From contig CP060262.1 in assembly GCA_022646745.1 (NCBI GenBank), positions 3,897,188-3,961,187 on the forward strand: 64,000 bases of DNA, read 5' to 3'. Numbering within the stretch: position 1 is the stretch's first letter; every line of letters starts with the position of its first letter. Origin of the DNA: Planctomycetales bacterium. GTDB taxonomy: Bacteria > 4484-113 > JAFGCY01. Both the position numbers and the translations under genes were made by a program. Shown here piece after piece: positions 1-64,000 of the stretch. The notes beneath the pieces were generated by a model. That model did not search any database. It had not been told where the DNA came from and worked only from the letters and a program-made list of their open reading frames with translations.

Positions 1-17
1 TACTATGGTTGTTGGAT

Positions 18-365
18 TCATTGTGCCAATGCACTTAACCCCAAACCACCAACCATAGCAACCAAGAAATAGGCCAAGAATGGAAGCACAATGAACACCC
101 ATACAATGCAACCAAGTGATTGAGCAATTGAACTAAGTTTCTTGTGCGTCGTTTCTGTCAACTCTAGAACGTCATTGTGATAATTGCAAAGGTCTTGTCT
201 AAGAGCTCTATTTTCATTGACCAGCAATGTGAGTCTCTTACATACTCTGTCATTTTCCTTTTCTAATGCTTCAAGAAAGTCCTCTTGGCTTCTACCTGCA
301 GTATCCATAACTTCACCTTCTGGAATTGTTGGGCTCATTGTAACCATAGTGACCCTTTGAATCAA
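18..365 (-). CDS. hypothetical small tail-anchored protein (coiled-coil-like N-region, C-terminal TM helix)
   Basis: 115-aa ORF from track; C-terminal hydrophobic stretch IVWVFIVLPFLAYFLVAMVGGLGL; lies in a ~600-bp segment visibly more AT-rich than the rest of the window; no family recognised. Confidence 0.3.
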   Translation of the reverse strand: MIQRVTMVTMSPTIPEGEVMDTAGRSQEDFLEALEKENDRVCKRLTLLVNENRALRQDLCNYHNDVLELTETTHKKLSSIAQSLGCIVWVFIVLPFLAYFLVAMVGGLGLSALAQ

Positions 366-693
366 GGATTAGTCAGTCAGTAACTTGTTTCACGAGTCTC
401 AACTCAAGCGCTATGGCAACAGCATGGAAGGGAAGTTCAAGGTCATCAGACAAACCACGAGCTGGCGACTTCAAGTCGAAGGAATGGTTCAGCAAGAATT
501 CTGATGATTCCGCGGCAAATCAAAAAGGCTCCACGATTTCTCATGGAGCCCTACCAAGTTAGGGGGGATGGTAAGCGCTGTGTCATGGGCGCACACAACG
601 CAATTAAGTCATACCCGATCAGGGCAGGCTCTACAAGTGGCAATGCCCGATTTCTGCGGAATTCAGCCCAATTCAGATGTTTTGGGGCTGTTG

Positions 694-1113
694 TCAGTCG
701 CGCTGCGAGGCATTGTGCTCGCGCAGCACTCGCCTGACAATGCTGCGCAGACGGCGGGCGCGGTTGCCAGACAGGGGCTGCGTGTCAAGACTCGCAAGTA
801 CGGGGACAGCAGTCTCCCGCGCTGGCGGATCCGTTTCCAGGCCCAGCGACAGGCTGGCCTGTGCGTCGTCCCTGTGTGAGGCCAGTTCAGGTTGTCCGGC
901 ATGGCCAAGCCTGAGCGGCAGTTCGAGCCGGGCTGAACTGAGCAGCGCATGCTGGCCCAGCTCATCGCGGATCCGGCTGATGCCGGGCAGAGCATCAGCC
1001 AGCGGGATTGCCGGAGCGCGCAGGATATGCGGCAGGCTGCCGTCGCGGCCGTAGAGACCGAGCACCAGGTCGAGTTGTAATTCGCCGGGATCCTGCATTC
1101 TGACTGTCCGCAC
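694..1113 (-). CDS. hypothetical protein (weak call)
   Basis: 139-aa ORF in high-GC region between the low-GC segment and the promoter region of the PKD protein; no recognisable motifs; could be a shadow ORF. Confidence 0.2.
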   Translation of the reverse strand: MRTVRMQDPGELQLDLVLGLYGRDGSLPHILRAPAIPLADALPGISRIRDELGQHALLSSARLELPLRLGHAGQPELASHRDDAQASLSLGLETDPPARETAVPVLASLDTQPLSGNRARRLRSIVRRVLREHNASQRD

Positions 1114-1249
1114 AGTTAATCCGATCTTAACCGCTGCAACTGGACTTGTGGTATCAAACTGACGAATTGCCCGACAAATGTGTTCCCCACAGCAAGGTAA
1201 ACACTGGAAACACCTGGCTGGCCCGGAATACGGTTGCTGTGTTTGCTTT

Positions 1250-1279
1250 TTGGCACCTTTTATTTACCTGAAGTAAAAT
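1250..1279 (+). promoter_or_regulatory. candidate sigma70-like promoter (TTGGCA-N18-TAAAAT) upstream of the PKD surface protein gene
   Basis: TTGGCA at 1250-1255 and TAAAAT at 1274-1279, 18-nt spacer, about 80 nt upstream of ATG 1361; pattern match only. Confidence 0.25.
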
Positions 1280-1360
1280 CTCTTGTCCGGCGGATGCGCC
1301 GTTTCACGCACCGGCCGGGGGAGAGAGTTATCAATTCGCCCGCACAACCGGGAGGTTGCC

Positions 1361-4300
1361 ATGAGAACCGTTATTGTCGGTGCCATTGCACTTGTTATGC
1401 TCTGCCTGGGACTGGCGTCCTGCGGTGGAGGCGGAGGACAGAAGGGACAGTTTGAATTCACCGGGAACCCTGAGCGATTCAGCCTGAACGTGCTTGATGA
1501 CAGCGCACTGGGCGGGGAACTGCACGGTGAGTTCGAACTGAAGCGCCACGACGAGGGGGATACCGTGGTGCTTGAGCTGCAGGGTCGCTCAGTGGAGGAC
1601 CTGCGCGCGCTGTACTGCGAAGTCGAATTCAACCCGAACCTGTTCACCCCCGCCAGTGCGGAACGCAGCACGCTCTTGGGACAGGCCGGCGTACTGGAAC
1701 TGGCGGTGCTGGATGTACCGGGCACCGTCACACATGGCCAGCTGCTGATCCACCCGGATGAGCACAGCGGATTCAGTGGCGACGGCGTACTGGCAACGAT
1801 GCGCTTCACGCGCCGGCCGATGGAGGAGTTCCGCACGGTATCCACACCACCCTCTGACCCGGCCAGCCAGAGCATGCCGCAGTTCGACAGCGTCAGCGGA
1901 GAGCTGAGCTGGCTGTACCGCAGCACCGGCGACTACGACCAAAACGGCCTGATCACGATCTCCGACCTGACACCGATGGGTGTCAACTTCGGCGAGTCTG
2001 ACCCTGATGGATTCGCTGACACCAGCGTGCTGAGCGTGGTGGACGGCGACGGCAACAATGTGATCAACATTTCCGACATCACCCCGATCGGCATCGGCTT
2101 CGGCCGCAGCACCAGTGGCGGCTACAACATCTACCGCAGCGGATCAGCCGATGAATATCCGGCCACTCCCCTGGGAGAGAATGGCAATGGCGCACAGCTG
2201 CTGGGCAACCTGCCGTTCAGTACGGCGGTCGGCAACCCGACGGTGGACCGGCTGGCCTTCAGCTTCGAAGTCAGCGACCCGCAGACCCCCGGCTTCTACT
2301 GGATCCGGCCGCAGGACGGGGCCGGCAACGAGGGTTATGCGTCCACGATGGTCAGCCCGCCGGACGGCAGCCTGCCGGTGCTGAGCGTCCCGCTGCCGCC
2401 GGCCGAGGGCAGTGGCAGCCTGGCGGACCCCTACGTCGTCAAGGCGGATGACAGCGTGCAGTTCATGCTGGTGGACGCGGACTCCAATGACGTGACAACG
2501 GATATGCTCAGCAGCTTCACGGCAACGCCGGCTGAAGCGGCCGGCTTCGGCACGAATGACGGCCTGTTGACGGTCAAGCAGGGCTACGTCGGCGCGTTCA
2601 GCGTCAGTGCAAGCTTCGACGGGCTGTCCGCCGCTCAGGTGATTCGCTTCAGTGTCGGCCCACCGGACGGCAGCCCGGTGGCGATCCTGAATGCCAATAA
2701 GCAGTATGGCTCGATCCCGCTGAGCGTGAGCTTCGATGCCGGCGACTCGCTCTCCCCCGGTGGCGAGGGATTCATCGTGGACTACGCCTTTGACTGGGAG
2801 GATGACGGGGTCTATGACGACTTCGGCACCACCACCGTCAAAAGCCACAGCTACGCCGAGACCGGGCAGTACACGGCACGGCTGCGGGTGACTGACAACA
2901 AGGATCGAACGGCTGAAGCAACACTGAACATCCTGGCATACCTGCCAAACGGCCCGAATGCGCAGCTGGTCGCCACGCCGTTCAACGGGCAGGAACCCCT
3001 CCCGGTGGACCTCGACGCCTCAGGCAGCACGCCGAAGCCCGATACGGAGATCGTGGAGTTCCAGTTCGACTTCGACAACGACTTCGCCTTTGACGACGGC
3101 ACCAACAGCACGGGACTGCTGTCCACCGTGTTCGAGACCGCGGGGGTGATCCCGGCGCGCGTCAAGGTGATCGATGACAACGGGCTGTTCACGGTGGCCG
3201 AGCGCAAGGTCACCGTCAGTGCGAATGCGCCGCCGACTGCACTGCTGGCACTCGACCCTGAGGCACCGTACTACCTGCCGGCCACGATTGACATCGATGC
3301 ATCTGGCAGCTCCGATATTGACGGCAACATCATCGGCTACAGCTTCGACTTCGACGGTGATGGTGAATTTGACTACGAAGGACTGGATGCGAACCACCAG
3401 TACACCTACGACGTGGCCGGTGACTACACGATCACCCTCAAGGTGACTGACAACGGCCAGAAGACCGGCATGCAGAGCATCCCGATCTCAGTGTTCGAGG
3501 ATGACCGGCCGGTGGCTGAGCTGGTGGCGGACGTGACGAGCGGGCTCAACCCGCTGACGGTCAACTTCGATGCGACGGGCAGCACTGACCCGGAGAATAT
3601 GATCGTGGCCTACGAGTGGGACTTCAACGGCGACGGCGACTTCTCCGACCTGAGCGAAACGACAGGCGTGGCGCAGTTCGACTACATCAGCGCCGGCAAC
3701 TTCGAGGCCGGCGTACGGGTGCGGGATGCGGATGACAACACATCGATCGCCACGGTCACGATCGCGGTCACCGAGAACAAGGCACCGAATGCGGACGTGC
3801 GGGCGGACAAGCTCAGCGGCTTCACCCCGGTCACGGTCGAGTTCGACGGCAGCAACAGCACGGACCTGGATGGCACGATTGAGCTGTACGAATGGGACGT
3901 GGACGGCGATGACGACTTCGATGACGGCTATGGCAACGTGGATACGATCAGCATCTTCTACGACAACACCGGCGGAGCCTTCACGATCAAGCTGCGCGTG
4001 ACGGATGACAAATTCAAGAGCAGCACGGACAGCGTGACCGTGAACATCACGAACAACCTCCCGCCGGTGGCTGACATCCAGGCTGATGTGACGAGCGGCT
4101 TCAGGCCCCTGCATGTGAACTTCGACGCCACGGCTTCGATTGACCCGGACGGCACGATCGCCAACTACCGCTGGGACTTCGATTACGACGGTGTGAGCCC
4201 GAGCTTTGAGCTGGAAGGCGCTGAGGACCAGCCGCAGTGGATTTTCAATGATGCAGGCGGTAGCCCGTTTACAGTGCTGCTGGAAGTGATTGACAATGGC

Positions 4301-5950
4301 GGCAAGAGCAGCCAGGCAACGATCGAGATCACAGTGATGGACAATGATGACCCGGAAGCAAGCCTGACTGCTAATGGCATGGTATTCGACCTTAACACTC
4401 CTACGCCAATCGAATTCGACGCATCAGGCAGTATGGACGTCAACGGTGATGTCATCACGGCGGACTGGGACTTTGACGGCGATGGGACCTTTGAGATTGA
4501 AGATGCTGACAAGGAAGTTCCACAGCAGTATTCCGGATGGAGCCTACCCGGCATGTACCTGGCGACGGTGATCATCACTGATGAGCATGGCGCGAGCGAC
4601 TCCGCCATCTGGCCTGTGACGGTCACCGGCGGACAGCCGCCCCCGACCGTGACGATGAGCTCCCCCTGCGTGCAGGGTGAAGCCCCGCTGGCGGTGTACT
4701 TCGATGCCGACGGTTCCGATTCCAACGGCGTGATTGAGAAGTACGAGTTTGACTACGACGGCCCGGTCGGCGGCTGGAACTGGCAGGAGAGCGGCAAGGC
4801 GGACAAGGCCAGTGCGCTGTACACGAATACAGGCACCTACTTCGCCTGGGTGCGCGTGACCGATGACGACGGCGCCTACGGGCTGGCCAGCCTTGAGATC
4901 ACGGTGGATGACCAGTACGACCTGGTGATCGTGGACCCGACGGTGAACAGCTCAGACTGGATGGATGCGGCAATCGTGGATGGCCGGCCGGCGATCGCCT
5001 ATGCCAGCAGCACGAGCCAGCTGCGCTTCGTGATCGCCAATGATGCGCAGGGCACCAGCTGGCAGGATCCGCAGGTGCTGAACACTGACAACGCCTCGCA
5101 CATCAACATCGTCGAACTGGGCAACGGCCGCGCCGGGATCATGTACTACACCTCACTGGCCGGGATGAAGTTCCTGCGTGCGACGGACAGCACCAACAGT
5201 GCCTGGACAAGCCCGGTGGTGGTCGAGGCATCCGCTGACAACAAGGACATGCGGATGATCATGCTGGAGGATGACCACCCGGCGGTGGCCTACTTCGTCG
5301 GCACCAACCTGAAGTACAAGCGCTGCCTGGATGTGGATGGCGACCTGCCGGCCAGCTGGCCGGCCGCCGCGGTGACGATTGACACCACTGCCAGCCAGCC
5401 GATGGAGATGGAGCTGGTTTTCCTGCACCCGGCGATCGCCTACCGTGACGGCTATGCCCGCAGCGCGGACCAGGTCGGCACAAGCTGGCCGGACCTGTAC
5501 AGCACCGGCATCACCGGCGGCAGCTACTACAGCCTGCTGGACGTCGGCAACCAGCCGCGCATCCTACATGACCAGGGCGGCTATTCGCTGGTGGGCTCGA
5601 ATGACAGCGGGGCGACCTGGCCGGTGGACGTCGAGATTGACGGCGGCACCAGCGGCGGGCGTTTCAACACTGGCCTGCACAGCGGTACGCAGTACATCAC
5701 GGCAGCCAGCCGCACGATCAGCGCCAGCAACTTCACGGTGCCGATCTCGCGCCAGTTCTACCTGTTCGATTCGCTGGATGCCGCCGGGAACACATGGAAC
5801 ACGGCATACGCGCTGGACAGCCTGCTGGAGCAGGGGCTGGGGGCCGAGATGCTGGATATCGGCGGCGGCGAGATCGGTGTGGCCTACCGCGGCAGCCATA
5901 ACGGGAACAGCAAGATTCTCAAGTGGCAGGTCACGGCGCAGAACCCCTAG
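1361..5950 (+). CDS. giant surface lipoprotein: cohesin-like N-domain, dockerin-like Ca-binding repeats, ~10 PKD domains, C-terminal BNR/Asp-box beta-propeller
   Basis: ATG 1361 preceded by GGGAGG; lipoprotein signal MRTVIVGAIALVMLCLGLASC; dockerin-like DQNGLITISDLTP and DGDGNNVINISDITP; repeated PKD signature (FDASGS...DG.I..Y.WDFDGDG...Y); Asp-boxes (GTSWQD, NSAWTSP, GTSWPD, SGATWP). Track ORF 1283 is a TTG extension. Confidence 0.85.
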   Translation: MRTVIVGAIALVMLCLGLASCGGGGGQKGQFEFTGNPERFSLNVLDDSALGGELHGEFELKRHDEGDTVVLELQGRSVEDLRALYCEVEFNPNLFTPASAERSTLLGQAGVLELAVLDVPGTVTHGQLLIHPDEHSGFSGDGVLATMRFTRRPMEEFRTVSTPPSDPASQSMPQFDSVSGELSWLYRSTGDYDQNGLITISDLTPMGVNFGESDPDGFADTSVLSVVDGDGNNVINISDITPIGIGFGRSTSGGYNIYRSGSADEYPATPLGENGNGAQLLGNLPFSTAVGNPTVDRLAFSFEVSDPQTPGFYWIRPQDGAGNEGYASTMVSPPDGSLPVLSVPLPPAEGSGSLADPYVVKADDSVQFMLVDADSNDVTTDMLSSFTATPAEAAGFGTNDGLLTVKQGYVGAFSVSASFDGLSAAQVIRFSVGPPDGSPVAILNANKQYGSIPLSVSFDAGDSLSPGGEGFIVDYAFDWEDDGVYDDFGTTTVKSHSYAETGQYTARLRVTDNKDRTAEATLNILAYLPNGPNAQLVATPFNGQEPLPVDLDASGSTPKPDTEIVEFQFDFDNDFAFDDGTNSTGLLSTVFETAGVIPARVKVIDDNGLFTVAERKVTVSANAPPTALLALDPEAPYYLPATIDIDASGSSDIDGNIIGYSFDFDGDGEFDYEGLDANHQYTYDVAGDYTITLKVTDNGQKTGMQSIPISVFEDDRPVAELVADVTSGLNPLTVNFDATGSTDPENMIVAYEWDFNGDGDFSDLSETTGVAQFDYISAGNFEAGVRVRDADDNTSIATVTIAVTENKAPNADVRADKLSGFTPVTVEFDGSNSTDLDGTIELYEWDVDGDDDFDDGYGNVDTISIFYDNTGGAFTIKLRVTDDKFKSSTDSVTVNITNNLPPVADIQADVTSGFRPLHVNFDATASIDPDGTIANYRWDFDYDGVSPSFELEGAEDQPQWIFNDAGGSPFTVLLEVIDNGGKSSQATIEITVMDNDDPEASLTANGMVFDLNTPTPIEFDASGSMDVNGDVITADWDFDGDGTFEIEDADKEVPQQYSGWSLPGMYLATVIITDEHGASDSAIWPVTVTGGQPPPTVTMSSPCVQGEAPLAVYFDADGSDSNGVIEKYEFDYDGPVGGWNWQESGKADKASALYTNTGTYFAWVRVTDDDGAYGLASLEITVDDQYDLVIVDPTVNSSDWMDAAIVDGRPAIAYASSTSQLRFVIANDAQGTSWQDPQVLNTDNASHINIVELGNGRAGIMYYTSLAGMKFLRATDSTNSAWTSPVVVEASADNKDMRMIMLEDDHPAVAYFVGTNLKYKRCLDVDGDLPASWPAAAVTIDTTASQPMEMELVFLHPAIAYRDGYARSADQVGTSWPDLYSTGITGGSYYSLLDVGNQPRILHDQGGYSLVGSNDSGATWPVDVEIDGGTSGGRFNTGLHSGTQYITAASRTISASNFTVPISRQFYLFDSLDAAGNTWNTAYALDSLLEQGLGAEMLDIGGGEIGVAYRGSHNGNSKILKWQVTAQNP

Positions 5951-6203
5951 GCCGGTCGCAACGAAGGAATAACAGGCTCCCCGTGCTCCGGATAACCAGC
6001 CGGATGCGGGGAGCTTTTTCCTGTCCGGCTGAGACAGTCTGCGATTATGTGGGTATTATGTACTTCGCCACGCGGCACAGGGAGCGCGTGCTATGCGTCA
6101 ATACCGCCGTCCGGCGGCACACACGGCCTGTATGGGAGCAGGCCCGGCAGAGCGGGGACCGGCAATAGCCTGAGTCCACTGCGGATCAGGAGTCAGCAGC
6201 TAC

Positions 6204-8033
6204 ATGAAGCACTTCAAGTCCACTGAAGAAGCGGTGCGCTCCCAGAGCGTGCGCGAGCTGCTGCCCAAGATCATCCCGCTGTTCGCCGGCCAGAAGCGCC
6301 TGTTCTTCATCAGCGTCTCCCTGCTGGCCCTGACCACGACCACAGCGCTCGTCGGCCCGCTGGTGCTGCAGCACATCATTGACGTGGCGATCCCCAAGTC
6401 GGACACCAATGAGCTGTGGCTGGCGGCCGGGATCTACCTCGCGGTGATCGCGCTGGGCAGCGTCGTGAGCTACTACCAGGCGATCACCCTGTTCAGCATG
6501 GGAATCCGCATCATCACGGACCTGAAGGAACGGCTGTTCCGGCACGTGCTGTACCTCGGGCTGGGCTTCCACGGCGGCCATCCGCCGGGCAAGCTGATCA
6601 GCCGCGTTGAAAACGACACAGAGACACTAAAGGAACTGTTCGGCGATGTCAGCGTCAACCTGCTGCGCAACTTCGTGCTGTTCTTCGGGATCCTCACCGT
6701 GATGCTGCTGAAGGACCTGCGCATCGCCAGCTACGTGCTGATCATGATCCCGCTCCTGTTCGGCGCCACCTTCTGGTACCTGAACTTCATGAAGAAGTAC
6801 TGGCGCGAGACCCGCGCCCAGGTGGCGATCGTGATCGGCTACATCGCCGAGTACATGCAGGGCATGGATGTCATCCAGCAGTTCAACTACCAGAGGCGCG
6901 CCCGTGAGCGGATGGCGGATGTCAACATGGGCAAGTACCGGATTGACACCCTCAGCCAGTACATCGAGTACGGCTTCTGGGCCGGCTTCATCTTCGGCGA
7001 GATCATCGCGATCTGCGTGGTGCTGGTGGTCGCGATCCAGGGCGTGGTGGACGGCACGGTCAGCCTCGGCATCCTCGTGATGTTCATCGAGTTCATCCGC
7101 CAGATGTTCCAGCCGATCATGGAGCTTTCGGGCCAGCTCAATTTCGTGCAGCGCGGCCTGATCTCAGTCGAGCGCGTGTTTGGCATCCTCGAGACGGAGA
7201 TCTCGATCAAGGACGGCCCGCGCGACCCATCCGAACTGAAGTTCGAACGGGAGATCCGCTTTGAGAATGTCTGGTTCGCCTATGAGGACAATGCTGAGGG
7301 CGAGCCGGAGTGGATCCTGAAGGATGTGTCATTCACGGTCCAGAAGGGCCAGAAGATCGCATTCGTCGGCCCGTCCGGTGGTGGCAAGAGCACGACCATC
7401 AACCTGCTGCTGCGTTTCTATGACCCGCAGCAGGGACGCGTGACAGTGGACGGCATTGACATCCGCGAATTCCCGGTGAAGGCCTGGCGCGAGCTGCTCG
7501 GCCTGGTGCTGCAGGACATCTACCTGTTCCCCGGCAGCGTGAAGGACAACATCCGCGTATTTGACAACAGCATCAGCGATGAACAGGTGCAGAACGTGGC
7601 GCAGATCGCGCGGGCGGACGAGATCGTCGGCAAGCTGAAGGACGGCTATGACGGCGAGCTGGCGGAGCGCGGTGCCAACCTGTCGGTCGGCGAGCGCCAG
7701 CTGCTGAGCTTCGCCCGGGCGCTGGCCTATGATCCGCCGGTGCTTGTGCTGGATGAAGCCACAAGCAGCGTGGACCCGCACACTGAGCAGATGGTGCAGG
7801 AGGCGATCGACCGCCTGCTGGAGGGCCGCACCGCGATGATCGTGGCGCACCGCCTGAGCACGATCCTCAACAGTGACCGGATCCTCGTGATCAAGGGCGG
7901 GCAGCTGGTGGAAAGCGGCACGCATGAGGAGCTGTACCACACTGATGGTGTGTACACCCGGCTCGTCAAGCTGCAGTTCGGCGACAAGAGTGACCAGATC
8001 ACGGCCAACCTGGCGAAGGCGGCAGGGCGATGA
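6204..8033 (+). CDS. ABC transporter permease/ATP-binding protein (type I exporter half-transporter, subunit 1)
   Basis: N-terminal TMD then NBD with Walker A GPSGGGKST, signature LSVGERQLLSFARAL, Walker B VLVLDEATSSVD; AGGAG RBS upstream of ATG. Confidence 0.9.
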   Translation: MKHFKSTEEAVRSQSVRELLPKIIPLFAGQKRLFFISVSLLALTTTTALVGPLVLQHIIDVAIPKSDTNELWLAAGIYLAVIALGSVVSYYQAITLFSMGIRIITDLKERLFRHVLYLGLGFHGGHPPGKLISRVENDTETLKELFGDVSVNLLRNFVLFFGILTVMLLKDLRIASYVLIMIPLLFGATFWYLNFMKKYWRETRAQVAIVIGYIAEYMQGMDVIQQFNYQRRARERMADVNMGKYRIDTLSQYIEYGFWAGFIFGEIIAICVVLVVAIQGVVDGTVSLGILVMFIEFIRQMFQPIMELSGQLNFVQRGLISVERVFGILETEISIKDGPRDPSELKFEREIRFENVWFAYEDNAEGEPEWILKDVSFTVQKGQKIAFVGPSGGGKSTTINLLLRFYDPQQGRVTVDGIDIREFPVKAWRELLGLVLQDIYLFPGSVKDNIRVFDNSISDEQVQNVAQIARADEIVGKLKDGYDGELAERGANLSVGERQLLSFARALAYDPPVLVLDEATSSVDPHTEQMVQEAIDRLLEGRTAMIVAHRLSTILNSDRILVIKGGQLVESGTHEELYHTDGVYTRLVKLQFGDKSDQITANLAKAAGR

Positions 8034-9811
8034 AGCATATCCGCTGGATCTGGCGCTTCTGGCAGCCGCACCGCCCCTGGCTGTACGTGCTGGGTTTCCT
8101 CACACTGCTGAGCAGCGCGGCGACGATCGGCTTCCCGCTGGTGCTCAAGTTCGTGATTGACAACCTCGACGAGAACCTGAAGGACAACCCGAGCCTAGAC
8201 GCCACCGAGCTGACCTACAAGCTGGTGATGATGATCGTGATCGTCGGGCTGGTGCGCAGTGCCTCATGGATCTACCCCGGTGTGCGCGCGCAGGTGAACA
8301 ACCTGCTGGAGAAGGACGTACGCGAGTACTACTTCGGCCAGATCGTGCAGAAGGGCTACCGTTTCTTCCAGAAGTTCCGCACCGGCGACCTGGTGACCCG
8401 GCTCAGTGACGACATCTTCGGTTTCCCGAAGATCGCCTGGTTCTGCTGCTCGGGCATCTTCCGCGCGGTGGAAAGCAGCAGCAAGTTCGTGTTCTGCATG
8501 GCATTCATGTTCTACATGAACTGGCAGCTGGCGCTGTTGGCAATCATCCCGCTGCCGGTGATGCTGATGATCTTCTACCGCATCCGCATGGCGCTGACCA
8601 AGGCCAGTGCGGACCGCCAGCAGATCTTCAGCCGTACGAATGACGAACTGGAAGCCAGCTTCAGCGGGATCCGGATCCTGAAGGCCTTCTGCGGGGAGAT
8701 GCACCAGGTGCGCAACCTGCGCGGCATCCTGGACGAGCGCATCGCCGTCGAGCTGCGCCTGCAGCGATTGTGGATGGGCGTGCGCATGCTCTACCAGGGT
8801 GTGCAGTTCACCGGGCAGATCATCGTGATCGTGGCCGGCGGCTACATGGTGCTCAACGACCAGCTGAAGATCGGTGAGTTCTACGCGTTCTACGTCTACC
8901 TCTCGATCCTGCTGGCACCGCTGATGGACATCCCCAACCTGTTCGTCACCAGCCGCCAGGCCTTCGCCTGCATCGACCGCGAGATCGAGATCGAGGAGAC
9001 GCGTGGCGGCACCGAGGACATCTACACTGGCAGGGACACCGTCGGCCGCATCGAGCGCCTCGCGCTGGAGCGGGCCTCGTTCTGCTTCGACCCCGGCCTG
9101 CCGAATGCGGTTGACAATGTGGACCTCGAACTGGGTAGCGGGCGCAAGATCGCGATCGTCGGCCGCGTCGGCAGCGGCAAGAGCACGCTGCTCAAGGTGG
9201 TGGCCGGGCTGCTGCCGCCGCAGGAAGGGGCGCTGCTTGTCAACGGCAGGCCGCTGACGGAATACGCTCTGGATGACTACCGCCGCCATGTAGGCTACAT
9301 CCCGCAGGAGGCCACGCTGTTCAGCGAAAGTGTCAGTGACAACGTCAGCTTCGGCCGCGAGACTGATGCGGAGATCGTGATCCGCTCACTGGAGATGGCC
9401 CGCGTGCGCACTGAGCTTGAGGCCCTGCCGAAGGGACTGGAGACCGTGCTCGGGCAGAAGGGCCTGACGATCTCCGGCGGGCAGAAGCAGCGCCTGGCGA
9501 TTGCGCGTGCACTGGCCGGGCAGCCGGATGTGCTGCTGATGGACGACTGCACCGCCAGCCTGGATGCGGAGAATGAAAAGGCCTTCTGGGAGCTGCTGCG
9601 TGAGCATTACCCGCAGACCGCCTGCCTGATCGTGACGCACCGCCTGGCAACGGCCCAGGTGGCGGACCTGATCCACGTGATGGAGGACGGGCGGATCGTC
9701 GGCAGCGGTTCGCACATGCAGCTGCTGGCGGAGTGTGAGGCCTACCGCAATTTCCTCAGCCGGGAGGAGATGAAGGCGGACCTGGAGCTGGCGGGTAATG
9801 AAGCAGGCTGA
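8030..9811 (+). CDS. ABC transporter permease/ATP-binding protein (type I exporter half-transporter, subunit 2)
   Basis: Walker A GRVGSGKST, signature ISGGQKQRLAIARAL, Walker B LLMDDCTASLD; start overlaps previous stop (ATGA), consistent with a heterodimeric exporter. Confidence 0.9.
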   Translation: MKHIRWIWRFWQPHRPWLYVLGFLTLLSSAATIGFPLVLKFVIDNLDENLKDNPSLDATELTYKLVMMIVIVGLVRSASWIYPGVRAQVNNLLEKDVREYYFGQIVQKGYRFFQKFRTGDLVTRLSDDIFGFPKIAWFCCSGIFRAVESSSKFVFCMAFMFYMNWQLALLAIIPLPVMLMIFYRIRMALTKASADRQQIFSRTNDELEASFSGIRILKAFCGEMHQVRNLRGILDERIAVELRLQRLWMGVRMLYQGVQFTGQIIVIVAGGYMVLNDQLKIGEFYAFYVYLSILLAPLMDIPNLFVTSRQAFACIDREIEIEETRGGTEDIYTGRDTVGRIERLALERASFCFDPGLPNAVDNVDLELGSGRKIAIVGRVGSGKSTLLKVVAGLLPPQEGALLVNGRPLTEYALDDYRRHVGYIPQEATLFSESVSDNVSFGRETDAEIVIRSLEMARVRTELEALPKGLETVLGQKGLTISGGQKQRLAIARALAGQPDVLLMDDCTASLDAENEKAFWELLREHYPQTACLIVTHRLATAQVADLIHVMEDGRIVGSGSHMQLLAECEAYRNFLSREEMKADLELAGNEAG

Positions 9812-10478
9812 CACCCGCCTGCGCCTGCAGGCCGTGATCTTTGACATGGACGGCCTGTTGATTGACAGCGAACCCTTCTGGCGCGATGCCGAGGTGGCGG
9901 TGCTCAACCCGCTCGGCGTGCCGATCAGCCATGATGACTGCGCCCAGTTCGCCGGCCTTCGCATCCGCGAGGTTGTCGCGAACTGGCGCGAGCTATACCC
10001 CTGGGACGGTGAGTCCACGGAGAGTGTGGCGGACAGGATCCAGCAGCAGCTCTGCGATAGCATCCGCGAGCGCGGGCAGCTGCTGCCCGGTGCACAGGAA
10101 CTGGTCAGGGAGCTGCACGGGCGCGGCTACCCACTGGCGATTGCCACCAGCAGCGCACCGGACGTCGTCGACGCCGTGATGGCGGTCAGCGGACTGCGGG
10201 ACTGCTTCAGGGTGATTGCCAGCGCATCGGACGAGCAGTATGGCAAGCCCCACCCTGCCGTATATCTCAGTGCAGCCGGCCGGCTCGGCGTCGAGCCGCA
10301 GCACTGCCTGGTGTTCGAGGATGCCCTGCTGGGGATCATCTCCGCCAAGGCGGCGCGGATGACCGTTGTCGCCGTGCCTGAGGAGCTGAACCATGGCGAT
10401 GTTCGCTTCCAGCTGGCTGACCGGGTGATTGAAAGTCTCAGGGATTTCTGGGAAGATGCAGGGGAGCTGCTGGGCTGA
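9798..10478 (+). CDS. HAD-superfamily hydrolase (beta-phosphoglucomutase/sugar-phosphatase-like)
   Basis: HAD motif I VIFDMDGLLIDSEP with catalytic DxD; overlaps end of ABC gene (same operon). Confidence 0.85.
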   Translation: MKQADTRLRLQAVIFDMDGLLIDSEPFWRDAEVAVLNPLGVPISHDDCAQFAGLRIREVVANWRELYPWDGESTESVADRIQQQLCDSIRERGQLLPGAQELVRELHGRGYPLAIATSSAPDVVDAVMAVSGLRDCFRVIASASDEQYGKPHPAVYLSAAGRLGVEPQHCLVFEDALLGIISAKAARMTVVAVPEELNHGDVRFQLADRVIESLRDFWEDAGELLG

Positions 10479-10501
10479 ACCTCCGGCAGTGGAGGACCAG
10501 C

Positions 10502-10978
10502 ATGACTGACAACGCCAATCCAGATGCCAGGCCACAGGCCCGCATCAACTTCATCTACCTGCACGCGACTGACATGGAGGCGATGCGTGCCTTCTACAAG
10601 GATGCGCTGGGCTGCAGCGAGATCCACTACCGGCCGGTGGATGAGCATGGCTACGGCTGGTCGGTGATCGACATGGGCTGCTTCCAGTTCATGATCCATC
10701 CTGACAAGTCAGCCGTGAAGCTGGAGGGCTGGAGCATGCAGCCGGGCTGGGACGGCGGGACGGTACCGGGGATTTCCTGGAGCGTCGTTGTCAGGAATGA
10801 GGACATGCCGCAGGTGATTGTCAGGCTGCGTGAGATGCGCGCCCCGGCCTTCGATGAGGAACCGCAGTGGTGCCAGGACAGTTACTGGAGCTACCCGGTG
10901 CAGGACCCGATGGGCAACACGGTGGAAGTGCACAGCATACCGGATGAAAGGCCGGAGAGCACTGTGTGGACTGATTAG
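10502..10978 (+). CDS. VOC (glyoxalase/bleomycin-resistance fold) family protein
   Basis: 158 aa; N-terminal INFIYLHATDMEAMRAFYKDALGC and C-terminal DPMGNTVEV resemble VOC-fold motifs; assignment by pattern only. Confidence 0.5.
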   Translation: MTDNANPDARPQARINFIYLHATDMEAMRAFYKDALGCSEIHYRPVDEHGYGWSVIDMGCFQFMIHPDKSAVKLEGWSMQPGWDGGTVPGISWSVVVRNEDMPQVIVRLREMRAPAFDEEPQWCQDSYWSYPVQDPMGNTVEVHSIPDERPESTVWTD

Positions 10979-11000
10979 GTTGGAGGTTTGAGTTGGGAGG

Positions 11001-11025
11001 TTGGAGAGTAAGACAACATCTCCAA
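11001..11025. terminator. hairpin between convergent genes (VOC / lpd)
   Basis: TTGGAGA (11001-11007) pairs with TCTCCAA (11019-11025) around an 11-nt loop; AT-rich stem, so a weak terminator call. Confidence 0.3.
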
Positions 11026-11050
11026 AGTCCCCACTCCAAACGCAAAACGC

Positions 11051-12460
11051 CTACAGGCCGTGGATCGCGCGGCCGTCCACCGCAAACGCCGCTTCCTTCA
11101 CCGCTTCGCTCAGCGTCGGGTGAGCATGGCAGGTGCGCGCGATATCCTCAGCGCTGGCCTTGAACTCCATCGCCGTGGCGCATTCCGCGATCAGGTCGCC
11201 GGCCTGTGGGCCGATGATGTGCACACCGAGTACGCGGTCCGTCTTCGCATCCGCGAGGATCTTCACGCTGCCATCCGTTTCGTTCATTGAGTGCGCACGG
11301 CCATTGGCCTTGAAGATGAACTTGCCGGCCTTGAACTCGATGCCGGCCTCCTTAAGCTCCTCCTCGGTCTTGCCAACCGTGGCGATCTCAGGGTGCGTGT
11401 AGACGATGCCGGGAATCACGTCGTAGTTCACGTGGCCATAGCCTGTGGCGATCAGCTCCACGCAGGCGATGCCTTCCTCCTCAGCCTTGTGTGCGAGCAT
11501 CGGGCCGTGGATCACGTCGCCGATCGCGAAAATGCCGTCGACATTCGTACGGTAGTGGTCGTCAACCACCACCTGGCCACGCTCATTGAGCTTGACACCG
11601 GCTTCCTCGGCCCCGAGACCGTCCGTGTTGGCCCAGCGGCCGACCACGCTCAGCAGGCGGTCGCATTCCACCGGGTCCTGGCCCTCGATCTCGACGATCA
11701 CCTTCTTGCCCTTGACCTTGGCACCGGTGACCTTGGTCCCGAGGCGGAACTCGAGTCCCTGCTTCTTCATCACGCGCAGGCTCTCGCGGGCCAGGCCGCT
11801 GTCCATGCCGGGCAGGATGCGGTCGAGGTACTCAAGCACGATCACCTTGCTGCCGAGCCGGTGCCAGACACTGCCAAGCTCCAGGCCGATGTAGCCGGCA
11901 CCGATCACGACGAGGGTCTCCGGCACATCCGGGAAGCTCAGGCCGCCCTTCGAACCGCAGATGCGGTCGTTGTCAATTTCCACGCCCCTGAGCTGGGCCG
12001 GCTTGGAGCCGGTGGCGATCATGATGCGCGCGGTCTCGTAGACCTGCTTGTTGCCATCGAAGTCCGTCACCTCGACCTTGCCCGCCGACACAATCCGTCC
12101 GCTGCCACGCAGCCCGGTGACGCCGTTCTTCTTGAACAGGCCGTCAATCCCGCCGGCGTTGATCTGCACAACCTTGTCCTTGCGTGCCATCATCTGCGCC
12201 AGGTTGAGCTTGACGCCCTTGACCTCGATGCCGTGGTCGCCCAGCAGGTCCTTCGCCTGGTGGTAGCGGTAGCTGCTCTCCAGCAGCGCCTTGCTCGGGA
12301 TGCAGCCCACGCGCAGGCAGGTGCCGCCGAACAGCTCGTTCTTGTCAACGCAGGCCGTCTTCAGGCCGAGCTGGCCGGCACGGATCGCGGCGACGTAGCC
12401 GCCCGGGCCGCCGCCGATGACAATCAGGTCGAATTTCTCGTTGCTCATCTCATTCCCCAC
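11051..12460 (-). CDS. lpdA: dihydrolipoyl dehydrogenase (E3 component)
   Basis: FAD-binding GGGPGGYVAAIRAGQLG, redox-active disulfide GGTCLRVGCIPSKAL; downstream of sucAB. True start may be the second ATG at 12448 (MSNEKF...). Confidence 0.93.
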   Translation of the reverse strand: MGNEMSNEKFDLIVIGGGPGGYVAAIRAGQLGLKTACVDKNELFGGTCLRVGCIPSKALLESSYRYHQAKDLLGDHGIEVKGVKLNLAQMMARKDKVVQINAGGIDGLFKKNGVTGLRGSGRIVSAGKVEVTDFDGNKQVYETARIMIATGSKPAQLRGVEIDNDRICGSKGGLSFPDVPETLVVIGAGYIGLELGSVWHRLGSKVIVLEYLDRILPGMDSGLARESLRVMKKQGLEFRLGTKVTGAKVKGKKVIVEIEGQDPVECDRLLSVVGRWANTDGLGAEEAGVKLNERGQVVVDDHYRTNVDGIFAIGDVIHGPMLAHKAEEEGIACVELIATGYGHVNYDVIPGIVYTHPEIATVGKTEEELKEAGIEFKAGKFIFKANGRAHSMNETDGSVKILADAKTDRVLGVHIIGPQAGDLIAECATAMEFKASAEDIARTCHAHPTLSEAVKEAAFAVDGRAIHGL

Positions 12461-12522
12461 AGCAGGCGAACTGCTGTCTGCGCATTGCGCCGGTGTTGAT
12501 TAATCAGGTGATGGAACGCAGC

Positions 12523-12834
12523 TCAGCCCTTGTGGGCATTCCAGGCGTCGAAGCCGCCCTTGAGCACGTATGCGTTGTTCCAGCCTTCCCTCGTGTACTT
12601 GACTGCCCGACCGACAGCTGACGAATCGCCATGTCAATCTCAATAGAAGACGATTTCGCGGTCGCGGTCCAGCTCGTCCTGGATCTTGACGAACTCGTAC
12701 ATCGGGATCGCCGGCTCGATGCGTGTCGCATTGTAGCCAGCCTCCATCATGTACGTGTTGATCACGAGGATGTCAGGGTTCTCGGCAAGCCGCTGTTTCA
12801 GCTCGCTGACCGTCATATGCTTCAGGTCTGACAT
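12523..12834 (-). CDS. single-domain rhodanese-like sulfurtransferase with two in-frame TGA codons at the active-site position (candidate selenoprotein, alternatively pseudogene)
   Basis: ATG 12834 with AAGGAGG 6 nt upstream; rhodanese N-region (...DRDREIVFY); in-frame TGA at 12640-12642 and 12634-12636; same frame continues HGDSSAVGRAVKYTREGWNNAYVLKGGFDAWNAHKG to TGA 12523-12525. Confidence 0.6.
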
Positions 12835-12848
12835 GCGGTTCCTCCTTG

Positions 12849-14066
12849 CTAGATTTCCAGTAGCATGCGTGACGGGTCCTCGATGCAGTCCTTGATGCGC
12901 CTGAGGAATGTCACGCTTTCACGTCCGTCGATCACGCGGTGGTCATAGGTCAGCGCCACGTACATGATCGGCCGGATCTTCACCTCGCCATTGATGGCGA
13001 CGGGTCGCTCGACGATGTTGTGCAGCCCGAGGATGCCGGACTGTGGCGGGTTGAGGATAGGCGTTGACATCATTGAGCCGTACACACCACCGTTTGAGAT
13101 GGTGAAGGTACCGCCCTCCAGCTCTTCGAGCTCGATGTCATTGGCCTGGGCCCGCTTCGCGAAGTCGGCGATTGCCAATTCAGTCTGGGCGAAGCTGAGC
13201 AGCTCGGCATTGCGGATCACGGGTACCACGAGGCCCTTGCCACCACCGATCGCCACGCCGATGTCGTAGTAATTGTGGTAGACCAGGTGGCCGTCATCGG
13301 TGATTTCCGCATTGACCTGCGGGAACTCCTTGAGGGCGTCGATCGCGGCCTTGGCGAAGAAGCTCATGAAGCCGAGCTTGATGCCGTACTTCTTCTCGAA
13401 GCTGTCCTTGTAGCGGTTGCGCAGTTCCATCACCGCGCTCATGTCAATCTCGTTGAAGGTCGTCAGCTGGGCGGTACCCTGCTTGCTTTCCACCAGGCGG
13501 CGCGCGATGGTCTTGCGCATCGGGCTCATGCGCACCTTCTCGACACTGCGCGGTCCCTGCGGGGCAGAGCTATCGCGGGCGGCCTCGGTGTACTTCGCCG
13601 GTGTCGCGGCCTCGGCATCCTCCTTGAGGATGCGGCCGTCCTTGCCATTGCCCTTCACATCCGCGGCATCGATGCCCTTCTGGGCAAGGATGCGCTGGGC
13701 GGAGGGCATTGCCACTCCGGCGGAACCGTTGTCAGACTTTGATGCAGCCGGGGCTTCCTGCTTCGGAGCTTCAGCCCTGGGAGCCTCCTGCTTCGGCTGC
13801 TCCTGCGGCTTCTCGTCCGCCGGGGCCTCGGCCTCCTCCATCGTGGCAATCACCTCGCCGATCTCGCAGGGCTCGCCGGCCGGCTTGAGGATCTTCGTGA
13901 TGATGCCGGAGATCGGAGCCGGCAGCTCCATCGAGGCCTTGTCTGACTCCAGTTCACAGATGAAGTCATCCTCCTCGACGTAGTCACCTTCCTTCTTCAT
14001 CCATTCAGAGACGATCACCTCGGTCACCGACTCTCCGGCGCTCGGGATCCTGATTTCCACAGCCAT
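12849..14066 (-). CDS. sucB: 2-oxoglutarate dehydrogenase E2 component (dihydrolipoyllysine-residue succinyltransferase)
   Basis: N-terminal lipoyl domain ([17 protein letters not shown]), Ala/Pro-rich linker, C-terminal catalytic domain with DHRVIDGRE; AAGGAGA RBS; directly downstream of E1. Confidence 0.9.
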
Positions 14067-14087
14067 TGCCTTTTTCTCCTTGCTTGA

Positions 14088-16913
14088 CTAGGAACCGGCC
14101 TCTTCAGCCTGCTCCCCGGTGATGGCGAAGCTGATCAGTCGCTTCTGCTCCGCCTTGTGCACGGTCTCCGATCCGCTGGCCGGGCTCGGGCTGGCCGGCC
14201 GGCTGACAACGCTGAACGGATGGCCCGCGAATTCATTGCCCCACTTAACGCGCAGGAAGCGCCAGGCACCGAAGTTCTCCGGCTCCTCCTGTACCCAGAC
14301 CAGCGGGGTGCCGGCCTTGTACTTCTTCAGTTCCTTCTTGAGGCTGGCATCCGGCAGTGGATAGATCTGCTCCAGGCGCAGGATCGCCACATTGCTCAGG
14401 CCGCGTGCCTCACGCTCGGCCTCCAGCTCGTAGTACACCTTGCCGCTGCACAGCAGGATGCGTGAGACATCACGGTCCTGGTCGGGCAGGATATCGGGCA
14501 GCACTCGCTGGAAGCGCCGCTCGGACAGGTCATCCCAGTCAGACACCACGCGCGGGTGGCGGAACAGGCTCTTCGGTGACATCACGATCAGCGGCTTGCG
14601 CCAGATGCCCTTCACCTGGCGGCGCAGCAGGTGGAAGATCTGCGCCGGGGTAGTCACGTTGACGACCTGCATGTTGTCATTCGCACACAGGGTCAGGAAG
14701 CGCTCAAGCCTTGCGCTGGAGTGCTCACTGCCCATTCCCTCACTGCCGTGCGGCAGCAGCATCACGAGGCCGGTGAGGTACTCCCACTTCTCCTCGCAGC
14801 TTGAGATGAACTGGTCGATGATCACCTGGGCCGTGTTGACGAAGTCGCCGAACTGGGCCTCCCAGATCACGAGCGCATCCGGGTAGTCCAGGCTGTAGCC
14901 AAACTCGAAGCCGAGCACGCCGGCCTCTGACAACGGGCTGTTGTAGATCCGCACCGGGGCCTGGCCCGTCGAGACATGCTGCAAGGGGCGGTACATCTCG
15001 CCGGTCTCCTGGTCGTGGATCACGGCATAGCGGTGGGCGAAGGTGCCGCGCTCGCAGTCCTGGCCGCTCATGCGCACCGGGATGCCCTCATCCGCCAGGC
15101 TGGCGTAGGCCAGCGCCTCGGCGGCGCTCCAGTCCAGCGGGGCCTCGCCATCCAGCATCTGCTGGCGCTTGGCATTGTGCTTCACCACGTTGTCATGCGG
15201 ATGGAAGCCCTCCGGCAGCCTGATGGTGGCCGCCAGCAGCTCACGCAGGCGCGGTTCCGGCACACGGGTGTCAACCTTGAACAGGTCGCTGTCCAGCCCG
15301 CCCTTGTAGTGCGCCCAGACTTCGGCCAGCGTGCCGTGAGGGCTTTCGACTTCAGGCTTCTCGTCATTCTTGAGGAGATTCAGGTCCTCGCTGAGGGTGC
15401 TGCGGCGCTCCTTGGCAATCGCCTGCGCTTCTGCGCGGGTGATGCCGTTGAGCTTGAGCAGCTTCTCCTGGTAGTTGTCCTTCACCGAGGGGTGCGCCTT
15501 GATCTGCTTGTACATCAGCGGCTGGGTGAGCATCGGCTCATCCTGCTCGTTGTGCCCCCAGTAGCGGAAGCAGTACATGTCGATCACCACGTCGGTCTGG
15601 AAGCGCTGGCGGTAGTCCATCGCAACGTTGACGACCTGGGCCACGGCCTCCGGGTCCTCACCGTTGACGTGGAAGATCGGCACCTCGAGCATCTTGGCGA
15701 TGTCGGAGGCGTAGGTCGTCGAGCGGGAGTCCGCCGGGTCAGTGGTGAAGCCGAGCTGGTTGTTGACGATGATGTGCAGGGTGCCGCCGGTGCGGTAGCC
15801 CTTGAGCTGGCTCAGGTTGAGCGTCTCCTGCACGATGCCCTCGCCGATGAAGGCCGCGTCGCCGTGGATCATGATGCCCAGCCCGTTGCGGCGCTCGTTG
15901 TCTCCATGGCGGTCCATGTTGGCACGGACGCGGCCACTGACGACGGGATTGACAAATTCAAGGTGGCTCGGGTTGAAGCACAGTGACAGGTGCATCTCCC
16001 TGCCGTTGTCACATTGATACTTCGTGCCGTAACCAAGGTGGTACTTCACGTCACCGCGCTTGTTCTCGTAATGCGGGTGCGTGCCCAGGAACTCCTGGAA
16101 GATCTCATAGGGGCGCTTGCCCAGCAGGTTGATCAGCACGTTCATGCGGCCGCGGTGCGACATGCCGATTATCACGCCGTTCATGTCGTTCTCGCCGGCC
16201 TTCTCGAGCGCCATGTAGAGCAGCGGCATCAGGGTCTCGCCGCCCGAGAGCGAGAAGCTCTTCTTGCCCATGAATTTCTTGAAGATGAAGTCCTCAAGGA
16301 TGGTGGCGTCGATCAGGATCTGCAGGATCTTGCGCTGCATGGTGGCGCTCATCTCGAGCCTGTTGCGTGTGCTTTCCATGCGCTGCTCGAGCCAGTCCTG
16401 CTTCTCCGTCGAGTTGATGTGCATGAACTGCACACCGATGCTGCGACAGTAGGTCTCGCGCATCGCCTCGATGATCTCGCGCAGGGTGAGCGTATCCGGA
16501 CCCGCGATCGTCTTGGAGCTGAAGCGCTTCTCCATGTCGGCTTCGGTGAAGCCGTAGTAGTCCGGGTCGAGCTCTTCGAAGTGCGGGCGCGGGCGGCCCA
16601 GCGGGTCCAGCTTGGCGATCATGTGCCCACGGACACGGAACAGGCGGACCAGCTGGTCCACGCGATCCTGCAGGTCCGCAGCCGCCATGCTGGCGCCGTT
16701 GCTGCCATGGCCATTGCCGTTGAAGATGCTGCGCGCGGGAAAGCTCGGTCCGAGCTGGAATTCCCTGGCGCCGCTGTCCCCGTTACCCTCGAAGGACGCA
16801 AAGTACCTGCGCCAGCTCTCGGAAACGCTCTGAGGATCCCTCAGGTAGTCCTCATACAGGCCTTCCATGAAGGCCAGGCTCTGAACATCCAATGATTGGT
16901 CAGGATTATCCAT
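14088..16913 (-). CDS. sucA: 2-oxoglutarate dehydrogenase E1 component
   Basis: about 940 aa; N-terminus MDNPDQSLDVQSLAFMEGLYEDYLRDPQSV matches SucA-type N-termini; start set at internal ATG 16913 (track ORF to 16973 is a GTG extension). Confidence 0.9.
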   Translation of the reverse strand: MDNPDQSLDVQSLAFMEGLYEDYLRDPQSVSESWRRYFASFEGNGDSGAREFQLGPSFPARSIFNGNGHGSNGASMAAADLQDRVDQLVRLFRVRGHMIAKLDPLGRPRPHFEELDPDYYGFTEADMEKRFSSKTIAGPDTLTLREIIEAMRETYCRSIGVQFMHINSTEKQDWLEQRMESTRNRLEMSATMQRKILQILIDATILEDFIFKKFMGKKSFSLSGGETLMPLLYMALEKAGENDMNGVIIGMSHRGRMNVLINLLGKRPYEIFQEFLGTHPHYENKRGDVKYHLGYGTKYQCDNGREMHLSLCFNPSHLEFVNPVVSGRVRANMDRHGDNERRNGLGIMIHGDAAFIGEGIVQETLNLSQLKGYRTGGTLHIIVNNQLGFTTDPADSRSTTYASDIAKMLEVPIFHVNGEDPEAVAQVVNVAMDYRQRFQTDVVIDMYCFRYWGHNEQDEPMLTQPLMYKQIKAHPSVKDNYQEKLLKLNGITRAEAQAIAKERRSTLSEDLNLLKNDEKPEVESPHGTLAEVWAHYKGGLDSDLFKVDTRVPEPRLRELLAATIRLPEGFHPHDNVVKHNAKRQQMLDGEAPLDWSAAEALAYASLADEGIPVRMSGQDCERGTFAHRYAVIHDQETGEMYRPLQHVSTGQAPVRIYNSPLSEAGVLGFEFGYSLDYPDALVIWEAQFGDFVNTAQVIIDQFISSCEEKWEYLTGLVMLLPHGSEGMGSEHSSARLERFLTLCANDNMQVVNVTTPAQIFHLLRRQVKGIWRKPLIVMSPKSLFRHPRVVSDWDDLSERRFQRVLPDILPDQDRDVSRILLCSGKVYYELEAEREARGLSNVAILRLEQIYPLPDASLKKELKKYKAGTPLVWVQEEPENFGAWRFLRVKWGNEFAGHPFSVVSRPASPSPASGSETVHKAEQKRLISFAITGEQAEEAGS

Positions 16914-17152
16914 ATCCCGATAAGGCCAAATTCCTGATTTCCCGGCAGACAATATAAACAAAACAGCCCTCACCCGACCCTGCGGAAACAGTGTGGGTGA
17001 AGGTCAAACCTCACCGGGATGCATACCTCTGGCTTCTGAAGTGTACCATCGGTATAAGGTGCGATATCGTGCCTTAGGCTAATTTAGCCAGCGTTTTTCC
17101 CTGATTGGATCTAATGCTTAGCCAGTCTGCTAATTAAAACCAGCGGGAGCCT

Positions 17153-18355
17153 TTACTCCATCTCAAGTGAGTACTGTTCACTCAGATTCAGACCCTTTGA
17201 GCGAATTTCCAGGCGGCCGGCATGGATTTCCATCAATCCACCGGTAATCCAGCGTGGATTGACCGACTGGCCGCTTAGTTCGTGGCCCAGCCGGTTGCGC
17301 AGCTGCAGGAAACTGTCCGCCGGCGGGGCACTGGCTTTTGGATCGAGCTCCGCCATAGCCTGCCCCAGAGGATCGTCCGCACTACCGATGGATTCAATTG
17401 CGGTGTTCCAGACGATATGGCTTTTGGGGTTGCTCACTACCGCCGTTCCAAGGCGCGAGGCACTGCCCAGTCCGAGTCCGATGTAGTCCCCGCCCTGCCA
17501 ATAGCGGATGTTGTGCATGCTTTCATGACCTGGCATGGCATAGTTGTTGACTTCATAGCGGTAGTGGCCATAGCCGCGCAGCAGGCATTCCACGGCGTGC
17601 TGCTGGTACAGCACATCCCGGTCTGAAGGGATCTGCTGCGGGTAGCGCATGGCCCAGCGTGTGTAGGCGGTATGCGGCTCAGGTACCAGCCAATAGGCGG
17701 AGAAATGCGGCGGGCGGAATTCAAGCAGCCTGCGGCCACTTTCCAGCAATGTGCCGACACTCTGGTTGGGCAGGCCGTAGATCAGGTCGAAGCTGTAGTT
17801 GCGGATCGGACCATCCGCCACCATCTCCAGCACCGGAACCGTCTCGGCCCAGCGGTGGGTGCGCCCCATGAACTTCAGCAGGCGGTCGTTTGAGGACTGG
17901 ATGCCGATTGACAGCCGGTTAACGCCGGACTCGTGCATCGCTGCCAGTTTCTCCTGGTCAAGTGTGTCCGGATTGGCTTCGCAGGAGAATTCGACAGGGC
18001 CCCCTGCGGTAGGGAAACTGCTCATCAGTTCGCTGGCAATCCGTGCCAGGTCTGCCGCCGGGAGCATTGTCGGAGTACCGCCACCGATGAAGATGCTGTC
18101 CACGCGACGGCCAGTGCCTGCCAGTCTTGCCGTCAACCAGGCCCCGCGCGCTTCGATCTCGCGCAGCAGGCTGGATTCGTAACTGGCCTCGTCCAATCCC
18201 CTGGGGCGCTTCGGGCCGAACTTGAGGAAGTCGCAGTAGGTACAGATCGCCGGACAGAACGGGATGTGAACGTACACACCGAGGTTGCGTCTGAGCGCGG
18301 TGATGTCCCAGTTGCGCCACGGCCGGCGGATGCGCACGAATCTTGCCACCCGCAT
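17153..18355 (-). CDS. hemW: radical SAM protein, HemW/HemN-like (heme chaperone / coproporphyrinogen III oxidase-like)
   Basis: Radical SAM CxxxCxxC motif in VHIPFCPAICTYCDF; size about 400 aa fits HemW better than HemN. Confidence 0.8.
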   Translation of the reverse strand: MRVARFVRIRRPWRNWDITALRRNLGVYVHIPFCPAICTYCDFLKFGPKRPRGLDEASYESSLLREIEARGAWLTARLAGTGRRVDSIFIGGGTPTMLPAADLARIASELMSSFPTAGGPVEFSCEANPDTLDQEKLAAMHESGVNRLSIGIQSSNDRLLKFMGRTHRWAETVPVLEMVADGPIRNYSFDLIYGLPNQSVGTLLESGRRLLEFRPPHFSAYWLVPEPHTAYTRWAMRYPQQIPSDRDVLYQQHAVECLLRGYGHYRYEVNNYAMPGHESMHNIRYWQGGDYIGLGLGSASRLGTAVVSNPKSHIVWNTAIESIGSADDPLGQAMAELDPKASAPPADSFLQLRNRLGHELSGQSVNPRWITGGLMEIHAGRLEIRSKGLNLSEQYSLEME

Positions 18356-18371
18356 GTATTACCATACTGCC

Positions 18372-19094
18372 ATGCGCTGGCTGGTGCTTTGCACGCTGCT
18401 CCTGCTTGTCCCGGTCAGGTCCGAGGCCCGTTCCGAGCGCGTGAAATTCACCCTGACTGAAATCTGGCCACGGGACTGGATTGGCGAGGAAGTGGCTGAC
18501 TACCGCACTGAGCGCTTCTTCGAAGGCATCGACTGGCAACTCGGGACTGTGTCCCGTGGGGACGGGGACGTGATGAACGGCGGATTCACCGTGGTGCATC
18601 CCTACCAGGTCCAGCCCTTCTCTCTGCGCCACTGCTTCGTGCTGGCAGCCTTCGAGCTTAATCCGCGCGGCTACATGCTCGTGACGATCCGGGATCCCGA
18701 ATATTACTGGCCTGAATACAACGTTGCTGATTCCATCGTGGACCCGATTGAGCTTGTCTGGTATGACGAGGACTGGCAGGAGGAGTCGCATACGGTGCTC
18801 AGTTTCCCGGAGGGCTCCTATCCCGACAACTTCGTGCTGAGCCCGGACCGCCGCAGCCTGCTGGCCATCACCCATCCGATCACCGCTGAAGGCGAGCTGG
18901 CCGGCGAGGGCCAGGGCATCCGCCTGATCGACCTGCGCAGTGGCGTGGTGGATGATGTCTGGTTGCCCGAGGTGGATGGCTTTGGCAACCTGCCGACCGG
19001 CTGGTGGCCGGTGAAGATGCGCTGGGGCCGCAACAACAGCCTCGAGGTGCAGGCCGGCGCTGAGCTGCGCGTGTACCATATGCGCTGGGAGTGA
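18372..19094 (+). CDS. hypothetical secreted protein
   Basis: Signal peptide MRWLVLCTLLLLVPVRSEA; no recognised domain; stop 2 nt before the SpoIID-domain gene start. Confidence 0.55.
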   Translation: MRWLVLCTLLLLVPVRSEARSERVKFTLTEIWPRDWIGEEVADYRTERFFEGIDWQLGTVSRGDGDVMNGGFTVVHPYQVQPFSLRHCFVLAAFELNPRGYMLVTIRDPEYYWPEYNVADSIVDPIELVWYDEDWQEESHTVLSFPEGSYPDNFVLSPDRRSLLAITHPITAEGELAGEGQGIRLIDLRSGVVDDVWLPEVDGFGNLPTGWWPVKMRWGRNNSLEVQAGAELRVYHMRWE

Positions 19095-19095
19095 G

Positions 19096-20691
19096 ATGAA
19101 GCTTCGGACCACAGCCTGCCTGCTCTTTGCCCTGGCGCTGCTTGCCAGCGGCGGCCTGCCGGCCAGCGCCCAGTCCGAACAGATGATCCGCGTGGTGATC
19201 GACGACACTGCGGCCAGCGCCGGGATCAAGGGAGACATGGGCTGGAGCACCGTGAATGGCCCGGTCAGGTCCAGTGCCAATCCCGCTGAAGTGAAGGTCA
19301 ATGCCGGCAAGCTGCGGCTGGTGCTCGATGGCGGCAGCTACGACTCGACCCGCTTCATTGCCATGCCGCAGTCCGGGTATGTGCAGTACGGAGGACGGGG
19401 CTACCGCGGCCATATTGAGCTGTTCGTCGGCAAGAATGGCAACGTGGTCGTGCTCAACGTGCTGCCGCTGGAGGAGTACCTCTACGGGGTCGTGCCATCG
19501 GAGATGTCCCCGAGCTGGCCGTTTGAAGCCTTGAAGAGCCAGGCCGTCGCCGCACGAACCTATGCCCTGAGCCGGATCATGGCCAACATGGAACGGACCT
19601 ACGACGTGTACGGCAATGTCAGCGACCAGGCCTACAAGGGCGTCAGTGGCGAGCATGACACCAGCACGCGCGCCGTGCAGGAGACCACAGGCCAGGTGAT
19701 TGACTACCACGGCCAGGTGATCACGGCCTTCTACTGCGCCTGCGCCGGCGGCATGACCAAGCAGGGCACCGAGCCCTACCTGCGCAGTGTGCCGACTGAC
19801 CACCCGGACTCCCCGCACCATGGCTGGGAAGTGACGATCAGCCTTGAGGACCTGAGCCGGATGGTGAAGGACAGCGGGGCCGACATCGGCCCGATCAAGG
19901 ACGTGACGGCTGAGTATGATGCCAACAGCGGGCACCTGCTGTCCCTGATCGTGCATGGGGCAAATGACAGTAAGCAGCTGTTCGGAACCACCCTGCGCAA
20001 GCTGGTGGGACGCAGCCGGATGAAGAGCACGCGTTGCCGGATCTACCCCGCCGGCGGCACTCCGCAGCCTGTGATCGCGAGTGCTCCACAAGGCCAGGTA
20101 CACCATGCACCGGAGAGCAGCGTCGTCAATGTAGCTACTGAAGTCAGCGTCAGCGGTGCCTCCTATACTGACAGTGACGGCAACTACGCCACACAGGAGA
20201 GCTTCGGCTGGCTCAAGCCCTGGGTGGCAAGCGCGGACATGCAGGTCATGGTGAAGATGCGCAACATGTTCGCCTACGACGGCAGCTCGCTGATGCAGTG
20301 CAACCGCGACATGCACATGCTCAGCGCGCAGGATGGTGGAGCCGTTGCCACGATGGCTTCAGCCGGTGGAGCCCCGGCAGCCACAGTGCCCGCTGAACCT
20401 TTGCCCGCAGTCGAGGTTGTCAATGCGCGCATGAGCCGTAGTGAACTGTCTGGCGGGCTGGTGATCAGGGGTGACGGCTATGGTCATGGTCTGGGGATGA
20501 GCCAGTGGGGTGCACGCAAGCTGGCAGAGGACGGGCTGGACTACCAGGCGATCCTGAAGTACTTCTACACCGGAGTTGACATAGTCAGCCTGCAGGCGAC
20601 GCCCCTGATGCCAGGTGAACAGCCGGACATCGATGAGGTGGAGGACCAGGGTGGCTTCTACGATGCCTTCACAGCGGTAGAGCTTGACTGA
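19096..20691 (+). CDS. SpoIID/LytB domain protein
   Basis: Signal peptide; conserved SpoIID-like block YLYGVVPSEMSPSWPFEALKSQAVAARTYAL. Confidence 0.8.
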   Translation: MKLRTTACLLFALALLASGGLPASAQSEQMIRVVIDDTAASAGIKGDMGWSTVNGPVRSSANPAEVKVNAGKLRLVLDGGSYDSTRFIAMPQSGYVQYGGRGYRGHIELFVGKNGNVVVLNVLPLEEYLYGVVPSEMSPSWPFEALKSQAVAARTYALSRIMANMERTYDVYGNVSDQAYKGVSGEHDTSTRAVQETTGQVIDYHGQVITAFYCACAGGMTKQGTEPYLRSVPTDHPDSPHHGWEVTISLEDLSRMVKDSGADIGPIKDVTAEYDANSGHLLSLIVHGANDSKQLFGTTLRKLVGRSRMKSTRCRIYPAGGTPQPVIASAPQGQVHHAPESSVVNVATEVSVSGASYTDSDGNYATQESFGWLKPWVASADMQVMVKMRNMFAYDGSSLMQCNRDMHMLSAQDGGAVATMASAGGAPAATVPAEPLPAVEVVNARMSRSELSGGLVIRGDGYGHGLGMSQWGARKLAEDGLDYQAILKYFYTGVDIVSLQATPLMPGEQPDIDEVEDQGGFYDAFTAVELD

Positions 20692-20693
20692 AC

Positions 20694-21392
20694 TCAGGCG
20701 CTGCGCCTGAAGGCCATCGCTTCCACCAGTTCGATCTCGCTGCGGCTGACATTCAGGTTGCGGCAGATGTCGGCGAAGTCTGCGTTGCGGATCATCATCT
20801 GAGCGATCTGTTCATACTTCTCATTGCTCAGCAGGAACTGGGAGGCGGCGGGAGAGATGCTGCGCCCGGCTGCCACTGCAGCCAGGTCCTCCTGGTCAGC
20901 AGTAAACTGGGGATCGATCCGCCTGAGGTGGTCCTCAAGCAGTTCCACCCGTTGCACCAGCCGGCGCTTGGTGTCCTGCTCGGCGGCAAGGCTGATGTCA
21001 AGCTCCTGCAGCTGCTCACGTGTCTCAAGCAGGGCATCCCTCACCACAGTGGTATCCCCATTGCCACCGTAGCGCTCAAGCTCAGACAGCCTGGCTGACA
21101 ATGTTGCCAGCTGGGACTGCATCAGGCTGCTGGTGCGCTCAAGGGCCACACGGCCCTGGCTCTGGAATTCACGCAACTCACCGGCCAGCCGTTCAGCAAG
21201 TTCCGGATCCGGCCGGGCAGCCTGCTGCATTGCCTGCTCCAGGCGCCGTAGGCGATGCTCGAAATGCTCGCGCTGCTCGTCCTCGCGGTTGAGGCGGGTA
21301 TGGTCCAGTCGCTGGAATGAGCGCTGGTTGAGGAGCATGTACAGGATGATCCCGGACATGATCGCCAGAAGAACTATTATCAAACCTTCCAC
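20694..21392 (-). CDS. hypothetical membrane-anchored coiled-coil protein
   Basis: N-terminal TM helix (LIIVLLAIMSGIILYMLL), long heptad-like charged region, C-terminal helix-turn-helix-like segment; GTG start at 21392. Confidence 0.5.
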   Translation of the reverse strand: MEGLIIVLLAIMSGIILYMLLNQRSFQRLDHTRLNREDEQREHFEHRLRRLEQAMQQAARPDPELAERLAGELREFQSQGRVALERTSSLMQSQLATLSARLSELERYGGNGDTTVVRDALLETREQLQELDISLAAEQDTKRRLVQRVELLEDHLRRIDPQFTADQEDLAAVAAGRSISPAASQFLLSNEKYEQIAQMMIRNADFADICRNLNVSRSEIELVEAMAFRRSA

Positions 21393-21431
21393 TTGTCAGG
21401 AATATACCGACCGAAGGTCAGATTGTCATCA

Positions 21432-22094
21432 TCATCTGGATGTTTTCACGCCGATTTTAGGACATTGAGCACTGATTAAACAGCGGCTGCACCAGGGGCT
21501 GACCGGGTTGCAGACCTGCTGGCCGTGGTTGACAAGCACACGGTTCAGGGTGGCCCAGTGCTTCTCGTCGATGATATCCATCAGGGCGAACTCGCTCTGC
21601 TCCGGGGTCTCAGTCTCGATCCAGCCGAGCCGGTTGCAGATCCGGTGCACGTGCGTGTCAACGCAGATCGCCGGGATGTCAAAGCAGATGTTCAGCACGA
21701 GGTTGGCAACCTTGCGGCCGACTCCGGGCAGCATGAGCAGCTCATCACGGGTGCGCGGAATCTCCCCGCCGAAGTCATTGATCAGCATCTCGCACATGGA
21801 ATGCAGGTTTTTCGCCTTCGCATTGTAGAAGCCGACCGGCTTGAGCAGCAGGGCCAGCTGGGTCTCCGGGATTGCCAGGATTCCCTCCGGAGTCCTGGCA
21901 ACGGCCCACAGCCTGGCAATCGCATCATTGGTGACCGGGTCCTTTGTGCGCGCGGACAGGATCGTGCCGACGAGCACCCGGAATGGGTCATCAGGTGTCA
22001 CATCCAGTGGATGGGTGGTGTAGAGCTTCGACAGCTTGTTGAAGAATGCGGTCGCAGCCTGTTTGCTGGGAGCTTTGGGGTAGTCGCCTGACAC
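21432..22094 (-). CDS. nth: endonuclease III (HhH-GPD DNA glycosylase with 4Fe-4S cluster loop)
   Basis: HhH-GPD region (LLMLPGVGRKVANLVL), C-terminal Cys cluster CNPVSPWCSRCLISAQC. Confidence 0.88.
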   Translation of the reverse strand: MSGDYPKAPSKQAATAFFNKLSKLYTTHPLDVTPDDPFRVLVGTILSARTKDPVTNDAIARLWAVARTPEGILAIPETQLALLLKPVGFYNAKAKNLHSMCEMLINDFGGEIPRTRDELLMLPGVGRKVANLVLNICFDIPAICVDTHVHRICNRLGWIETETPEQSEFALMDIIDEKHWATLNRVLVNHGQQVCNPVSPWCSRCLISAQCPKIGVKTSR

Positions 22095-22282
22095 CGGGAA
22101 ATGCTATCAGATGCCCCTGTTCATCTGTTTTTAACTTCATTTGTTAAATAGATGTCAAAACCGGGTTAACAGTCCAAATCAGCAAAGTTTCACGCCTATA
22201 CTGCGCAACGAACTGCCTCAGGCAGGGCTCGATAGACCACACAGGTTCAATTGACTGAATTCGAAAGTGACCAAGACTGTAG

Positions 22283-23935
22283 ATGTTCAAACAAGCTGAA
22301 CAGGATGGCCGGTTCTCCGAGGCAACCAAGGCATCACCGAATGTGCTGCCAGTCGACGCACGCATGTGTCCGGTTCCTGACAGCGCTGAACTGCTTTCGC
22401 AGACCGCCTCAAGTTTGGATGAAGGCCTGTGCATCATTGACAGTGATGGACGGCTGATCTTTGCAAATGAATCACTGCGCAAAATGGTCCATGAACAGCA
22501 CTCGATCGAAGGTCGCTTGCTTCCCGATGTGATTCCGCACCATGAGCGCTTCAAGCTGCAGGTCCATATGAAGCGGATCTGCCGTGGTGAACGTCAGAGC
22601 CTTGAACTGACCCTGTCTGACATCAGCGGCCAGACACGCAATGTGCTGGTCAGCACCGGTCCGTGCCAGGATGCCGGAAGTGTATACAACTTCGTGATGT
22701 TCACTGACATCACTTCCATCAGGCGCGCTGAGCAGGAAAAGCTCTACCTGATGGAACAGGTCCTCGGTTCCCGCCACATGGACCGGATCGGGACCCTTGC
22801 CGGCGGCCTGAGCCACGAGATGAACAATATCCTGCAGGTAATCCGCGCCAACGCCGAGTATTGCCAGCTGCTGGCTTCCGAGCCTGGAATGCCGCGGGAA
22901 AAACTGCAGGACATCATTGCCAGCACCCAGCGGGCCGAACGGATCCTCAAGCAGTTGCTGAGCTTCAGCAAGGACGAGCAGCCGGATGGCAGCGAGTTCA
23001 GGATGTCTGAGCTTGTGCGTCGCGTGATAGGTGTTGCTGCCCTGAGGAAATCAATTCCAGCCGGATGCAGCCTCGAGCTACTTACCCAGAATGACCTGTT
23101 GAAGGCTGACGAGCAGCAGATTGAACAAGTACTGGTACAGCTGATCCGCAATGCGATGCAGTACCTCCCTGAAGAGTCCGGGATACTGCGGATCAGGCTG
23201 GCTGACCCGACTGAGAGCATGCTCGACCGCCTGCCGGTGGCTGACTGCCGGCTTGAGAACTACCTGCTGATTGAGGTCCAGGACAATGGTGCCGGGATCC
23301 CCGGTGAGTACATCGACCGTATTTTCGACCCCTTCTTCACTACGCGGTCCGTTGGCCAGGGATTCGGCCTTGGTCTGACCATGGTGATGGGCATCGTAAG
23401 CTCCCTGGGTGGTGCAATCTGGGCCAGCCCAGTCCATGGAGGTGGAACATGCATCAGGATCATGCTGCGCCGGGTGCCTGCCAAGAGCACGGTTGAGCCT
23501 GTCGCACATGCACTCGCACCAGAGTTCCGGGTGATGCTCGTCGATGATGAGGAGATGATACTGCGCCTTGGACGCCGCATGCTTATGAAATCCGGCATGG
23601 ATGTTTTTGCAACAACTGACCCGCATGAAGCACTGCATGAGCTGCAGACCAATGCAGGTTCGTATGCACTGCTAGTCACGGACCAGAACATGCCTGAATT
23701 CAATGGAATGGACCTGGCTGAGGCTGCGCGCTATGCCAATCCCGAGATCAAGGTAGTGCTGTGCACGGGCTACACGCCGGACCTGGATGAGGAAAGAATA
23801 TCCGAACTGGAGATTGACGCAGTGCTGGCCAAGCCTTTTGACATCCACGAGCTAAGCAGGCTGGCACAGAAGTTGCTTGAAGCCGGGGCTGTGAACAGTG
23901 GCAGCTGTCCCGATTCCGTTTACCGATCAGCCTGA
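22283..23935 (+). CDS. hybrid sensor histidine kinase (PAS - HisKA - HATPase_c - receiver)
   Basis: H-box LSHEMNNILQVI, G-box VQDNGAGIP / GQGFGLGL, C-terminal receiver domain (VMLVDDEEM...LLVTDQNMPEFNG). Confidence 0.85.
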   Translation: MFKQAEQDGRFSEATKASPNVLPVDARMCPVPDSAELLSQTASSLDEGLCIIDSDGRLIFANESLRKMVHEQHSIEGRLLPDVIPHHERFKLQVHMKRICRGERQSLELTLSDISGQTRNVLVSTGPCQDAGSVYNFVMFTDITSIRRAEQEKLYLMEQVLGSRHMDRIGTLAGGLSHEMNNILQVIRANAEYCQLLASEPGMPREKLQDIIASTQRAERILKQLLSFSKDEQPDGSEFRMSELVRRVIGVAALRKSIPAGCSLELLTQNDLLKADEQQIEQVLVQLIRNAMQYLPEESGILRIRLADPTESMLDRLPVADCRLENYLLIEVQDNGAGIPGEYIDRIFDPFFTTRSVGQGFGLGLTMVMGIVSSLGGAIWASPVHGGGTCIRIMLRRVPAKSTVEPVAHALAPEFRVMLVDDEEMILRLGRRMLMKSGMDVFATTDPHEALHELQTNAGSYALLVTDQNMPEFNGMDLAEAARYANPEIKVVLCTGYTPDLDEERISELEIDAVLAKPFDIHELSRLAQKLLEAGAVNSGSCPDSVYRSA

Positions 23936-24271
23936 AATCGAATTGTCACGAACAAAATCCACCAGCCGCGCGAATTCCTCGCGGAGTTCGGTGAATTTAC
24001 GTTCTGCGCCGTCCAGGCTGTCCTCCCGTCCCATATGCTCTAGGTCCGCTGACAGTGCAGCCATCCTTGATGCAAGCAATTCTGCGCTGCTGCCCTTCAC
24101 TGCGTGGGAATCCTGCCTGAGCTTCTGTGCATCCCCTGCTGCAATGCTGTTGCCGATTTCAGTGATCAGCCCTTCGCATACATCTATGTAGTCCTGCACG
24201 ATCTCCTGCCAGATCTCGGCATCCCCAAGACGTGCTATTCCTCCGGCAACATCAAGCGGTGACTGCTCCAC
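23927..24271 (-). CDS. Hpt (histidine phosphotransfer) domain protein
   Basis: Conserved HAVKGSSAELLASRMA motif with phospho-acceptor His; GTG start with GGAG 8 nt upstream; convergent with hybrid kinase. Confidence 0.7.
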   Translation of the reverse strand: MEQSPLDVAGGIARLGDAEIWQEIVQDYIDVCEGLITEIGNSIAAGDAQKLRQDSHAVKGSSAELLASRMAALSADLEHMGREDSLDGAERKFTELREEFARLVDFVRDNSISG

Positions 24272-24472
24272 GGTTCACTCCAATTCGCTACAAGCAAGTA
24301 ATACGCCTCAGGCGCATGATAGTGCGTAGAGCCTACAGTCAGGACTTTTCCGGCGGGTACATATATAATGTTAACTGGGTGAAATCCAGGTCTGCCAGGG
24401 TTCCCCCTACTCCAGGGCCACAATCCTTCCAACGGCAGCCTTCTGGTTTGGCACATTCAGCGAGGTACTTCT

Positions 24473-25105
24473 ATGCTCAGACGCCGACTGGCATACATCA
24501 TTCCCAGCCTGACGCTGGTCATGACCGCGATGCTGTTCATCGCATGCGGTGGTAACGGTGGACCGATCCAGCAGGAGCAACTGAATGCCGCTCCCCAGGT
24601 GGACCGCCAGCTTCCGCAGCAGGAACAGCTTGCCGATGGGGCCGGCCTGCCCTTCGCAAATGGCGATGCGGGTTCAAACCTTGTCACCCTGCGTACACCG
24701 TCACTTGCTGAACTGGGTGCCGGTGATGAATTCACGGTCCGGCTGGACGTGGACCTCCGTGAGGAAGTACACCAGGGTGTACTGCGACTGATGTTTGACA
24801 GCCAGGACATGCAGCCCGTCGAGGTTGTGCCGGGGTCCATGCTGCCCTCCGGCATGGTCCGGATTGCCGACCTCGACAAGCCGGGATTCATTCCGCTGGC
24901 CTTCACGGCCCTGCCGGGTGGCACTGACGTGGCCGCCGGCAGCGGTGAGCTGTTCAGCATTCGCTTCCGCCTGCTGAAGGCCGGCAATGAAGCCGGACGG
25001 ATTTCCTTCATCAGTGACAACGACTTCCTGCAGCTGCGAGACCGCGATGGCGAGCGCCTGCGCTTCAACCTCGGAACCGAGGCGGGAGGCAGTGATGTCA
25101 ATTAA
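24473..25105 (+). CDS. cohesin-like domain lipoprotein
   Basis: Lipoprotein signal ...MLFIACGG; beta-sandwich pattern resembling cohesin modules (GDEFTVRLDVDL...VLRLMFDSQDMQPVEVVPGSML...ELFSIRFRLLKAGNEAGRISF). Confidence 0.45.
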   Translation: MLRRRLAYIIPSLTLVMTAMLFIACGGNGGPIQQEQLNAAPQVDRQLPQQEQLADGAGLPFANGDAGSNLVTLRTPSLAELGAGDEFTVRLDVDLREEVHQGVLRLMFDSQDMQPVEVVPGSMLPSGMVRIADLDKPGFIPLAFTALPGGTDVAAGSGELFSIRFRLLKAGNEAGRISFISDNDFLQLRDRDGERLRFNLGTEAGGSDVN

Positions 25106-28100
25106 GCACATCCTCCTTCTCAGCATCCTTGCCATCCTGCTTGGCAGCAATGCCGCGCTTGCCACCTACCCGCCCCCGGAAGGCATGCTTGAGCGCATGG
25201 CGCAGGAAGGCACCCTGGCCGATGCCCAGGAGTTTGCCCGCCAGCTTGGCAACCATGAAATGAAGCGTCCAAAGCGCGGAGCGCTGGACATTGACCAGTA
25301 CAGCCCGCAGCAGGTCGCGGACCTGATTTCCGCAAACCTCGGTCGCAGCCTCGATGAGCGCACCACGAGCGAAGTCGGTAAGATGACCAGCACTGAGCTG
25401 GCCTGGGTCGAACTGGACCTGAACCACGACGGGATGGTTGATGAGCGTGACCTGCTGGTGCTCGGCCATCCGCAACCGAAACAGACAGCCACGATCCCAA
25501 GCCTCGGCTACAACAAGATGCTGACGATCCTGATCGAGTTCCCGGACTACCCGCAGTATTTCGATCCGCAGTCAATCCATGACGTCTGCTACAGCCCGAC
25601 CCCGCTGCCGAACTACCACCTTGGCAGCATGCGCTGGTTCTACGACCAGGCCAGCTATGGTGCATGCACCCTCGATGGCGACACCTTCGGCTGGTATATG
25701 GCACAGAACCCCCGCACCTACTACCATCCCGATGACAACAGCGGCGGAGGCAAGCGCGAGGAGCTGATCCTCGAGGCCTGTGACGCGGCCGATGCTGCGG
25801 GACTCGACTTCAATGACTACGATAACGATGGCGACGGTGTAGTGGACGAATTCATCGTGATCTGGACCGGCCCGCATGGCGACTGGGCAACCTTCTGGTG
25901 GGGCTACCACACCGGGATGGGCAACGGCAAGACCTACGACGGCGTGCGCCTCGGCAGCTATTCCTGGCAGTGGGAGCGCGGCTACTACTTCAACAACGAA
26001 CCCCCGACTCCCGACATCTGGAGTGCGGACGTAGTGATCCACGAGACTGGCCACGGCTTCGGCCTGCCGGACTACTACGACTATGACGGCAGTGTCGGAC
26101 CGGACGGCGGTGTTGGCTCAATGGACCGCATGGATGGTTACCGCGGTGAACATGGCTGCTTCTCCAAGTACATCCTCGGCTGGCTGCAACCGACGATCGC
26201 ATACACGAACCTCGATGACGAAGCATTGGATGTGGCGGATGCCAACCCGGACTGCGTGCTGTTCATGCCGGGCTATGACCCGGCCACGCCCTGGGACGAA
26301 TATTTCATGGCCCAGAACCGCGGGCGCGGCGGGATCGACTACCAGATGCCAACGGACGGCGTGCTGATCTGGCATGCTGATGCCCGCCTGAATGCAGGTG
26401 GTGGCTTCCTGTTCAACAACAGCTATACCGACCACAAGCTGATCCGCCTGATGGAAGCTGACGGACTCGAGGAGATCGAGAACGGCCCGAACCACAGCGG
26501 TGATGCAGGCGACTACTATGACCTCGGCGAAAGCCTCGCTCCCGGCACGACTCCCAGCAGTGACGGATACGATGCCCCGACCGGCATGGTGGTGGACGAC
26601 ATCTCGGCTGACGGCGCCACGATGACGGCGGACTTCACGCTTTACCCGACCGCCCCGCCGACGGTGACCCTCAGTGGAATCACACCGGGCAGCACGGTCA
26701 GTGGCAACGTTCCGCTGACGATCACGACGACCTCAGCTGCGGGTATAGCGGAGATCCAGCTCTGGGTGGATGGAGTACTGGTGGACGTGAAGACCGGTTC
26801 CGGCAGCTCCACTCCGCTGTGGAACACGCTGGTGGACTTCAACAAGACGATGGACGTGATGGCCCGGGCCTACGATGTGAATGGCCAGAGCGCCACTGAC
26901 ACCGTGAGCGTCACTGTCAGCAACAGCGGCGTGGTGAGCTTTGCCGACTACTTCAACATCGGCTTCAAGCTGTGGCGCAGCATCAACTTCCCGGACGTGC
27001 GCCGCGGCACCTGGACACAGTGGGAGACCCGGGCCTGCCCGGCCAGCCCGCCGCCGATCTCCGGTGGCAACGAGGCCTACGTGGCCCCGATGCTGAATGA
27101 CAATGAGTGGCACAACGCGCTGGACAACCTGCGCAGCCAGCGTGTCAACGCGGTGGACTTCGAATACCTCGTGAGCATCAGCTTCGAGTACCGCGCCCGT
27201 GACGGATTCTCCCTGTGGTACACGACTGACGAGGGGCAGAACTGGACCCTGCTTGACAACCTCACGCAGACGAACGACTGGTCCACCTACAACCGGGTGG
27301 TGGACCTGCGCGGCAGCCAGTTCTACCTGGAGTTCCGCTACAGCGGCAACGTGCGCGGTGATAACCAGAGCGGCCGTGGGGCGAACATCGACAACATCAG
27401 CGTGCATGAGGCTCCGAGTGACCCGCCGACCGTGCAGATCACGAGCCACGTTGATGGCGACCACATCAGCAACAGTACACTGTTCACGGCGGACGCGAAC
27501 GACGACTTCGGCATCGATCACGTGGATTTCTACGTGAATGGCGGACTGGCCTTCACTGACAGCGAGGCGCCGTATGAATACGAACGCAATCTGGTCAACG
27601 ATGACAACCGCCCGGACATCCCGGTCAGGGTGGTCGCCACCGACAGTGACGGCCTGACCAGTGTGCCGGACGAGGTCGCGATCAGCTGGGACACGGAGCG
27701 CCCGTTCCCACTGTTTGACGACTGTGAGATCAGCGATGACACAGGCCCGAACGCCTGGTCATTCCAGAATGGCGGAAGCTCAGTACCGAACTGGCAGTGG
27801 AGCACGGCGGACGCTTTCAGCGGCGTGCAGTCGATGGCCTGGACCGGCGACGGCAGCTTCTCCGGTGACAGTGAGGGCGTCTGGTTCTGGGGCAGCCGCG
27901 GGGTGAGCGAGGGCCGGATCTGCGTCGACCTTGCCAACCCGAAGGTCGTGGATCCGGTGCTGCGCTACAAGATGACAGGAAACTTCCCGGATGGCAGCGG
28001 CCGCGGCCTGTACCTCTACACCACATGGTATGGCTGGGAGCAGATCGGTGGCTGGGGTGACAACTGGGCTGAGTGGACCGATGTTGAGTTCGACCTGTCA

Positions 28101-28493
28101 GGCCGCATCGGCCACAGTGGCCGCATCGTCTGGTGGGTGTTCGGCTCCAGTGGCGACGCAGCCGGCATCTGGCTTGATGATGTTGAGGTCACGAATGCCA
28201 CTCCGGTGATTGACAGCATCAGCCCAGGCATCGCGATTGACGGCGAGATCATCACCCTGAGCGGACTGGGCTTCAGCAGCTGCGACATCTCGAAGCAGCT
28301 CAACTTCACCGAGGGAACCGTGCTGATGCCGCTGGACGTCGTGAGCTGGACCGATGAGGAGATCCAGTTCGCCGTACCTGCCGGGGCGCGCGGTGGCAAC
28401 CTGAGCGTGACCGTCAACGGCCGCCAGAGCAATGAGGTGAGCCTTGTTGTCAGGCTGGCCAGCCCGCAGCTGACGGAGATCGGCGGACTGTAA
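25095..28493 (+). CDS. secreted M6-family (immune inhibitor A-like) zinc metalloprotease with dockerin-like repeat and C-terminal Ig/IPT-like domains
   Basis: Signal peptide MSIKHILLLSILAILLGSNAALA; zincin motif VVIHETGHGFGLPDYYDYDG; dockerin-like LDLNHDGMVDERDLLVL; ATG 25095 with GGGAGG upstream (track ORF 24987 is an extension). Confidence 0.8.
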   Translation: MSIKHILLLSILAILLGSNAALATYPPPEGMLERMAQEGTLADAQEFARQLGNHEMKRPKRGALDIDQYSPQQVADLISANLGRSLDERTTSEVGKMTSTELAWVELDLNHDGMVDERDLLVLGHPQPKQTATIPSLGYNKMLTILIEFPDYPQYFDPQSIHDVCYSPTPLPNYHLGSMRWFYDQASYGACTLDGDTFGWYMAQNPRTYYHPDDNSGGGKREELILEACDAADAAGLDFNDYDNDGDGVVDEFIVIWTGPHGDWATFWWGYHTGMGNGKTYDGVRLGSYSWQWERGYYFNNEPPTPDIWSADVVIHETGHGFGLPDYYDYDGSVGPDGGVGSMDRMDGYRGEHGCFSKYILGWLQPTIAYTNLDDEALDVADANPDCVLFMPGYDPATPWDEYFMAQNRGRGGIDYQMPTDGVLIWHADARLNAGGGFLFNNSYTDHKLIRLMEADGLEEIENGPNHSGDAGDYYDLGESLAPGTTPSSDGYDAPTGMVVDDISADGATMTADFTLYPTAPPTVTLSGITPGSTVSGNVPLTITTTSAAGIAEIQLWVDGVLVDVKTGSGSSTPLWNTLVDFNKTMDVMARAYDVNGQSATDTVSVTVSNSGVVSFADYFNIGFKLWRSINFPDVRRGTWTQWETRACPASPPPISGGNEAYVAPMLNDNEWHNALDNLRSQRVNAVDFEYLVSISFEYRARDGFSLWYTTDEGQNWTLLDNLTQTNDWSTYNRVVDLRGSQFYLEFRYSGNVRGDNQSGRGANIDNISVHEAPSDPPTVQITSHVDGDHISNSTLFTADANDDFGIDHVDFYVNGGLAFTDSEAPYEYERNLVNDDNRPDIPVRVVATDSDGLTSVPDEVAISWDTERPFPLFDDCEISDDTGPNAWSFQNGGSSVPNWQWSTADAFSGVQSMAWTGDGSFSGDSEGVWFWGSRGVSEGRICVDLANPKVVDPVLRYKMTGNFPDGSGRGLYLYTTWYGWEQIGGWGDNWAEWTDVEFDLSGRIGHSGRIVWWVFGSSGDAAGIWLDDVEVTNATPVIDSISPGIAIDGEIITLSGLGFSSCDISKQLNFTEGTVLMPLDVVSWTDEEIQFAVPAGARGGNLSVTVNGRQSNEVSLVVRLASPQLTEIGGL

Positions 28494-28503
28494 GCAGGAA
28501 GGG

Positions 28504-29688
28504 TCAGGCGCCCTGGCTTGTGATCGGCAGTCCTACACGCCACAGCGTGACCGGCAGGTTGGTCTGCACACTGAGGTCGACGAGCCAGCACTGGCGGTCG
28601 TGCGCCGGGATTATACGCATGCCTGTCTGCAAGCCCTGGTACAGCCAGAGCCGGTTGCCTGCGGAGTCATAACAGAACAGCAGTCCGGTGACGGGGGTTG
28701 CCACCATTGATGTTGCATTTGGAGATCCGGCAGTGGGATCCGGATACTCCGCCGGGAAACCGCTTACGAATGTCTCACCGTTGAGGCCAGCCACGATGTC
28801 ACGCACGACGAGATCATCCGGCCACCGGAGTGCAAGCGACTGCCCATCAGCATCGAGGCCCTGCAAGCCATCGCCGATCCGCAGCCACAGGTTGCCTCCG
28901 CTGCTGCGCAATTCCCTGATCTCTGCTCCTGGCAATGCATTCCAAAGCACTTCGCCGGATGGATCCGCGCACTCCACACCGCCGTCAATTGCGGGATAGG
29001 CAATCCTCCCCGCATCCAGCAGGCCGGCATGGTGGCTGGCACTGTACTTCTTCCAGCGCAGTTCACCCTCCAAGTCCAGGCAGTACAGGAACCCGTCGTC
29101 ACTTGCCGCATAGGCATTGCCATCATCCAGCAGCAGGCGGGCCGGCGCTCCCATCAGGAAATTCCATTGCTCCTGCCCTTCGTAACTGAAACAGGTCACG
29201 GACTGTTCAAGGATCGTCGTCAACAGCACATCATCCAGCAATATACATGTGTCGGCAGCGGGATACTGCGAACCGGGCCAGAATGGCTCCGGTGTCCAGA
29301 GTTCACCGCTGCGGGCGAAGCCGGTATCCGGGACATCGTTGCGCCAGACCTCGAGGTAGCCGTCTCGCCGGGTTGTTGCCAGCCAGCCGTCCGGTCCCAG
29401 CAGCAGTTCACGGTCGGCCAGCACCTCCTGGTCGGGCAGCATCATCGGCCGGCTGCCGTAGTAGTTCCAGCCACCCAGTGAGGCATCGTCCTCAATCAGT
29501 CCATCGTTGAAGTTCATCATCACTCGCAGCCGGTTGCCGGCCTGCAGCTGGTAATGGCCGCCGGGGTAATCGCCACTGGCCAGCTCCATCGCCTTTGGCA
29601 CGCGGCTCTTGCCAGCCTGCCCGCTGCAGCCTGTAAGCAGGCTGATTGAAATGAGAACTGCGAACGAAAAACTTGCCAGCCGGCTCAT
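28504..29688 (-). CDS. PQQ-like (BamB-type) beta-propeller repeat lipoprotein, paralog 1 of 8
   Basis: Lipobox LLTGC; repeated G.LY.LD..G.L.W blade motifs (FLYCLDLEGELRW); ATG overlaps upstream stop (ATGA); GGGAGG RBS. Confidence 0.75.
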   Translation of the reverse strand: MSRLASFSFAVLISISLLTGCSGQAGKSRVPKAMELASGDYPGGHYQLQAGNRLRVMMNFNDGLIEDDASLGGWNYYGSRPMMLPDQEVLADRELLLGPDGWLATTRRDGYLEVWRNDVPDTGFARSGELWTPEPFWPGSQYPAADTCILLDDVLLTTILEQSVTCFSYEGQEQWNFLMGAPARLLLDDGNAYAASDDGFLYCLDLEGELRWKKYSASHHAGLLDAGRIAYPAIDGGVECADPSGEVLWNALPGAEIRELRSSGGNLWLRIGDGLQGLDADGQSLALRWPDDLVVRDIVAGLNGETFVSGFPAEYPDPTAGSPNATSMVATPVTGLLFCYDSAGNRLWLYQGLQTGMRIIPAHDRQCWLVDLSVQTNLPVTLWRVGLPITSQGA

Positions 29689-30911
29689 CGCGCACCTCCC
29701 AGCCTGCAGATGCGGTCAGGCCCGTCATCGCTGACAAGCAGCAGCTTGTCCTCGCCAAAACCGTAGATGCGGTCGCAGTGCAGTTCCAGCCAGACCGGCA
29801 CATTGACCGGCACGCTGAGGGCCGCGGTTTCAAGCTGCAACTGCAGAGTCCCCGCGCTGGATGAAGATACGTAAGCGAACTCGAAGTCCGGCAACTCGCC
29901 ACGCATCATCCCGCTGAGCATGCCTGGCAGGCCTGCCAGCAGCGGATACTGCGCGCGGCCGGCATACATCAGCAGCTGGTCATCCTGGATCGCCGTGCCA
30001 TCCAGCAGGTACAGCTCGCTCAGTTCAGTGCTGCGTGTCTCGGTCCCATCCACGCTGTAGCGTGCATACTTGCCATCCCGGAAGCGGGCGATGCCATCCT
30101 CTGTCAGCCAGCAGTACCTGCTTGGTCCGGCGCTGTAACTGCTGAGCTGGCCCAGCTGACTGGCAACAAGCTTCCCGTCCAGCCTGCTGAGGCTGGTGCT
30201 CCTGCCCCGCTCCAGCACCATGCCACTTTCGGCCAGCTCAATCCCGGAGACATCCCAGATGTTGCCACCTCCGACCAGCTCCATCTGCCCGTCCCGACTG
30301 ACCCGCACACGTCCGCCATTGGAGACAGTCTGCAGGTTTCCCTCACTGTCCACCTCCATCCAGGGCCGGCTGGCCAGAATAGATGTCGCATTGGGTATCC
30401 TGCGGACCCAGAGCTTCTTGCCATTGGCATCAAGCCCGTAAACCAGGGCGGTTGCCATAGTGAAGAATGTCGCCTGCGCTTCGTTGCCTCGACGCACGCG
30501 AGTATGCATTTCATTGTGTACAGGCTCGTAACGCCAGGATTCCGATCCCTCTGCATCGATTGCGATAGCCCTGCCATAGCGACCGGTCAGCACCATCAGG
30601 CCATCCCCTGCCTGCACGCTGCTGAGTGTGAAATGGGCCGGTGCCGCGAATTGCCAGTCCAGCCTGCCTTCCGTGCTGATCCGCGTTATTCGGCCGGAAC
30701 GCTCCTGCAGTACCAGGCCGCCCAGTCCATCGTCAATCGGTTCAAGCAGCAGCTCGCCGAAATCCGGATCGCCAAGTGTATGCAGGCTCAGCAGTTCATT
30801 CGGACTGAACAGGCGGGATGCAAGCATCATCAGCATGCCGGCCAACCAGCAAAGCAGCAGCGCGGCACTCACCATCACGGCCCTGCGTTGCCAGCGCTGC
30901 ATTGTATCCAT
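29685..30911 (-). CDS. PQQ-like beta-propeller repeat protein with N-terminal membrane anchor, paralog 2 of 8
   Basis: N-terminal TM (VMVSAALLLCWLAGMLMMLA); blade motif ALVYGLDANGKKLW. Confidence 0.75.
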   Translation of the reverse strand: MDTMQRWQRRAVMVSAALLLCWLAGMLMMLASRLFSPNELLSLHTLGDPDFGELLLEPIDDGLGGLVLQERSGRITRISTEGRLDWQFAAPAHFTLSSVQAGDGLMVLTGRYGRAIAIDAEGSESWRYEPVHNEMHTRVRRGNEAQATFFTMATALVYGLDANGKKLWVRRIPNATSILASRPWMEVDSEGNLQTVSNGGRVRVSRDGQMELVGGGNIWDVSGIELAESGMVLERGRSTSLSRLDGKLVASQLGQLSSYSAGPSRYCWLTEDGIARFRDGKYARYSVDGTETRSTELSELYLLDGTAIQDDQLLMYAGRAQYPLLAGLPGMLSGMMRGELPDFEFAYVSSSSAGTLQLQLETAALSVPVNVPVWLELHCDRIYGFGEDKLLLVSDDGPDRICRLGGAR

Positions 30912-30984
30912 GACCTGATTCTAGCTCAGCGGGGCACTGTCCCTGAGCTTTCCCTCCCATTACATGACTGGATCACCAACAGTG

Positions 30985-32124
30985 TTACTCGGGTGCGGAA
31001 AGCAGGACGAGGCCCTGCTTATCCTGCGTTGCGGTAAACAAGGTGCCATTGCTTCCGGTATGGGCAAAATAGGGGTAACCTTCCATCTTTTCACCGCGCC
31101 AGAGTACCTTTCCCTGTGGATTGATGCACAGCCAGTGGAAGGGAGTATTCACACGGTTTGCTATCCGGCCCCCAAACCAGCTGTTGCGGAAATCCCTGTC
31201 ATAGATCCTCAAAAAGGTGTATCCATCCCTGGAAAGCTCCAAACTGGACCAGCCAATTGATTCCAGCCTGCAGCGCCAGAGCCGCTTTCCATCCGCATCG
31301 TAGCAATCAACCCCCCAGCTCCGCTGGATCGCAAATCGATTTCCGGCATCATCGACTTTTGCATACACGTGGCCCAGCTTCTCACCGGAGTGATCCTGGA
31401 TCCAGAGTTCCGTTCCTTCCCAATCCAGGCATACGAGGTTCAGTGAATCAGATCCCGTGACAAGTATCCTGTCACCGAAGGCCTGAGCCTGCTGCACACC
31501 CTTGCGGGTCCAGCTGACCCGCCCCTGGCTGTCCAGGCAGGCAAGCTCCCCGTCCCGCCCGAACACCAGCAGGTGCTGGTAGTCCTGCGACTGGCTGAAG
31601 CTGATCATGTATCCGCCCATGTATTCCCAGCTGGGATTGCCCTGCTGGTCAAATCCGACAATCTGCTGCTGGTCATACATCACGAACGGATCCGTTCCGA
31701 GGAAGCCCATGCTGCCATCCTGGCCGGAGTACCTGACAAAGTTGCCAGAACTTCCATCAGATGCGGTATCCGGCCGACTCAGCAATACTGAGTCATTGCC
31801 ACGGTCGCTGAAAACGAGCCGCACCCCGCCACTGGGCCCGTTGTCGGGGAAGAGGTACTGTCCGTCCGGCCCCGCTACCATCTCGGTCAGCTGGCTCGAA
31901 TAGACCGGGTAGCCCTGTTGCGATGCCTGGCTGGCGGTTGGCTTGTCACCTGCCTCCTTCTCCGCATCGATGCTGAGCATGCCGCTGCCCTGCCAGTTGA
32001 GCACAGTATTGTCATCTGAAACAAGCATCGGCCCGAGCACATTCAGTTCACGCTCCATGGCAACAGGAACCCTGCCGCAGGATACCAGTAGCAGCAATGC
32101 CATCAACAGGACAGCGCTATACAT
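30985..32124 (-). CDS. PQQ-like beta-propeller repeat lipoprotein, paralog 3 of 8
   Basis: Lipobox LLLVSC; blade motif LLVFGRDGELACLDSQGRVSW. Confidence 0.75.
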   Translation of the reverse strand: MYSAVLLMALLLLVSCGRVPVAMERELNVLGPMLVSDDNTVLNWQGSGMLSIDAEKEAGDKPTASQASQQGYPVYSSQLTEMVAGPDGQYLFPDNGPSGGVRLVFSDRGNDSVLLSRPDTASDGSSGNFVRYSGQDGSMGFLGTDPFVMYDQQQIVGFDQQGNPSWEYMGGYMISFSQSQDYQHLLVFGRDGELACLDSQGRVSWTRKGVQQAQAFGDRILVTGSDSLNLVCLDWEGTELWIQDHSGEKLGHVYAKVDDAGNRFAIQRSWGVDCYDADGKRLWRCRLESIGWSSLELSRDGYTFLRIYDRDFRNSWFGGRIANRVNTPFHWLCINPQGKVLWRGEKMEGYPYFAHTGSNGTLFTATQDKQGLVLLSAPE

Positions 32125-33412
32125 CGGCAGCCTCCAGCGCCAGGCACCTGAGCTGCTTGTCGTTGCTGATCAGGTAGATCCGGTCCTTGCTGCAGTGCAT
32201 CGCCGAGAAGCCGTTGAAGTTCTGCCCGCTGCCGATATCCAGTGCAGCCAGCCTCTCCCCTTCGCGGATCACTTCCAAGCGGAACACCTGGGACTGCTGC
32301 AGCCTCGGATTCAGCTGGCCGGCAGCCGGCGAAGCGAAAGGCAGGGCTGCAGAGACCATGGGAAACAAGGCGGACAGGTGTTCCAGTGCGGTCAGCAGGT
32401 TGTCAGTCCTGCCCGTCACCAGTGCGAATGCATCCCCCAGGTCCTGGGCATCCGAAACACTGCCGGCTTCAAGTGGAATGCTCCATTGCTCCTCAAGCTG
32501 GTAGTCCAGCGCACGCACCACGGCATCACTGGTCGGCACGAGGATCAGCCCGGCTGAACTGGCAACCTGGTTGGGACTGATGTAGAAACCGGGCGATGTA
32601 CCCAGCTGATTGATCTTCTTGTGGATCTGCTCCCCGTCCCTGACCAGGCAGAGCTGGTTGCCACCGGAGTACAGCAGTTCGCCGTTGCCGACAACTCCAC
32701 GCAGGTCCAGTATCTCCCCGCTGAAGTAGATCTGCTGTCCACCGGCCGTCTTCGCGGGAGTTTTCGGCTTGCTGGGACGTTCGAGCGGAATGCGCTCGCC
32801 ACTAATTGTGTAAATGCTCACGCTGGAGAAATCGTTGCACAGGAAGCTGTAGCTGCCGGCGTACTCGAAATAGCTTGGCAGCCCAAACGGGTCATACATC
32901 TGCCTGGTATTGACAACCCAGCATGGCTCGCCGGCCGCGCTGATTCCGTAGAGCAGGATGCCCTGCTTGAGGAAGGCGACCGCCTGGCTGCCTTCCCGTG
33001 GCTCAAGCAATTCACGGTACCGCTGCGGATCGGGCCGGCAGTTCCACAGTTCCTGTCCCTGTGCATCGAGGGCAAGCAGCTCACCCTTGCCTGTGGTCAG
33101 GTAGGTGATGGCATCTACCCGCTGGATCGGTGAGCGGATACTGTCAATCGTGTGCTCCCGGCTCCATAACACCCTGCCATCGGGAGTGATCATCTGGAGC
33201 TGTCCGGCCAGCATGTCCTGGGTGTAGACAAGGCAGCCATCTTCGGATGCATCCACTACGGCACACCATGTCGCATCAAGCTGCCTGCTCCAGAGCTGCG
33301 TGAGCCCACTGTCCCTGCCGATTGCCAGCCTGAGCGTAATCCAGCCAGCCGCCCACAGCACGGCGTAAACTGCAATTGCCAGCACCATTTTCCGGTGGAT
33401 CCTGCTTGCCAT
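32117..33412 (-). CDS. PQQ-like beta-propeller repeat protein with N-terminal membrane anchor, paralog 4 of 8
   Basis: N-terminal TM (MVLAIAVYAVLWAAGWITL); blade motif LLALDAQGQELW; 8-nt overlap with next gene. Confidence 0.75.
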   Translation of the reverse strand: MASRIHRKMVLAIAVYAVLWAAGWITLRLAIGRDSGLTQLWSRQLDATWCAVVDASEDGCLVYTQDMLAGQLQMITPDGRVLWSREHTIDSIRSPIQRVDAITYLTTGKGELLALDAQGQELWNCRPDPQRYRELLEPREGSQAVAFLKQGILLYGISAAGEPCWVVNTRQMYDPFGLPSYFEYAGSYSFLCNDFSSVSIYTISGERIPLERPSKPKTPAKTAGGQQIYFSGEILDLRGVVGNGELLYSGGNQLCLVRDGEQIHKKINQLGTSPGFYISPNQVASSAGLILVPTSDAVVRALDYQLEEQWSIPLEAGSVSDAQDLGDAFALVTGRTDNLLTALEHLSALFPMVSAALPFASPAAGQLNPRLQQSQVFRLEVIREGERLAALDIGSGQNFNGFSAMHCSKDRIYLISNDKQLRCLALEAADV

Positions 33413-33510
33413 GTTTCCCTGCCAGTCCCTGCAAAGATGCCCGTTCAGTTATTGCTCCGGGCAAACAATGGTTCAATTGTAAATCAGGACGCTGCCGGAC
33501 CGTCCCGGGT

Positions 33511-34692
33511 TCAGAAGCCACGCCACATGGAACCCGGCGGGCCATGGAAGGTGAGTACGCTGTTGTTCCCCACCTCGAACTGGCCGATCAGACCACCGGA
33601 GAAGGTCAGGGCTCCGTGGCTGCGCACCATCTCCCCATCGGCGGCCTGCCAGATGACCTGCCCGTCGGGATCCACACAGAACCCAAGCTCAGAGATGCGG
33701 AACGGGAACATCCCTTCGCGCTCGACAGAGCCGTTGTAGGCTTGCTGGTAACGGACAAAGGCAAACATATGACCGTCCGGCGCACCAACGAAGTAGGAGA
33801 AGCCGGTGTCGCCAACCGGCAGTTCGGTACGCCACAGCTCCTCACCTGCCGTGCTGATGCATAGTGCGGTCCTGCGATAATCGTGAGCAAAAATCCGTCC
33901 ATTGGACACGGCGGTCGGCAGGCAGGTAATGTCCATCTCGAGCTCCCATAGCAGCTTGCCATCGCTGTCCAGGGCTCGAAGCCTGCCGTCAGTGCTGTAA
34001 CCGTAGAAGCTGCTGCCATCCGTCACGCAGCTCTGCATTTCGGGATTGCTCCAGAGCAATTCTCCGTTCCCGTCCAGCGCAAGGATCATCCCGTAGAAGC
34101 AGCTGATATACAGCCTTTCCCCATTCGTACTCGATTGGAGTTGGGCATTGCTCCCTACATTGAATTCCCAAAGCGGATTGCCCTGCAGGTCGAATGCTCC
34201 GAGCATCTGTGCGTCATCGTCGGCAATCACCACCATCCCGTCCAGGAACGCCGCCTCATTGCCAAACTGGCAGTCAAAGGAACGGCCATAGGTTGACAGC
34301 GTAAGTTCGGTTTCCAGCGGCACCATCACGGACGGGTCCGCCCGCGACACAAGCAGGGGCCGGGAGTATGAATCAGTGATGGCCAACCAGTCGTCATTCC
34401 AGCCGCGGATCTCGAGTCGACCGGGATTGAATGTCATTTCCGAGCCATCCGGCCAGACGGCATCCATGCCTGTACCCTGTGCAATCAGCTGCTCCGGTTC
34501 ACCGGGCACCATGCGATAAAGGCTGAAAGTCGGCATGTCCAGTGAAAGGATGCTGCCATCCTCCAGCTCGGCATAGTAGTAACCGGAGAGGGAGTAACTG
34601 CGCGTGTCTGATGCCGGCAGCACTTCAGGCTGGGCTTGCAACATAGCTGATGGGATGGCAACAAGCAGCAGTGCGATGACGAGCGCTTTCAT
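33511..34692 (-). CDS. PQQ-like beta-propeller repeat exported protein, paralog 5 of 8
   Basis: Signal peptide MKALVIALLLVAIPSAMLQA; blade motifs AFDLQGNPLW, ILALDGNGELLW, LRALDSDGKLLW, VDPDGQVIW. Confidence 0.8.
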   Translation of the reverse strand: MKALVIALLLVAIPSAMLQAQPEVLPASDTRSYSLSGYYYAELEDGSILSLDMPTFSLYRMVPGEPEQLIAQGTGMDAVWPDGSEMTFNPGRLEIRGWNDDWLAITDSYSRPLLVSRADPSVMVPLETELTLSTYGRSFDCQFGNEAAFLDGMVVIADDDAQMLGAFDLQGNPLWEFNVGSNAQLQSSTNGERLYISCFYGMILALDGNGELLWSNPEMQSCVTDGSSFYGYSTDGRLRALDSDGKLLWELEMDITCLPTAVSNGRIFAHDYRRTALCISTAGEELWRTELPVGDTGFSYFVGAPDGHMFAFVRYQQAYNGSVEREGMFPFRISELGFCVDPDGQVIWQAADGEMVRSHGALTFSGGLIGQFEVGNNSVLTFHGPPGSMWRGF

Positions 34693-35888
34693 AGTCCCGC
34701 CTCCAGACCATATACCCAGACGCCTTGCCTCGCATGCCAGACCACTATGCCTCCTCCCGCAATCGCTGACATGTGATAGTCCTCGGAAAGTACGGGGCCA
34801 AACAGCGACTGCTGCCAGGCGATCCGATCGTCTGAAACCTCAAGCATGATGATGTCACTTACGAATGCTGATCCATCCTTGCCCGCAGGTAGCTCCTCGG
34901 CGGCAGGCAGGCCCACGAGAGCAGTCCCGGCTGCCTGGCCATCCGCCAGTGGCGTGCTGCCCAGCAGCAGCACGCGAGTCCCGGACTGCACCACATCAAG
35001 CACCTGCCCTGGCAGGTCCAGCGCGTCACTGTGAACCACCAGGCTGTCGTCAAGCAGGCCAAACACCCTGCCCCAGCGCCTGCCTCCCCAGCCAATGTTG
35101 CCAGTTCCGAACTGGAAGTCCTTGAATCCGCCGCTGTCAAGCGACTCCGTGCGCATGCTCGACTCCAGCGAGAAGCTGAGCTGTTGGTCCAGCAGCTGCA
35201 TACGGCCATCATCGCCATACACCAGCATCCGTCCGTCCGGCAGCACCGCCGCATGGTCCCCCCAGCGGGTGCCTTCCGGGCCGTTGATACTGTGCTTGAT
35301 GCCTTGGCTGTCCAGCCAAAGGAGCTCCCGGTCCGGCGTACGATACATCCACAGCAGGTCCAGCGGCAGCTGCTGCGGGTCAAATGGATCCAGCCAGGTG
35401 TCGTAGAGTTCTCCGTTGTCAGACATCCAGCACAAGCCGCCGCTGCTGTCCAGTCCGTAATCGAAGCGCCCGTCGGAGGTCCGCACTACTGCAGGCGCTG
35501 CGTCCGTCCCCGGCAGGTGCTCCAGTGCTTTCCACGGTTCGGGATGGAATTCCCAGGCCGGCTGCCCTTGCCTGTCCACTGCCCAAGCCTGGCCACCCAT
35601 GCCGGTGAATATCGTGAACCCGGGAAACTCGTAGCAGCGCCAGGCAATGTTCCAGCGCAGCCAGTCCGCATGCCAGATGTGCTGTCCCGTGGCATCATAG
35701 TGGGAGATGCCAAGGTTGACATCCTTGACATACAGGCCGCCCTTGTTGCCAACGACCACGGATGATTCGCCTGCTGCCGCTGGCAGGCTCCACTTCAGCT
35801 GCAGCGGATCATCCTGCGCCATCGCCACCCCGCCAGCCAGCAGGCATGCCAGCAAGGCCATAAGTCCCGTCACCCTTGTTCGTGTCAT
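34689..35888 (-). CDS. PQQ-like beta-propeller repeat exported protein, paralog 6 of 8
   Basis: Signal peptide ...LLACLLAGGVAMA; blade motif AWAVDRQGQPAW; stop overlaps next start (ATGA). Confidence 0.75.
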   Translation of the reverse strand: MTRTRVTGLMALLACLLAGGVAMAQDDPLQLKWSLPAAAGESSVVVGNKGGLYVKDVNLGISHYDATGQHIWHADWLRWNIAWRCYEFPGFTIFTGMGGQAWAVDRQGQPAWEFHPEPWKALEHLPGTDAAPAVVRTSDGRFDYGLDSSGGLCWMSDNGELYDTWLDPFDPQQLPLDLLWMYRTPDRELLWLDSQGIKHSINGPEGTRWGDHAAVLPDGRMLVYGDDGRMQLLDQQLSFSLESSMRTESLDSGGFKDFQFGTGNIGWGGRRWGRVFGLLDDSLVVHSDALDLPGQVLDVVQSGTRVLLLGSTPLADGQAAGTALVGLPAAEELPAGKDGSAFVSDIIMLEVSDDRIAWQQSLFGPVLSEDYHMSAIAGGGIVVWHARQGVWVYGLEAGL

Positions 35889-35941
35889 GGATGGATTGTA
35901 AGGCAGGGACGCTTACTATGCACAATCGCTGTTCTACCGGC

Positions 35942-37105
35942 TTATTGTTGGCTTCCTGATGAATCGACCGGATCGAGGCAGACCAAGGTTTCCGGCTTGC
36001 GCTCATAGACGTACAACCGGCCATCATAACCAGGCAGGTAGTTGCCATTGTGAGAAGCAGTCTTAGTCGAACTCCAGAGGAACCTGCCCTGTGGATCAAT
36101 GCAGCTCCACCGACTATCCCTGACGGTACTACCTGTTGTGAATCTCGATAAAAACATGCTGCGTCCAATACTCCAGTCAATTCGCCAGATAAAGACATAT
36201 CCATCCGGACTGATGTAATACGGCGAAGTGAACTCGTCGCCCATGTCATACACCCATTGTTCCTTGCCTTCCCGGTCATAGGCATGCAGGAACTGGCCAC
36301 TGCCGACAACGCACAGCGGGCTGCGTGGCTCCGTCAGCAGGCGTGGGAATTCCATGTCCAGAAGTGGAACCTGCCACTGCTCTTTGCCATCCCAATCAAG
36401 GCACAGCAGGTTTCCCTTATCGTCCAGCGTAACCAGCCTGTCACCCATGGACAGGGTGGAGAAGCAGCCCATGCGCTTCCAGAGCAGCTCTCCCTGCGGG
36501 CTGAGGCAATGCAACGAGCCGGACTGGCAACCAAGAGCAATTCGCTTGTCGTCATCTGCCCTTAGCAGGTAGCTGCCTGCGTCGCCGTTGAAGCGCCAGG
36601 CAGGCTGCAGCGCAGAGTCATATGCCTGCACGAACTGGCTGTTGTAGAGGATGACCGGATTGCCATCTAGGGAGCATGCGTCAAAGCGGTCACTCATGTT
36701 TACTCGCGGGGGCCAGCCGGATCCTTCCGGAATGCCGAGTTCGACATATTCATTGCCAGCATTGCCATCCAGCACCCAGGTCCGTCCGTCAGCGGCGACG
36801 ATGTAGCGTCCCTCACCGATCGGGACGAGCTGGTTGAGGCCCTGGCTCCTGAGGGCATCCGGCAGCAAAGGACTTCCGGATCCAGCGGAGCTGGCCTGCC
36901 CCAGGTCTACGCCGGAAAACTCACCAGCTGCTGAAACCTCTGCCATTCCCCTGCCGTGGTAAAGCCGCAGGCTGTTGTCAGGCAGCACTTCCATGCTGCC
37001 ATACAACCTGGTCTCATATGTGTGCTGTACGTTCTCCTCTTCCGCACGGGACATATCGCAGGCGGACAGGATCATTGCGCAAAGCAGCAGGGCGATGATC
37101 CTCAC
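35942..37105 (-). CDS. PQQ-like beta-propeller repeat lipoprotein, paralog 7 of 8
   Basis: Probable GTG start at 37105 (GGAG upstream, GTGA overlap with upstream stop) giving lipoprotein signal MRIIALLLCAMILSAC; blade motifs LHCLSPQGELLW, LLCLDWDGKEQW. Track ORF extends to 37138 (TTG). Confidence 0.7.
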   Translation of the reverse strand: MRIIALLLCAMILSACDMSRAEEENVQHTYETRLYGSMEVLPDNSLRLYHGRGMAEVSAAGEFSGVDLGQASSAGSGSPLLPDALRSQGLNQLVPIGEGRYIVAADGRTWVLDGNAGNEYVELGIPEGSGWPPRVNMSDRFDACSLDGNPVILYNSQFVQAYDSALQPAWRFNGDAGSYLLRADDDKRIALGCQSGSLHCLSPQGELLWKRMGCFSTLSMGDRLVTLDDKGNLLCLDWDGKEQWQVPLLDMEFPRLLTEPRSPLCVVGSGQFLHAYDREGKEQWVYDMGDEFTSPYYISPDGYVFIWRIDWSIGRSMFLSRFTTGSTVRDSRWSCIDPQGRFLWSSTKTASHNGNYLPGYDGRLYVYERKPETLVCLDPVDSSGSQQ

Positions 37106-38376
37106 TGGCCTGCTCCAATCACATAGCAGTCCAGCCAATCTCCATTGCTTATGTACACCCGGGAGCCGCTGACTGCCAGGCGAAACCTCACATTCCCGAT
37201 GTACGGGATGCTGATGCTGCCAAGTATCCGCTCATCACTGACGAGCTGTAACCTGCGGTCCGTGTTATAGCCGTAGAACCCCTGGCTTTTGAGGTACTGT
37301 GTCTTGCCGGGGAACAGGAAGCTGTCCAGTGGCTTGATGCTGTCACCGAGTTTGCGCAGGCTGCGAGCAATGTTGTCAGCATCCTGGGTCATCAATACGA
37401 AGCCGGCGTCACAGGGCTTCACTTCGTCAATCCGGCTGCTGATCGGTGCATGCTCCGCAATCTGCCGGCCCTGCAGGTCAAGGATTGCCAGGCTGGAATC
37501 ATTGAACAGCACGAGCAGGCGATTGCCGCCACAGAATGACTTATCAATCCTGACAGCGGTGGAGGGAATTGGAACCGTGAAGATCTGTGCGTCCTTGCCA
37601 TCCATTAGCTGGAAGCGATCCTCACATCGCAGCAGGGGCACCTCTCCTTCAGTCAGTCCAACCAGCTGGACCAGCTCAGGAGCTGGTGCCAGTGAAGCAT
37701 GCTCAACCGGCTTTGGCTCACTGAGCAATTCAGTGGACGGAACGGAGACGCTGCCATCCGGCCAGGCAGTTGTCATGTTGGCCCAGTTGATCACATAAGC
37801 CGCCTGCCCGTTGATTGTCATCCGGGAGTGCAGGTGCTCGATCCACGGGTCTGCTCCAGGGTTGACCGTCCAGCACAATTCTCCATCAGTCCTCAGGCCG
37901 TACAGCATGGAGCCATTCTGGCTGTATAACTCGGCAGTTGGCGCAGTTGCCAGTTTCAGTGGGTCGCTGAATTCGCGGGACTGCTCATCGTATGACCACT
38001 GCCTGTTCCCGGCTGCATCCACTGCATACATCCGGCCGTCAGTCAGGCTGATGTAGCAGTTGCCATCCTGCTCATGGACGCAGTCCTTCAAGTAGACTCC
38101 TGACTCGCGAAACGTCCAACGGACCTCTCCACTCTGTGGGTCGATCGAGATTACGCCTGCACTTATTCCACGGTTGTCCAGCAGGTACAGCCCGCCCTCA
38201 TTTCCAGCCTGCAGATTCATGTACTCGTAAGCCAAGGGGATCCGCCAGGCGTGTGTGAATGGGGATTGCTCGCGTCGGCCCTGCCCCAGGTACAGCGCTC
38301 CCGCCAGCCACAGCAGCAGGCAGGCCAGCATCGTGCCGGCAATCAGCCTGTGCTCGCGGGATGTCGCTTGCTGCAT
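37102..38376 (-). CDS. PQQ-like beta-propeller repeat protein with N-terminal membrane anchor, paralog 8 of 8
   Basis: Start set at ATG 38376 (track extension to 38472 overlaps upstream gene); TM LIAGTMLACLLLWLAGALYL; blade motifs MYAVDAAGNRQW, LYGLRTDGELCW. Confidence 0.7.
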   Translation of the reverse strand: MQQATSREHRLIAGTMLACLLLWLAGALYLGQGRREQSPFTHAWRIPLAYEYMNLQAGNEGGLYLLDNRGISAGVISIDPQSGEVRWTFRESGVYLKDCVHEQDGNCYISLTDGRMYAVDAAGNRQWSYDEQSREFSDPLKLATAPTAELYSQNGSMLYGLRTDGELCWTVNPGADPWIEHLHSRMTINGQAAYVINWANMTTAWPDGSVSVPSTELLSEPKPVEHASLAPAPELVQLVGLTEGEVPLLRCEDRFQLMDGKDAQIFTVPIPSTAVRIDKSFCGGNRLLVLFNDSSLAILDLQGRQIAEHAPISSRIDEVKPCDAGFVLMTQDADNIARSLRKLGDSIKPLDSFLFPGKTQYLKSQGFYGYNTDRRLQLVSDERILGSISIPYIGNVRFRLAVSGSRVYISNGDWLDCYVIGAGQ

Positions 38377-38399
38377 CTGCTGCAAGCATAGCGCAGAAG

Positions 38400-38795
38400 C
38401 TAGTGTTCCTCCCAGACGATCAGCGCCGCATCCGCCAGGTCGTTGTCTGGCATTCCGAACAAGCGCCGCCACATCTGCTTGAACTCGGCCTCGTCATGCG
38501 GCCACTGTTCCAGCCACTCCCTGAATTGCGGCCACTGGAACAGCGTCGGGATGTCCCCCACCCCGCGGCAGTAGTCGTGGATCATCTCCCAGCAGATCGG
38601 CACCACCGTGCCCGGCTTCTGTGCCGTGCTGCCGCGCATGAAATTCACCAGCACGCCGCGCTCGGGCTTGTCCTCGCCGCGCACCATCGCCACCCCGGTG
38701 CCCCGGTCCACGGCGTAGTAATGCGGCTCGATGTATACGATCTGCACGGCTAGGATGATAGCCGAGGGCGGCTGCTGGGAACCTCTGGCTTGCAC
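38400..38795 (-). CDS. hypothetical Trp-rich small protein, first gene of the minus-strand propeller operon
   Basis: 131-aa ORF (GTG start) ending 21 nt before paralog 8; no recognised domain. Confidence 0.4.
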   Translation of the reverse strand: MQARGSQQPPSAIILAVQIVYIEPHYYAVDRGTGVAMVRGEDKPERGVLVNFMRGSTAQKPGTVVPICWEMIHDYCRGVGDIPTLFQWPQFREWLEQWPHDEAEFKQMWRRLFGMPDNDLADAALIVWEEH

Positions 38796-38863
38796 TCTGT
38801 AACGATTTGCCCAACAATTGCATCAGGTAATCGGACAGTCCGTGGGAAGGAGGGGAACAGCAG

Positions 38864-40042
38864 ATGGATGGATTGCAGGAGCAGGCCGGTATCCGGCGAA
38901 AGGGCCTGACAATTCTGCCGGCCTGGCTGCAGGACAACCCCCTGCCCGCAATCTGGCAGCTGACCCTGCTGAAGCGCAGGCGCAAGCGCCCGATCTTCCA
39001 GTTCTACTCCGCCGCTGTGCTGTTCTTCCAGGTGCTGGCGCTGCTCTGTGTCCCGGCCTACCTGATTGACTGGTACACCAATGCCTACTTCCTCACCGAG
39101 CTGCTGATGGCGGAATCGCTTCTCTCATTCTTCTGGCTGCTGCTGGAATTCACGTCATGCCTGAACTTCGCCGGCAACCTGATGCGCAGCGAGACTTCCT
39201 CCACCTTCCCGATCATCGACGAGGCGCTGGCGGCCAGCAGCCTGCAGGACCGGGACTTCATCCTGGCAATGCTGCAGGCCAGCCTGCCGCGCCTGATGAT
39301 TCCATCCGCGCTGCTCTGTCTCGCGGTGGTGATGCTATTCCAGACTGACTTCCTGCTGTATTCATACGGGTACAACGGGCTTGGCATAGCACAGTGGCTT
39401 TCACTGACAACATTGTCAATGGTTTCGATGTCCGGCCTGCTGCTGCTGCACTTCGGCCTCGGGATGCAGCAGGAGAAACGCTTCGCCGCCAGCACCGGGA
39501 CAGTGATGGCCGGACTGGCCCAGCTGCTGACAATCGCCAGTTGGTTCCTGACCTACGACGAGGAGTGGATGACAGATTTCAGCAGCTACTGGCGCTACCA
39601 GTATTTCAACCCGCACCTGCTGGATCTCCAGAATTACTACTGCAATTCGCAGCTTGGGATGCTGCTGATCCAGTTCATGCTGGTGCTGCTGCTGCTGCAC
39701 CTGGCAACGCACAACGGATGGCTGCGCCGCCTGCTGCTGCTGGGCTGGCCGGCGCTCTGCGGCATCCTACTGACAACCTTCCTCCTCAGTCTGCAGTACA
39801 TCGATCCAGAGAATTTCTCCTACCTGACCGGACTAAGGTTCATCAGCCGCGCAGGCCAGCCGCTGTCCTTCGTCAACCTGGATGTGATATACATGCATTT
39901 TGTCGGTAACGACACCTCCGTGCAATCTGCCCATGTCGGCAGGCTGCAGGCATTGACGGTGCTGCTGCAGTTCGCATACGCGTTCACTTTCCTGCAGTTC
40001 GCCAGGAGAATGCTGTCCATCCATCGAAGGGGGACAGCATGA
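38864..40042 (+). CDS. polytopic membrane protein, family A paralog 1 (conserved N-terminal NPLP..W..L...R motif)
   Basis: ATG 38864 with AGGAGG upstream; N-terminal DNPLPAIWQLTLLKRRRKR followed by multiple hydrophobic helices. Confidence 0.7.
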   Translation: MDGLQEQAGIRRKGLTILPAWLQDNPLPAIWQLTLLKRRRKRPIFQFYSAAVLFFQVLALLCVPAYLIDWYTNAYFLTELLMAESLLSFFWLLLEFTSCLNFAGNLMRSETSSTFPIIDEALAASSLQDRDFILAMLQASLPRLMIPSALLCLAVVMLFQTDFLLYSYGYNGLGIAQWLSLTTLSMVSMSGLLLLHFGLGMQQEKRFAASTGTVMAGLAQLLTIASWFLTYDEEWMTDFSSYWRYQYFNPHLLDLQNYYCNSQLGMLLIQFMLVLLLLHLATHNGWLRRLLLLGWPALCGILLTTFLLSLQYIDPENFSYLTGLRFISRAGQPLSFVNLDVIYMHFVGNDTSVQSAHVGRLQALTVLLQFAYAFTFLQFARRMLSIHRRGTA

Positions 40043-41280
40043 TCAACAGGCTCATTGCTCATATCATGCGTATCACCCGCGGCTGGGTCACTGCCCTGCT
40101 GGATATCCGCCGCAATCCGTTGCCCGCGGCCTGGGGCATGTCCGAATCACGCGGCAATGCGGCCTACCTCAAGCGCTTCGCGATCGGGATGGGCCTGTAC
40201 GGCATTGCCAGCTGGCTTGGGATCATCGCGAGCGCTAGTTACCTGACCGGTGACCAGCTGGCCAACAACAAACAGAGCTTCGTGAACAACTACTTCTTCG
40301 AGCTGGAGGACCTTGGCAACTGGCTGCTGCAGCAGCCCGGCGCTGCCTGGTGCCTGCTGCTGGCCCTGGCCTGGCTGCTTGTAACTTTCCGCAAGGCAAT
40401 CACCACTTCGCTGGGCTTCCTCGACAGCGAACCACGCCAGCAGACGCATATCACCTATGACGACATGCTGGCCTGTTCGCAACTCAACGAGTACGAGGTG
40501 CTGCTCGGTGCGCTTTACTACTGTGTCCGCCTCGTGTTCCTGCCCCTGCTGGCATTCTCAATCTGTTGTGCCTATTCCACATACAGCTTCTTCGAGGCTG
40601 AGATTGCCGGCAATTTCAACGGCGGACTCGCCGGCCTGCTGGCGCACATGTTCGCTGCAGTGCCACTGCTGTTCACCTCCGGCATGCTGGCGGCAATCGC
40701 ATTGTTCCTGCTGACAATCAGCCTGAGCCTGAGCTCCCGCCAGCGTACCGCTCCGCAGGTCGGCGGCTTCCTGCACACCACGGTGCAGTTCCTGCTGATC
40801 GTGCTGGCAGCCTACCTGCTCTACTCGCAGTTCCAGTACTGGGGCTTCACGAATGACGCAGTGTTCCGCGATTTCGGCAACGTGATGTTCAGCATCAGCT
40901 TCCTGGTGACAACCCTGATGCTCTACCTCGCCCGGCGGCTGAACTGGCTGCGCATGCTGCTGCAGCAGGGCTTCCCGGTGCTGCTTGGAGCCTTCCACCT
41001 GTTCTGTGCACTGCCGCTGGCCTATGCCTATACACTGGACAGCGACTGGCTGAACATGCTCAGCATTGCGGCTGACGGCCTGCGTCCACTGAGCCTGTCA
41101 GCCACGGCGCTACAGGCCAGCTGGCTGCAGCAGATCCAACATCCCTACTGGGCGCGGGGCGACCGCGGCTTTGAGTACTACGCGATCGTCTCGCAGCTGA
41201 TCGTGCAGTTGGCCTACCTCGCCCTGTTCGCTGAGTTTGCCCGTGACGCAGTGCGCCGTCGCAAGTGGGGCGTGATGTGA
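40039..41280 (+). CDS. polytopic membrane protein, family A paralog 2
   Basis: ATGA overlap with previous gene; N-terminal RRNPLPAAWGM...; multiple TM helices. Confidence 0.7.
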   Translation: MINRLIAHIMRITRGWVTALLDIRRNPLPAAWGMSESRGNAAYLKRFAIGMGLYGIASWLGIIASASYLTGDQLANNKQSFVNNYFFELEDLGNWLLQQPGAAWCLLLALAWLLVTFRKAITTSLGFLDSEPRQQTHITYDDMLACSQLNEYEVLLGALYYCVRLVFLPLLAFSICCAYSTYSFFEAEIAGNFNGGLAGLLAHMFAAVPLLFTSGMLAAIALFLLTISLSLSSRQRTAPQVGGFLHTTVQFLLIVLAAYLLYSQFQYWGFTNDAVFRDFGNVMFSISFLVTTLMLYLARRLNWLRMLLQQGFPVLLGAFHLFCALPLAYAYTLDSDWLNMLSIAADGLRPLSLSATALQASWLQQIQHPYWARGDRGFEYYAIVSQLIVQLAYLALFAEFARDAVRRRKWGVM

Positions 41281-43913
41281 ATCAGGGCTGGATCGCTGCG
41301 TTTCGTGAGGCATGGCATAGCCCGCTGCTGGAGCTCTGGCAGCGGCAGGATTCACGGCGAAGCACCCGTGGTTTCTGGCTGTCCAGCCCGGGACTGCTGC
41401 TGCTGGCCACTCCGCTTGTAATCCTGCTCTACTGGCTTCTGGTCCGCCAGCTGGGCATCCTTGCACATGCAGCTGGCAATGAAGGCATGAACCCGATCCT
41501 CGCATCGGCAGTATTCTGGCTGGCAATCAATGCCAGCATCAAATACCTGGTCCTCATCGTTACCTTCATCTGCTGCGCCAGGCTGTATCGCGTGCTGGCG
41601 GACAGTGGCAGCCTGCTGGATGGAAGGAGCGGCAAGCGTGCACAGCTTGACAATGCAATGGCTGTCAGCATGCTGGATGACCGGCACCTGGTCGCCGCCC
41701 AGCACATCAGCAACTTCCGCCTGCTGTATCCATGGATCGTCCTGCTGTCCCTTTTGCTGGGCCTGCACCGGGTTGTGTGCGCATTTGGCCACGCCGCTGT
41801 CGAAGCCCCGGATGCCATCGGGCTGGCAGTCCGGCTTGTGCTTCATCCGCTTTGGTCCAGCCTGCTGGCGGCAGTGGCCCTGTTGATCCTCGGCAACTTC
41901 GCCATCGCGGCCGGCAGCGCAGCAGCAGCAAGCCGCCTGTTCCTGATTGGTGTTGCTGGGATGTCTGTCTGCCAGTTCGGCGTGGCGGCGACGCTCTACT
42001 ATTTCGCAACTGACAATTTCATTGGCATTGACGACTGCCTGGTCATGCTGCCAGCCCTGACGGGCCTGTTGCCCGGCCTGCTGCTGGTGTTCGTCGCCGG
42101 CTTCGCATCCAGATCCGCAGGCTTGCTTCGCATTTTTTCCAGCGGGCTGGGTATGATCCCACTCGCCGGCATTGCCCTGGCGGGCCTGCTCTGTGACAGG
42201 ATGTTCATGTTGAGTTTCAGCGACCAGAACATCGAGTCGGGCCTCTGCGTCTTCCAGGCCTGCGTGAACCTCCAGGCAATCTCGGTATTGCCTGTTCTGC
42301 CGGACACGCTCGAATTCATGGGCCTGGTTGGCAATCCATATGGCAGCCCGGATGCAGTGTTCCCGGGGATGATGCTCAGCTTTCTCGTCGGGATGCAGCT
42401 CCTGCTACTGCGTGTGTCCTCCCATTTTGCTACCAGCTGCCTTGCTGAGCGCCGCGCACGACAGGAATCCGCCAATGAATCCCCCCGAAGCACTGCAAGC
42501 AAGGCAAGGAAGCAATCAGGGAATCCTCAACGAGTAGATGCAGTGTTCGCTGTCCTGCTCGTCGGTATTCCACTGCTGCTGACTATGGCAACGATGATCT
42601 CCGCCAGGTTGATTCGTCCCCCATTGCTGGAGTCAAAAGATCCCTTCGAGCAATGGTTCCTGGACTGTTTCCAGCGCGGACAATCGCAGGCAGCATGGAC
42701 CAGCGGCCTGCGCAACGGCACGATGAGCCTGCGGATGTCGGAGGTCCTTGGACAGGATTATAGCTACACTGACGACCTGATCGACCAGTCAATCCACTAC
42801 CTGATGCAGGATGCTGCCGTCCGGCTCGAAACCGGCAATCCCGGCGATGTAGATCCCAGGCTGGCTCGCCTGTGCTTCATCGCCTATGAAACCAATCACT
42901 CCGTGGCTTATCCCCAGCTGACAGAGGAATGGAACAAGTTATATGAGCAGTATCCATGCCTGCAGCATGACCCCCAGGCGATTGCCATCATTGCCGAGAT
43001 CAGATTGCAGAAGCTTGGCTGGGAGGATTTCGCGCCGGCGTACATGAATACGCGGCCGGCCTTTTCGTCAGATCCGAAATCAGCTTTCTACAGCCGCGAC
43101 TGGATGCCGGAGGATGACTACCAGGCACTGAAGCAGCTTTATGCCTCAATTGACGATTCGCTCGCAGACAATGCATTTCCATACCATCTGGAGGTCTGCC
43201 GCCGTTTGGCAAATGACGACCTGAATGGGGCAATGGAAGTGATTCGTGGCAGCAGCAAAGCCCAGCTGGCAGACACGCGGCTCAATCTGCTCGCCGCGCT
43301 TGCGTTGGACGAACCAGAGAAATTTGATCCATTGAGCCGATACTGCCTCTACTGGCCGGGGTTCAATCGGATACAGAGCATGAATAATCAATATTTCTCA
43401 GACTTCTTTTCAGCCAGTCGCCAGCTTTGTAAGGAAAGCCGTACAGACGACCTGCAACTCCTGCATGACTACATCCTCCGATTCAGCAAGCTGCTTGGGC
43501 CATATGATGCCAACGAGATCCACCGAGCCATGCTGCAGGGGATTCCGGCAAACTACATTGGCATTGAAAGTAACCGTGCATTTAAGGATGCCAAGTCTGC
43601 CGCCAACAGCCTGCAGTACTCCGAGGCTCTATATGGTCCCAGTCCCTCAATCATCTATGGGAATAATCACACGGTGGGCATACAGTTGCTGGAAGGACAT
43701 CTGGCATTTACCCGCCCTCATCCGGATTCCGTTGCGATGTATACATATTTCCTGGGACTGAATGATGAGAAGCTCGTACTGGAAGCAATGACTCAGGCTG
43801 AGCAAAGGGAATATGAATCCATCATCTCACTTGACTGGACAGCACTGGATTGCTCACCGGCGGCGGACTCGACTGATTCCGCTGAGGAAGCAGGAGAATC
43901 GCAATCCCCTTAA
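41265..43913 (+). CDS. fusion protein: family A polytopic membrane domain + family B membrane-anchored extracytoplasmic domain
   Basis: N-terminal HSPLLELWQRQDSRRSTRGFWLSSPG and TM helices; internal anchor VDAVFAVLLVGIPLLLTMA followed by ~500-aa soluble region whose C-terminus (ISLDWTALD) resembles family B (IRNLDWTSLD); GTG start overlapping previous gene. Confidence 0.7.
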   Translation: MGRDVNQGWIAAFREAWHSPLLELWQRQDSRRSTRGFWLSSPGLLLLATPLVILLYWLLVRQLGILAHAAGNEGMNPILASAVFWLAINASIKYLVLIVTFICCARLYRVLADSGSLLDGRSGKRAQLDNAMAVSMLDDRHLVAAQHISNFRLLYPWIVLLSLLLGLHRVVCAFGHAAVEAPDAIGLAVRLVLHPLWSSLLAAVALLILGNFAIAAGSAAAASRLFLIGVAGMSVCQFGVAATLYYFATDNFIGIDDCLVMLPALTGLLPGLLLVFVAGFASRSAGLLRIFSSGLGMIPLAGIALAGLLCDRMFMLSFSDQNIESGLCVFQACVNLQAISVLPVLPDTLEFMGLVGNPYGSPDAVFPGMMLSFLVGMQLLLLRVSSHFATSCLAERRARQESANESPRSTASKARKQSGNPQRVDAVFAVLLVGIPLLLTMATMISARLIRPPLLESKDPFEQWFLDCFQRGQSQAAWTSGLRNGTMSLRMSEVLGQDYSYTDDLIDQSIHYLMQDAAVRLETGNPGDVDPRLARLCFIAYETNHSVAYPQLTEEWNKLYEQYPCLQHDPQAIAIIAEIRLQKLGWEDFAPAYMNTRPAFSSDPKSAFYSRDWMPEDDYQALKQLYASIDDSLADNAFPYHLEVCRRLANDDLNGAMEVIRGSSKAQLADTRLNLLAALALDEPEKFDPLSRYCLYWPGFNRIQSMNNQYFSDFFSASRQLCKESRTDDLQLLHDYILRFSKLLGPYDANEIHRAMLQGIPANYIGIESNRAFKDAKSAANSLQYSEALYGPSPSIIYGNNHTVGIQLLEGHLAFTRPHPDSVAMYTYFLGLNDEKLVLEAMTQAEQREYESIISLDWTALDCSPAADSTDSAEEAGESQSP

Positions 43914-43934
43914 CATGCTCGTCTGTGGGCGGGA

Positions 43935-45344
43935 TTGAATGCCGGGCAGCCCTCGGCTATGATCAAGGAAGAGTACCGGAGATGGCTGGAGCCATCGTAT
44001 CCGGGTGGGAGCAGTATGGCGGTTCGACAACATGAACCTGAAGCAAAGCTGGACGGAGCTGTCCGGCCTGCTGCTGCGCCAGCAAAATTCCCCTCTTCAC
44101 TGCGGCAGGAAAGTGGGAAAGCAGGCAGCTGGCTCGGAGCTGCCCTTGCCATCCGCCAGAATCCATTGCTGAATCTCTGGATCCTGCAGGAGAGGCGCAG
44201 GGCGGAATCCAGAAGCTTCTGGCTGTCAAACCCGGCGCTGCTGGCGGGAACATCAATTGTCAGCGTGCTCGCCTGCATCATACTGGTCCGGCAGTTACTG
44301 GCACTTGTCGAGGCCCGGACCGCCGGTGCAGTCAACCCGATGCCGGCCTCAGCCGCCTTCTGGACTGCAGTCAATGCGATCCTCTGGCTGGCGATAATCT
44401 ACTTCGGCATGCTCTCCATCGGGCGGATCTTCCTCGCGATGCGCAATTCAGTCGCGCTACTGGAGACCGGCCAGGGCAACCAGCGCCTGCGGCTCGATGA
44501 CAACCTCGTGATCACGGAAATGGGCAGCCACCAGATCATCATGGCCCAGATCGCCGACAACCTGCGCCTGGTGCTGCCGGCCAACATCCCGCTGACCCTG
44601 TTGCTCGGGCTGCAGTCCCAGCTCAGCGGCTATGCAAGAATCCTTGACAACCTGCCAGGCGCGATGGACAGCCTGCAGAACCTGCTGCTGATTCCCCTGC
44701 TGTCGATAATCGGCAGCATCCTTGGCACTGTGCTCCTGGGCGCAATCCTGATCGGGGCCGGCCTGCTGGCTGACAGCACCCGCCTGCAGGTCGGGGCGGC
44801 GGTCGGTGTTTTACTGATCCAGGCCTGGCTGTTGTTCCTGATGGCAACCGGCAGGGAGGTATTCAATCTAGGTATGGTTGAGGGCAGCGGCTGGGTGATC
44901 TCAGCGCTTGGGCTGTTCCCCCTGCTTGTAATGATGCTGCCGGTTTTCCTCGCTGGCTTCAGCCCCTTGTTTAGGCGTATCCTGGCAGGCGGACTGATCC
45001 TCTGGATGGGTTTTGCCCTGACCCTGCTGTATGGCATCTGCCTGTTGTCAGACCTGCGCATCTGGCTGGCAGAACCGAATGCTGTCGGGATGGGCCTGCA
45101 GGTCGGAAAGCAGAGCTTGCAGGTCTTCAGTTGCACGCCCCTGACAGGGATTGTCTACCAGCACTTGCAGGCGGTCATCCTCGGCAACCGGCAGGATCCT
45201 GCATTCTTCCTGAGTGTCTGGCAACCTGTCTACACCTATAGCGTCCCGCTGGCAGGATTCCTTCTGCAGGCAGCCTGCATCACCGGAGCCCTGCGCTTTG
45301 CGCTCTTGATGATGGACAAACGGAGGCTTGGCAGCCATGACTGA
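43935..45344 (+). CDS. polytopic membrane protein, family A paralog 4
   Basis: Motif IRQNPLLNLWILQERRRAESRSFWLSNPA then TM helices; start uncertain (TTG 43935 per track; ATG 43959 or ATG 44016, the latter with GGGAG upstream). Confidence 0.65.
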   Translation: MNAGQPSAMIKEEYRRWLEPSYPGGSSMAVRQHEPEAKLDGAVRPAAAPAKFPSSLRQESGKAGSWLGAALAIRQNPLLNLWILQERRRAESRSFWLSNPALLAGTSIVSVLACIILVRQLLALVEARTAGAVNPMPASAAFWTAVNAILWLAIIYFGMLSIGRIFLAMRNSVALLETGQGNQRLRLDDNLVITEMGSHQIIMAQIADNLRLVLPANIPLTLLLGLQSQLSGYARILDNLPGAMDSLQNLLLIPLLSIIGSILGTVLLGAILIGAGLLADSTRLQVGAAVGVLLIQAWLLFLMATGREVFNLGMVEGSGWVISALGLFPLLVMMLPVFLAGFSPLFRRILAGGLILWMGFALTLLYGICLLSDLRIWLAEPNAVGMGLQVGKQSLQVFSCTPLTGIVYQHLQAVILGNRQDPAFFLSVWQPVYTYSVPLAGFLLQAACITGALRFALLMMDKRRLGSHD

Positions 45345-46764
45345 CAACCATTCGGCCATGCCAGTCGAACACTCACCTGCACCTGGTCCTCCGCGGCGCT
45401 TCCTCAGGTTCGACCGTGCACTCAGCCTGCTGCTGTTTGGGCTGCCCGCATTGCTTGCATTCACAGTCTCACTTACTGCAGTTACGGTGCCTGTTGTTCA
45501 TTTCAACAGCGGTGATGAGTTTGCCGACTGGCTGTTCAATGCCGCCCTGCAGGCCCAGCATGATGCATGCTGGCAGGGTGTGAAGGCGAGCCGGGCTGCG
45601 GATAACTGGCTTCCGGAGAGCTACTATTTCAGGTCAAATGCATACTATCGGGAAAGCGTCCTCTTCGGCAACAAGCTGGCAGACGCGATCCAGCAGCAGC
45701 TGGATCTTGACCCGCATGATCCGCGGGTGATCTGGCTGGCTGCAGCTGGAATGCCCATTGATTATCGCGATTATGACAACAGCTTGCAGACAAAGTCGCG
45801 TTTCCTTCTCGAGCAGGATGCAGGGGGGATGCTGGACCGCCAGGGCCTGGAACTGCTGGCATATTTCATCAACCAGGTCGGACCGTTTGAACTGGTTGAA
45901 CAGGAACGCTGGCGGGGACTTAACATTTCCTACTTCGACCTCGGCGATCCATCACAATCTGCCCTGACAGCCGAAGTCCGTGAGCAGGTGACCGATATTC
46001 TGCGGCGGGTTGACAGTCTGCCTCCCGGCAATGCCCAGCACCTTGAACTGCGGTTCACTCAGCTGATGAACAACGACGACTTTGCCGAGGCCCTGGCACT
46101 GCTTGGCCGGTATCCCGGGCTCGAGGCAGCGCCCAGTGACGTTGGCATGCTTGCCAGCCTCGGACTGCAGGAACCGGACGGCCTGGATGACATAACGCGT
46201 GCCCAGCTGCAGTTCTTCGGGCTTGCCAACTGGAACAACACCCTGCGCATGGACTACCAGAAAGTGCAACAGGCCAGCCGTGAGTTGCTGGCAAGCGGCA
46301 GCCTTGACAAGCTTCAGCAGCTCCACGAATTCCTCTGGAAACTCGGAGGGATGGGCAGCCCGGGCGACCAGCTTGGGCACACAGCTGAAATGCTGTCTGC
46401 CTTGCCACCATCTGTCCTGCATGACCCTGCCAACCAGGAATTCCGACTTTCACAGCAGGACATATATGCGCTGACCTCCAATTCGTGGACGGCTAATGAC
46501 CCAGGCCTGCTGCAGCAGGCTGTCCTGCTCCTCGATTACCAACTCAGCGGAGAAAGGCTCGGTCTGTATGGACCGAACCCCATGTACCAGGATTACTACA
46601 CTTCACAGCCAACTCGTTCCAGGATAATCGAACAACTTGGCCCCAATGCTGCAGAACAGTTTGAGCGGATCCGCAATCTCGACTGGACATCCCTTGACCT
46701 CAGCTCAGCCCAGCCTGCTGACTTCGTTGATCCAGCTGAACAGGCCGCCTCGACTGATACATGA
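45337..46764 (+). CDS. bitopic membrane-anchored protein, family B paralog 1
   Basis: ATG 45337 with GGAGG upstream, overlaps end of previous gene; single N-terminal anchor RFDRALSLLLFGLPALLAFTV then ~430-aa W/Y-rich domain. Confidence 0.7.
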   Translation: MTDNHSAMPVEHSPAPGPPRRFLRFDRALSLLLFGLPALLAFTVSLTAVTVPVVHFNSGDEFADWLFNAALQAQHDACWQGVKASRAADNWLPESYYFRSNAYYRESVLFGNKLADAIQQQLDLDPHDPRVIWLAAAGMPIDYRDYDNSLQTKSRFLLEQDAGGMLDRQGLELLAYFINQVGPFELVEQERWRGLNISYFDLGDPSQSALTAEVREQVTDILRRVDSLPPGNAQHLELRFTQLMNNDDFAEALALLGRYPGLEAAPSDVGMLASLGLQEPDGLDDITRAQLQFFGLANWNNTLRMDYQKVQQASRELLASGSLDKLQQLHEFLWKLGGMGSPGDQLGHTAEMLSALPPSVLHDPANQEFRLSQQDIYALTSNSWTANDPGLLQQAVLLLDYQLSGERLGLYGPNPMYQDYYTSQPTRSRIIEQLGPNAAEQFERIRNLDWTSLDLSSAQPADFVDPAEQAASTDT

Positions 46765-48179
46765 GACAATCAGCAACGGGGATGGATACAGCAGGCACAC
46801 AACCTGGAGCGAGGAGCCGCCCACGCTGGCAGCTGATAGACCGCGCGCTGGATCTGCTGGTTGTCGGGCTGCCCCTGCTGCTGGCGCTTGCCTGTGTGAT
46901 TGCCAGTTACGTCGTCAAGCCCTACCGCATGGATACCGGAGATCCCTACCTGAACTGGTATGGCAACCAGCTGATGGACAGTGCCGACCAGGTGCTGGCA
47001 ACGGATCCGCTCCTGCCGGATTACTACAGCACAGGCGACTACTATCTGTTGCCTGATTTCCGCAAGCGCTTCGAGGAAGCACGAACCTCTTTCAGTGGCG
47101 ATCCACGCTACTGGATGGAGTATGCCGATCTGACACGCGCCGAGATCTGGTTCGGAAGTGGTGACAACTATTCCGAACAGGACTCGGAAGCGGCTTATGA
47201 GGCAGTGATGCGTGAGGGCCTGTCCAGCCCCGGCGCCAGCCCTGAAATGTTCATCCCGCTTGAGTGCCGCCCGATCGAGACCTCAGTGCTGGCGGACGGT
47301 GTGACCCGCGGCAACAAGGAAGGCCGACCGAATTTCCTCTGGAACCATCCGGAAGAAGTGACAGCAATGCTTGAGCAGGCCGGACGGCTGCCGGTGCAGG
47401 ATACCGTCAGCCGCCTGCTGCAGGCAACATACTGGAGCTGCGGCGGGGAGTACGGGCGCGCCCGTGAACAGCTGCTGGCAATCCGGGACCAGCCGGGCCC
47501 TTCCCTGCCTGACATGAATGAGCTGATGATCAAGTCGGCAGCCAGACCAAACACGGCGGTCATGGCCAGCCGGGGCTGGTCCATGCAGTATCCGTCCAGC
47601 ATTTACGTGGTGAATTCTGACCTGCGCAGCGGACTGGACGAGCTGGCGGAACAGGCCTGGCTGGCCGGAGACTACGAGGTGATTGACATCCTGCGCCAGT
47701 CCATCATCGATGGCAGGGGCGCTTCCGGCACGATCCTCGGCCAGCTGATGACGACTGTCAACCTCGGCAAGGTTGACAGCCGCATCTACAAGGTCACTAC
47801 CGACCCTGCTGAACTGTCAATGATGCTAGAGCTGCGTGCCCGCAAGAATGTGTGGCGAGACAAGGTCCGCTCAACAATCGGGCGGGAACTCAGTCCCTGG
47901 GTGGTCGGACGCTGCACGCTGGAAGGTGCCCTCAGCGGTGGACGGGGCTTTCACAGCGGATACGGTATTGCCTATGGCCGTCTGCTTCAGGATGAGTATG
48001 CCGACCTGCTGGGCATCCAGCCCCAGTGGGATGCGGTTGCGAATTTCAGTTACAGCAAATTGGCCTTCCCAGACGGCTGGACACCATCTGAATCGGACCT
48101 GCGGATTGCCGAGGGAGAAATTGCCAACAATCCCGGCGAGCGCCTGTACCGCGAGGTTTCCGACGGTGAGCAACCGTGA
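46761..48179 (+). CDS. bitopic membrane-anchored protein, family B paralog 2
   Basis: ATGA overlap; anchor IDRALDLLVVGLPLLLALACVIA paralogous to preceding gene. Confidence 0.7.
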   Translation: MRQSATGMDTAGTQPGARSRPRWQLIDRALDLLVVGLPLLLALACVIASYVVKPYRMDTGDPYLNWYGNQLMDSADQVLATDPLLPDYYSTGDYYLLPDFRKRFEEARTSFSGDPRYWMEYADLTRAEIWFGSGDNYSEQDSEAAYEAVMREGLSSPGASPEMFIPLECRPIETSVLADGVTRGNKEGRPNFLWNHPEEVTAMLEQAGRLPVQDTVSRLLQATYWSCGGEYGRAREQLLAIRDQPGPSLPDMNELMIKSAARPNTAVMASRGWSMQYPSSIYVVNSDLRSGLDELAEQAWLAGDYEVIDILRQSIIDGRGASGTILGQLMTTVNLGKVDSRIYKVTTDPAELSMMLELRARKNVWRDKVRSTIGRELSPWVVGRCTLEGALSGGRGFHSGYGIAYGRLLQDEYADLLGIQPQWDAVANFSYSKLAFPDGWTPSESDLRIAEGEIANNPGERLYREVSDGEQP

Positions 48180-49384
48180 GTGCCAACTGGACCAGCGCAA
48201 TCCGTGGCCTGCGTGACAATCCCCTGCCGGCACTGTGGCAGCTGCAGGAACTGCGCCAGCACGGGCAGCGCAGCCGCTGGCTGTCCAGCCCCGGCTATAT
48301 GCTGCTTGCCATCCTGGTCAGTGCGCTGGCCTGTTACCTGCTGCTGCTGCAACTCGGAATGGCAGGTGCGGTCTGGCAGGAGGGAGCGCACCCGGTGATT
48401 CGCCACAGCCTGCGCGGGATGGGCTTTGGCGTGTCCCTGGCTTTCACCGGAGCCATCTCCTTTCTACTGGCAATGGCCCGGCTGCACCATGGAATCCTGT
48501 TCTGCGGCAGCCTGCTGGCAATGCGGGACAGCCGCCGGCGCTGGGCCTTTGATGAGGTTGTGGCATCAACTGAGCTTGGCAACCGGGAGATCATCGCCGC
48601 GGCGATCTGGCATTCGCTGCGCCGCGTGATGCCACCACTCGCACTCAGCCAACTGGTGTTTTCGGTGATGTCCGGCATCTGGGTGGCTGACATGCTGCAT
48701 GACCACTCCCTCCCGGATGCAGCATGGCGCTGGCTGCTGCCCCTACTGTTCCTGCTGGGCATGCTGCTGCTGTCCACGCTGGCTGTCGCCACCCTTTGCG
48801 CCCTCTCGATCTCCACCAGCAGTCCTGACCAGCACCCGGCCCAGCCAATGCTGCTGGCAGCGAATGCCTACCCGCTGCAACTGCTGATGCTGGCGGCCCA
48901 GCTTCTGTTGCCGATCTGGCGTCCAGATGAGTATTACACCGAAGCCCCATCTTTACTGGTGGTGAATCCACTGGATGTCGTCTCGCTGGGGTTCGGAATG
49001 CTGATGCCCGTCATCATGGTCCTGCTGCTGGAACTGATGTGCCGGGCTGGCAACACCCGAAGTTATGCGGCCTTTGCCCTGCTGCCGGTGGTCGGCCTGC
49101 TGCTTGCCTTTGGCTGGGGCGTGATGTCAATTGTCTATGACGAGCTGCTGTCCTCCACATATCCGCTGGATGGACCCCTTTTCAGCCTCGCATCCAACTG
49201 GTGCATCTTCCCGTTGTACCTCAGCTATCCACTGCAGGACCTGGCCCGCAACGGTATTCCAGGCTATGCGATTCACTGGATGAGTCTCTGCCTGTTTCCC
49301 GTACATTTGCTCCTGCTCCTAGGTGCCCTTTACAAATTTGCGCAACGAGCAGCCGGGAACCTGGACCGCGAACTGCGGGTCTGA
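48176..49384 (+). CDS. polytopic membrane protein, family A paralog 5
   Basis: GTGA overlap; N-terminal RDNPLPALWQLQELRQHGQRSRWLSSPG; about 8 predicted TM helices. Confidence 0.7.
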   Translation: MSANWTSAIRGLRDNPLPALWQLQELRQHGQRSRWLSSPGYMLLAILVSALACYLLLLQLGMAGAVWQEGAHPVIRHSLRGMGFGVSLAFTGAISFLLAMARLHHGILFCGSLLAMRDSRRRWAFDEVVASTELGNREIIAAAIWHSLRRVMPPLALSQLVFSVMSGIWVADMLHDHSLPDAAWRWLLPLLFLLGMLLLSTLAVATLCALSISTSSPDQHPAQPMLLAANAYPLQLLMLAAQLLLPIWRPDEYYTEAPSLLVVNPLDVVSLGFGMLMPVIMVLLLELMCRAGNTRSYAAFALLPVVGLLLAFGWGVMSIVYDELLSSTYPLDGPLFSLASNWCIFPLYLSYPLQDLARNGIPGYAIHWMSLCLFPVHLLLLLGALYKFAQRAAGNLDRELRV

Positions 49385-49476
49385 ACCAGCGCTTCTCCCG
49401 GGATTGTGGCGGGAACCACTGCTCCGGGTTAGAATCAAACGGCTGAAATCTGTTTCGATACTTGGGGGTATCGGAT

Positions 49477-52400
49477 ATGCGAACTGGTACTGCAGGCCAT
49501 AAAAGAATGTGGCCAATTGTCGTGCTCGCCCTTGCATTGAGTGCCTGCGGCGGCAACATGGGTTCGGGCATTGTCCCTGGACCGGCACAGATAAGAAATG
49601 AAACCGCACCGGTCTATCGCAATGCGATTGGCGAATCCGAAATCGGCACACTGAATGACTGGCAGCGAGCGCTGCTTGCCGACCCAGGCTGGAATGAAGC
49701 CCCTGCTCCGGTTGAGCGGGATGGGTTTAACGCGCTGCCTGCTCCGAGCACTGAACTGCTATTGGAGCTGCTCCAGCAGCAGGCAGTTGCAGGCATAGAT
49801 CAAGCTGGATTCGTGCGTGGCACTTCCGCGCTTGACCCGGTTCCGGTCGGCGCGTACAAGCCTGGCGATGTTGATGTTAATGGCATTCCCGCTTTCGGCT
49901 GCAATGCCGACCCGGCAATGATCGACATTTACCACATTGAGGATGTGATTGGCAATTACAGCCTGGATGCTGATCTGCAATTGCAGTCACCAGTTGGTTA
50001 CGTTATGTATGGCGTACCTACAGTCAACCATTTCAACAAGCATGGAGACTCAGCCTCGATTCCGGCTGCCATTTCACAGGTGCTGGCCCAGCAGGACGAC
50101 CAGTCCCAGAACATTGCGATCAGCAGCATTGCTTATCTCGCTGCGCAGGATTTCTCCGTCTCACCCGGTGAGGGCAGTGGCCCTGGAGGCCCGAATGACT
50201 GCGGCCTGGCGGCATACAGTATCCGCAATGCCTACTGGATGAGCTGGAATGAGAAATCCTTCGCTCTGCCTTCGGGCCAGACCACTGCGCTATTCAACAT
50301 TTTGCCTGGTCCGTTGGATGAAGCACAGACCGGGCTAACCAACCCCATCACTTCCACCACGGCGGGCCAGCAGCCCTTCCTGTTCGGTTCCTGGATCGAG
50401 CATTATGGCAAGTCCTACATCGTCGGCATAGAATCTGCCAACAGCGGTTGCCAGATGTTCGATGACATTGCCAACACCGAATGGCGCCACAGGGTGATCG
50501 GTGGCGACCAGCCCTACCCGAACATCCTGCACAACCCGCTGTACGGCATCCTTGCGGAACGCTGGCAGCAGTCAGCCATTCCGGATACGGAGGAATGGAA
50601 CAGCCAGCTCGGCTGGCCCGTGGCCCGTCCCTTTGCCTACAACAATGGAGCGCAGCTGCTCAGTGCGGACGGCCCCTACTATGCATTTGGACAGTTCTTC
50701 GAGCGGGGATTCATCTGGTGGCTGGACTACGACCAGCAGGCCAATCCGACAGCAAGCGACCGGGCAATCCTCTACACTTTCGATGGCAGCAACACATTCT
50801 GCGATGGCACGTTTACGCGCAGCTACCCTTACCTGCATTACAACAATCAAGCAAGTGCCCCGCTTGCCGCTGACCTGCTGGTGGACCAGTATCTCGCGGG
50901 TGGCTCCGACTGGCGCCAGATCAGCCAGCAGCCTGATGGCCGCCTGCTGCGGGTTCCCTGGACTGACGAGGGAGCCAGCCAGCGCAGTGCCACTGTCCGC
51001 GCCCTTGCCAACCCCAGTGGAGGGGTGACCATCAACGGTGACGACATCGGCCATCCGGAATGGGGCAAGGGCCTGTACCGCAGCTGCACATGGCTGTGGC
51101 AGGATGGCACTGTCACCCCTGCCGGCATGGATTACGACCCGGCGCAGTTTGACATGCAGCACACCTACCTTGGCGACGGAGCTGGCATTGAAGCCATCCG
51201 CCGCATCAGGGCGCAGGTGGTGGATGCCGACGGCAACATCGCCTATGTGGACAGCCTGCCGCTGCAGATCGGCGACGGCAGCCCGGGGGCCGCCCCGGCA
51301 CTGAGCGTGCTGCGGGCTGACAACGGCATGTTCCCGGATGGCTACGAAGCCCTGATTGATGATCTCGGTGAACTCGGCCTGCCCTTCAGCACCCGCAGCT
51401 GGGAAGCGGGTATCGAACAGCAACTCGCAGACGAGGGCTGCCAGCTGGCAATCTGGTACGACGGCGGACCGGGCAGCCAGGCTGAACTTGGAAACACACA
51501 GGCCGGCTGGACCGCTGGGGAAAGGGACTCACTGATCGGCCTGCTGGAGAAGGGCATTGACGTGCTGCTGCTCAGCCAGGATGTCGCTGACAACCCGGAC
51601 CCCAACCCGGGAAACTCATGGACAGACCGCTTCGGTATGCAGCTGCTGCCCGGCGGCCAGTCCGGCACCGGCCTGCAGGGTGCATGGGGGCAGTTGCCCG
51701 GTGGCCGGATTGCCGATTTCGGCGGCGGATGGCTTCCCTCGTCCGCCCAGTACATGTCTGCCGCTTCACTGGCTTCGCTCGAGGCGATCTGTGGCGCCGT
51801 GGAACGCGGCTCCGCCGATGATGGTACCCAGCCGATGCTTGTGTCAGTCGACCCCGCCCTGCCCGTCTGCGGCATTGGCAGCGCCACCAACTGGCCGGGA
51901 GCCAGCCCCGCATTCACTGCGGGCAGCTTCCTGTCTTCAACATCCACAGGTCCGGCCCAGGCCCTGCTGAGCTGGGGCAGCAGCGCAGCTCCGCATTCCA
52001 TTGATGGCAACCTGCCTGACCCGGTCATCGCCGATGGCAATGCGCACCTGTGGGTCTATGGCCTCAGCTGGGCAGCCAGCTCTCCCGTAGGCTACCAGGG
52101 CAGCGATCGCGTGCCCGTTGCCAGGAGCAGGATGCTTCAGAATATCCTGAGCTGGCTGGACAATGATTCCCGCTACTTTGACCCGCTGCGACCACGTGGC
52201 TATTCAGGTGAGCCGGAAATCCTCTCGGTCACGCCATACCTGATCCAGTCAGACGGGCAGATCACTCCCGGCTCGACTTCACATACTGGAGTTGACTATC
52301 CGGACCCGAGCGGCAGCGATGTGCTGCGCAGCAGCCCCAACCTGCCGGATGAGAAGCACCTCGTTGTCAGTCCGGAGCATGACTCGGATGAGGACGGCAT

Positions 52401-53574
52401 CAATGCCAATGACCTTGACCTGCAGTTCCCCTTCTACGCCTACATCACCTGGGATGACAGCAAGGGGCAGGCAAACGGCGTGATCGAACCTGAAGAGATC
52501 CTCGACATCAGCTATGGCGGCCTGCTGCTGAAGGACGATATTGACTGGCAACGGGCCAATCCCAATGCCGGCAATTATGTCCAGCCGAGCCAGCTCAACA
52601 TTCAGCGTCCAGTGGCCGGTTACTACCTGTCATTCACGGGCGACAGCGGCGATGAGCTGCGCGCTTCCTATGGCTCTGCAGCGCCGCAACTTGTTACAAC
52701 TCAGTACAGGCCAAAGCTGCTTGTGGAGGCAGTTGCCCACTGGCCGGCAGATGCAGCCTACGGTGGCCAGACACCAGTGCTGCGCTGGAGTATGTTCCCT
52801 GGCCATAAGGTCCAGTCTCGCAACTACATCACCGGCACCAGCTGGGTTGATGGATATGCCGGTGAATCCCCCATCCCCTGGGGCTTCTTTGTCGGAACGA
52901 ACGATATCGACCCCGGCATGAAGAATTTCAGCGATGCAGATGTACTTCGCCTGCATGGAGATTTCAGCCATGTCGGCGATGGCAATGGCCGCAGCATGCT
53001 GTTTGATTACGCTACGGTACTGGCCTTTGACGGTGACCTGGATGATGACAATGCTGCCGGCACGGCAGACAAGATTCCGATTCGTGTCCGCCTGATCACT
53101 GATTACGAAGCATATGGCAAGTATGCAGCTGAGGGCGGGACCTGGCCTGACCAGTTCCCCCCGGCGGACAGCTTCATTGAAGGAGGCTGCTATGTATCCC
53201 TTGCGGGCAAGGGCAACAGCTGCATGGTTGTGATGGACAATCCGGAGAAGTACGATCCCCATGAGCTGATTACCAAGGATGAAGATGGCCAGTATAGATT
53301 TGACGTCGAACTGCACTTCATCGTCGACTGCGCACCCGGACCGCTGGATGTTGATTTGGACTGGAATTACGATGGAATTGCATGGGGCAACTCCGGAAAC
53401 ACGCAGTATGTAGGCGTTTTCCCAGTCGAAGGCGAACTTGATGAAACAGTGAATGTGGATTTCACACCGGCAGGTGGACCTGGTACCTACTATTTCTCAA
53501 TCAAGGTTTCTGATGGTTCCGTACCTTCCCAAACTGCAACCTACACCTGGCCGGTTCCAGTTGTAATAGAGTAG
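49477..53574 (+). CDS. giant surface lipoprotein with LGFP-like repeat, paralog 1
   Basis: Lipoprotein signal MRTGTAGHKRMWPIVVLALALSAC; LGFP-like segment QLGWPVARPFAYNNGAQLLSADGPYYAFGQFFERGFIWW; shares many blocks with 54019-59040. Confidence 0.8.
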   Translation: MRTGTAGHKRMWPIVVLALALSACGGNMGSGIVPGPAQIRNETAPVYRNAIGESEIGTLNDWQRALLADPGWNEAPAPVERDGFNALPAPSTELLLELLQQQAVAGIDQAGFVRGTSALDPVPVGAYKPGDVDVNGIPAFGCNADPAMIDIYHIEDVIGNYSLDADLQLQSPVGYVMYGVPTVNHFNKHGDSASIPAAISQVLAQQDDQSQNIAISSIAYLAAQDFSVSPGEGSGPGGPNDCGLAAYSIRNAYWMSWNEKSFALPSGQTTALFNILPGPLDEAQTGLTNPITSTTAGQQPFLFGSWIEHYGKSYIVGIESANSGCQMFDDIANTEWRHRVIGGDQPYPNILHNPLYGILAERWQQSAIPDTEEWNSQLGWPVARPFAYNNGAQLLSADGPYYAFGQFFERGFIWWLDYDQQANPTASDRAILYTFDGSNTFCDGTFTRSYPYLHYNNQASAPLAADLLVDQYLAGGSDWRQISQQPDGRLLRVPWTDEGASQRSATVRALANPSGGVTINGDDIGHPEWGKGLYRSCTWLWQDGTVTPAGMDYDPAQFDMQHTYLGDGAGIEAIRRIRAQVVDADGNIAYVDSLPLQIGDGSPGAAPALSVLRADNGMFPDGYEALIDDLGELGLPFSTRSWEAGIEQQLADEGCQLAIWYDGGPGSQAELGNTQAGWTAGERDSLIGLLEKGIDVLLLSQDVADNPDPNPGNSWTDRFGMQLLPGGQSGTGLQGAWGQLPGGRIADFGGGWLPSSAQYMSAASLASLEAICGAVERGSADDGTQPMLVSVDPALPVCGIGSATNWPGASPAFTAGSFLSSTSTGPAQALLSWGSSAAPHSIDGNLPDPVIADGNAHLWVYGLSWAASSPVGYQGSDRVPVARSRMLQNILSWLDNDSRYFDPLRPRGYSGEPEILSVTPYLIQSDGQITPGSTSHTGVDYPDPSGSDVLRSSPNLPDEKHLVVSPEHDSDEDGINANDLDLQFPFYAYITWDDSKGQANGVIEPEEILDISYGGLLLKDDIDWQRANPNAGNYVQPSQLNIQRPVAGYYLSFTGDSGDELRASYGSAAPQLVTTQYRPKLLVEAVAHWPADAAYGGQTPVLRWSMFPGHKVQSRNYITGTSWVDGYAGESPIPWGFFVGTNDIDPGMKNFSDADVLRLHGDFSHVGDGNGRSMLFDYATVLAFDGDLDDDNAAGTADKIPIRVRLITDYEAYGKYAAEGGTWPDQFPPADSFIEGGCYVSLAGKGNSCMVVMDNPEKYDPHELITKDEDGQYRFDVELHFIVDCAPGPLDVDLDWNYDGIAWGNSGNTQYVGVFPVEGELDETVNVDFTPAGGPGTYYFSIKVSDGSVPSQTATYTWPVPVVIE

Positions 53575-53583
53575 CAACCTACC

Positions 53584-53625
53584 AATCATATCAGTTTCAC
53601 GGGATCTCGTGAAACTGATATGATT
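53584..53625. repeat. perfect 18-bp inverted repeat (hairpin), 6-nt spacer, immediately 3' of giant lipoprotein 1
   Basis: AATCATATCAGTTTCACG (53584-53601) / CGTGAAACTGATATGATT (53608-53625); possible terminator or protein-binding palindrome. Confidence 0.6.
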
Positions 53626-54018
53626 AAAGGTACTTGAAATTTGATTAATGTGTACGTATACTGTTTCCATAGCTTCGGCTGCGCTCTGGGAGCCAGCTGG
53701 AAGACACGCGCAATTGAGGAAGTAGGAATTGCTTGATCAGCATTCGAACTTTCGGATCACAGGGGCTGCTGTGAACCTCGCAGTCCTTTGCGCGCATATT
53801 TACTACCCCGGCACCGCATGCAATTGCCGTGCTGCGACACATGCTTCCCAGTACTCCGGCCGTCCTGGACCGGTCGAGATAATCCGGCTGAAACATACTG
53901 CATGAGGAGGTATCTGATGTCCAGTCGTGGCAGCAGTGTTGCCACTCGAAACCCTGCCTACCGGGCGGGTCAATTGCGCTTATTAATTATTTCCATACCA
54001 ACATCTATAGGAGTTATC

Positions 54019-57000
54019 ATGAAGACTCATGTGAACTGGTGTAAGCATCTCGGGCTAACGCTTGTGGCGCTTACGGTAGTCTTCGTAGCAGCTTCCTGCG
54101 GTGGTAGTGGTAGCAACGGGCTCACTTCAAATGTTGAGCTGGGAACTACCACTTCTGTTGCCCCGGGCAATGATGTCCGCGGCAATGTTTCCGCTGAGAT
54201 GACCGTCTCTGAGAACGAGATCGGCCAGCTCAGTGCGGAGCAGCAGGCTCTGCTTTCAGACGCGGGCTGGAACCAGCCCTACATCGTCCCCAAGGCCGGC
54301 ACCCCGATCCAGGGCCCGAGCCATGAGATGCTGATGGCACAGCTTCGTGAGATGGCTGAGCGCGGCGTCGAGATGCTGCCCCGCGGCGTCGAGGGAGAAG
54401 GCACGAAGGGAGCCAGCTGGCTTGACCAGCGCGGCTTCAACCCGGGTGTTGACAGTGGCCTTGTGAAGGGCCAGTACAAGCCCGCCGACACCGGCGCCAA
54501 CGGCGTGCCGGACTTCGGTTGCAACGCCTCCGGTGCACTGATGGCTGACAACGGCCAGTCCGACATCGAGGACGTGATCTTCGCCTACGGCGGCAGCATG
54601 CCGGCCCAGGCGATCAGCTGGGTGGCTGAGGGTCTTTCGACCATCAACCACTTCAACAGCGTCGGTGGAGGTGGTGACGATGCGTACACCGCCGTTTACC
54701 AGCTGTTCGCTGACAGCGAGACCGCGAACCCGAACAACCAGGGCAACAATGACATCGGTGAGATCGGCTACCGTGCCGACCTCGGCCCATATGGCGTCGG
54801 TTACGGCCAGGGCAGCGGCCCCAGCGGCACGCTGTGCGACGGAACCGCCTACGGTGTCCGCAATGCGTTCTGGATGACCTTCAACGAGAAGTTCTTCGCC
54901 CTGCCGAGCGGCCAGGCGACTGCCCTGTACAACGTGCTGATCGCCCCCAGCGGTGATGAGGGTGCGGACCAGGTCAGCCCGATGGACACCTCCGCGAACT
55001 TCCAGACCTTCTACTTTGGCAACGTGTCCTCCTGCTATGGGGATGCGATGATCGTCGGCATCAACGCCGCTGACAGCGGTTGCGACATGTTCGACGAGGC
55101 CTCCAATGCGCCGTGGCAGGACCGTACGGCGGATGGCAACAGCTACCCGAACATCCTGCACAACCCGATCTTCGGCGTGATCCTGGCCCGCTGGGCCGGC
55201 GGCAACGCCAACTCGGACAGCCAGTTCTTCGGCGACGGCAGCTTCCCGAGTGCGGCAAGCATCGTCGGCTGGCCCGTGGCCCGTCCGTTCGCATACAACA
55301 ACGGCGCCGCGCTGCTCAATGCCAACGGTGCCTACTACGCCTTCGGCCAGTTCTTCGAGAAGGGTTTCATGTGGTGGATCGACTACGACCAGAACAGCAA
55401 CCCGACCGCGAGCGACGAAGCGCAGATGTACGTCTACGATGGCAACAACACCTTCTGCGAGGGTGAGTACTCCAAGGTCGAGCCCGACGTGTTCTACGGC
55501 GGCAGCGGCGACCTCGGTGTCGGCGTGACCGTGGACGGCGTGCGCTACGGTGCCGGCGACTGGTCCGCCCCGCAGCTGTCCGACGACGGTACCTATTACC
55601 AGATCGGCATGCTGCTGGACGAGAACACCGGCATCAGCAGCGTGACCATCGCTGCCAGCGCGCACGGCTTCGGCGGTGTGACGGCTGATGGCCTTGACAT
55701 CGAGCACCCCGAGTGGGGCGCCTGCCTGTACAAGCACAGCACATGGTCATGGCGTGACGGTACGGTCACGGCAGCCGGCACGGCTTTCGATCCGAGCCAG
55801 TTCGCCCGTACCCACACCTACAGCAGCAATGCGATCAAGACCAATGTCGAGGGTGTGTACACGATCCGTAACCAGGTCGTGGACGCCGATGACAACATCG
55901 CCTACGGTGACAGCCTTCCGATGCACCTCGGACACGGCGGCGCCGGTGGTGGCGGTGGCGACACCGAAGTCTGGGTCATCCGCAACGACGGCGGTGACTT
56001 CCAGCTCAACCTCGACGCCCTGACCGGCGACCTTGACGCCCTTGGCGTTGGCTACAGCGTGGTCGACTACAGCGCAACCGTCGCTGACGACTTCGCCGCC
56101 AACCCGAACGCGAAGGTCGCGATCTGGTACCGTGGTGGACCGGGTGGCGCGGGTGAGTCCGCGACCTACACCACCGCCTGGACCAGCGGTGAGATGGACA
56201 ACTACATCCAGCTGATGAGCGACGGCTTCGGCGTGATGCTGATGAGCCAGAACCACGGCTACGATGGAGACCTGTTCTTCACCAACGGCTGGAGTGGCAT
56301 CTACGGTTATGCGACCCTGCCGGCCTCCGTCCCGGATGCCGACCGCCGCATGCCCTGGGCCTCCAGCCTGTGCACCGATGACGGTATCGGTTTCGGTGGT
56401 TCGCTTGGTTTCATCCCGACCGCCCCGAGCAACTTCATCGGTAACCCGAGCGGCGCTAACTTCGGTGCCGACGGTACCAACGCCGCGGAGCGCTACACCG
56501 GTAGTGGTTCCTCGGGTGAGCTGCCGATCAGCTTCGGCATGGCAACCGGCCGCCAGTACTGCGGTATCGGTTACTACAGCTCCTTCTTCGCGGGCTCCTG
56601 CGCAGGTCCGGCCTTCCGTGCCGGTATCGGCCACCAGCCCAACGCGCTTGGCTTCGACCTGGGCTTCCTGTCCTGGGGTAACAGCCAGGCCCCGGATGCC
56701 AACATCGGCTTCTTCCCGAGCTACAGCCACAGCTTCGGCACCGGCAAGGTGTGGAACGTTGGCTACAGCTGGGCAGGCACCAGTGTGACGGCTTCCGCTT
56801 CCGGCACGATGGACCGCGCCGACCTGCTGAACAACATCCTCGGTTGGCTGGATGACAGCCTGACCTTCGGTGGTGGCGGCGGCGGTGGCGCCGGCTTCGA
56901 GGAGTACGATGGTCCTCCGGAGATCGTCTGCGTGACCCCGATCGCCTGGGACAAGGTGAACGGCGCCGTGACGCAGGGTACCGCCGGTGTGGGTGGCCAG

Positions 57001-59040
57001 AACTACCCCGACCCGAACGGTTCCAACGTCTTCGGTCCGGATGTGACCCCCGGCTTCGATTACGCTGTCGAGTACGACACCGGCGTCCGTACCCCGGGCG
57101 ACGATGACGGCGGCGTGAATGGCAACGACATGGACTTCCAGTTCCCGTTCTACGGCTTCCTGCAGTGGGACGACACCCTCGGCGCCATCCCCGGCGACGT
57201 GGAGGCTGCTGAGATCATCGATGTCAACTACAGCGGTATCGCCCTGAGCGACATCTCCGCTGACTGGACCAAGTTCTCCGCCCCCTACGGTGGTGTGTTT
57301 GATCCTTCCGCCCTCGGCCTTGGCCGCGCAGCCGCGTGGTTCCTGACCGAGACCGACACCTTCGGTAACATCAACACCGCCAGCTACGGCGATGCCTTCG
57401 GCCCGAACCTGGTGTTCAACAACGACACCGACCTGGTTGCCACCGAGGCGATCGCGCACTGGGCACAGGGCACGATGTACGGTGGCTCCCCGGCGTACCT
57501 CGCCTGGGCGATGTATCCCGGCCACAAGTCCGTCCAGTACGACAACTCCGACACCCCCGTGGGTTACTACGGTGAGGGTGGCATCCAGTGGTACGAGTTC
57601 ATCGAGGACCACGACATCCAGGTCGGACGTGACCTGTATGCCTACCTGCGCAGCGACTACTCCTTCACCACCCCCGGTGAGGGCCGCACCGTGGACTTTG
57701 ACTACGCAGTGGTCAAGGGCTGGGATGGCGACCTGAACCGTAACGGCGTGATCAGCGAGGCCGCTGACAAGTTCCCGGTCCGTGTCCGCTTCTTCACCGA
57801 TGTGGATGCCTACGATGATTACTTCGATGACCTGAACGGCTACCCGAACTTCTGGCCTGATGGCGACTCCTTCATCGAGGGTGGTTGCTACATGGTGGAC
57901 GAGGGCGACCCGAACTATCCGGTTGCAATCTTCGATGATCCGGACCTGGATGATCCGATGGCTACCGTCACCGGTTCCGGCCCGGCCTATGATGTGACCC
58001 TGAGCTACATCATCGCCAACGGCTTCCCGAACTACGACATGAGCCTTGACTGGAACTACGACTTCATCTCCTGGGGCAACAGCGGCAACGTGATCAATGA
58101 CTATGTCAGCCACAATGCCAACGGTGCCTGGAGTGATGTCGTCAGCGTCGACCCGACCGCTGCCGGCGGCGATGGAGACTACTTCTTCGCCCTCAGGGTC
58201 GATGACGGTGACGTGCCCTCCGCCAGCGCTAACTTCTTCTGGCCCGATGCGGTGCCGCTGAAGCCCGGCCTGAGCTATGCGATCGTCGATGACAACCTCA
58301 ACGCCCTCGACGACAGCCCGGCCCAGATGCTGGCTGCGATTGACAGCTTCCTGCCCGGCCAGACCGTGATCCCGCGCGCCAGCGTCACCGCCGGCAGCGA
58401 CCTCTACGGTTATGACCTGGTGATCTGGCTCACCGAGCATGAGTGGTATGGCCTTGGTAGCCCGGGTATCCTGGCTGCCGAGATGACGATCCTCAAGGAC
58501 TACCTGAACAATGGTGGTTCCGGCGGGACCGGTGGTAACCTGATCCTCTTCATGCCCGGCGAAACCGCCTGGGAGACCTTCGACGTCGGTCTGGACATGC
58601 ACATCAACTACATGGGTGGTGGTACGTCCTTCATGAACGAGCGTCACCAGTTCGACAGTGAGTGGTACAACCAGCACATCACCAACGCCGGCCTGCAGAA
58701 CGGACCCGGTGGATCCGGCATGATGATGGTTGACCATTACAGCCAGGTCGGCCCGAACCCGGGTGTCGATCCCTGGTACACCAGCGGTTACTTCGACACT
58801 CCGGCCCTGACTGCCGGCGCCGTCCAGGCGTCCTGGCTGTTCAGCACGGACCGTTCCGACGTGACCAAGTTCGACAAGAACGGCGGCGGCACCCCTGGTG
58901 GTGTCTGCGTCTGGGTTGGCCACTACTTCAAGGGCTGCATCCCCTACTTCGGCGGTGACATCTTCACCGGTGTTGCCGGAACGCAGGGCCAGTACATGCA
59001 GAACCTGATCAACTGGACCGATCCGACCCTGCTTCCGTAG
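54019..59040 (+). CDS. giant surface lipoprotein with LGFP-like repeat, paralog 2
   Basis: ATG 54019 with AGGAG upstream; lipoprotein signal MKTHVNWCKHLGLTLVALTVVFVAASC; LGFP-like segment IVGWPVARPFAYNNGAALLNANGAYYAFGQFFEKGFMWW; track ORF from 53788 is an upstream extension. Confidence 0.8.
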   Translation: MKTHVNWCKHLGLTLVALTVVFVAASCGGSGSNGLTSNVELGTTTSVAPGNDVRGNVSAEMTVSENEIGQLSAEQQALLSDAGWNQPYIVPKAGTPIQGPSHEMLMAQLREMAERGVEMLPRGVEGEGTKGASWLDQRGFNPGVDSGLVKGQYKPADTGANGVPDFGCNASGALMADNGQSDIEDVIFAYGGSMPAQAISWVAEGLSTINHFNSVGGGGDDAYTAVYQLFADSETANPNNQGNNDIGEIGYRADLGPYGVGYGQGSGPSGTLCDGTAYGVRNAFWMTFNEKFFALPSGQATALYNVLIAPSGDEGADQVSPMDTSANFQTFYFGNVSSCYGDAMIVGINAADSGCDMFDEASNAPWQDRTADGNSYPNILHNPIFGVILARWAGGNANSDSQFFGDGSFPSAASIVGWPVARPFAYNNGAALLNANGAYYAFGQFFEKGFMWWIDYDQNSNPTASDEAQMYVYDGNNTFCEGEYSKVEPDVFYGGSGDLGVGVTVDGVRYGAGDWSAPQLSDDGTYYQIGMLLDENTGISSVTIAASAHGFGGVTADGLDIEHPEWGACLYKHSTWSWRDGTVTAAGTAFDPSQFARTHTYSSNAIKTNVEGVYTIRNQVVDADDNIAYGDSLPMHLGHGGAGGGGGDTEVWVIRNDGGDFQLNLDALTGDLDALGVGYSVVDYSATVADDFAANPNAKVAIWYRGGPGGAGESATYTTAWTSGEMDNYIQLMSDGFGVMLMSQNHGYDGDLFFTNGWSGIYGYATLPASVPDADRRMPWASSLCTDDGIGFGGSLGFIPTAPSNFIGNPSGANFGADGTNAAERYTGSGSSGELPISFGMATGRQYCGIGYYSSFFAGSCAGPAFRAGIGHQPNALGFDLGFLSWGNSQAPDANIGFFPSYSHSFGTGKVWNVGYSWAGTSVTASASGTMDRADLLNNILGWLDDSLTFGGGGGGGAGFEEYDGPPEIVCVTPIAWDKVNGAVTQGTAGVGGQNYPDPNGSNVFGPDVTPGFDYAVEYDTGVRTPGDDDGGVNGNDMDFQFPFYGFLQWDDTLGAIPGDVEAAEIIDVNYSGIALSDISADWTKFSAPYGGVFDPSALGLGRAAAWFLTETDTFGNINTASYGDAFGPNLVFNNDTDLVATEAIAHWAQGTMYGGSPAYLAWAMYPGHKSVQYDNSDTPVGYYGEGGIQWYEFIEDHDIQVGRDLYAYLRSDYSFTTPGEGRTVDFDYAVVKGWDGDLNRNGVISEAADKFPVRVRFFTDVDAYDDYFDDLNGYPNFWPDGDSFIEGGCYMVDEGDPNYPVAIFDDPDLDDPMATVTGSGPAYDVTLSYIIANGFPNYDMSLDWNYDFISWGNSGNVINDYVSHNANGAWSDVVSVDPTAAGGDGDYFFALRVDDGDVPSASANFFWPDAVPLKPGLSYAIVDDNLNALDDSPAQMLAAIDSFLPGQTVIPRASVTAGSDLYGYDLVIWLTEHEWYGLGSPGILAAEMTILKDYLNNGGSGGTGGNLILFMPGETAWETFDVGLDMHINYMGGGTSFMNERHQFDSEWYNQHITNAGLQNGPGGSGMMMVDHYSQVGPNPGVDPWYTSGYFDTPALTAGAVQASWLFSTDRSDVTKFDKNGGGTPGGVCVWVGHYFKGCIPYFGGDIFTGVAGTQGQYMQNLINWTDPTLLP

Positions 59041-59073
59041 TCACGAGCCTGATCAACTGAACTGATCAAACTG

Positions 59074-59107
59074 CCCCGGGGCCCTGTGCCCCGGGGTTTC
59101 CTTTTTT
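59074..59107 (+). terminator. rho-independent terminator after giant lipoprotein 2
   Basis: GC-rich stem CCCCGGGGC / GCCCCGGGG with 5-nt loop followed by TTTCCTTTTTTC. Confidence 0.75.
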
Positions 59108-59344
59108 CTACACGTATAAGCTCCTTGCGTTGCCCAGTGCAGAAGGGCCAACTTCTCTAGTCCCAGACTGGTCTCAGCTCAGTTGGCAAACCTCAGACCC
59201 TCCTGAAACTTCTCGGAATTCTACTAATTTTCGAATTTTTTCGAAATATCTGTTTAGAACCTCCCGGGGGCGGGAATTACAGACGGTTTGGAAAAGGAAG
59301 CAGGAACTTCCCCGAACTGAATAATCTAATCTGAGGTGACTGAC

Positions 59345-59989
59345 ATGGAAGCTAAGAAGAACATCAACGGAAACGACAACAAGCAGAACAGTGGCGTGAT
59401 CATCGTGATCCGCAACCTGATGGCCCTGGTGGTCATGCTGGCCCTGGGCCTCCTGGCCTCCTGCGGTGGCGGCAGCTCAGCGATGGCTGAGCTGGATGCC
59501 CCGGCGGATGACGCCAAGGCGGTGGACTACACGATGGCCCCCTCATTGGATGAGGTGGTCGCGGACCGCGAGGCCAGCTCCAGCTGGTACGTCGCCACCA
59601 GCGATGCGGCCTACATCGACGGCATCGACTACCTCTACCAGCTGCTGACGGACGGCAACGGCAAGTACCAGTTCGTGATGAAGGTCACCAACAACTCCAG
59701 CCAGGCCCGCCACATCACCTACAACAGCACCAAGCGCGCCGACTTCTCGATCGTGAAGAACGGCCAGGAGCTGTACCGCTGGAGCGAGGGCCGCTTCTTC
59801 GGGTTCGTCTTCGAGACCCGCACGCTGAGCCCGTACCAGACCTTCGAGTACAAGGCTGACTGGAACGGACGTGACCGCCACGGCAACCCGATCAGCGGCA
59901 ACGTGATGGCCAACGGCTTCCACACAAGCGTCAGCAACCCGGCCAGCCTCGGTCAGGTGGCCTACCTGAACGGCAAGGTCAGCAACTAG
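59345..59989 (+). CDS. BsuPI-like (intracellular proteinase inhibitor fold) lipoprotein
   Basis: Lipobox LLASC; C-terminal region with BsuPI-like pattern (YQFVMKVTNNSSQARHITYNSTKRADFSIVKNGQELYRWSEGRFF...TLSPYQTFEYKADW); ATG 59345 with GAGG upstream. Confidence 0.55.
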   Translation: MEAKKNINGNDNKQNSGVIIVIRNLMALVVMLALGLLASCGGGSSAMAELDAPADDAKAVDYTMAPSLDEVVADREASSSWYVATSDAAYIDGIDYLYQLLTDGNGKYQFVMKVTNNSSQARHITYNSTKRADFSIVKNGQELYRWSEGRFFGFVFETRTLSPYQTFEYKADWNGRDRHGNPISGNVMANGFHTSVSNPASLGQVAYLNGKVSN

Positions 59990-60011
59990 CCCCGGCCTCC
60001 CCCTCGGAAAC

Positions 60012-60040
60012 AAAAGCCCCGCCACGGCGGGGCTTTTTGT
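60012..60040. terminator. bidirectional rho-independent terminator between convergent genes
   Basis: AAAAGCCCCGCC-ACG-GCGGGGCTTTTTG: GC stem flanked by A-run and T-run. Confidence 0.8.
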
Positions 60041-60060
60041 ATTTCTGGATCTGCTTGCTG

Positions 60061-60666
60061 CTACTCAGCGACAGCTGGCTGCAGGTTGAAATGTTCCTTG
60101 TCCTGCAGCATCCGCACACCCGGCGGCCGGTGGAAGTACCGGCGCTGGAAGAAGGCGATGCTTCCGTCAGGATTCACACCGACAACGCTGCGCTCCTGCA
60201 GCACGGTCCCGCCATCCTTCGAAGCGCAGCCGTACTGCTCAGAGATCTTCAGCCCGGGATCGTACAGGACGGGAACAGTAATCCCCTCTTCCTGCATGAA
60301 CTGCCTGGTTTCAGCCTTGTCGGCTGGATTGATGGCGAAAATCCTGATCCCGAGACCTTCCTTGTCCAGGTCATCCTGCAGCTTCCCCAGCTGCCTGAGC
60401 TGGTTTGCACTGTTGGGCGTATTGTTCGCCGGATAGAAGAACAACACCACCGGACCGGCCTGCAATGCTTCCGAGAGTTCAAATGCAGCTCCATCCTGGT
60501 CAGTGGTCGAAATGGCCGGAGCCTTCTGGCCAGCTTCAGGATGGACGTAACCTTCCTTCTCCAGCTTCGCTTCATTGACGGCGATCTGGTGCTTGTAGTC
60601 CGGCATCATGCAGCTGCTGAGCATGCCCAGGGCCGCCAGCAACACTATTAATAACAGGCTTTTCAT
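60061..60666 (-). CDS. peroxiredoxin-fold (AhpC/TSA/BCP-like) lipoprotein lacking the peroxidatic cysteine
   Basis: Lipoprotein signal MKSLLLIVLLAALGMLSSC; Prx-like VLFFYPANNTPNSANQL where the canonical T-P-x-C has Ser in place of Cys. Confidence 0.6.
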   Translation of the reverse strand: MKSLLLIVLLAALGMLSSCMMPDYKHQIAVNEAKLEKEGYVHPEAGQKAPAISTTDQDGAAFELSEALQAGPVVLFFYPANNTPNSANQLRQLGKLQDDLDKEGLGIRIFAINPADKAETRQFMQEEGITVPVLYDPGLKISEQYGCASKDGGTVLQERSVVGVNPDGSIAFFQRRYFHRPPGVRMLQDKEHFNLQPAVAE

Positions 60667-60763
60667 GAAGGCAAAGTATAACAGACCAGACCATCCCACC
60701 TGGCTCAAACGGTTTTCCCACTGTTATCCACACATGCGACCGGATTGAGCATTTCCATGACAG

Positions 60764-60830
60764 AATGTGGTTTCCACATTGCAATTTATTTAGCTATAAT
60801 CTAACTGGGGTACATTTAACTGTCGGTTAA
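60764..60830 (+). promoter_or_regulatory. candidate promoter with two flanking palindromes upstream of NrtR-like gene
   Basis: Palindrome AATGTGG-TTT-CCACATT (60764-60780); TATAAT (60795-60800); palindrome TTAAC-TGTCG-GTTAA (60816-60830). Confidence 0.35.
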
Positions 60831-60848
60831 CTCAATCGACAATTATGT

Positions 60849-61565
60849 GTGCACCAGATGACACACCAGGTGGGTCAACTGGACTACACGGGGCAAGTTA
60901 CAGGCGGAATCGGGATTTCGGTGGTGATCATCCTGCTCACCATCCGTGATGATGCGCTCAAGACCCTGCTGGTCCGGTCGGACGGCGGAACTTGGCGCCT
61001 GCCCTCCGGTTCACCGGGAGTTGCGGAGCCGCTCAGGCGGGCGGCTGAACGAGTTGTGCGGGAGTTTGCCACGATCAGCGTGGATTACCTCGAACAGCTC
61101 TATACCTTCGGGAACCGCATCCCCGATGGACAGCAGAGGGTGATCGAGATCGCCTACTACGGTCTGGTTCCTCCTGACCTGATTCCCGGTGTGGAGCAGC
61201 ATGCGGCCGGCCACCTTGCCTGGTTCTCTGAAGAGGACGAACCGGACTTGCAGGGTGAGCATGGCCTGATCGTGCGTGTTGCGCGCAACAGGCTGCAGGG
61301 CAAGCTGGCCTATACCGCGGTCGGCTTTGAGCTGCTGCCTGAGCTGTTCACGATGGCTGAACTGCAGAGGCTGTACGAAATCATCCTCGGCAGGGAGCTG
61401 GACAAGAGGAACTTCCGCAAGAAGATCCTCGACCTTGGCATCGTTGAGGACACGGGTGAGTTCCGTGCCGCAGAACACCAGCGCGGGAGACCGGCGGCGC
61501 TTTACCGCTTCCAGTCCCAGGTGTTCCGCAACCTCGAGGCCAAGCGGGATATCCTTGCGTTTTAA
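60849..61565 (+). CDS. Nudix-domain transcriptional regulator-like protein (NrtR-like: Nudix fold + C-terminal winged-helix region)
   Basis: N-terminal Nudix-fold pattern (ISVVIILLTIRDDALKTLLVRSDGGTWRLPSG); C-terminal basic segment; GTG start. Confidence 0.55.
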   Translation: MHQMTHQVGQLDYTGQVTGGIGISVVIILLTIRDDALKTLLVRSDGGTWRLPSGSPGVAEPLRRAAERVVREFATISVDYLEQLYTFGNRIPDGQQRVIEIAYYGLVPPDLIPGVEQHAAGHLAWFSEEDEPDLQGEHGLIVRVARNRLQGKLAYTAVGFELLPELFTMAELQRLYEIILGRELDKRNFRKKILDLGIVEDTGEFRAAEHQRGRPAALYRFQSQVFRNLEAKRDILAF

Positions 61566-61575
61566 GGAGCGACGG

Positions 61576-62871
61576 ATGTACGAACAGGATGTCAAACTCG
61601 CCAGGATGCTGGTGGAGAAGATCAAGGCCCTGCGGTCTGAGGAGGACTCAGTCAAGCATGACCTTGACCAGGCCCGCCAGGAGCTCTCGAGGGTTGAGCA
61701 GATCCGTGAGGAACGCGATGCCTACCTGGCGATCCTCTCTGAGGCCGCTGACCTGCTGGACAGCAAGGACCTCGTGGTGGACAACCCGGACACCACTGAG
61801 CAGAAGGAACAGGTTGACAACCTGGAATTCAAGCTCGAGGAGCTTGATGAGGAATCGCAGAAGTACAGCCGCCTGATCGACGCCCTGCGCGAGAAGGCCC
61901 CGCAACTGTTTGAGTCCGTCAATGAGGACGATCCGGATGCCGCCCCCGAGCTGAGTGAGGAAGCCCGCGAGGCCAGCAGCGAGGAGACGGTTGCCAGCGC
62001 GGAAGTCGCTGATGCCGTCGCCGAGCCGGTTGAGCAGGATGAGGATGAAGAGGAAGCCGGGGAGGAAGTGGCAGAGGCCGGTGAGGCTCCGGCCGAAGAG
62101 TCAGCCCCCGAGGAGGAGCCTGCCGTCGAGGTGAACGCAGGTGAGGACCAGTCCGAAGACCAGCAGGAAGAGGATGATGATGAAAGTGCTGAAGATGAGC
62201 AGCCCGAGCCCGAGACGCTTGAGGTGCACGTCAGCAGCAACGGCCATGCCGGTGATGCCGAGCATGTGAATGGCAACGGCGCGCACGAAGCCGTTGCCAT
62301 CGACGAGGACGACTCCGCCGACATGCCTGCCGCGGCTGCCGAGGCTGAGGACCAGCCGGCCCCGGGTGAGGCCACCCAGGTAGAAGCCACCGTCGTCAAG
62401 GTGGCGGTTGAGAGTCCCGAACGCACGCTGAGTCGCTTCAACCTGGACCACCTGAAGAAGAAGGAAGCCTTCACATTCGGCCGTGGTGCCGCATACATCG
62501 TCGACGGGGACAGCGTGCTTGATCGCCTGCCCTACTACGATTACAGCCTGCGTGGCGTGCTGGAAGCGCAGACCCGTGATGAGCTGGCGCGTGACATCGA
62601 CGTGCTGTCAACCGAGCTGCACGGCAAGTTCCACATCGTCTACAGTTCACAGTACAACCCGAGCATCCAGCTCGGCGAGCATGTCAGCCTGAGTTGTGCG
62701 AATGGCGAGGGAGGCAAGGAAGCAGCGGATGATCACATTCGTGAGTTGGTCAGTGAACTGATCGCCAAGCACACCTGTGTCTGCGTGATCACTGGCGACG
62801 TGGCCCTTGCTGACAGCGTCCGCGGCCAGAGCATCCACATCCTGCAGCTGCACGATTTCTTCCGCGCCTGA
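61576..62871 (+). CDS. coiled-coil / acidic low-complexity protein with C-terminal YacP-like NYN (PIN-like) nuclease domain
   Basis: ATG 61576 with AAGGAG upstream; ~150-aa D/E-rich linker; C-terminal AAYIVDGDSVLDRLPYY ... CVCVITGDVALADSVRGQSIHILQL. Track ORF from 61276 is an extension overlapping the NrtR-like gene. Confidence 0.6.
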   Translation: MYEQDVKLARMLVEKIKALRSEEDSVKHDLDQARQELSRVEQIREERDAYLAILSEAADLLDSKDLVVDNPDTTEQKEQVDNLEFKLEELDEESQKYSRLIDALREKAPQLFESVNEDDPDAAPELSEEAREASSEETVASAEVADAVAEPVEQDEDEEEAGEEVAEAGEAPAEESAPEEEPAVEVNAGEDQSEDQQEEDDDESAEDEQPEPETLEVHVSSNGHAGDAEHVNGNGAHEAVAIDEDDSADMPAAAAEAEDQPAPGEATQVEATVVKVAVESPERTLSRFNLDHLKKKEAFTFGRGAAYIVDGDSVLDRLPYYDYSLRGVLEAQTRDELARDIDVLSTELHGKFHIVYSSQYNPSIQLGEHVSLSCANGEGGKEAADDHIRELVSELIAKHTCVCVITGDVALADSVRGQSIHILQLHDFFRA

Positions 62872-62907
62872 TCAAAGAACGAACCCGTCCCGATCCTGCG
62901 CCTGCAC

Positions 62908-62913
62908 TATAAT
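62908..62913 (+). promoter_or_regulatory. candidate -10 box (TATAAT) 6 nt upstream of the GTG start of the PhnD-like gene
   Basis: TATAAT at 62908-62913, GTG at 62920; no room for an RBS, suggesting a leaderless transcript if real. Confidence 0.25.
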
Positions 62914-62919
62914 CAGTGC

Positions 62920-63816
62920 GTGCACAGACTGCTACACATCGCCCTGCTGCTGAGCCTGCTGGCAGCAGGCTGCTACAAGCCCGAGGCTGAATCCCACGCC
63001 CTCGGCTCCGAGAAGAACCCCATCACCATGGCCTTCGTGCCCTCGACAGAGGCGGAAAAGGTCGTCAGCTCCGGCGACGAACTGTGCGAGCTGCTTGGTG
63101 AGCAGACGGGACTGCACTTCAAGTCAATGGTGGCAACCTCCTACGTAGGCATCGTCGAGGCAATGGCTGCTGACAAGGTACAGGTCGGCTGGCTGCCTCC
63201 GATGGCATACGTCTTCGCGCATGAGCGCAACGGCGACCAGGCGATCCTCAAGGTGGTGCGCCACGGCAAGAGCAGCTACCGCGGACAGATCCTCGTTGGC
63301 ACTGACAGCGGCATTGAAAGCATCGCCGACCTGAGGGGCAAGCGCATCGCCTACCCGGAGCATGCTTCCACCAGCGGGCACCTCTACCCGGCCACACTGC
63401 TGATCGAGGCCGGGCTGGACCCCGAGGTTGACCTGGAGGAAAGCTACAGCGGCAGCCATGACGCGGCCGTGCTGGCACTGGCCAAGGGCAGCGTTGACGC
63501 CGCCTGCTGCTTCGAGGATGCCCGCCAGAAGCTTGTTGACAACGGCATGGATGACCTGATGCAGACGACGCGCGTGCTGGCATACACGCCTGAGATCCCC
63601 GCTGACAACGTGTCGGTCAGCGCCGGGCTGGACCCGGAACTGACGTCGAAGATCAGCAGCGGGCTGCTCGCGCTGGCAGCCAGCGAGGAAGGCAAGCGGG
63701 TGCTGTTTGAGCTGTATGAGGTGGAAGGGCTGGTCCCGGCGGCTGATGCGGACTACGATCCGGTGAGAAACATGGCGAACCTGCTCGGCCTGGATGTTGA
63801 AAAGGAAATTGACTGA
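62920..63816 (+). CDS. phosphonate/phosphite-type ABC transporter substrate-binding lipoprotein (PhnD-like)
   Basis: Lipobox LLAAGC; PhnD-like blocks (ITMAFVPSTEAEKV, GWLPPMAYVFA, LRGKRIAYPEHASTSGHLYP). Confidence 0.7.
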   Translation: MHRLLHIALLLSLLAAGCYKPEAESHALGSEKNPITMAFVPSTEAEKVVSSGDELCELLGEQTGLHFKSMVATSYVGIVEAMAADKVQVGWLPPMAYVFAHERNGDQAILKVVRHGKSSYRGQILVGTDSGIESIADLRGKRIAYPEHASTSGHLYPATLLIEAGLDPEVDLEESYSGSHDAAVLALAKGSVDAACCFEDARQKLVDNGMDDLMQTTRVLAYTPEIPADNVSVSAGLDPELTSKISSGLLALAASEEGKRVLFELYEVEGLVPAADADYDPVRNMANLLGLDVEKEID

Positions 63817-63979
63817 ACCCGTTTGACTATTGGCCTTCACGTACGCTTTACCCAATCCACATATTCCCATTTTGCTGAATTCCCTGTATTGATGCGGGCT
63901 GAGGCTGCATCTTCACATACTTCTGTTACACTTCACACAGTGCCGACACATAGTGTGGCGGACGAAGGAGACCATCTAC

Positions 63980-64000
63980 ATGGCTAAGAAGCAGAAGAAG
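63980..64000 (+). CDS. 5' end of an unidentified gene truncated by the window edge (MAKKQKK...)
   Basis: ATG 63980 preceded by AAGGAG at about 9 nt; only 7 codons in window. Confidence 0.35.

Follow-up and report, generated by a model that had tools for sequence, protein, structure and literature searches.

Cohesin- and dockerin-type modules of the window

Within the window, the whole 64,000-nucleotide stretch of DNA analysed here, three proteins encoded on the + strand carry modules of the cohesin or dockerin type: a giant lipoprotein of 1529 residues with PKD repeats (1361..5950), a small lipoprotein of 210 residues (24473..25105), and a secreted metalloprotease of the M6 family (InhA/PrtV-type, 1132 residues; 25095..28493). 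As judged from family profiles and predicted folds, such modules are real in this genome of candidate phylum UBP7, with the loop of the M6 protease falling below threshold. The three proteins and all the motifs quoted from them lie where a first-pass annotation had placed them. The calcium-loop pattern D.[DN].[DN][GNDS].[IVLM]...[DE] matches exactly three times in the 36 proteins of the window (19,372 residues), at the same three sites that had been named in that annotation, while shuffled sequences yield 0.15 ± 0.39 matches and three were reached in 0 of 300 shuffles. Local HMMs run over all six reading frames of the window returned no cohesin or dockerin modules beyond the three proteins, and none turned up when ten more proteins of the window, the two other giant ones among them, were scanned with Pfam.

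The three proteins do not belong to a single locus. Between the giant protein and the lipoprotein/M6 cassette lie 18.5 kb of housekeeping genes (5950-24470), encoding ABC transporters, a HAD hydrolase, a radical-SAM enzyme, SpoIID, a hybrid histidine kinase, and the E1, E2, and E3 components of 2-oxoglutarate dehydrogenase. Because the intervening genes are of this kind, a single system across 1361-28493 was rejected; the giant protein is a separate item from the cassette, and no link between the two was found.

A giant PKD lipoprotein with adjoining cohesin and dockerin modules

The giant protein begins with a lipobox, LASC with Cys21 (1361-1423, +), which was identified by motif inspection and from which lipidation is predicted. 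Of the eight homologues gathered in profile A2, which covers the whole N-terminus of the giant protein, seven have a cysteine after their hydrophobic N-terminus; the eighth, P0021, is N-terminally truncated. Downstream are a cohesin-fold domain (residues 38-186; 1472..1918, +), a dockerin-like module (residues 191-252; 1931..2116, +), a spacer of ~200 residues, and about eight PKD repeats (roughly 2720-4915; PKD_4, E=9e-63 over eight stretches). The protein ends in a domain of ~345 residues (4916-5947) whose sole match is BNR_2 at E=0.2. The N-terminal domain shows detectable homology to cohesins; the Pfam Cohesin model gives a weak match to the single sequence (E=0.054), and cohesins fill the top of the structure search. 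Fold and family profile together bear out the N-terminal cohesin proposed in the first-pass annotation.

The dockerin-like module displays two calcium loops, DYDQNGLITISD (1931-1966) and DGDGNNVINISD (2042-2077), with a helix after each. Dockerin loops were defined here as 12-residue EF-hand-type segments with D/N at positions 1, 3, and 5 and D at position 12. The two 23-residue segments have 13 of 23 residues in common, which is the duplicated loop-plus-helix unit of ~22 residues that characterises type I dockerins (PF00404), and shuffling the giant protein 2000 times brought two such loops within 60 residues only once. In an AlphaFold2 (AF2) model that includes both the cohesin and the dockerin (pTM 0.77), helices are predicted at residues 200-208, 223-227, and 237-246 (pLDDT 90-95), corresponding to one after each loop and a linker helix. 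The loops of the window protein itself are not matched by Dockerin_1, the only match being EF-hand_1 at E=0.022; among 31 homologues, eight are matched by Dockerin_1, the best at 1.1e-9. Against the PDB, profile A2 gives weak calmodulin matches only, and dockerins emerged once it had been trimmed to the dockerin module (profile A4). The top match of A4 is then the type I dockerin 4fl4_A of C. thermocellum, aligned in a single stretch over both loops (E=2.2e-5), with calmodulins scoring almost equally. At the level of the family, these profiles and the predicted helices support the tandem loops as a two-repeat dockerin, in agreement with the earlier reading.

A small lipoprotein with a single cohesin domain

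The small lipoprotein consists of a signal peptide with the lipobox FIAC (residues 1-25; 24473-24547, +), a Q/P/E-rich linker (residues 26-66), and one cohesin domain (residues 68-206; 24674..25090, +). By motif inspection, FIAC at Cys25 fits the bacterial lipobox [LVIF][ASTVI][GAS]C, which predicts lipidation; Cys25, A24, and G27 do not vary among 15 homologues, and in a family of 51 members at least 90% retain Cys25. The linker is predicted to be disordered (AF2 pLDDT <50 at residues 26-64), and the domain that follows is modelled as a nine-strand β-sandwich with pLDDT >90 over residues 68-206.

The best 50 Foldseek matches of this model in the PDB are without exception cohesins, with E values starting at 1.6e-7 and TM scores reaching 0.78, and cohesins 1g1k and 2vn5 are also the closest PDB entries by sequence. 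Taken alone, the window protein scores 22.4 bits against Pfam Cohesin PF00963 (E=1.6e-4), under the cut-off of 24.1. The same model matches 10 of 15 family members (E<0.01), and a precomputed PF00963 match exists for three homologues, one of which NCBI lists as 'cohesin domain-containing protein'. In a search of 1.84 billion proteins, the family profile reached multi-cohesin scaffoldins at E values of 2e-22 to 1e-16; these contain five to nine Pfam Cohesin repeats, and one has a CBM3 + X2 + 7-cohesin architecture. Family profile and predicted structure thus agree in placing the domain among cohesins. The first-pass annotation had described the protein as essentially a single cohesin module, which stands, and the predicted folds of both cohesin domains in the window are compatible with the cohesin β-sandwich. 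Cohesins are recovered by the family profile; the window sequences alone remain under the Pfam cut-offs.

The positions kept in at least 90% of the 51 family members include Q101 and R105 in strand 3, P141, A143, F144, and T145 in strand 6, and L186, Q187, L188, and R189 in strand 8, where strands are numbered from the AF2 model and its alignment with 1g1k. All three strands belong to the 8-3-6-5 sheet, the dockerin-binding face of known cohesins.

It could be argued that the cohesin-like domains are generic β-sandwich carbohydrate binders or spacers and that this organism has no cohesin-dockerin interaction at all. We consider this very improbable: both structure searches return nothing but cohesins at the top, true scaffoldins are picked up by the family profile at E=2e-22, and dockerin-type modules co-occur on the same and on neighbouring proteins.

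An M6 metalloprotease with one dockerin-type loop

The start of the protease gene is most likely at 25095 (MSIKH...), where it overlaps the lipoprotein gene by 11 nt, rather than at the in-frame ATG at 24987. Its product comprises, all on the + strand, a signal peptide (25095-25163) that ends between ALA and TY, an N-terminal pro-region-like domain upstream of the catalytic domain (residues 24-135; 25164..25499), and the catalytic domain itself (residues 145-427; 25527..26375) with the zinc motif HETGH (residues 316-320; 26040-26054). Assignment to the M6 family follows from TIGR03296 (143.7 bits against a cut-off of 110.8, E=1e-41) and Pfam Peptidase_M6 (35.4 bits against 22), together with the HEXXH motif; Big_7 was also matched. 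A search of the full protein against PDB sequences returned FN3-like modules only and no M6 structure. The M6 models begin at residue 140-145, leaving the N-terminal domain uncovered, yet this domain is conserved in orthologues.

The N-terminal domain contains one loop of the dockerin type with its helix, DLNHDGMVDERDLLVLGHPQ (residues 108-127; 25416..25475, +). Dockerin_1 aligns to it over model positions 35-52 of 57, with 14.3 bits against a cut-off of 22.9 (E=0.047), and is thus not significant. The leading PDB matches of an orthologue profile of this region are dockerins, not calmodulins, the best being dockerin 6kg9 of C. acetobutylicum (E=0.029), of which a single repeat is matched. In 12 distinct M6 orthologues, from genomes of 36-68% GC, the segment [IV]DERD[LV]L.LG is invariant, while their partner cohesins fall to 24-37% overall identity. 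Among the residues that never vary are E and R at loop positions 10-11; Carvalho et al. (2003) reportedly found these positions to be the main cohesin contacts of type I dockerins. Position 6 of the loop is Arg or Asp, not Gly, in five related loci (L002, L004, L012, L014, L020).

The protease has only this one loop; the upstream stretch DIDQYSPQQVADLISANLG loses its calcium ligands in orthologues. The possibility that residues 64-127 form a degenerate two-repeat dockerin was also considered. A profile-profile alignment (hhalign) of the N-terminal domain with the dockerin family of the giant protein covered only 25 columns at 2% probability, and the first 'repeat', DIDQYSPQQVAD, is without calcium ligands in orthologues; the idea was therefore dropped. 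Of the dockerin-like loop claimed in the first-pass annotation, then, one calcium loop and its helix survive; it is not a dockerin module, it scores below threshold, and it resides in the N-terminal pro-region and not at the C-terminus. Neither family profiles nor predicted structures settle it as a dockerin.

A conserved gene pair of cohesin lipoprotein and M6 protease

In the window and in related loci, the start of the M6 gene and the end of the cohesin-lipoprotein gene almost coincide: the start lies at most 11 nt ahead of that end and at most 1 nt beyond it. Every related locus that reaches past the cohesin gene has an abutting or overlapping M6 gene (L001, L002, L004, L006, L008, L009, L010-L015, L016, L019, and L020), while the other neighbours vary and GC content ranges from 36% to 68%. 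The reciprocal search agrees: used as the query in a metagenome scan, the M6 N-terminal domain retrieved six loci, all six with a cohesin gene directly upstream, and a protein search with the same domain (133 residues) returned one fragment only. Additional dockerins occur in two of the loci. In L002 the M6 orthologue has an additional, canonical dockerin at its C-terminus, which scores 33.1 bits (cut-off 22.9), and the gene after M6 in L019 encodes TIG and Dockerin_1 domains. The conserved, translationally coupled gene pair strongly backs a functional link between lipoprotein and protease. In our literature searches, no conserved operon that combines a single-cohesin lipoprotein with an M6 protease came up, nor any paper joining 'immune inhibitor A' with 'dockerin'.

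The constancy of the pair bears on a second alternative, in which the M6 loop is a structural Ca2+ site only, the lipoprotein cohesin binds a two-repeat dockerin elsewhere, and adjacency reflects co-regulation. DxDxDG-type calcium sites are indeed common as single loops and are found in many unrelated contexts; a full two-repeat dockerin is present on the giant PKD protein, the partner could likewise be supplied by another protein of this genome, and the canonical dockerins on or beside M6 in L002 and L019 indicate that full dockerins exist in these lineages. However, 18.5 kb of housekeeping genes separate the giant protein from the cassette and nothing was found to tie the two together, M6 is the only constant neighbour of the cohesin gene in L002, L004, L016, and L019, where the neighbours are otherwise entirely different, and the invariant part of the loop is its helix-proximal DERDLL.LG and is not confined to the calcium ligands. 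On balance, a partner elsewhere seems quite unlikely.

A third reading takes the cohesin-fold lipoprotein to be a dedicated inhibitor, or a folding or export chaperone, of the M6 protease that binds its catalytic domain or propeptide instead of a dockerin-type site. Overlapping stop and start codons imply one-to-one stoichiometry, which is typical for protease-inhibitor pairs, and serralysin genes adjoin genes for small β-barrel inhibitors (AprI/Inh). The non-significance of the M6 loop as a dockerin fits this reading, as does the nature of M6 proteases as pro-proteins that require controlled activation (PMC4815223). Against it, both fold and profile lie inside the cohesin family, whose sole established function is dockerin binding; the most conserved strands of the cohesin are on the dockerin-binding face; a long disordered tether with a lipid anchor fits display better than inhibition; and one orthologue has gained a canonical dockerin. 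We regard an inhibitor or chaperone role as unlikely.

A possible envelope tether for a secreted protease

The explanation that we favour, with somewhat better than even confidence, is that the window contains two separate non-cellulosomal cohesin-dockerin items, a lipoprotein/M6 tether cassette and a giant adaptor-like lipoprotein. In the cassette, a lipid-anchored single cohesin on a flexible linker and a Sec-secreted M6 zinc metalloprotease would be co-translated. Most likely, the cohesin binds the protease via the conserved calcium loop and helix DLNHDGMVDERDLLVLG in the N-terminal pro-region, which would retain the protease or its zymogen form at the membrane. The lipoprotein cohesin thereby probably holds the M6 protease at the cell envelope, which may mean the cell surface, as the first-pass annotation suggested, or the periplasmic face of a membrane. 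The giant PKD lipoprotein would present a membrane-proximal cohesin-dockerin pair, akin to a monovalent adaptor scaffoldin, and could bind itself, its own copies, or other partners.

The putative contact lies in a region that is removed from PrtV on maturation, and the tether might therefore be transient. Conceivably, since the dockerin-type loop would be part of a removable pro-region, the cassette could act as a release-on-activation latch, in which the cohesin holds the zymogen and propeptide cleavage both activates and frees the protease. This elaboration is improbable as it stands; if true, it would describe a minimal one-cohesin, one-enzyme system conserved in a number of uncultured phyla, in which the cohesin-dockerin interaction does something other than build multi-enzyme scaffolds.

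Non-cellulosomal cohesin and dockerin modules have reportedly been catalogued since 2009, and their roles are said to be largely unknown. In the cassette, the gene for a single cohesin stands beside that for a single candidate enzyme partner, in constant order in genomes from 36% to 68% GC, and what would otherwise have to be picked from many possible partners is thus a specific pair of small constructs. If the two proteins do interact, cohesin-dockerin tethering would extend to lipoprotein anchors, to proteases as cargo, and to N-terminal single-repeat ligands, and a first functional handle would be gained on the surface proteins of UBP7, an uncultured phylum. If they do not, the cassette would suggest that the cohesin fold has taken on a new role, for instance as a protease inhibitor or chaperone.

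Comparison with known systems

Both cohesins of the window have the same nine-strand fold as those of the clostridial type I cohesin-dockerin systems (C. thermocellum CipA/OlpA/OlpC; 1ohz, 4fl4, 3ul4, 4dh2), for which C. acetobutylicum 6kgc is a further comparison structure. The giant protein shares with clostridial cellulosomes the duplicated calcium loop and helix of the dockerin, and the cassette, if binding occurs, would share the logic of a cell-anchored cohesin and a secreted enzyme. Unlike in cellulosomes, the window contains no glycoside hydrolases, CBMs, or multi-cohesin scaffoldins; the predicted anchor is a lipid-modified cysteine instead of an SLH domain or sortase attachment; the cargo is a protease whose putative contact is one N-terminal repeat; and the host belongs to candidate phylum UBP7 rather than to Bacillota.

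A second parallel is offered by the cohesin- and dockerin-like modules that reportedly occur outside cellulosomes (Peer et al. 2009, FEMS Microbiol Lett 291:1, cited in PMC10066038). As in the window, these reside on non-cellulolytic proteins of diverse phyla, sometimes with both on one protein. Archaeoglobus fulgidus cohesin 2xdh and Clostridium perfringens 2jh2 and 2vo8 are among the structural matches, and 2w1n is another C. perfringens cohesin of this comparison group. ScaO-type proteins, like the giant protein, are large and multidomain and have one cohesin and one dockerin joined directly to each other. Their pair is C-terminal and part of a cellulosome, whereas that of the giant protein is N-terminal, by the lipid anchor, with the PKD repeats after it.

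For the M6 loop as a cohesin ligand, precedent is provided by the group-2 truncated dockerins of Ruminococcus flavefaciens, which have one calcium loop and still bind the ScaE cohesin (PMC12270676). Those modules are C-terminal and recognisably dockerin-derived, whereas the M6 loop is found in the N-terminal pro-region and is non-significant against dockerin models.

The protease itself resembles InhA of Bacillus and PrtV of Vibrio cholerae in its HEXXH catalytic domain and in being a multidomain pre-pro-protein with N-terminal helical and C-terminal Ig-like domains and calcium dependence (PMC4815223). PrtV has an N-terminal domain at the equivalent place and undergoes N-terminal processing (PMC4815223, PMC2613228); this domain is composed of two helices and a disordered tail and has no known partner (PMC4815223). 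Unlike PrtV, the M6 protease of the window bears a conserved calcium loop and helix at its N-terminus, and its gene is coupled to that of a cohesin lipoprotein.

Candidate modules and calcium loops

Cohesin-like and dockerin-like modules had been placed on three secreted proteins by the first-pass annotation, and the three reading frames and the peptides quoted from them were all found as described. The PKD-repeat lipoprotein (1361-5950, + strand, 1529 aa), referred to here as the giant protein, opens with the ATG at 1361, and its signal peptide has the lipobox LASC at its end; the small lipoprotein (24473-25105, + strand, 210 aa) has an N-terminal signal peptide with the lipobox FIAC at its end. 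The InhA/PrtV-type M6 protease (25095-28493, + strand, 1132 aa) most likely starts at 25095 (MSIKH...ALA/TYPPP), 11 nt before the small lipoprotein stop codon. Scanning of 36 window proteins with the Ca-loop pattern D.[DN].[DN][GNDS].[IVLM]...[DE] yielded three occurrences, at exactly the locations proposed earlier; 0.15 were expected by shuffling, and three or more arose in 0 of 300 shuffles. When the giant protein was shuffled 2000 times, a pair of loops no more than 60 residues apart arose once.

A lipoprotein cohesin with a candidate conserved face

The predicted fold and the family profile agree in identifying the small lipoprotein as a cohesin, which is what had been suggested for it. 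Taken alone, its sequence scores just under the Pfam Cohesin cut-off (22.4 bits against 24.1; E=1.6e-4). Cohesin is matched at E<0.01 by 10 of 15 family members, and a precomputed Pfam Cohesin match exists for 3 of 14 close homologues; one of the 14 has already been labeled by automated annotation at NCBI as "cohesin domain-containing protein". The best PDB sequences for the family profile are the cohesins 1g1k and 2vn5 (E=0.006). Searched against 1.84 billion representative proteins, the same profile first retrieves short proteins, some 40 in number and 190-215 aa long, and next proteins with 5-9 Pfam Cohesin repeats (E from 2e-22 to 1e-16), one of which is a scaffoldin that combines CBM3 and X2 with seven cohesins. 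The AF2 model comprises nine strands, with residues 68-206 at pLDDT >90, preceded by a disordered Q/P-rich linker (residues 26-64). In a Foldseek comparison with the PDB, cohesins account for all 50 of the 50 best matches (E from 1.6e-7, TM up to 0.78), and non-cellulosomal cohesins of Archaeoglobus and C. perfringens are among the matches. Non-cellulosomal cohesins and dockerins are already known (Peer et al., 2009, as cited in PMC10066038; PDB 2xdh, 2jh2). Among genomes, the best match is "UBP7 HKST-UBA01", assembled from a metagenome, whose lipoprotein is 92% identical at the protein level.

Within the 51-member family, the lipobox Cys is retained in at least 90% of members, as are Q101 and R105 of strand 3, P141, A143, F144 and T145 of strand 6, and L186, Q187, L188 and R189 of strand 8. 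By strand, conservation averages 0.66 (strand 3), 0.74 (strand 6) and 0.85 (strand 8), against 0.46-0.53 in strands 1, 2, 4 and 9. The dockerin-binding face of known cohesins is formed by strands 8, 3, 6 and 5. A less likely rival explanation is that cohesin-dockerin function is absent altogether.

Coupling of the cohesin and M6 protease genes

In every related locus that reaches beyond the cohesin gene, an M6 gene lies on the same strand, its start falling anywhere from 11 nt ahead of the cohesin-lipoprotein gene's end to 1 nt past it (loci counted: L001/L007, L002/L003, L004/L005, L006, L008, L009, L010-L015, L016/L017, L019 and L020). The remaining neighbors vary from locus to locus, and GC content ranges from 36% to 68%. 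In the reciprocal direction, all six loci retrieved by searching with the M6 N-terminal domain (L010-L015) have a cohesin gene directly upstream. The comparison of loci links the cohesin with the protease. Coupling of this kind could also be read as the mark of a lipoprotein that is a dedicated inhibitor or chaperone of the protease, a rival to be set beside the cohesin fold and its conserved strands.

Canonical dockerins have been added in two lineages. In L002, the M6 orthologue (8588-12424) carries a two-repeat C-terminal Dockerin_1 (residues 1223-1269, 33.1 bits) where the other proteases, that of the window included, have a TIG tail, and it also retains the N-terminal loop, in which position 6 is Arg. 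In L019, the gene right after the cohesin-M6 pair (9542-10579) encodes TIG repeats and a Dockerin_1, and its product is a possible second client of the cohesin in that lineage.

Just upstream of the pair in the window lies a gene for a hybrid histidine kinase with PAS, HisKA, HATPase and receiver domains (22283-24271), and after it comes an opposite-strand ORF of 114 aa; L001 is arranged likewise. The kinase may regulate the cassette in this lineage only. Downstream, a run of eight adjacent paralogs occupies 28504-38472 (- strand); their products, about 380-456 aa long, have N-termini like those of lipoproteins and give PQQ_2/BamB-like beta-propeller matches. This array lies 3′ of the M6 gene in the window and in L001, and not in L002, L004, L016 or L019.

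The N-terminal loop of the protease

The protease is a clear M6 peptidase (TIGR03296, 143.7 bits; HETGH at residues 316-320), and its sole Ca loop, DLNHDGMVDERDLLVLG, occupies residues 108-124 in the N-terminal region ahead of the catalytic domain. Of the dockerin-like loop attributed to it, the loop itself stands but a dockerin module does not. Judged alone, the sequence is best described as a dockerin-flavored Ca loop plus helix and nothing beyond, because its Pfam Dockerin_1 match is weak (E=0.047, to the second half of the model), a five-orthologue profile finds as its best PDB match a single repeat of the C. acetobutylicum dockerin 6kg9 (E=0.029), profile-profile comparison of the N-terminal region with the dockerin family of the giant protein is not significant, and a candidate first repeat upstream was rejected, its Ca ligands not being kept in orthologues.

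These results could also accommodate a less likely rival in which the cohesin's partner is another dockerin and the M6 loop is a Ca site only. Also to be considered is the pattern of conservation: the segment [IV]DERD[LV]L.LG is shared without exception by 12 distinct orthologues, loop positions 1-6 vary, and positions 10-11 fall inside the invariant stretch. Work by Carvalho and colleagues in 2003 is said to have placed the main cohesin contacts of type I dockerins at loop positions 10-11. In R. flavefaciens, single-Ca-loop dockerins are proven to bind cohesin (PMC12270676).

Capture of the M6 protease by the cohesin lipoprotein is the most likely mechanism. The small lipoprotein would serve as a flexibly tethered, monovalent anchoring cohesin, would be produced in fixed proportion with the Sec-secreted protease, and would take hold of it, presumably at the cell envelope, through the N-terminal loop plus helix. 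The folds, the family assignments, the lipoboxes and the coupled genes are established, whereas the binding, its contact site and its place in the envelope are inferred. PrtV, the studied M6 relative, has an N-terminal domain at the same position and is processed at both termini (PMC4815223, PMC2613228). If similar processing applies here, the tether could hold the zymogen, the mature enzyme being set free. No description of a conserved lipoprotein-cohesin and M6 cassette was found, and within freely accessible literature no paper combined "immune inhibitor A" with "dockerin". The cassette is of value mainly as a specific pair, defined genetically, that is open to testing.

Other large proteins of the window

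Eight consecutive genes at 38864-49384 (+ strand; 392-882 aa) are mostly paralogous in appearance; an N-terminal "NPLPA.WQL"-type motif is visible in three of them, and the three that were scanned against Pfam gave no match. Two very large proteins follow, one of 1370 aa with a lipoprotein-like N-terminus (49462-53574, + strand) and one of 1750 aa (53788-59040, + strand), for which no Pfam family was found at E<=0.01 and no cohesin or dockerin with local HMMs. A 217-aa protein (59336-59989, + strand) contains a BsuPI proteinase-inhibitor domain (E=4.6e-18), and its position is unrelated to the M6 cassette.

A cohesin and dockerin-like head on the giant protein

The giant protein is a matter separate from the cassette, from which it lies 18.5 kb away, with ABC transporters, 2-oxoglutarate dehydrogenase and other housekeeping genes between. 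The cohesin-like N-domain ascribed to it is borne out by a confident AF2 model of residues 1-300 (pLDDT 85, pTM 0.77), in which a beta-sandwich at residues 40-185 is followed by helices at 200-208, 223-227 and 237-246, and by homology of its cohesin-fold family to the small-lipoprotein family (hhalign probability 84.6%, E=6.8e-6). In its two loops, DYDQNGLITISD and DGDGNNVINISD, positions 1, 3 and 5 are D/N and position 12 is D; the loops reside in two duplicated segments with 13 of 23 residues in common, and each is followed by a helix in the model. The predicted loop-helix pair has the layout of a dockerin.

The tandem dockerin suggested for this region holds at the level of the family, but the window's own segment has no match to Pfam Dockerin_1. 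Twenty-eight homologues conserve the module, W.Y...GDYDQNGEVNISDLTPLG.HFG...VVDGDGNGEINI.DITPIG.NFG, and the best PDB match of its profile is 4fl4_A, a type I dockerin from C. thermocellum (E=2.2e-5), spanning both loops as one stretch; the further dockerins 1clc, 2y3n_B, 4u3s_B and 2ccl_B are mixed with calmodulins in the match list. Among 31 homologues, 8 match Dockerin_1 (best 1.1e-9). In P0015, a homologue of the N-terminus, the dockerin-like module W.Y..DYDQN...DGD.NGEINISDLTP is present twice and the cohesin-like domain only once.

The remainder of the giant protein consists of about eight PKD repeats and an unassigned C-terminal domain. The last ~345 aa (4916-5947, + strand) are repetitive by eye, with a faint BNR_2 match (E=0.2) as the only one, and may form a beta-propeller. 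The head could bind itself, chain with its own copies or take other partners. In combining a cohesin with a dockerin-like module, it is similar to monovalent adaptor scaffoldins and Coh1-Doc1 units (PMC11557425).

Follow-up and report, generated by a model that had tools for sequence, protein, structure and literature searches.

A rhodanese gene with two in-frame UGA codons between sucB and lpd encodes a predicted selenoprotein of the UxU form

The closest described relatives of the gene studied here are rhodanese-related proteins that contain selenocysteine (Sec, U). The NCBIfam family NF041203 corresponds to the 'rhodanese-like form 3, CxU, 1 Sec' of a 2026 review (PMC13188914), and the table of this catalogue gives only the CxU motif for the form. 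For the 'rhodanese-related sulfurtransferase' selenoproteins, Zhang and Gladyshev described a UxU form in 2007 (NAR 35:4952; PMC1976440), which they predicted in deltaproteobacterial symbionts of Olavius algarvensis. This prediction was computational, based on in-frame UGA codons and SECIS elements, and no Cys-only homologues were listed in the dataset (PMC1976440). A full-text literature search retrieved no other paper with the whole word 'UxU' together with selenocysteine in the context of a selenoprotein catalogue. The SECIS elements of bacteria (bSECIS) are modelled with a loop of 3-9 nt, an upper stem of 4-16 bp, at least one G in the first two loop positions, a spacing of 16-37 nt between the UGA and the loop, and a minimum free energy of at most -7.5 kcal/mol (PMC13188914). 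The UxU motif as such is already known; what is newer at the locus described below is the host, which belongs to UBP7, the position of the gene between sucB and lpd, and one SECIS that apparently serves two UGA codons.

The window, i.e. the whole stretch of 64,000 nucleotides that was analysed, harbors this gene on the minus strand. A sequence-only reading had noticed there an open reading frame of 104 codons between sucB and lpd, preceded by AAGGAGG and an ATG and interrupted by TGA, GAT and TGA. Direct reading of the sequence confirmed this arrangement, and both TGA codons lie exactly where they had been reported. The features are as follows:

14088..16973, minus strand: sucA, E1 of 2-oxoglutarate dehydrogenase, first gene of the operon (ORF map)
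12849..14066, minus strand: sucB, E2 dihydrolipoyl succinyltransferase, directly upstream of the rhodanese gene, TAG end at 12849, domains Biotin_lipoyl, E3_binding and 2-oxoacid_dh
12841..12847, minus strand: Shine-Dalgarno sequence AAGGAGG, 6 nt 5' of the ATG (direct sequence reading)
12523..12834, minus strand: rhodanese CDS, 103 sense codons and a terminal TGA, start ATG at 12834-12832
within 12523..12834, minus strand: active-site loop U65-D66-U67-H68-G69-D70-S71 (translation)
12640..12642, minus strand: UGA codon 65, predicted to encode Sec, canonical position of the catalytic Cys
12637..12639, minus strand: GAT codon 66, between both UGA codons
12634..12636, minus strand: UGA codon 67, predicted Sec, equivalent to the Sec position of CxU ('LYCAU') rhodanese selenoproteins
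12523..12525, minus strand: terminal UGA, the true stop, with no hairpin downstream
11051..12448, minus strand: lpd, E3 dihydrolipoyl dehydrogenase, 74 nt downstream of the rhodanese gene, domains Pyr_redox_2 and Pyr_redox_dim

The observation of a rhodanese gene containing TGA-GAT-TGA is correct. Its ATG is located 14 nt past the sucB stop, and the translation reads MSDLK...DRDREIVFY-UGA-D-UGA-HGDSSAVGRAV...YVLKGGFDAWNAHKG-UGA, the full frame being MSDLKHMTVSELKQRLAENPDILVINTYMMEAGYNATRIEPAIPMYEFVKIQDELDRDREIVFY-TGA-D-TGA-HGDSSAVGRAVKYTREGWNNAYVLKGGFDAWNAHKG-TGA. With Cys written at both internal stops, residues 9-100 match Pfam Rhodanese (PF00581; E=7e-11) with 42.9 bits compared to a gathering score of 22.2, and the alignment spans profile positions 2-101 of 102. 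The rhodanese with a typical C-terminus that had been claimed for this frame is thus recognized over the whole domain. Moreover, the homologues end at, or at most one codon from, the position of the terminal UGA.

These features, together with the comparative data given below, suggest that the gene probably encodes a single-domain rhodanese of 103 residues, a predicted selenoprotein with a Sec-Asp-Sec (UxU) active site. Phmmer alignments place UGA65 on the active-site Cys of the solved structures 6pfz (VVVCAIGLRS) and 6mxv (FYCGGGFRS), which answers the question, raised from the sequence alone, of which UGA corresponds to the catalytic residue. In line with this assignment, position 65 is occupied by Cys (TGC or TGT) in the 36 CxU sequences and by TGA in the 21 UxU sequences of a set of 57. 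UGA67 is found two residues into the active-site loop. The notion that both UGA codons occupy the catalytic position consequently holds for UGA65, whereas UGA67 lies at +2, the Sec position of the CxU proteins; a Cys form at position 67 was not seen in the genome scan, the pattern of which required TGA there. Two UGA codons one codon apart had also been called unusual. They are indeed rare, but not new, given the UxU rhodanese reported in 2007 (PMC1976440). The best match among solved structures, 6pfz ('NADH oxidase NoxA-3'), is weak (E=5e-4); its rhodanese domain (residues 459-550) aligns to query residues 7-98, with the active-site Cys on U65.

Among curated families, the best NCBIfam match was NF041203 (rhodanese_LYCAU, rhodanese-related (seleno)protein; E=8e-15). 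At 54.7 bits the protein remains far under the cutoff of 115 bits, its motif is U-D-U, not C-x-U, and membership in the family proper was rejected. However, ordinary CxU proteins from Desulfoluna, Geobacter-like and other genomes, and UxU proteins of the group as well, likewise score just 48-69 bits against this model, which indicates that it is narrow and covers a sub-branch only. Judged by sequence similarity, the window protein is a member of the wider group of CxU and UxU proteins that surrounds NF041203. It also corresponds to the UxU form, being a rhodanese of CxU lineage in which the Cys is UGA-encoded as well, the comparison with the Olavius proteins being one by description only. Assignments to the GlpE/PspE-type Cys rhodaneses (NF001195; 28.4 bits compared to a cutoff of 102 bits) and to TsoB (NF045694; 15.3 bits compared to a cutoff of 805 bits) were discarded, the window protein being a single domain of 103 residues.

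Relatives of the gene are deposited almost exclusively in truncated form. A search of 5.8 billion protein clusters returned just five, all annotated as proteins of 64 aa, and since every one has this length, the gene callers must have halted at the same UGA each time. An exhaustive profile search of 1.84 billion representatives, using the N-terminal 64 residues of the rhodanese as query, yielded mostly 'proteins' of 60-68 aa that end in ...VFY (stop at 65) or in ...YC[A/S/N] (stop at 67), and only one full-length relative of the Cys type (P0009). Upon read-through, divergent members of the ...VFY type display the motifs UDU (L013), UGU (L016) and UNU (L017); these frames and that of a ...YCA member (L019) are given here with the internal stops written as UGA:

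L013: FY-UGA-D-UGA-PGDSAAVGRAAEY..VLKGGYKAW
L016: FY-UGA-G-UGA-PAEHSAAGQAA..ALKGGATAW
L017: FY-UGA-N-UGA-PFDFTAARRAA..VLRGGVRAW
L019: LYCA-UGA-PHEHTSVGRAEE..VLEGGFAAW

At the DNA level, close relatives were found at 12 loci from five lineages (73-98% identity), drawn from NCBI MAGs, ENA and Logan assemblies. In all of them TGA-GAT-TGA leads into one and the same open frame, HGDS[SA]AVGRAV..GWNN.YVLKGG..AW. Every relative, at identities ranging from 98% to about 30%, retains both UGA codons and the reading frame.

The sequence-only reading had preferred Sec recoding to decay, and had named degraded copies in close relatives as an argument against recoding; none exists among the 12 loci, where the frame is intact throughout. 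A decaying pseudogene of a Cys-rhodanese, with both TGA codons as inactivating mutations, would agree with the automated annotation of just a hypothetical protein of 64 aa, and with the distant homologue L018, which shows no rhodanese similarity near its C-terminus. However, it would have to account for 21 sequences of at least seven phyla that share the identical TGA-NNN-TGA and continue in an intact frame, for the lack of frameshifts and extra stops, for the strong ribosome binding site and for the covariation of the RNA hairpin described below. Moreover, the dN/dS values of codons 68-100 downstream of the UGA codons (0.07-0.44) are similar to those of codons 1-64 upstream (0.03-0.38) and far below 1, which indicates that the C-terminal part is translated and under purifying selection. 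On this comparative evidence the pseudogene is effectively refuted, and we regard it as highly improbable. Recoding, as originally proposed, is instead favored by the maintenance of the UGA codons, the purifying selection, the covarying SECIS-type hairpin and a nearest curated family that is itself a rhodanese selenoprotein.

Nothing beyond the in-frame TGA codons themselves speaks for an assembly or sequencing artefact, or for UGA as a sense codon, be it by genetic code 4 or 25 or by general read-through. The same codons recur in independent NCBI, ENA, Logan and JGI assemblies, which excludes an assembly error. As for the code, 35 open reading frames of the window comprise at least 150 aa, and 20 of these terminate with TGA, 10 with TAG and 5 with TAA. 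Several of the 20 end in overlapping ATGA junctions, and the rhodanese gene itself ends with TGA. Because genuine stops of the window are most often TGA, UGA is not a reassigned sense codon here, as had been claimed from the sequence alone. The ORF map revealed no second TGA-interrupted gene in the 64-kb window, a GC3-based scan being too noisy; a TGA separates the genes 61276-62871 and 62920-63816, which lie in one frame, but the latter has a lipoprotein signal peptide of its own and is thus not a candidate. Reassigned codes (tables 4 and 25) were rejected on these grounds. Artefact and sense UGA are effectively refuted by the relatives and by the stop usage as well, with next to no probability left to them.

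Downstream of the two UGA codons, a consensus fold revealed a hairpin encoded by codons 73-78 (AVGRAV; GCT GTC GGT CGG GCA GTC), and no other helix is conserved across all lineages. The hairpin loop begins 27 nt past UGA65 and 21 nt past UGA67. Within the clade of the window, codons 73-78 show no change even at synonymous sites, in contrast to the codons next to them. Divergent homologues form the helix in the same codon register with different sequences:

12602..12618, minus strand: SECIS-type hairpin GCUGUC-GGUCG-GGCAGU of the window, 6-bp stem, 5-nt loop at 12608-12612 (5' arm GCUGUC, loop GGUCG, 3' arm GGCAGU)
L016: 5' arm GCUGCC, loop GGUCA, 3' arm GGCAGC
L017: 5' arm GGCCGCC, loop CGGCG, 3' arm GGCGGCC
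L018: 5' arm GCCGCGC, loop GUC, 3' arm GCGCGGC
L019: 5' arm UCCGUC, loop GGUCG, 3' arm GGCGGA

In nine lineages all 54 of 54 cells are paired (100%), with double changes at three of the six pairs. Extended to 57 sequences, 96.2% of 342 cells are paired, compared to 20-52% after a shift of the 3' partners by 1-3 columns, and the covariation score was reached by none of 500 shuffles. The pair 30-42 is UA in 27, CG in 24 and UG in 4 of the 57 sequences; since both columns are third-codon positions (Ala/Ser and Ala), this variation points to selection at the RNA level. At pair 33-39, 49 sequences have CG and 7 have AU. The pairs 29-43 and 31-41 as well as G40 were fixed by the search pattern and carry no weight in the covariation. 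The loop reads GGUC[A/U/G] in 50 of the 57 sequences and presumably resembles the apical loop of fdhF.

The element thus corresponds to the bSECIS model in its loop of 5 nt, its stem of 6 bp, the GG at loop positions 1 and 2 and the spacing of 27 and 21 nt, respectively, and the search for a SECIS downstream of the UGA codons that had been proposed for this gene accordingly ended with a covarying candidate. With respect to the limit of -7.5 kcal/mol, the 17-nt hairpin of the window has an energy of -6.9 kcal/mol alone and of -11.0 kcal/mol with flanking pairs. It contains two G.U pairs and is, taken alone, the weakest of the 57; the family median of the 17-nt hairpins alone is -9.4 kcal/mol, and 51 of 57 lie at or below -7.5 kcal/mol. 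Rfam yielded no match in the whole window at gathering thresholds. Speaking against the hairpin, single-sequence folding around the UGA codons was no better than for shuffles (z = -0.27 and -0.94), and the minimum-energy fold in the window and in L001 is a helix that competes with it, GAUUGACA/UGUCGGUC. The pairing of this competitor is disrupted in L012 and does not occur outside the clade, and because the helix is not conserved it was rejected as a functional element in favor of the covarying hairpin.

In the preferred reading, i.e. Sec at both positions, translation would start at the ATG at 12834 and the ribosome would meet UGA65 and then UGA67. The hairpin at 12602-12618 with its GGUCG loop would recruit SelB.GTP.Sec-tRNA(Sec), resulting in Sec insertion at both UGA codons, and the final UGA (12525-12523), without a hairpin, would terminate translation. 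Sec65 would then take the position of the rhodanese nucleophile and Sec67 would follow two residues later in the same loop. The pair would probably cycle between a diselenide and two selenols, or carry an adduct of the persulfide or perselenide type, which Sec67 could resolve via a diselenide (or a selenenylsulfide in CxU forms). That both UGA codons, and not UGA67 alone, are read as Sec by means of one hairpin is, like this chemistry, what we infer from the comparative data. As only 15 nt lie between UGA67 and the stem, no second element fits, and the one hairpin would need to bring in SelB.GTP.Sec-tRNA a second time only two codons later. In the literature we found no experimental precedent for one hairpin serving two UGA codons 6 nt apart. 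A single UGA-SECIS event is 30-40% efficient in E. coli (PMC4513850); the yield of full-length protein may therefore be low, unless the system is better tuned. The base following UGA67 is C in 41 of 57 sequences, and that following UGA65 is G in 18 of 21. With a following C, UGA is a weak stop.

The alternative in which only UGA67 encodes Sec, and UGA65 is read otherwise (for example as Cys via a SelB-dependent, tRNA-Sec-like tRNA(Cys), as Trp or Cys by near-cognate decoding) or mostly terminates translation, draws on the same hairpin. Its register is identical in CxU and UxU sequences, which would position it for UGA67 at 21 nt, with UGA65 6 nt further away and no room for a second hairpin between the UGA codons and the first. 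In addition, UxU arose repeatedly from CxU by a single-base change from TGY to TGA, and SelB-dependent insertion of Cys at UGA does occur. Nonetheless, the spacing of 27 nt for UGA65 is still within the 16-37 nt of the bSECIS model. Moreover, UGA65 is strictly conserved within each UxU clade amid synonymous change, which argues for a selected identity and not for a tolerated leak. In selenoenzymes, Sec most commonly occupies the place of the nucleophile (PMC13188914), and the authors of the 2007 study read the same motif as two Sec residues (PMC1976440). Taken together, we consider Sec at UGA67 alone improbable and prefer Sec at both positions.

With regard to the machinery for Sec insertion, neither selA, selB and selD nor other selenium-related genes are present in the 64-kb window (Pfam, 37 ORFs; 27 besides sucB and lpd), and ARAGORN detected no tRNA-Sec in the window or in 55 loci. 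Likewise, selA, selB, selD and tRNA-Sec are lacking from every fetched locus.

The rhodanese gene lies between sucB and lpd in all 12 close loci, and this synteny is conserved in the clade. The orthologues of sucA in L001, L005 and L013 contain E1_dh, Transket_pyr and OxoGdeHyase_C, and the tblastn identity to L013 is 86%. The lpd gene starts with the ATG at 12448; an upstream GTG at 12460 is the alternative start in the ORF list. The order sucA-sucB-rhodanese-lpd occurs only in the clade of the window (L001-L015, L057) and in its nearest outgroup L019, and in none of the other 47 genomes. L019 still has the CxU form in its operon copy, with a DUF3224 gene inserted ahead of lpd. Across the family we found no conserved gene neighbourhood, and no one neighbour is common to more than 5 of 49 loci. 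Most simply, an ancestor would have taken a CxU rhodanese into its 2-oxoglutarate dehydrogenase (OGDH) operon, and Cys65 would later have been replaced by Sec in the UBP7-type lineage. Since the gene lies between sucB and lpd only in this clade and 6pfz is the best structural match, the redox partner may be the dihydrolipoyl-E2/E3 couple, by analogy to the fusion of disulfide reductase and rhodanese in 6pfz. We consider this partnership unlikely on present grounds.

The distribution of the family was followed with a degenerate pattern of 49 nt, comprising the motif and the hairpin and derived from invariant columns, in which TGH was allowed at codon 65 and TGA required at codon 67. As the pattern forces TGA at 67, CxC and UxC forms are outside the view of the scan. 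It matches once per intact locus and once in the window (0 expected by chance); compared with none in 100 shuffles, the single window match indicates that the combination of TGA and hairpin is not due to chance. The pattern was found in 51 species-representative genomes, two of which (L041 and L053) are chance hits. CxU carriers account for 35 genomes, including the cultured Desulfoluna limicola and D. butyratoxydans, and Geobacter, Brocadia and Syntrophaceae. The UxU form is present in 14 of 49 species-level genomes from at least seven phyla, namely Zixibacteria, Methylomirabilota/NC10 (3), Gemmataceae and another member of the Planctomycetota, Deltaproteobacteria (3), Wallbacteria-like genomes (3), Chloroflexi and UBP7. 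The UBP7 match, JAGRNT010000006.1 ("bacterium isolate UBP7 HKST-UBA03"), is the contig of the relative with 81% identity to the window. Three UBP7 MAGs originate from a time series of saline activated sludge in Hong Kong (PMC8495973). In a neighbour-joining tree with the two motif positions masked, UxU sequences form at least eight clusters among CxU, many of them with CxU as nearest neighbour; with so short a tree and its weak resolution, this number is approximate. The interspersed clusters indicate that the switch from Cys to Sec at position 65 (TGY to TGA, one base) recurred.

Taken together, these results very probably describe a well-supported predicted selenoprotein of a known, rarely noted UxU form, with a host phylum and an operon context that are both new. 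Automated annotation overlooks the gene throughout, its close relatives being deposited as hypothetical proteins of 64 aa, and the real protein is now restored. The little-noticed UxU rhodaneses turn out to be widespread, with several origins, and the predicted selenoprotein implies the use of selenocysteine in the candidate phylum UBP7. The locus also offers a natural test case for the question whether two UGA codons close to each other can share one SECIS in bacteria, which is of relevance for the engineering of multi-Sec and diselenide proteins in bacteria. In the most far-reaching version, one SECIS would direct two Sec insertions 6 nt apart, an arrangement repeatedly evolved from CxU, and in the UBP7 clade the dihydrolipoyl-E2/E3 arm of OGDH would have the diselenide-forming rhodanese as its dedicated partner for redox reactions or sulfur/selenium transfer. 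This proposal is possible, if rather unlikely as a whole. If true, one SECIS could be reloaded with SelB within two codons, against the usual view of one UGA and one SECIS in bacteria, and the OGDH operon would have gained a new accessory subunit or function. The clade-specific placement between sucB and lpd may hint that the lipoamide redox system is linked to a selenoprotein.

With the UxU form of 2007, the window protein shares the single rhodanese domain and the (here predicted) addition of a second Sec to a family with one Sec. It differs in its UBP7 host, in the motif U-D-U-H (the family mostly has U-G/A-U-P) and in the location of the gene inside sucA-sucB-rhd-lpd. When compared to NF041203, Sec is found at the position of the second UGA of the window, and the CxU relatives share the hairpin, its register and the GGUCN loop, whereas the window protein has a UGA, predicted to encode Sec, in place of the catalytic Cys. 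TsoB is likewise a rhodanese-domain selenoprotein with two Sec residues, listed for TsoB and predicted for the window protein; however, TsoB has a fusion-like rhodanese/DsbD architecture of 572 positions with a UxxxxU motif, and the motif spacing in the window differs.

The RNA element resembles the SECIS of the E. coli fdhF type and the bSECISearch consensus, being a stem-loop directly past the UGA and inside the CDS, with a small apical loop that starts with GG or GU, a conserved upper stem and a spacing of 16-37 nt. Unlike the fdhF-type SECIS, it serves two UGA codons 6 nt apart in the predicted mechanism, shows no obvious bulged U and is a weak copy. Finally, the fusions of disulfide reductase and rhodanese represented by 6pfz pair a rhodanese with a flavoprotein disulfide reductase of the superfamily of Lpd. 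In the window the two are instead encoded by separate genes in one operon, and a functional coupling between them may be suggested by analogy to these fusions.

In the predicted UxU rhodanese gene, codons 61-64 (ATC GTC TTC TAT), which are located directly 5′ of the first UGA, do not show any synonymous variation in the five of five lineages of the window's clade, and the same holds for GAT66 and the codons of the predicted SECIS hairpin. Beyond this clade, TAY and GTN are variable. Judged from this alignment, the invariant codons 61-64 may represent an upstream context needed for recoding. Single-sequence folding yielded a helix competing with the SECIS hairpin.

12643-12654, minus strand, codons 61-64
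12609-12639, minus strand, competing helix GAUUGACA/UGUCGGUC

In this structure, the 5′ arm and the loop of the SECIS hairpin are paired with the region of the second UGA. For both the window and the clade member L001, it is the single-sequence fold of lowest energy. The helix is not conserved in L012, likewise a member of the clade, or outside the clade; a regulatory role is possible.

Two of the homologous loci fetched from other assemblies display irregularities. In L018 (839-1260), a homologue of the UGU form (Sec-Gly-Sec), all similarity to rhodaneses is lost in every frame past '...EEGFT'. The copy could have decayed, or the contig could be chimeric or mis-assembled. The only differences between L003 (887-1200, on an ENA scaffold) and its siblings L001, L002 and L004 are G-to-T changes, such as GGT to GTT and GGC GGC to TGC TGC. 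As this pattern looks like sequencing errors caused by low coverage or oxidative damage, L003 was left out of the analyses.

The window contains the following further features.

17153-18355, minus strand, radical-SAM gene directly upstream of sucA
28504-38472, minus strand, tandem array of eight paralogues, each of about 380-456 aa
38864-59040, plus strand, run of ORFs of 392-882 aa each, followed by two giant ORFs
49462-53574, plus strand, giant ORF 1 (1370 aa)
53788-59040, plus strand, giant ORF 2 (1750 aa)
60061-60708, minus strand, AhpC/TSA-family protein with the peroxidatic-Cys region FFYPANNTPNSANQ

The eight paralogues have signal-peptide or lipoprotein-like N-termini and give weak Pfam matches to PQQ_2/BamB-type beta-propellers. 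Pfam searches returned no match for the 392-882-aa ORFs, several of which share an N-terminal '..NPLPA(L/I)W' motif, or for either giant ORF. The AhpC/TSA-family protein is peroxiredoxin-like but Cys-less, and it is not a selenoprotein, since both Cys and in-frame UGA codons are absent from its peroxidatic-Cys region.

The radical-SAM gene adjoins sucA throughout the clade (window, L001, L005 and L013), with an identity of 75% in L013. In the nearest outgroup, L019 (934-4252), the operon order sucA-sucB-rhodanese-...-lpd is retained with a DUF3224 gene between rhodanese and lpd, and the rhodanese is of the CxU type (LYCA*P), with Cys at position 65 and the predicted Sec at position 67.

Follow-up and report, generated by a model that had tools for sequence, protein, structure and literature searches.

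A conserved hairpin behind two in-frame UGA codons as a probable bacterial SECIS element of a predicted rhodanese-domain selenoprotein gene

We analysed a 64,000-nt stretch of DNA, hereafter the window, in which a small gene with two in-frame UGA codons is placed between the E2 and E3 genes of a 2-oxoglutarate dehydrogenase operon, and in which an original prediction had pointed to a stem-loop shortly downstream of these codons as a possible bacterial SECIS (bSECIS) element. The genes and features concerned, with coordinates counted from the first letter of the window, are as follows.

14088-16973, sucA/E1 gene, with the rhodanese gene downstream of it (ORF plus domain content from orthologues)
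12849..14066, minus strand, sucB-type E2 gene, directly upstream of the rhodanese gene (ORF plus Pfam domains of orthologous genes)
12841..12847, minus strand, Shine-Dalgarno sequence AAGGAGG, 6 nt 5' of the rhodanese ATG (read from the sequence)
12523..12834, minus strand, predicted rhodanese-domain selenoprotein gene, 103 codons (ATG 12834-12832, stop TGA 12525-12523)
12640..12642, minus strand, first in-frame UGA (UGA1), codon 65, predicted Sec65, at the canonical catalytic Cys position of rhodanese
12634..12636, minus strand, second in-frame UGA (UGA2), codon 67, predicted Sec67, at the Sec position of C-x-U ('LYCAU') rhodanese selenoproteins
12632..12639, minus strand, 5' arm GAUUGACA of an alternative 8-bp stem, spanning UGA2 (partner 12616-12609)
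12602..12618, minus strand, putative bacterial SECIS hairpin (5' arm GCUGUC 12618-12613, loop GGUCG 12612-12608, 3' arm GGCAGU 12607-12602)
11051..12448, minus strand, lpdA-type E3 (dihydrolipoamide dehydrogenase) gene, directly downstream of the rhodanese gene (Pyr_redox_2 and Pyr_redox_dim of Pfam in orthologues)

With both UGAs read through, the small gene would be translated as MSDLKHMTVSELKQRLAENPDILVINTYMMEAGYNATRIEPAIPMYEFVKIQDELDRDREIVFY-U-D-U-HGDSSAVGRAVKYTREGWNNAYVLKGGFDAWNAHKG, in which the Sec positions stand in the context ...EIVFY-U-D-U-HGDSS... and form the active-site motif Y-U-D-U-H-G. With Cys in place of U, the protein consists of one rhodanese domain (PF00581, E = 7e-11, 42.9 bits against a gathering cut-off of 22.2), in which U65 shares its alignment position with Cys65, the catalytic residue of GlpE, and with the Cys of rhodanese domains of solved structure. 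The fold is complete only with read-through of both UGAs, as the frame past them extends to the conserved GG..W motif, while all public orthologues recovered by protein searches have been annotated by gene callers as 64-aa stubs that end at UGA1. Since TGA ends 22 of 37 genes of the window, where it is the commonest stop, and also ends the rhodanese gene itself, the code is not reassigned, and a global UGA reassignment was ruled out as an explanation. A scan of the window for further TGA-interrupted genes gave only adjacent genes or antisense frames.

The orthologue set comprises about seven distinct sequences, which were taken from independent assemblies and whose identity over the N-terminal 64 residues is 61-98%. 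Metagenomes and MAGs are the sources of the stubs, L001 being a MAG with the label UBP7, and the MAGs that carry the gene are GCA_020440665.1, GCA_020440605.1, JAGRNR01, and JAWLAZ01. One sequence with many G-to-T differences resembling sequencing damage (L009) was left out of the analyses. Another sequence (L014) looks chimeric. All orthologues have UGA-GAY-UGA at the two Sec positions, followed by a frame that continues to a conserved C-terminus and again ends in TGA; dN/dS after the UGAs is 0.2-0.5, similar to that of the N-terminal part, and AGGAG-type motifs are retained 5' of the ATG. Exhaustive searching by HMMER, with a profile of the N-terminal part, yielded 17 relatives, mostly stubs ending in ...VFY, i.e., with UGA at the first position of the motif, or in ...[LF]YC[ASN], with UGA at the third. 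The DNA of these relatives reads U-G-U (L039, L041), U-N-U (L040), and C-A-U (L042, L043), and among the five 'VFY-stop' clusters found, all four lineages with readable DNA are U-x-U and never U-x-C. Separately, tblastn on plasmids recovered Burkholderiaceae replicons that encode all-Cys homologues (YCACP, YCDCP, and YCSCP). In JGI metagenomes, a protein-pattern scan gave no match, and the DNA pattern TTYTAYTGAGAYTGANAYGGNGA gave 10 chance matches, none with a rhodanese frame. The hairpin follows conserved in-frame UGAs that are aligned with Cys in homologues, and both UGAs are kept across lineages whose silent sites are saturated.

These observations bear on one rival reading, namely that the UGAs are genuine stops of a decayed gene or of a 64-aa ORF, and that the hairpin acts between the cistrons sucB and lpdA as a regulatory element or a terminator. 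Such a reading would agree with the gene callers, which annotate only the 64-aa stub, and with the gene content of the surroundings: neither selA, selB, selD, or tRNA-Sec nor a tRNA of any kind was found within the 64-kb window or the fetched loci, and Pfam shows no SelA, SelB, or SelD domains among 30 window ORFs or among the annotated domains of genes called in the fetched neighbourhoods. However, the frame past the UGAs is under purifying selection and completes the rhodanese domain up to the GG..W motif, both UGAs have been retained while silent sites became saturated, and no U-tract follows the hairpin, such that we regard this reading as scarcely credible.

On the plus strand, positions 12602-12618 read ACTGCCCGACCGACAGC, the reverse complement of which is GCUGUC GGUCG GGCAGU. 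In the mRNA, numbered here from the U of UGA1 as position 1, the stem occupies positions 25-30/36-41 and the loop 31-35, with the six pairs G.U, C-G, U-A, G-C, U.G, and C-G closing a 5-nt loop. The original prediction had described a stem of 5-6 bp with a 5-nt apical loop, located 16-22 nt after the UGA codons, and direct reading bears out both the structure, with 6 bp, and the spacing: the stem begins at the 16th nt past UGA2 and at the 22nd nt past UGA1, the two UGAs being 6 nt apart, which gives UGA-to-loop distances of 21 nt from UGA2 and 27 nt from UGA1.

Folding of the single sequence, which the original prediction had named as a check, gave a divided answer. The 23-nt hairpin with 3-nt flanks folds at -7.6 kcal/mol (z = -3.5; the bare stem-loop at -6.9), and when only positions 13-60 or 19-50 are left free its pair probability in the window sequence is 0.92-1.0. 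Longer free context favours other folds: with 75 nt of RNA free, the pair probability drops to 0.01-0.03 in the window sequence (0.00-0.03 when the sequence L007 is counted as well), the rival long-range pairing in the window sequence being with GGCUGG at positions 58-63, and in L025 the hairpin is also outcompeted with the full 1-75 context. The structure of the 81-nt region is no stronger than that of shuffles (z = +0.59; 149 of 200 shuffles fold equally well), and when 4000 in-frame codon positions were drawn at random from the genes of the window, 7.8% of them had a perfect bSECIS-model hairpin at <= -7.5 kcal/mol behind them. Distant homologues have stronger hairpins, from -9.3 to -18.5 kcal/mol, which dominate the ensemble in most contexts tried (P 0.5-1.0, mostly >= 0.8). 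In the window sequence, the hairpin alone exceeds chance only weakly, and its significance comes from comparative data and not from the single sequence.

For these comparative data, we used an ungapped alignment of 66 columns and 11 sequences that represents six deep lineages, including both U-x-U and C-x-U forms. All 11 aligned sequences share one hairpin-to-UGA register, and every hairpin base is identical among close orthologues. Across the alignment, 65 of 66 hairpin cells (98.5%) are paired, as compared with 23-48% when the partners are slid, and compensatory changes occur at three of the six pairs, i.e., 25:41 (G.U, G-C, U-A), 27:39 (U-A, C-G), and 30:36 (C-G, G-C). The homologue hairpins have stems of 6-8 bp and loops of 3-7 nt, such as GGUCA, CGGCG, CGUCG, GGUCG, and (C)GAUCG(A). 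RNAalifold predicted this hairpin as the sole structure of the 66-nt alignment and retained it in a 105-nt alignment, in which the only addition was a 4-bp helix in the LKGG codons. The proposal that covariation across orthologues would reveal a conserved element is thus upheld, in that the hairpin is kept in register with compensatory changes, within a sampling of six lineages.

The same alignment was used to weigh competing structures. The original prediction had also offered an alternative 8-bp stem, in which GAUUGACA (positions 4-11) pairs with UGUCGGUC (27-34); if this were the functional structure, it might mask UGA2 or switch against the hairpin. The stem does exist in the sequence and forms part of the 81-nt MFE fold of the window sequence (-17.3 kcal/mol), but comparative support for it is absent and we rejected it as a candidate: 78% of its cells are paired, a value reached by 116 of 500 shuffles, no compensatory change occurs, and six of its eight pairs depart in the alignment only through unpaired cells. 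In addition, judging from the size of the ribosome footprint, its 5' arm would lie inside the ribosome with either UGA1 or UGA2 in the A site. A functional role of this stem is, in our estimate, very improbable. Two further candidates were rejected as well. A lower helix resembling that of fdhF (UUGAC over UGA2, pairing with GUCAA) has 71% of its cells paired, equal to shuffles, with no compensatory change, and neither L025 nor the distant homologues retain it, while an inner hairpin of the MFE fold located between UGA2 and the putative SECIS (UGGCG-AUU-CGUCA) has a register that is not conserved in orthologues and is absent from the RNAalifold consensus. No second conserved structure was found in the 105-nt alignment apart from the 4-bp helix in the LKGG codons, and no Rfam family reached its gathering score anywhere in the window or matched positions 12540-12680 at E <= 10.

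Problematically, the hairpin lies within codons of a conserved peptide, and a structure may be kept in register merely because the amino acids are. The conserved peptide A-[VA]-x-x-A-[VAE] by itself fixes four of the six stem pairs, the full hairpin has a probability of 0.06-0.17 per lineage given the protein, and in the all-Cys homologues 12 of 18 cells are still paired in the same register, one of them (L045) possessing a 5-bp hairpin whose loop lacks a G at the first two positions. Because of these peptide-forced pairs and the pairing left in the Cys homologues, the raw pairing and covariation counts overstate the RNA-level signal. A second rival reading takes this further and holds that the hairpin is a by-product of the peptide A-V-G-R-A-V, whose GCN and GUN codons pair with each other, that it does nothing at the RNA level, and that the UGAs are recoded by another signal or by context alone; it would suit this reading, too, that the window sequence taken singly shows the hairpin as neither unusual nor dominant.

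We therefore held the protein sequence fixed in the null and looked at the two pairs left free by it, 27:39 and 30:36, which are formed by third codon positions. Among the Sec forms, pairing is seen in 11 of the 12 lineage-by-pair cases (P about 1e-4), which a by-product of the peptide would not explain; in the Cys forms they are paired in 4 of 6 cases (P = 0.18). Loop position 33, the third position of codon 75, is U in five of six Sec lineages (P about 8e-4) against a background of 12-34% T-ending usage, and it is U in none of the three Cys forms, such that U33 is enriched beyond what the peptide would impose. Further, the five consecutive four-fold codons 73-77 (GCT GTC GGT CGG GCA), which carry most of the hairpin, are invariant at their silent sites among close orthologues (permutation P = 0.02). 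Of 25 four-fold codons elsewhere whose amino acid is likewise invariant, 21 vary. Four of the five hairpin codons are minor ones, of 13-20% usage. The lack of any other conserved structure within 105 nt, save the 4-bp LKGG-codon helix, also argues against the peptide as the source. The silent sites of the hairpin are constrained, and conservation of the structure passes the protein-constrained null in six lineages, which leaves the by-product reading decidedly unlikely.

We next compared the hairpin with published bSECIS properties. The consensus of bSECISearch (Zhang & Gladyshev 2005, as summarised in PMC13188914) comprises a loop of 3-9 nt, a stem of 4-16 bp, a G within the first two loop positions that is usually followed by G or U, a UGA-to-loop distance of 16-37 nt, and an MFE <= -7.5 kcal/mol. 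The 5-nt loop, the 6-bp stem, the GGUCG loop sequence, and the spacings of 21 and 27 nt all fall within this model for both UGAs, while the energy is borderline (-7.6 kcal/mol with flanks, -6.9 bare). The hairpin departs from the model in having no lower stem or bulge and in being a single element behind two UGAs. A further comparison is the SECIS of E. coli fdhF, the sequence of which we verified in 5419 E. coli genomes before folding it. Both are hairpins within the coding region whose apical loop contains GGUC, and this motif is all that they share. In fdhF, the UGA-to-loop distance is 18 nt, one U is bulged, and a lower helix reaches back toward the UGA, whereas the window hairpin has 21 and 27 nt and no bulge. 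As the upper stem-loop of the E. coli SECIS is described as lying 11 nt from the UGA (PMC8659212), the window stem, with its start 15 nt past UGA2 and 21 nt past UGA1, does not fit the fdhF type of element (11 nt, bulged U, loop G23-U24).

Taken with the conservation, the pairing of Sec with Cys positions among homologues, and the silent-site constraint, this fit to the bSECIS model supports the SECIS reading given in the original prediction. We consider it highly probable that the hairpin at 12618-12602 is the bSECIS of a small rhodanese-domain selenoprotein with the motif Y-U-D-U-H-G. By analogy with E. coli, the SelB.GTP.Sec-tRNASec complex would bind the apical loop, in which G32 and U33 of GGUCG are exposed, while the hairpin is positioned just outside the mRNA entry channel, and would then deliver Sec to a UGA in the A site. 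Counted from the A-site UGA, the stem would begin at +25 for UGA1 or at +19 for UGA2, as compared with +15 in fdhF.

How one such hairpin may relate to two UGAs is suggested by the homologues. In the C-A-U forms, only the second position is UGA and the hairpin is found in the same register, so the hairpin would be ancestrally the SECIS of UGA2. UGA is one base change from UGC or UGU, and in the U-x-U forms the catalytic Cys codon would also have turned into UGA, at 27 nt to the loop. The Sec forms possess the hairpin and the Cys forms have only part of it, which shows what is probably a stepwise Cys-to-Sec conversion that reused an existing SECIS. Since no second conserved structure was found, one hairpin would most likely serve both UGAs in two successive SelB deliveries, and because its stem would lie outside the mRNA channel, it could stay folded through both of them.

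A more restricted rival keeps the hairpin as the SECIS of UGA2 only, with UGA1 passed by inefficient near-cognate read-through, or with frequent termination there that releases a 64-aa peptide, or with a selenium-dependent attenuation in which this step also limits translation of the downstream part of the gene. The lack of a second conserved structure for UGA1 would agree with it, as would the register being fixed relative to UGA2 in the C-A-U homologues, with UGA1 6 nt farther away, and the 11-nt distance of the E. coli upper stem-loop from its UGA (PMC8659212). Yet 27 nt falls inside the published 16-37 nt range (PMC13188914), and UGA1 stands at the catalytic Cys position and is retained by every orthologue as well as by four deep U-x-U lineages, which argues for a functional residue there. 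Moreover, all 'VFY-stop' lineages that could be read are U-x-U and none is U-x-C, as would be expected if both codons used common machinery. We hold this restricted reading to be unlikely, with a small but appreciable chance of being right.

The reading in which both codons share the hairpin has a cost of its own. PMC4513850 puts recoding efficiency in E. coli at 30-40% per UGA, and with two events per protein this would mean a low yield of full-length product unless the system here is more efficient. For the full proposal, i.e., that a single minimal bSECIS directs two SelB-dependent insertions 6 nt apart and so makes a vicinal U-x-U centre (a potential diselenide) at the catalytic position of a rhodanese whose gene is a conserved cistron of the operon E1-E2-rhodanese-E3, we see the chances as evenly balanced.

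Among described rhodanese selenoproteins, the closest is NF041203 'rhodanese_LYCAU' (form 3, CxU), which is the best NCBIfam match of the window protein at 54.7 bits against a cut-off of 115, and which is also the best match of all fetched homologues, C-A-U forms L042 and L043 included, at 37-69 bits, likewise below 115. Both NF041203 and the window protein are single rhodanese domains of ~100-125 aa with Sec two residues past the catalytic Cys position, but the C-x-U motif of the family is absent from the window protein, which has U-D-U, with the U retained and a second UGA in place of the codon for C. The window protein is, by its predicted sequence, a relative of NF041203 and not a member. 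A 2026 review lists five forms of rhodanese selenoproteins, including C-x-U (NF041203) and the two-Sec UxxxxU form TsoB. TsoB (NF045694, a UxxxxU rhodanese/DsbD fusion) likewise has a rhodanese domain with two closely spaced Sec, while it differs in being a fusion family of 572 positions with another Sec spacing, and it is matched here at 15-19 bits against a cut-off of 805. A closer precedent by motif is the UxU rhodanese-related sulfurtransferase of Olavius algarvensis symbionts, in which, according to Zhang & Gladyshev 2007 (PMC1976440), a second Sec evolved; that form belongs to deltaproteobacterial symbionts, whereas the window lineage is one of UBP7-labelled MAGs with the gene inside a sucA-sucB-lpdA operon. 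U-x-U rhodaneses are hence a kind known since 2007, and the window gene with its probable bSECIS is a new member of it outside the NF041203 cut-off. Our limited literature search found no text discussing one bSECIS that serves two nearby UGAs.

In terms of annotation, the 64-aa hypothetical stubs in public databases would in reality be a 103-residue rhodanese selenoprotein with two predicted Sec. Beyond this, the interest of the locus is moderate and lies in one hairpin behind two UGAs 6 nt apart and in a conserved place within the 2-oxoglutarate dehydrogenase operon. In the E. coli paradigm, a SECIS acts at a set distance from its UGA, and this gene family offers a natural test of the spacing tolerance of SelB and of the reloading of a second SelB complex within two codons. 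If both insertions indeed depend on the one hairpin, SelB-SECIS spacing in bacteria would be far more tolerant than that paradigm, and the family could provide a natural template for the production of diselenide proteins; the place of the gene in the operon would then suggest that the lipoyl/E3 system has a redox or persulfide partner based on selenium. The conserved position of the rhodanese between E2 and E3 hints at an unstudied link between seleno-rhodanese and lipoamide chemistry.

The family also allows C-x-C, C-x-U, and U-x-U forms to be compared with one another, and for two of these the comparison extends to the operon, as C-A-U and U-D-U occupy the same slot. For example, the locus with the C-A-U form L042 has the order E2, C-A-U rhodanese, DUF3224, and Lpd, which matches the slot of the rhodanese in the window, and its Lpd has 60% identity to the Lpd (E3) of the window.

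The seleno-rhodanese cistron, a 103-codon gene with two in-frame UGAs, is part of a 2-oxoglutarate dehydrogenase operon:

11051-16973, minus strand, sucA-sucB-lpdA operon with the seleno-rhodanese cistron

Its position between the E2 (sucB-type) and E3 (lpdA-type) genes is fixed in all orthologues with sufficient flanking DNA (the window and the homologous loci L007, L025, and L029), and the rhodanese of a distant C-A-U homologue, L042, occupies the same operon slot, with the order E2, rhodanese, DUF3224, and Lpd, and with an Lpd 60% identical to that of the window. This shared E2-E3 slot, found in the orthologues and in L042 alike, suggests that the (seleno)rhodanese is functionally linked with the lipoamide/E3 system. 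The top PDB match of the rhodanese was the C-terminal part (residues 459-550) of the NADH oxidase NoxA-3 (6pfz, 551 residues).

A 74-nt spacer separates the rhodanese stop from the lpdA ATG (12448) and contains a second hairpin, distinct from the putative SECIS:

12459-12477, minus strand, 7-bp hairpin ACAGCAG-UUCGC-CUGCUGU in the rhodanese-lpdA spacer

This hairpin lies immediately 5′ of the ribosome-binding region of lpdA (GGGGAAUGAG), and the spacers of the orthologues L002, L003, and L025 were seen by eye to carry differing GC-rich self-complementary stretches at the equivalent position. An intrinsic terminator appears unlikely because no U-tract follows the hairpin, and the element could serve mRNA processing, stability, or translational coupling.

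The sequence around the two UGAs was also compared among orthologues:

12631-12645, minus strand, UAU UGA GAU UGA codon context

Statistics on orthologues exclude two loci, L009, which looks like a product of sequencing damage, with non-conservative residues and many G-to-T differences from its cluster, one of them inside the putative SECIS hairpin (GGGCAG to GGTCAG), and L014, probably a chimeric assembly, whose N-terminal half is of one orthologue type and whose C-terminal half is of the window type. The two-fold codons around the UGAs (TTC-TAT before, GAT between) did not vary in any close orthologue, and the flanking TAT (26% usage) and GAT (34% usage) are each the less used of their two synonyms. 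Their invariance may mean that recoding at both UGAs depends on a particular codon context, distinct from the hairpin.

All-Cys (C-x-C) homologues of the rhodanese family, with the motifs YCACP, YCDCP, and YCSCP, are carried by megaplasmids or chromids of Burkholderiaceae:

L044, Cupriavidus sp. EM10 p352-1, all-Cys C-x-C homologue
L045, Paraburkholderia sp. PGU19 p1, all-Cys C-x-C homologue
L046, Caballeronia sp. M1242, all-Cys C-x-C homologue

In the SECIS register the Paraburkholderia gene still has a hairpin of 5 bp, whose loop, UUAGU, has no G at positions 1-2. This hairpin may be either a side effect of the coding sequence or the relic of a former SECIS. A distant homologue has UGA only at the second of the two positions:

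L043 1501-1809, C-A-U rhodanese gene

About 500 nt downstream of it is a UGSC-domain gene (PF24696), and since proteins with UGSC are among the listed selenoprotein families, this neighbour hints at a clustering of selenoprotein genes in that organism.

Elsewhere in the window, 38864-59040 (plus strand) is a ~20-kb block of uncharacterised genes, comprising 10 successive ORFs, 392-1750 aa long, whose high GC3 is a strong sign of coding, none with a Pfam match at E ≤ 1e-5. Eight tandem genes at 28504-38472 (minus strand), each encoding ~380-456 aa, include five with weak PQQ_2/BamB-like beta-propeller matches. The eight look like an array of paralogues for propeller proteins that are secreted or resemble lipoproteins.

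Follow-up and report, generated by a model that had tools for sequence, protein, structure and literature searches.

To our knowledge, PQQ-like propellers of the cell envelope are very common, and for almost all of them no function is known. A role has been defined for few of them, namely BamB and, recently, Rv3035, both of which are scaffolds with partner proteins; the partner of Rv3035, FecB, is presumably not a propeller itself. BamB (YfgL; TIGR03300; PDB 8adg_B and 4hdj_A) is a lipoprotein subunit of the BAM complex. Rv3035, the product of a single essential gene, forms a periplasmic complex with the lipoprotein FecB in Mycobacterium (PDB 9p3f) and resembles enzymatic homologues according to its authors (PMC13041763). 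Also, YxaL of Bacillus and the archaeal PQQ-like cell-surface protein 3hxj (PQQ_2/PQQ_3) are encoded by solitary genes, with neither an anchored partner nor a modular array.

We have analysed a stretch of 64,000 nucleotides (the window), in which eight minus-strand ORFs in a row (379–431 aa) fill positions 28504–38376. A preliminary description had placed eight consecutive exported propeller genes there, and the ORFs, the N-terminal signals and the blade motifs were all borne out. As in BamB, the two members that we modelled (one of each kind, called A and B below) are predicted to be eight-bladed propellers. Unlike the single-gene BamB, however, the array comprises two kinds of genes, eight in total, and half of the encoded proteins are membrane-anchored rather than lipidated; it is also restricted to one lineage and polymorphic between strains. 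The modelled fold is also close to that of Rv3035, albeit with a sequence identity of just 16%; here, a variable tandem array is found instead of a single essential gene, and the partner would be a second propeller instead of FecB.

An operon of four two-gene modules

The locus is a nine-gene minus-strand operon: namely, S0 followed by four modules, each with a B gene and then an A gene. S0 (38400..38747) encodes a 115-aa cytoplasmic orphan and ends 23 nt upstream of the first propeller gene. Module 1 is composed of G8 (B; 37102..38376; 424 aa), a signal-anchored PQQ-like propeller with the ATG start given in the preliminary description, and G7 (A; 35942..37105; 387 aa), a lipoprotein propeller starting with GTG at 37105 and not with TTG at 37138. 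In module 2, G6 (B; 34689..35888; 399 aa) has a cleavable signal peptide, and G5 (A; 33511..34692; 393 aa) has a Sec signal peptide. Module 3 contains the signal-anchored propeller G4 (B; 32117..33412; 431 aa) and the lipoprotein G3 (A; 30985..32124; 379 aa), while module 4, the core module, contains the signal-anchored G2 (B; 29685..30911; 408 aa) and the lipoprotein G1 (A; 28504..29688; 394 aa). A secreted M6 (InhA-like) metallopeptidase with Peptidase_M6 and Big_7 domains is encoded on the plus strand (25095..28493) as the convergent neighbour.

The two subfamilies thus alternate strictly, with the B proteins (G8, G6, G4, and G2) being mostly signal-anchored and the A proteins (G7, G5, G3, and G1) mostly lipoproteins. 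In an all-vs-all BLASTP comparison, E-values reached 1e-27 among A proteins and 1e-13 among B proteins, whereas those between A and B were far weaker. Among A proteins, G3 and G7 matched over the full length (1.4e-27) and G5 matched G7 with 5e-15; among B proteins, G8 and G4 matched over the full length (1.5e-13), G6 matched G4 and G8 (1e-10 and 6e-11, respectively), and so did G2 (7e-10 and 6e-9). Profiles of A and B are remotely homologous (hhalign, 96% probability). The operon had been described as one of eight paralogs; the eight propeller genes stand, but they are not equivalent copies, as they fall into the two alternating subfamilies, and they are preceded by a ninth gene, S0. Likewise, the proposed expansion into eight diverged copies is real, but the all-vs-all comparison identifies a B–A pair and not a single gene as the duplicated unit.

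All four A starts overlap the preceding B stop by 4–8 nt (GTGA at G8/G7, ATGA at G6/G5 and G2/G1, and 8 nt at G4/G3), with GGAGG located 7–9 nt upstream of the A gene. These overlapping junctions with the upstream GGAGG fit translational coupling of B with A. The overlaps noticed earlier are confined to these four junctions within the modules, and the modules themselves are separated by gaps of 53–98 nt. In a consensus scan of the array, internal promoters and terminators were at or below chance (TTACAAT and TAGAAT precede G6 and G2, respectively), and no regulatory RNA or riboswitch in Rfam was matched at the gathering score within the window.

Each of the eight proteins has one hydrophobic segment, always N-terminal. 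As read by eye from the sequence, lipoboxes are present in G1 (LLTGC), G3 (LLVSC), and G7 (ILSAC), AxA-type cleavable signal peptides in G5 (MLQA/QP) and G6 (VAMA/QD), and uncleaved signal anchors in G2, G4, and G8, the TM segment of G8 being residues 11–29. Every protein carries one of the three export signals (i.e., lipobox, Sec signal peptide, or signal anchor), as was originally noticed. The lipobox cysteine of the BamB type is confined to G1, G3, and G7; G5 and G6 have signals of the signal peptidase I type, and the remaining three have the anchor.

Repeated PQQ-like blade motifs had also been reported, and their number indeed exceeds the expectation. The pattern [hydrophobic]x[DNST]..G...W occurs 4–7 times per A-type protein and 1–3 times per B-type protein compared with 0.6–1.5 in composition shuffles, and the excess is clear in the A-type proteins. 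In the Pfam search, four proteins exceeded the gathering threshold of PQQ_2 (PF13360; 27.6 bits), namely G4 (32.5 bits), G5 (47.2), G7 (40.0), and G8 (32.2), and G1 fell 1 bit short of it (26.6). G2 and G3 had a weak match to Beta-prop_ACSF4 only, and G6 had no Pfam match; these three are joined to the other propellers because of the BLASTP matches (1e-10 to 1e-27) and the profile–profile match mentioned above. The A-type profile also matched PQQ-like repeat proteins, YxaL, and BamB in the PDB. Structure prediction, which had been proposed as a check on the propeller identity, gave an eight-bladed model for the one member of each subfamily; the B-type model is moderately confident (pLDDT 67), and the C-terminal half of the B-type proteins aligns poorly among the paralogs. 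It is therefore supported that all eight proteins are exported PQQ/BamB-like propellers, with the fold modelled for one A and one B.

Distribution, neighbours, and allele replacement

We found seven public occurrences of the locus, six of which are long enough to read, and all of them come from uncultured bacteria in records labelled UBP7/4484-113. Profiling of the array across related genomes, as had been suggested, revealed a conserved frame, S0-(B-A)n-M6 peptidase, in the six readable loci with n of 2, 2, 3, 3, 4, and 4. A metagenome scan with S0 added just one contig of 1.9 kb. The two-gene unit is known from one uncultured bacterial lineage only, in which strains gain, lose, and exchange copies of it. 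Propellers of the generic PQQ_2 type in public metagenomes (P0008–P0028) matched the A-type profile with E-values from 1e-19 to 1e-4 and share the blade repeats, but they are single genes in the three contexts inspected; the profile scores dropped from 337 to 86 bits after three true family members.

In terms of the neighbours, the M6 peptidase adjoins the last module in every one of the six readable loci and is part of the conserved synteny. S0 is 83–100% identical in the relatives; it has no match in Pfam, NCBIfam, or PADLOC, and a search against 1.84 billion representative proteins gave 7 matches only, with no informative relatives. A divergent array of polytopic membrane proteins (M1–M7) shows conserved synteny in the five loci in which it is readable, and its gene count per number of modules is 4/2, 5/3, 6/3, 7/4, and at least 7/4. 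The M proteins were not matched in Pfam, NCBIfam, or PADLOC, nor were M4 and M5 matched among PDB sequences; with no known family matched, there is no evidence of the M proteins being enzymes. An anti-phage defence system was considered and rejected, given no PADLOC match for S0, G8, G7, and M1–M7. The neighbourhood is furthermore rich in surface proteins, which include the M6 peptidase, a cohesin-like lipoprotein, giant lipoproteins, and a PKD-repeat protein.

As judged from sequence comparison, the expansion of the array is old, since the module types are mutually at most 30% identical and, for four of the six types, orthologues are present in other genomes. Recent tandem duplication is ruled out by this low identity of the paralogs and by the lack of long DNA repeats, only short echoes of the blade motif being present. 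The orthologues of G2 and G1 are 37–49% and 41–50% identical, respectively, in four more distant genomes and 95% identical in the close strain HKST-UBA01, and G8 has an orthologue with 30% identity in one locus (L007). Overall, orthologues of the propellers are 28–50% identical in the four more distant genomes, as compared with 73–85% for the peptidase and 83–95% for S0. Between the two close strains, dN/dS is 0.15–0.36 for the propellers, 0.05 for the M6 peptidase, and 0 for S0; these values below 1 do not demonstrate positive selection, and the faster evolution of the propellers could simply be due to relaxed constraint. To examine co-inheritance, we compared the similarity matrix of the A proteins with that of the B proteins over 18 modules (six genomes) and obtained a Mantel r of 0.98, with none of 2000 permutations as high, as is expected from a common duplication history alone. 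The best A and the best B match were in the same module type for 17 of the modules, and the exception, the unique first module of HKST-UBA01, gave negligible scores only.

HKST-UBA01 is about 90–93% identical to this strain at the DNA level, but its first module has been replaced by an unalignable allele. The flanks are 97–100% identical, while window positions 38300–35900 (the body of G8 and G7) cannot be aligned; the break lies just past the shared TM anchor of G8. Across the six genomes, this first slot is occupied by four unrelated module types, and both alleles occur in assemblies with neighbouring ENA accession numbers. G5 is also a recombined allele in comparison with HKST-UBA01 (64–79% identical; dS 0.98; 78% amino-acid identity), and its exchange without G6 means that the partners are not strictly locked together.

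Possible roles of the paired propellers

These results point to putative B–A pairs rather than one eight-member complex. The reading that we prefer, and regard as evenly poised between right and wrong, is that the pairs are non-catalytic binding or scaffold modules of the envelope with polymorphic specificity. B would be an eight-bladed propeller tethered by its N-terminus to the outer side of the cytoplasmic membrane, and A an eight-bladed propeller attached by a lipid anchor, except in module 2, where it would be secreted. Judging from gene order, the overlapping junctions, and co-inheritance, each B may form a 1:1 pair with the A of its own module outside the cytoplasm, and the pairs might then serve as platforms by analogy with BamB or Rv3035–FecB. 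Each module type would recognise a separate partner or ligand, and the repertoire may turn over because at least one face meets a variable external pressure or substrate.

A somewhat unlikely alternative is that the propellers are polymorphic receptors or adhesins, which are surface-exposed and work on their own instead of in obligate B–A complexes. Their targets would be polymers from the environment, other cells, or particles, with the repertoire shaped by phage, predators, or substrate diversity, perhaps in the manner of the diversifying tandem substrate-binding gene pairs of polysaccharide-utilisation loci. The four unrelated types in the first slot, the replacement of that slot between close strains with both alleles in assemblies of neighbouring accession numbers, and the surface-protein-rich neighbourhood are consistent with such a role. 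G1 also touches a lambda-carrageenase propeller model at threshold, but the match spans only 24 residues, or one blade motif. Independent action leaves the strict A/B alternation and the coupled junctions unexplained, however, and the dN/dS values below 1 also speak against it. A further reading is a polymorphic and modular recognition system of the envelope peculiar to this candidate phylum, in which membrane-anchored hetero-propellers of B and A with their own ligands would act together with the likewise modular M1–M7 array, and co-existing strains would trade modules as cassettes, especially in the position adjoining S0, under the pressure of phage, predators, or kin recognition; we consider it decidedly doubtful.

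The syntenic M array, with a gene count rising with the number of modules, would fit accessory factors of envelope biogenesis, which are either BamB-like helpers of BAM or helpers of M1–M7 with a separate client or membrane enzyme for each module; that correlation, nonetheless, rests on five non-independent genomes, and this role is quite improbable. The array is not one housekeeping BamB, in agreement with the preliminary description: all eight proteins failed TIGR03300, seven of them scoring 14.7–27.8 bits against the equivalog cutoff of 285.2 and G6 having no match. The context of S0, propellers, and M6 peptidase also differs from the yfgM-bamB-der arrangement typical of BamB, which is seen in a remote relative of a genuine BamB type (P0014; TPR_21-PQQ_2-GTPase). 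The B-type proteins are furthermore not lipoproteins, and close strains would not be expected to carry mutually unalignable alleles of a housekeeping assembly factor. Among the window ORFs that we examined, none was recognised as BamA. Enzymes such as PQQ-dependent dehydrogenases or propeller hydrolases/lyases (e.g., tetrathionate hydrolase), with substrates that differ among the paralogs, are very improbable. While the blade motifs are of the PQQ type and the likening of Rv3035 to enzymatic homologues by its authors (PMC13041763) might favour catalysis, PF01011 (10.2–14.7 bits vs 26.7) and TIGR03075 (13.9 vs 480) are far below their cutoffs, and the proteins are much shorter than quinoprotein dehydrogenases of about 550–600 aa (PDB chains of 560 and 601). 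Also, the window ORFs of at least 250 aa included neither pqq biosynthesis genes nor cytochrome partners, and the few invariant alignment columns correspond to the G and W residues that are structural in the blades.

We have found nothing relevant in the literature on arrays of BamB-like paralogs. If the pairs are ordinary scaffolds, the locus will be a modest addition to the BamB-like family. It nonetheless marks a block of lineage-specific envelope genes (S0, M1–M7, and Big1/Big2) in a candidate phylum that, as far as we know, has no cultured member. The locus is, moreover, a natural dissection of envelope propellers: anchored propellers stay coupled with lipidated ones in pairs, one conserved genomic frame accommodates at least six types of module, and close strains differ by the clean replacement of one module. 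Partner and ligand specificity thus becomes testable by comparing cognate with non-cognate pairs.

Two alternating propeller subfamilies in four modules

The array encodes two kinds of exported eight-bladed propellers, which are coupled in translation as pairs, inherited together, variable in module number and recombining between strains. The ORF listing gave eight consecutive ORFs of 379–456 aa on the minus strand (28504–38472), called G8 to G1 in the order of transcription. Direct reading of the DNA upheld the ATG at 38376 as the start of G8, as placed in the preliminary description, and put the start of G7 at the GTG at 37105, within a GTGA shared with the G8 stop; the resulting N-terminus, MRIIALLLCAMILSAC, is that of a lipoprotein. 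Each of the eight proteins has exactly one hydrophobic segment, always N-terminal; judged by eye, these segments are lipoboxes in G1, G3 and G7, AxA-type cleavable signal peptides in G5 and G6, and uncleaved signal anchors in G2, G4 and G8. The blade motif hydrophobic-x-D-x-x-G-x-x-x-W occurs four to seven times each in G1, G3, G5 and G7 and one to three times each in G2, G4, G6 and G8, where shuffles gave an expectation of 0.6–1.5. Pfam PQQ_2 scored above the gathering threshold in G4, G5, G7 and G8, with G1 short by 1 bit; G2 and G3 had merely weak matches to a different Pfam propeller model, and the Pfam search with G6 returned no match. ORFs, N-terminal signals, blade motifs and PQQ_2 matches thus confirm eight exported PQQ-like genes at this locus, and all eight are of a known kind, namely PQQ-like or BamB-like envelope propellers.

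In all-against-all BLASTP, the eight proteins fell into two groups alternating along the operon: an A group (G3–G7 1.4e-27 over the full length, G5–G7 5e-15, G3–G5 1e-12, G1–G7 6e-5) and a B group (G4–G8 1.5e-13 over the full length, G4–G6 1e-10, G6–G8 6e-11, G2–G4 7e-10). The A and B profiles are remotely homologous (hhalign probability 96%, E 2.6e-9, 126 columns). The eight genes are thus not equivalent paralogs: along the direction of transcription they form four successive B-A modules. In each module, the A gene begins within the end of the B gene, with an overlap of 4 nt at G8/G7, G6/G5 and G2/G1 and of 8 nt at G4/G3, whereas gaps of 53, 98 and 73 nt separate the modules, so that the overlapping junctions described earlier are restricted to the four within modules. 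A GGAGG-like sequence lies 7–9 nt 5′ of each A start; the B genes G6 and G2 are without a Shine–Dalgarno sequence. TTACAAT and TAGAAT sit 6 nt before the ATG of G6 and G2, respectively (within 35889–35941 and 30912–30984, minus strand), and are possibly module-level promoters of leaderless transcripts, albeit unflagged by the consensus promoter scan. Internal terminator and promoter candidates in consensus scans of the operon did not exceed chance. The array contains no long DNA repeats, and the duplications are therefore old. The operon has a ninth gene, S0 (38400–38747, minus strand), which comes first, lies 23 nt upstream of G8 and encodes 115 aa without a signal peptide.

The AlphaFold2 model of G7 (12-sequence alignment; pLDDT 79.7, pTM 0.78) is all-beta with eight four-stranded blades; that of G4 is weaker (7 sequences; pLDDT 67, pTM 0.67) and shows a transmembrane helix at residues 3–32 followed by a propeller. 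Among PDB sequences, the A-group profile matched best the archaeal PQQ-like 3hxj and designs derived from it, followed by YxaL (1e-19) and BamB (1e-15). In the lipoprotein A-types G7, G3 and G1, Cys usually opens the blade motif, as C[LIY]D..G...W in four blades of each protein, at a position that is Ala in typical PQQ_2 repeats; the non-lipidated G5 has Ala in three of its five motifs. The initial proposal that the array is something other than one housekeeping BamB was borne out by the equivalog TIGR03300, which scored 14.7–27.8 bits against a cutoff of 285.2 and rules BamB out. Quinoprotein dehydrogenases (family models at 10–15 bits, cutoffs 26.7 and 480) and known anti-phage defence systems (no PADLOC match for S0, G8, G7 or M1–M7) were also rejected, and Rfam gave no match to a known RNA family.

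Distribution and turnover of the modules

The paired-propeller family is very small: a search of 5.8 billion clustered proteins gave three true relatives with the A profile, after which scores dropped from 337 to 86 bits and the matches were generic PQQ_2 proteins, and four with the B profile. The generic matches were single genes in all three inspected contexts, one match lying in the classical TPR_21-PQQ_2-GTPase (yfgM-bamB-der) context. Neither these three contexts nor the papers examined on BamB-like paralog arrays showed an anchored and a lipidated propeller as a strict pair, such a pair multiplied in tandem into six or more types, or its exchange between close strains in the manner of a cassette. 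S0, with only seven matches among 1.84 billion representative proteins, served as the anchor for locating the locus in three genome bins, namely HKST-UBA01 and HKST-UBA03 (both labelled ‘UBP7’) and one labelled AC1.30. Further loci were found in an ENA bin named Bacteria_4484_113 and in a JGI contig, and one metagenome contig carries the locus but is too short for the array to be read. The labels conflict, the NCBI isolate names of JAGRNR01 and JAGRNT01 saying ‘UBP7’ and the ENA bin name 4484_113. According to a 2024 review, the GTDB phylum 4484-113 (Ca. Niteriota) comes from bioreactors and activated sludge and has 44–64% G+C, and UBP7 has small genomes of 0.8–1.4 Mb with 36–53% G+C; the window, at ~60% G+C, agrees with the former and disagrees with the latter. 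Given the conflicting labels and this fit, the phylum assignment is therefore one that we infer.

All six readable loci share a frame of divergent membrane-protein genes, S0, (B-A)n and a convergent M6 peptidase, where n is four in the window and HKST-UBA01, three in HKST-UBA03 and AC1.30, and two in the 4484_113 bin and the JGI contig. None of the six lacks the last module, of the G2-G1 type, which has 95% identity in HKST-UBA01 and 37–50% in the four more distant genomes, while the slot adjoining S0 holds four different module types; overall, there are at least six types. Across the 18 modules, similarity among A proteins correlates with similarity among B proteins (Mantel r = 0.98 between the two matrices, 0 of 2000 permutations as high), and the best A and best B matches fell in the same module type in 17, the sole exception being the unique first module of HKST-UBA01, whose scores are negligible; duplication and divergence have therefore affected B and A jointly. 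Propeller orthologues in the four more distant genomes have 28–50% identity, compared with 73–85% for the adjacent peptidase and 83–95% for S0. Conservation peaks in the anchor and residues about 60–180 of B and in residues about 150–240 of A, which fits, without proving, one conserved and one variable face.

Between the window and HKST-UBA01, the flanks have 88–93% DNA identity. Along the array, sliding identity was 98–100% in S0 and the G8 anchor (38800–38350), 27–44% and unalignable in the G8 body and G7 (about 38300–35900), 94–99% in G6 (35870–34520), 64–79% in G5 (34520–33470), and mostly 91–100% from G4 to the peptidase. The two first-module B proteins are identical in residues 1–31 and divergent beyond, and both first-module alleles are on contigs from assemblies with neighbouring ENA accession numbers. 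By the Nei–Gojobori method, dS is 0.98 in G5 against 0.06–0.15 in its neighbours, which suggests that a diverged allele was imported, not that mutations accumulated locally; the propellers have a dN/dS of 0.15–0.36, the peptidase 0.05 and S0 0.

Neighbouring membrane and surface proteins

Divergent from the operon are seven orphan genes, M1–M7 (38864–49384, plus strand), whose products are paralogs of one another. Two architectures occur: M1, M2, M4 and M7 are polytopic, with 5–10 predicted TM segments, and M5 and M6 have a single pass and a large soluble domain. M3 is of the polytopic type in its N-terminal half and of the single-pass type in its C-terminal half, and it resembles an M4-like protein fused to an M5-like one. 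The motif NPL(P/L)xxWxL is common to the N-termini of several M proteins. M1–M7 had no match in Pfam, NCBIfam or PADLOC, nor M4 and M5 among PDB sequences. HKST-UBA01 has two additional genes between M2 and M3 (about 447–459 aa, M4-like, and 481 aa, M5-like; L011, 4099–7085), which the window lacks at about 41251–41292; modularity and variation between close strains therefore extend to the M array. M genes and propeller modules number 4 and 2 in the JGI contig, 5 and 3 in AC1.30, 6 and 3 in HKST-UBA03, 7 and 4 in the window, and at least 7 and 4 in HKST-UBA01, whose M array continues past the end of the sequence compared, a parallel rise across five non-independent genomes that is suggestive of a functional link.

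Past the M array lie Big1 (49462–53574, 1370 aa) and Big2 (53788–59040, 1750 aa), both on the plus strand with lipoprotein-like N-termini, paralogous (37% identity over 1435 aa) and without Pfam matches; a 1362-aa gene past the M array of the JGI contig may be a counterpart. On the other side, a 210-aa lipoprotein gene (24473–25105, plus strand) with a sub-threshold Cohesin match (22.4 vs 24.1 bits) overlaps by 11 nt the start of the M6 (InhA-like) peptidase gene (25095–28493, plus strand), and this pair also flanks the array in relatives with that flank available. An EF-hand or dockerin-like stretch was recognised by eye in the peptidase, with a weak EF-hand match, and the arrangement may be that of a surface-tethered protease. 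A 1555-aa lipoprotein (1283–5950, plus strand) has at least eight PKD domains, the only Pfam matches, and by eye a dockerin-like calcium-binding repeat pair near residues 215–275, DYDQNGLITISDL ... DGDGNNVINISDI.

Possible roles of the propeller pairs

The pairing of B with A has a weak point in that G5 was exchanged without G6. The propellers might instead be independent polymorphic surface receptors or adhesins, a possible but doubtful reading. Less likely, they are accessory biogenesis factors serving BAM or the neighbouring M proteins, and it is quite improbable that they are enzymes. Further weak points of the mechanism we favour are the propeller dN/dS below 1 and the merely moderate confidence of the B model. 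Its best precedent is Rv3035-FecB (PMC13041763), a stable heterodimer between a periplasmic eight-bladed propeller, which supports a polytopic membrane enzyme, and a lipoprotein. By this mechanism, each membrane-anchored B and its lipidated A would associate 1:1 outside the cytoplasmic membrane, and the resulting pairs, without catalytic activity, would serve as platforms for binding or scaffolding, with partners that differ from module to module.
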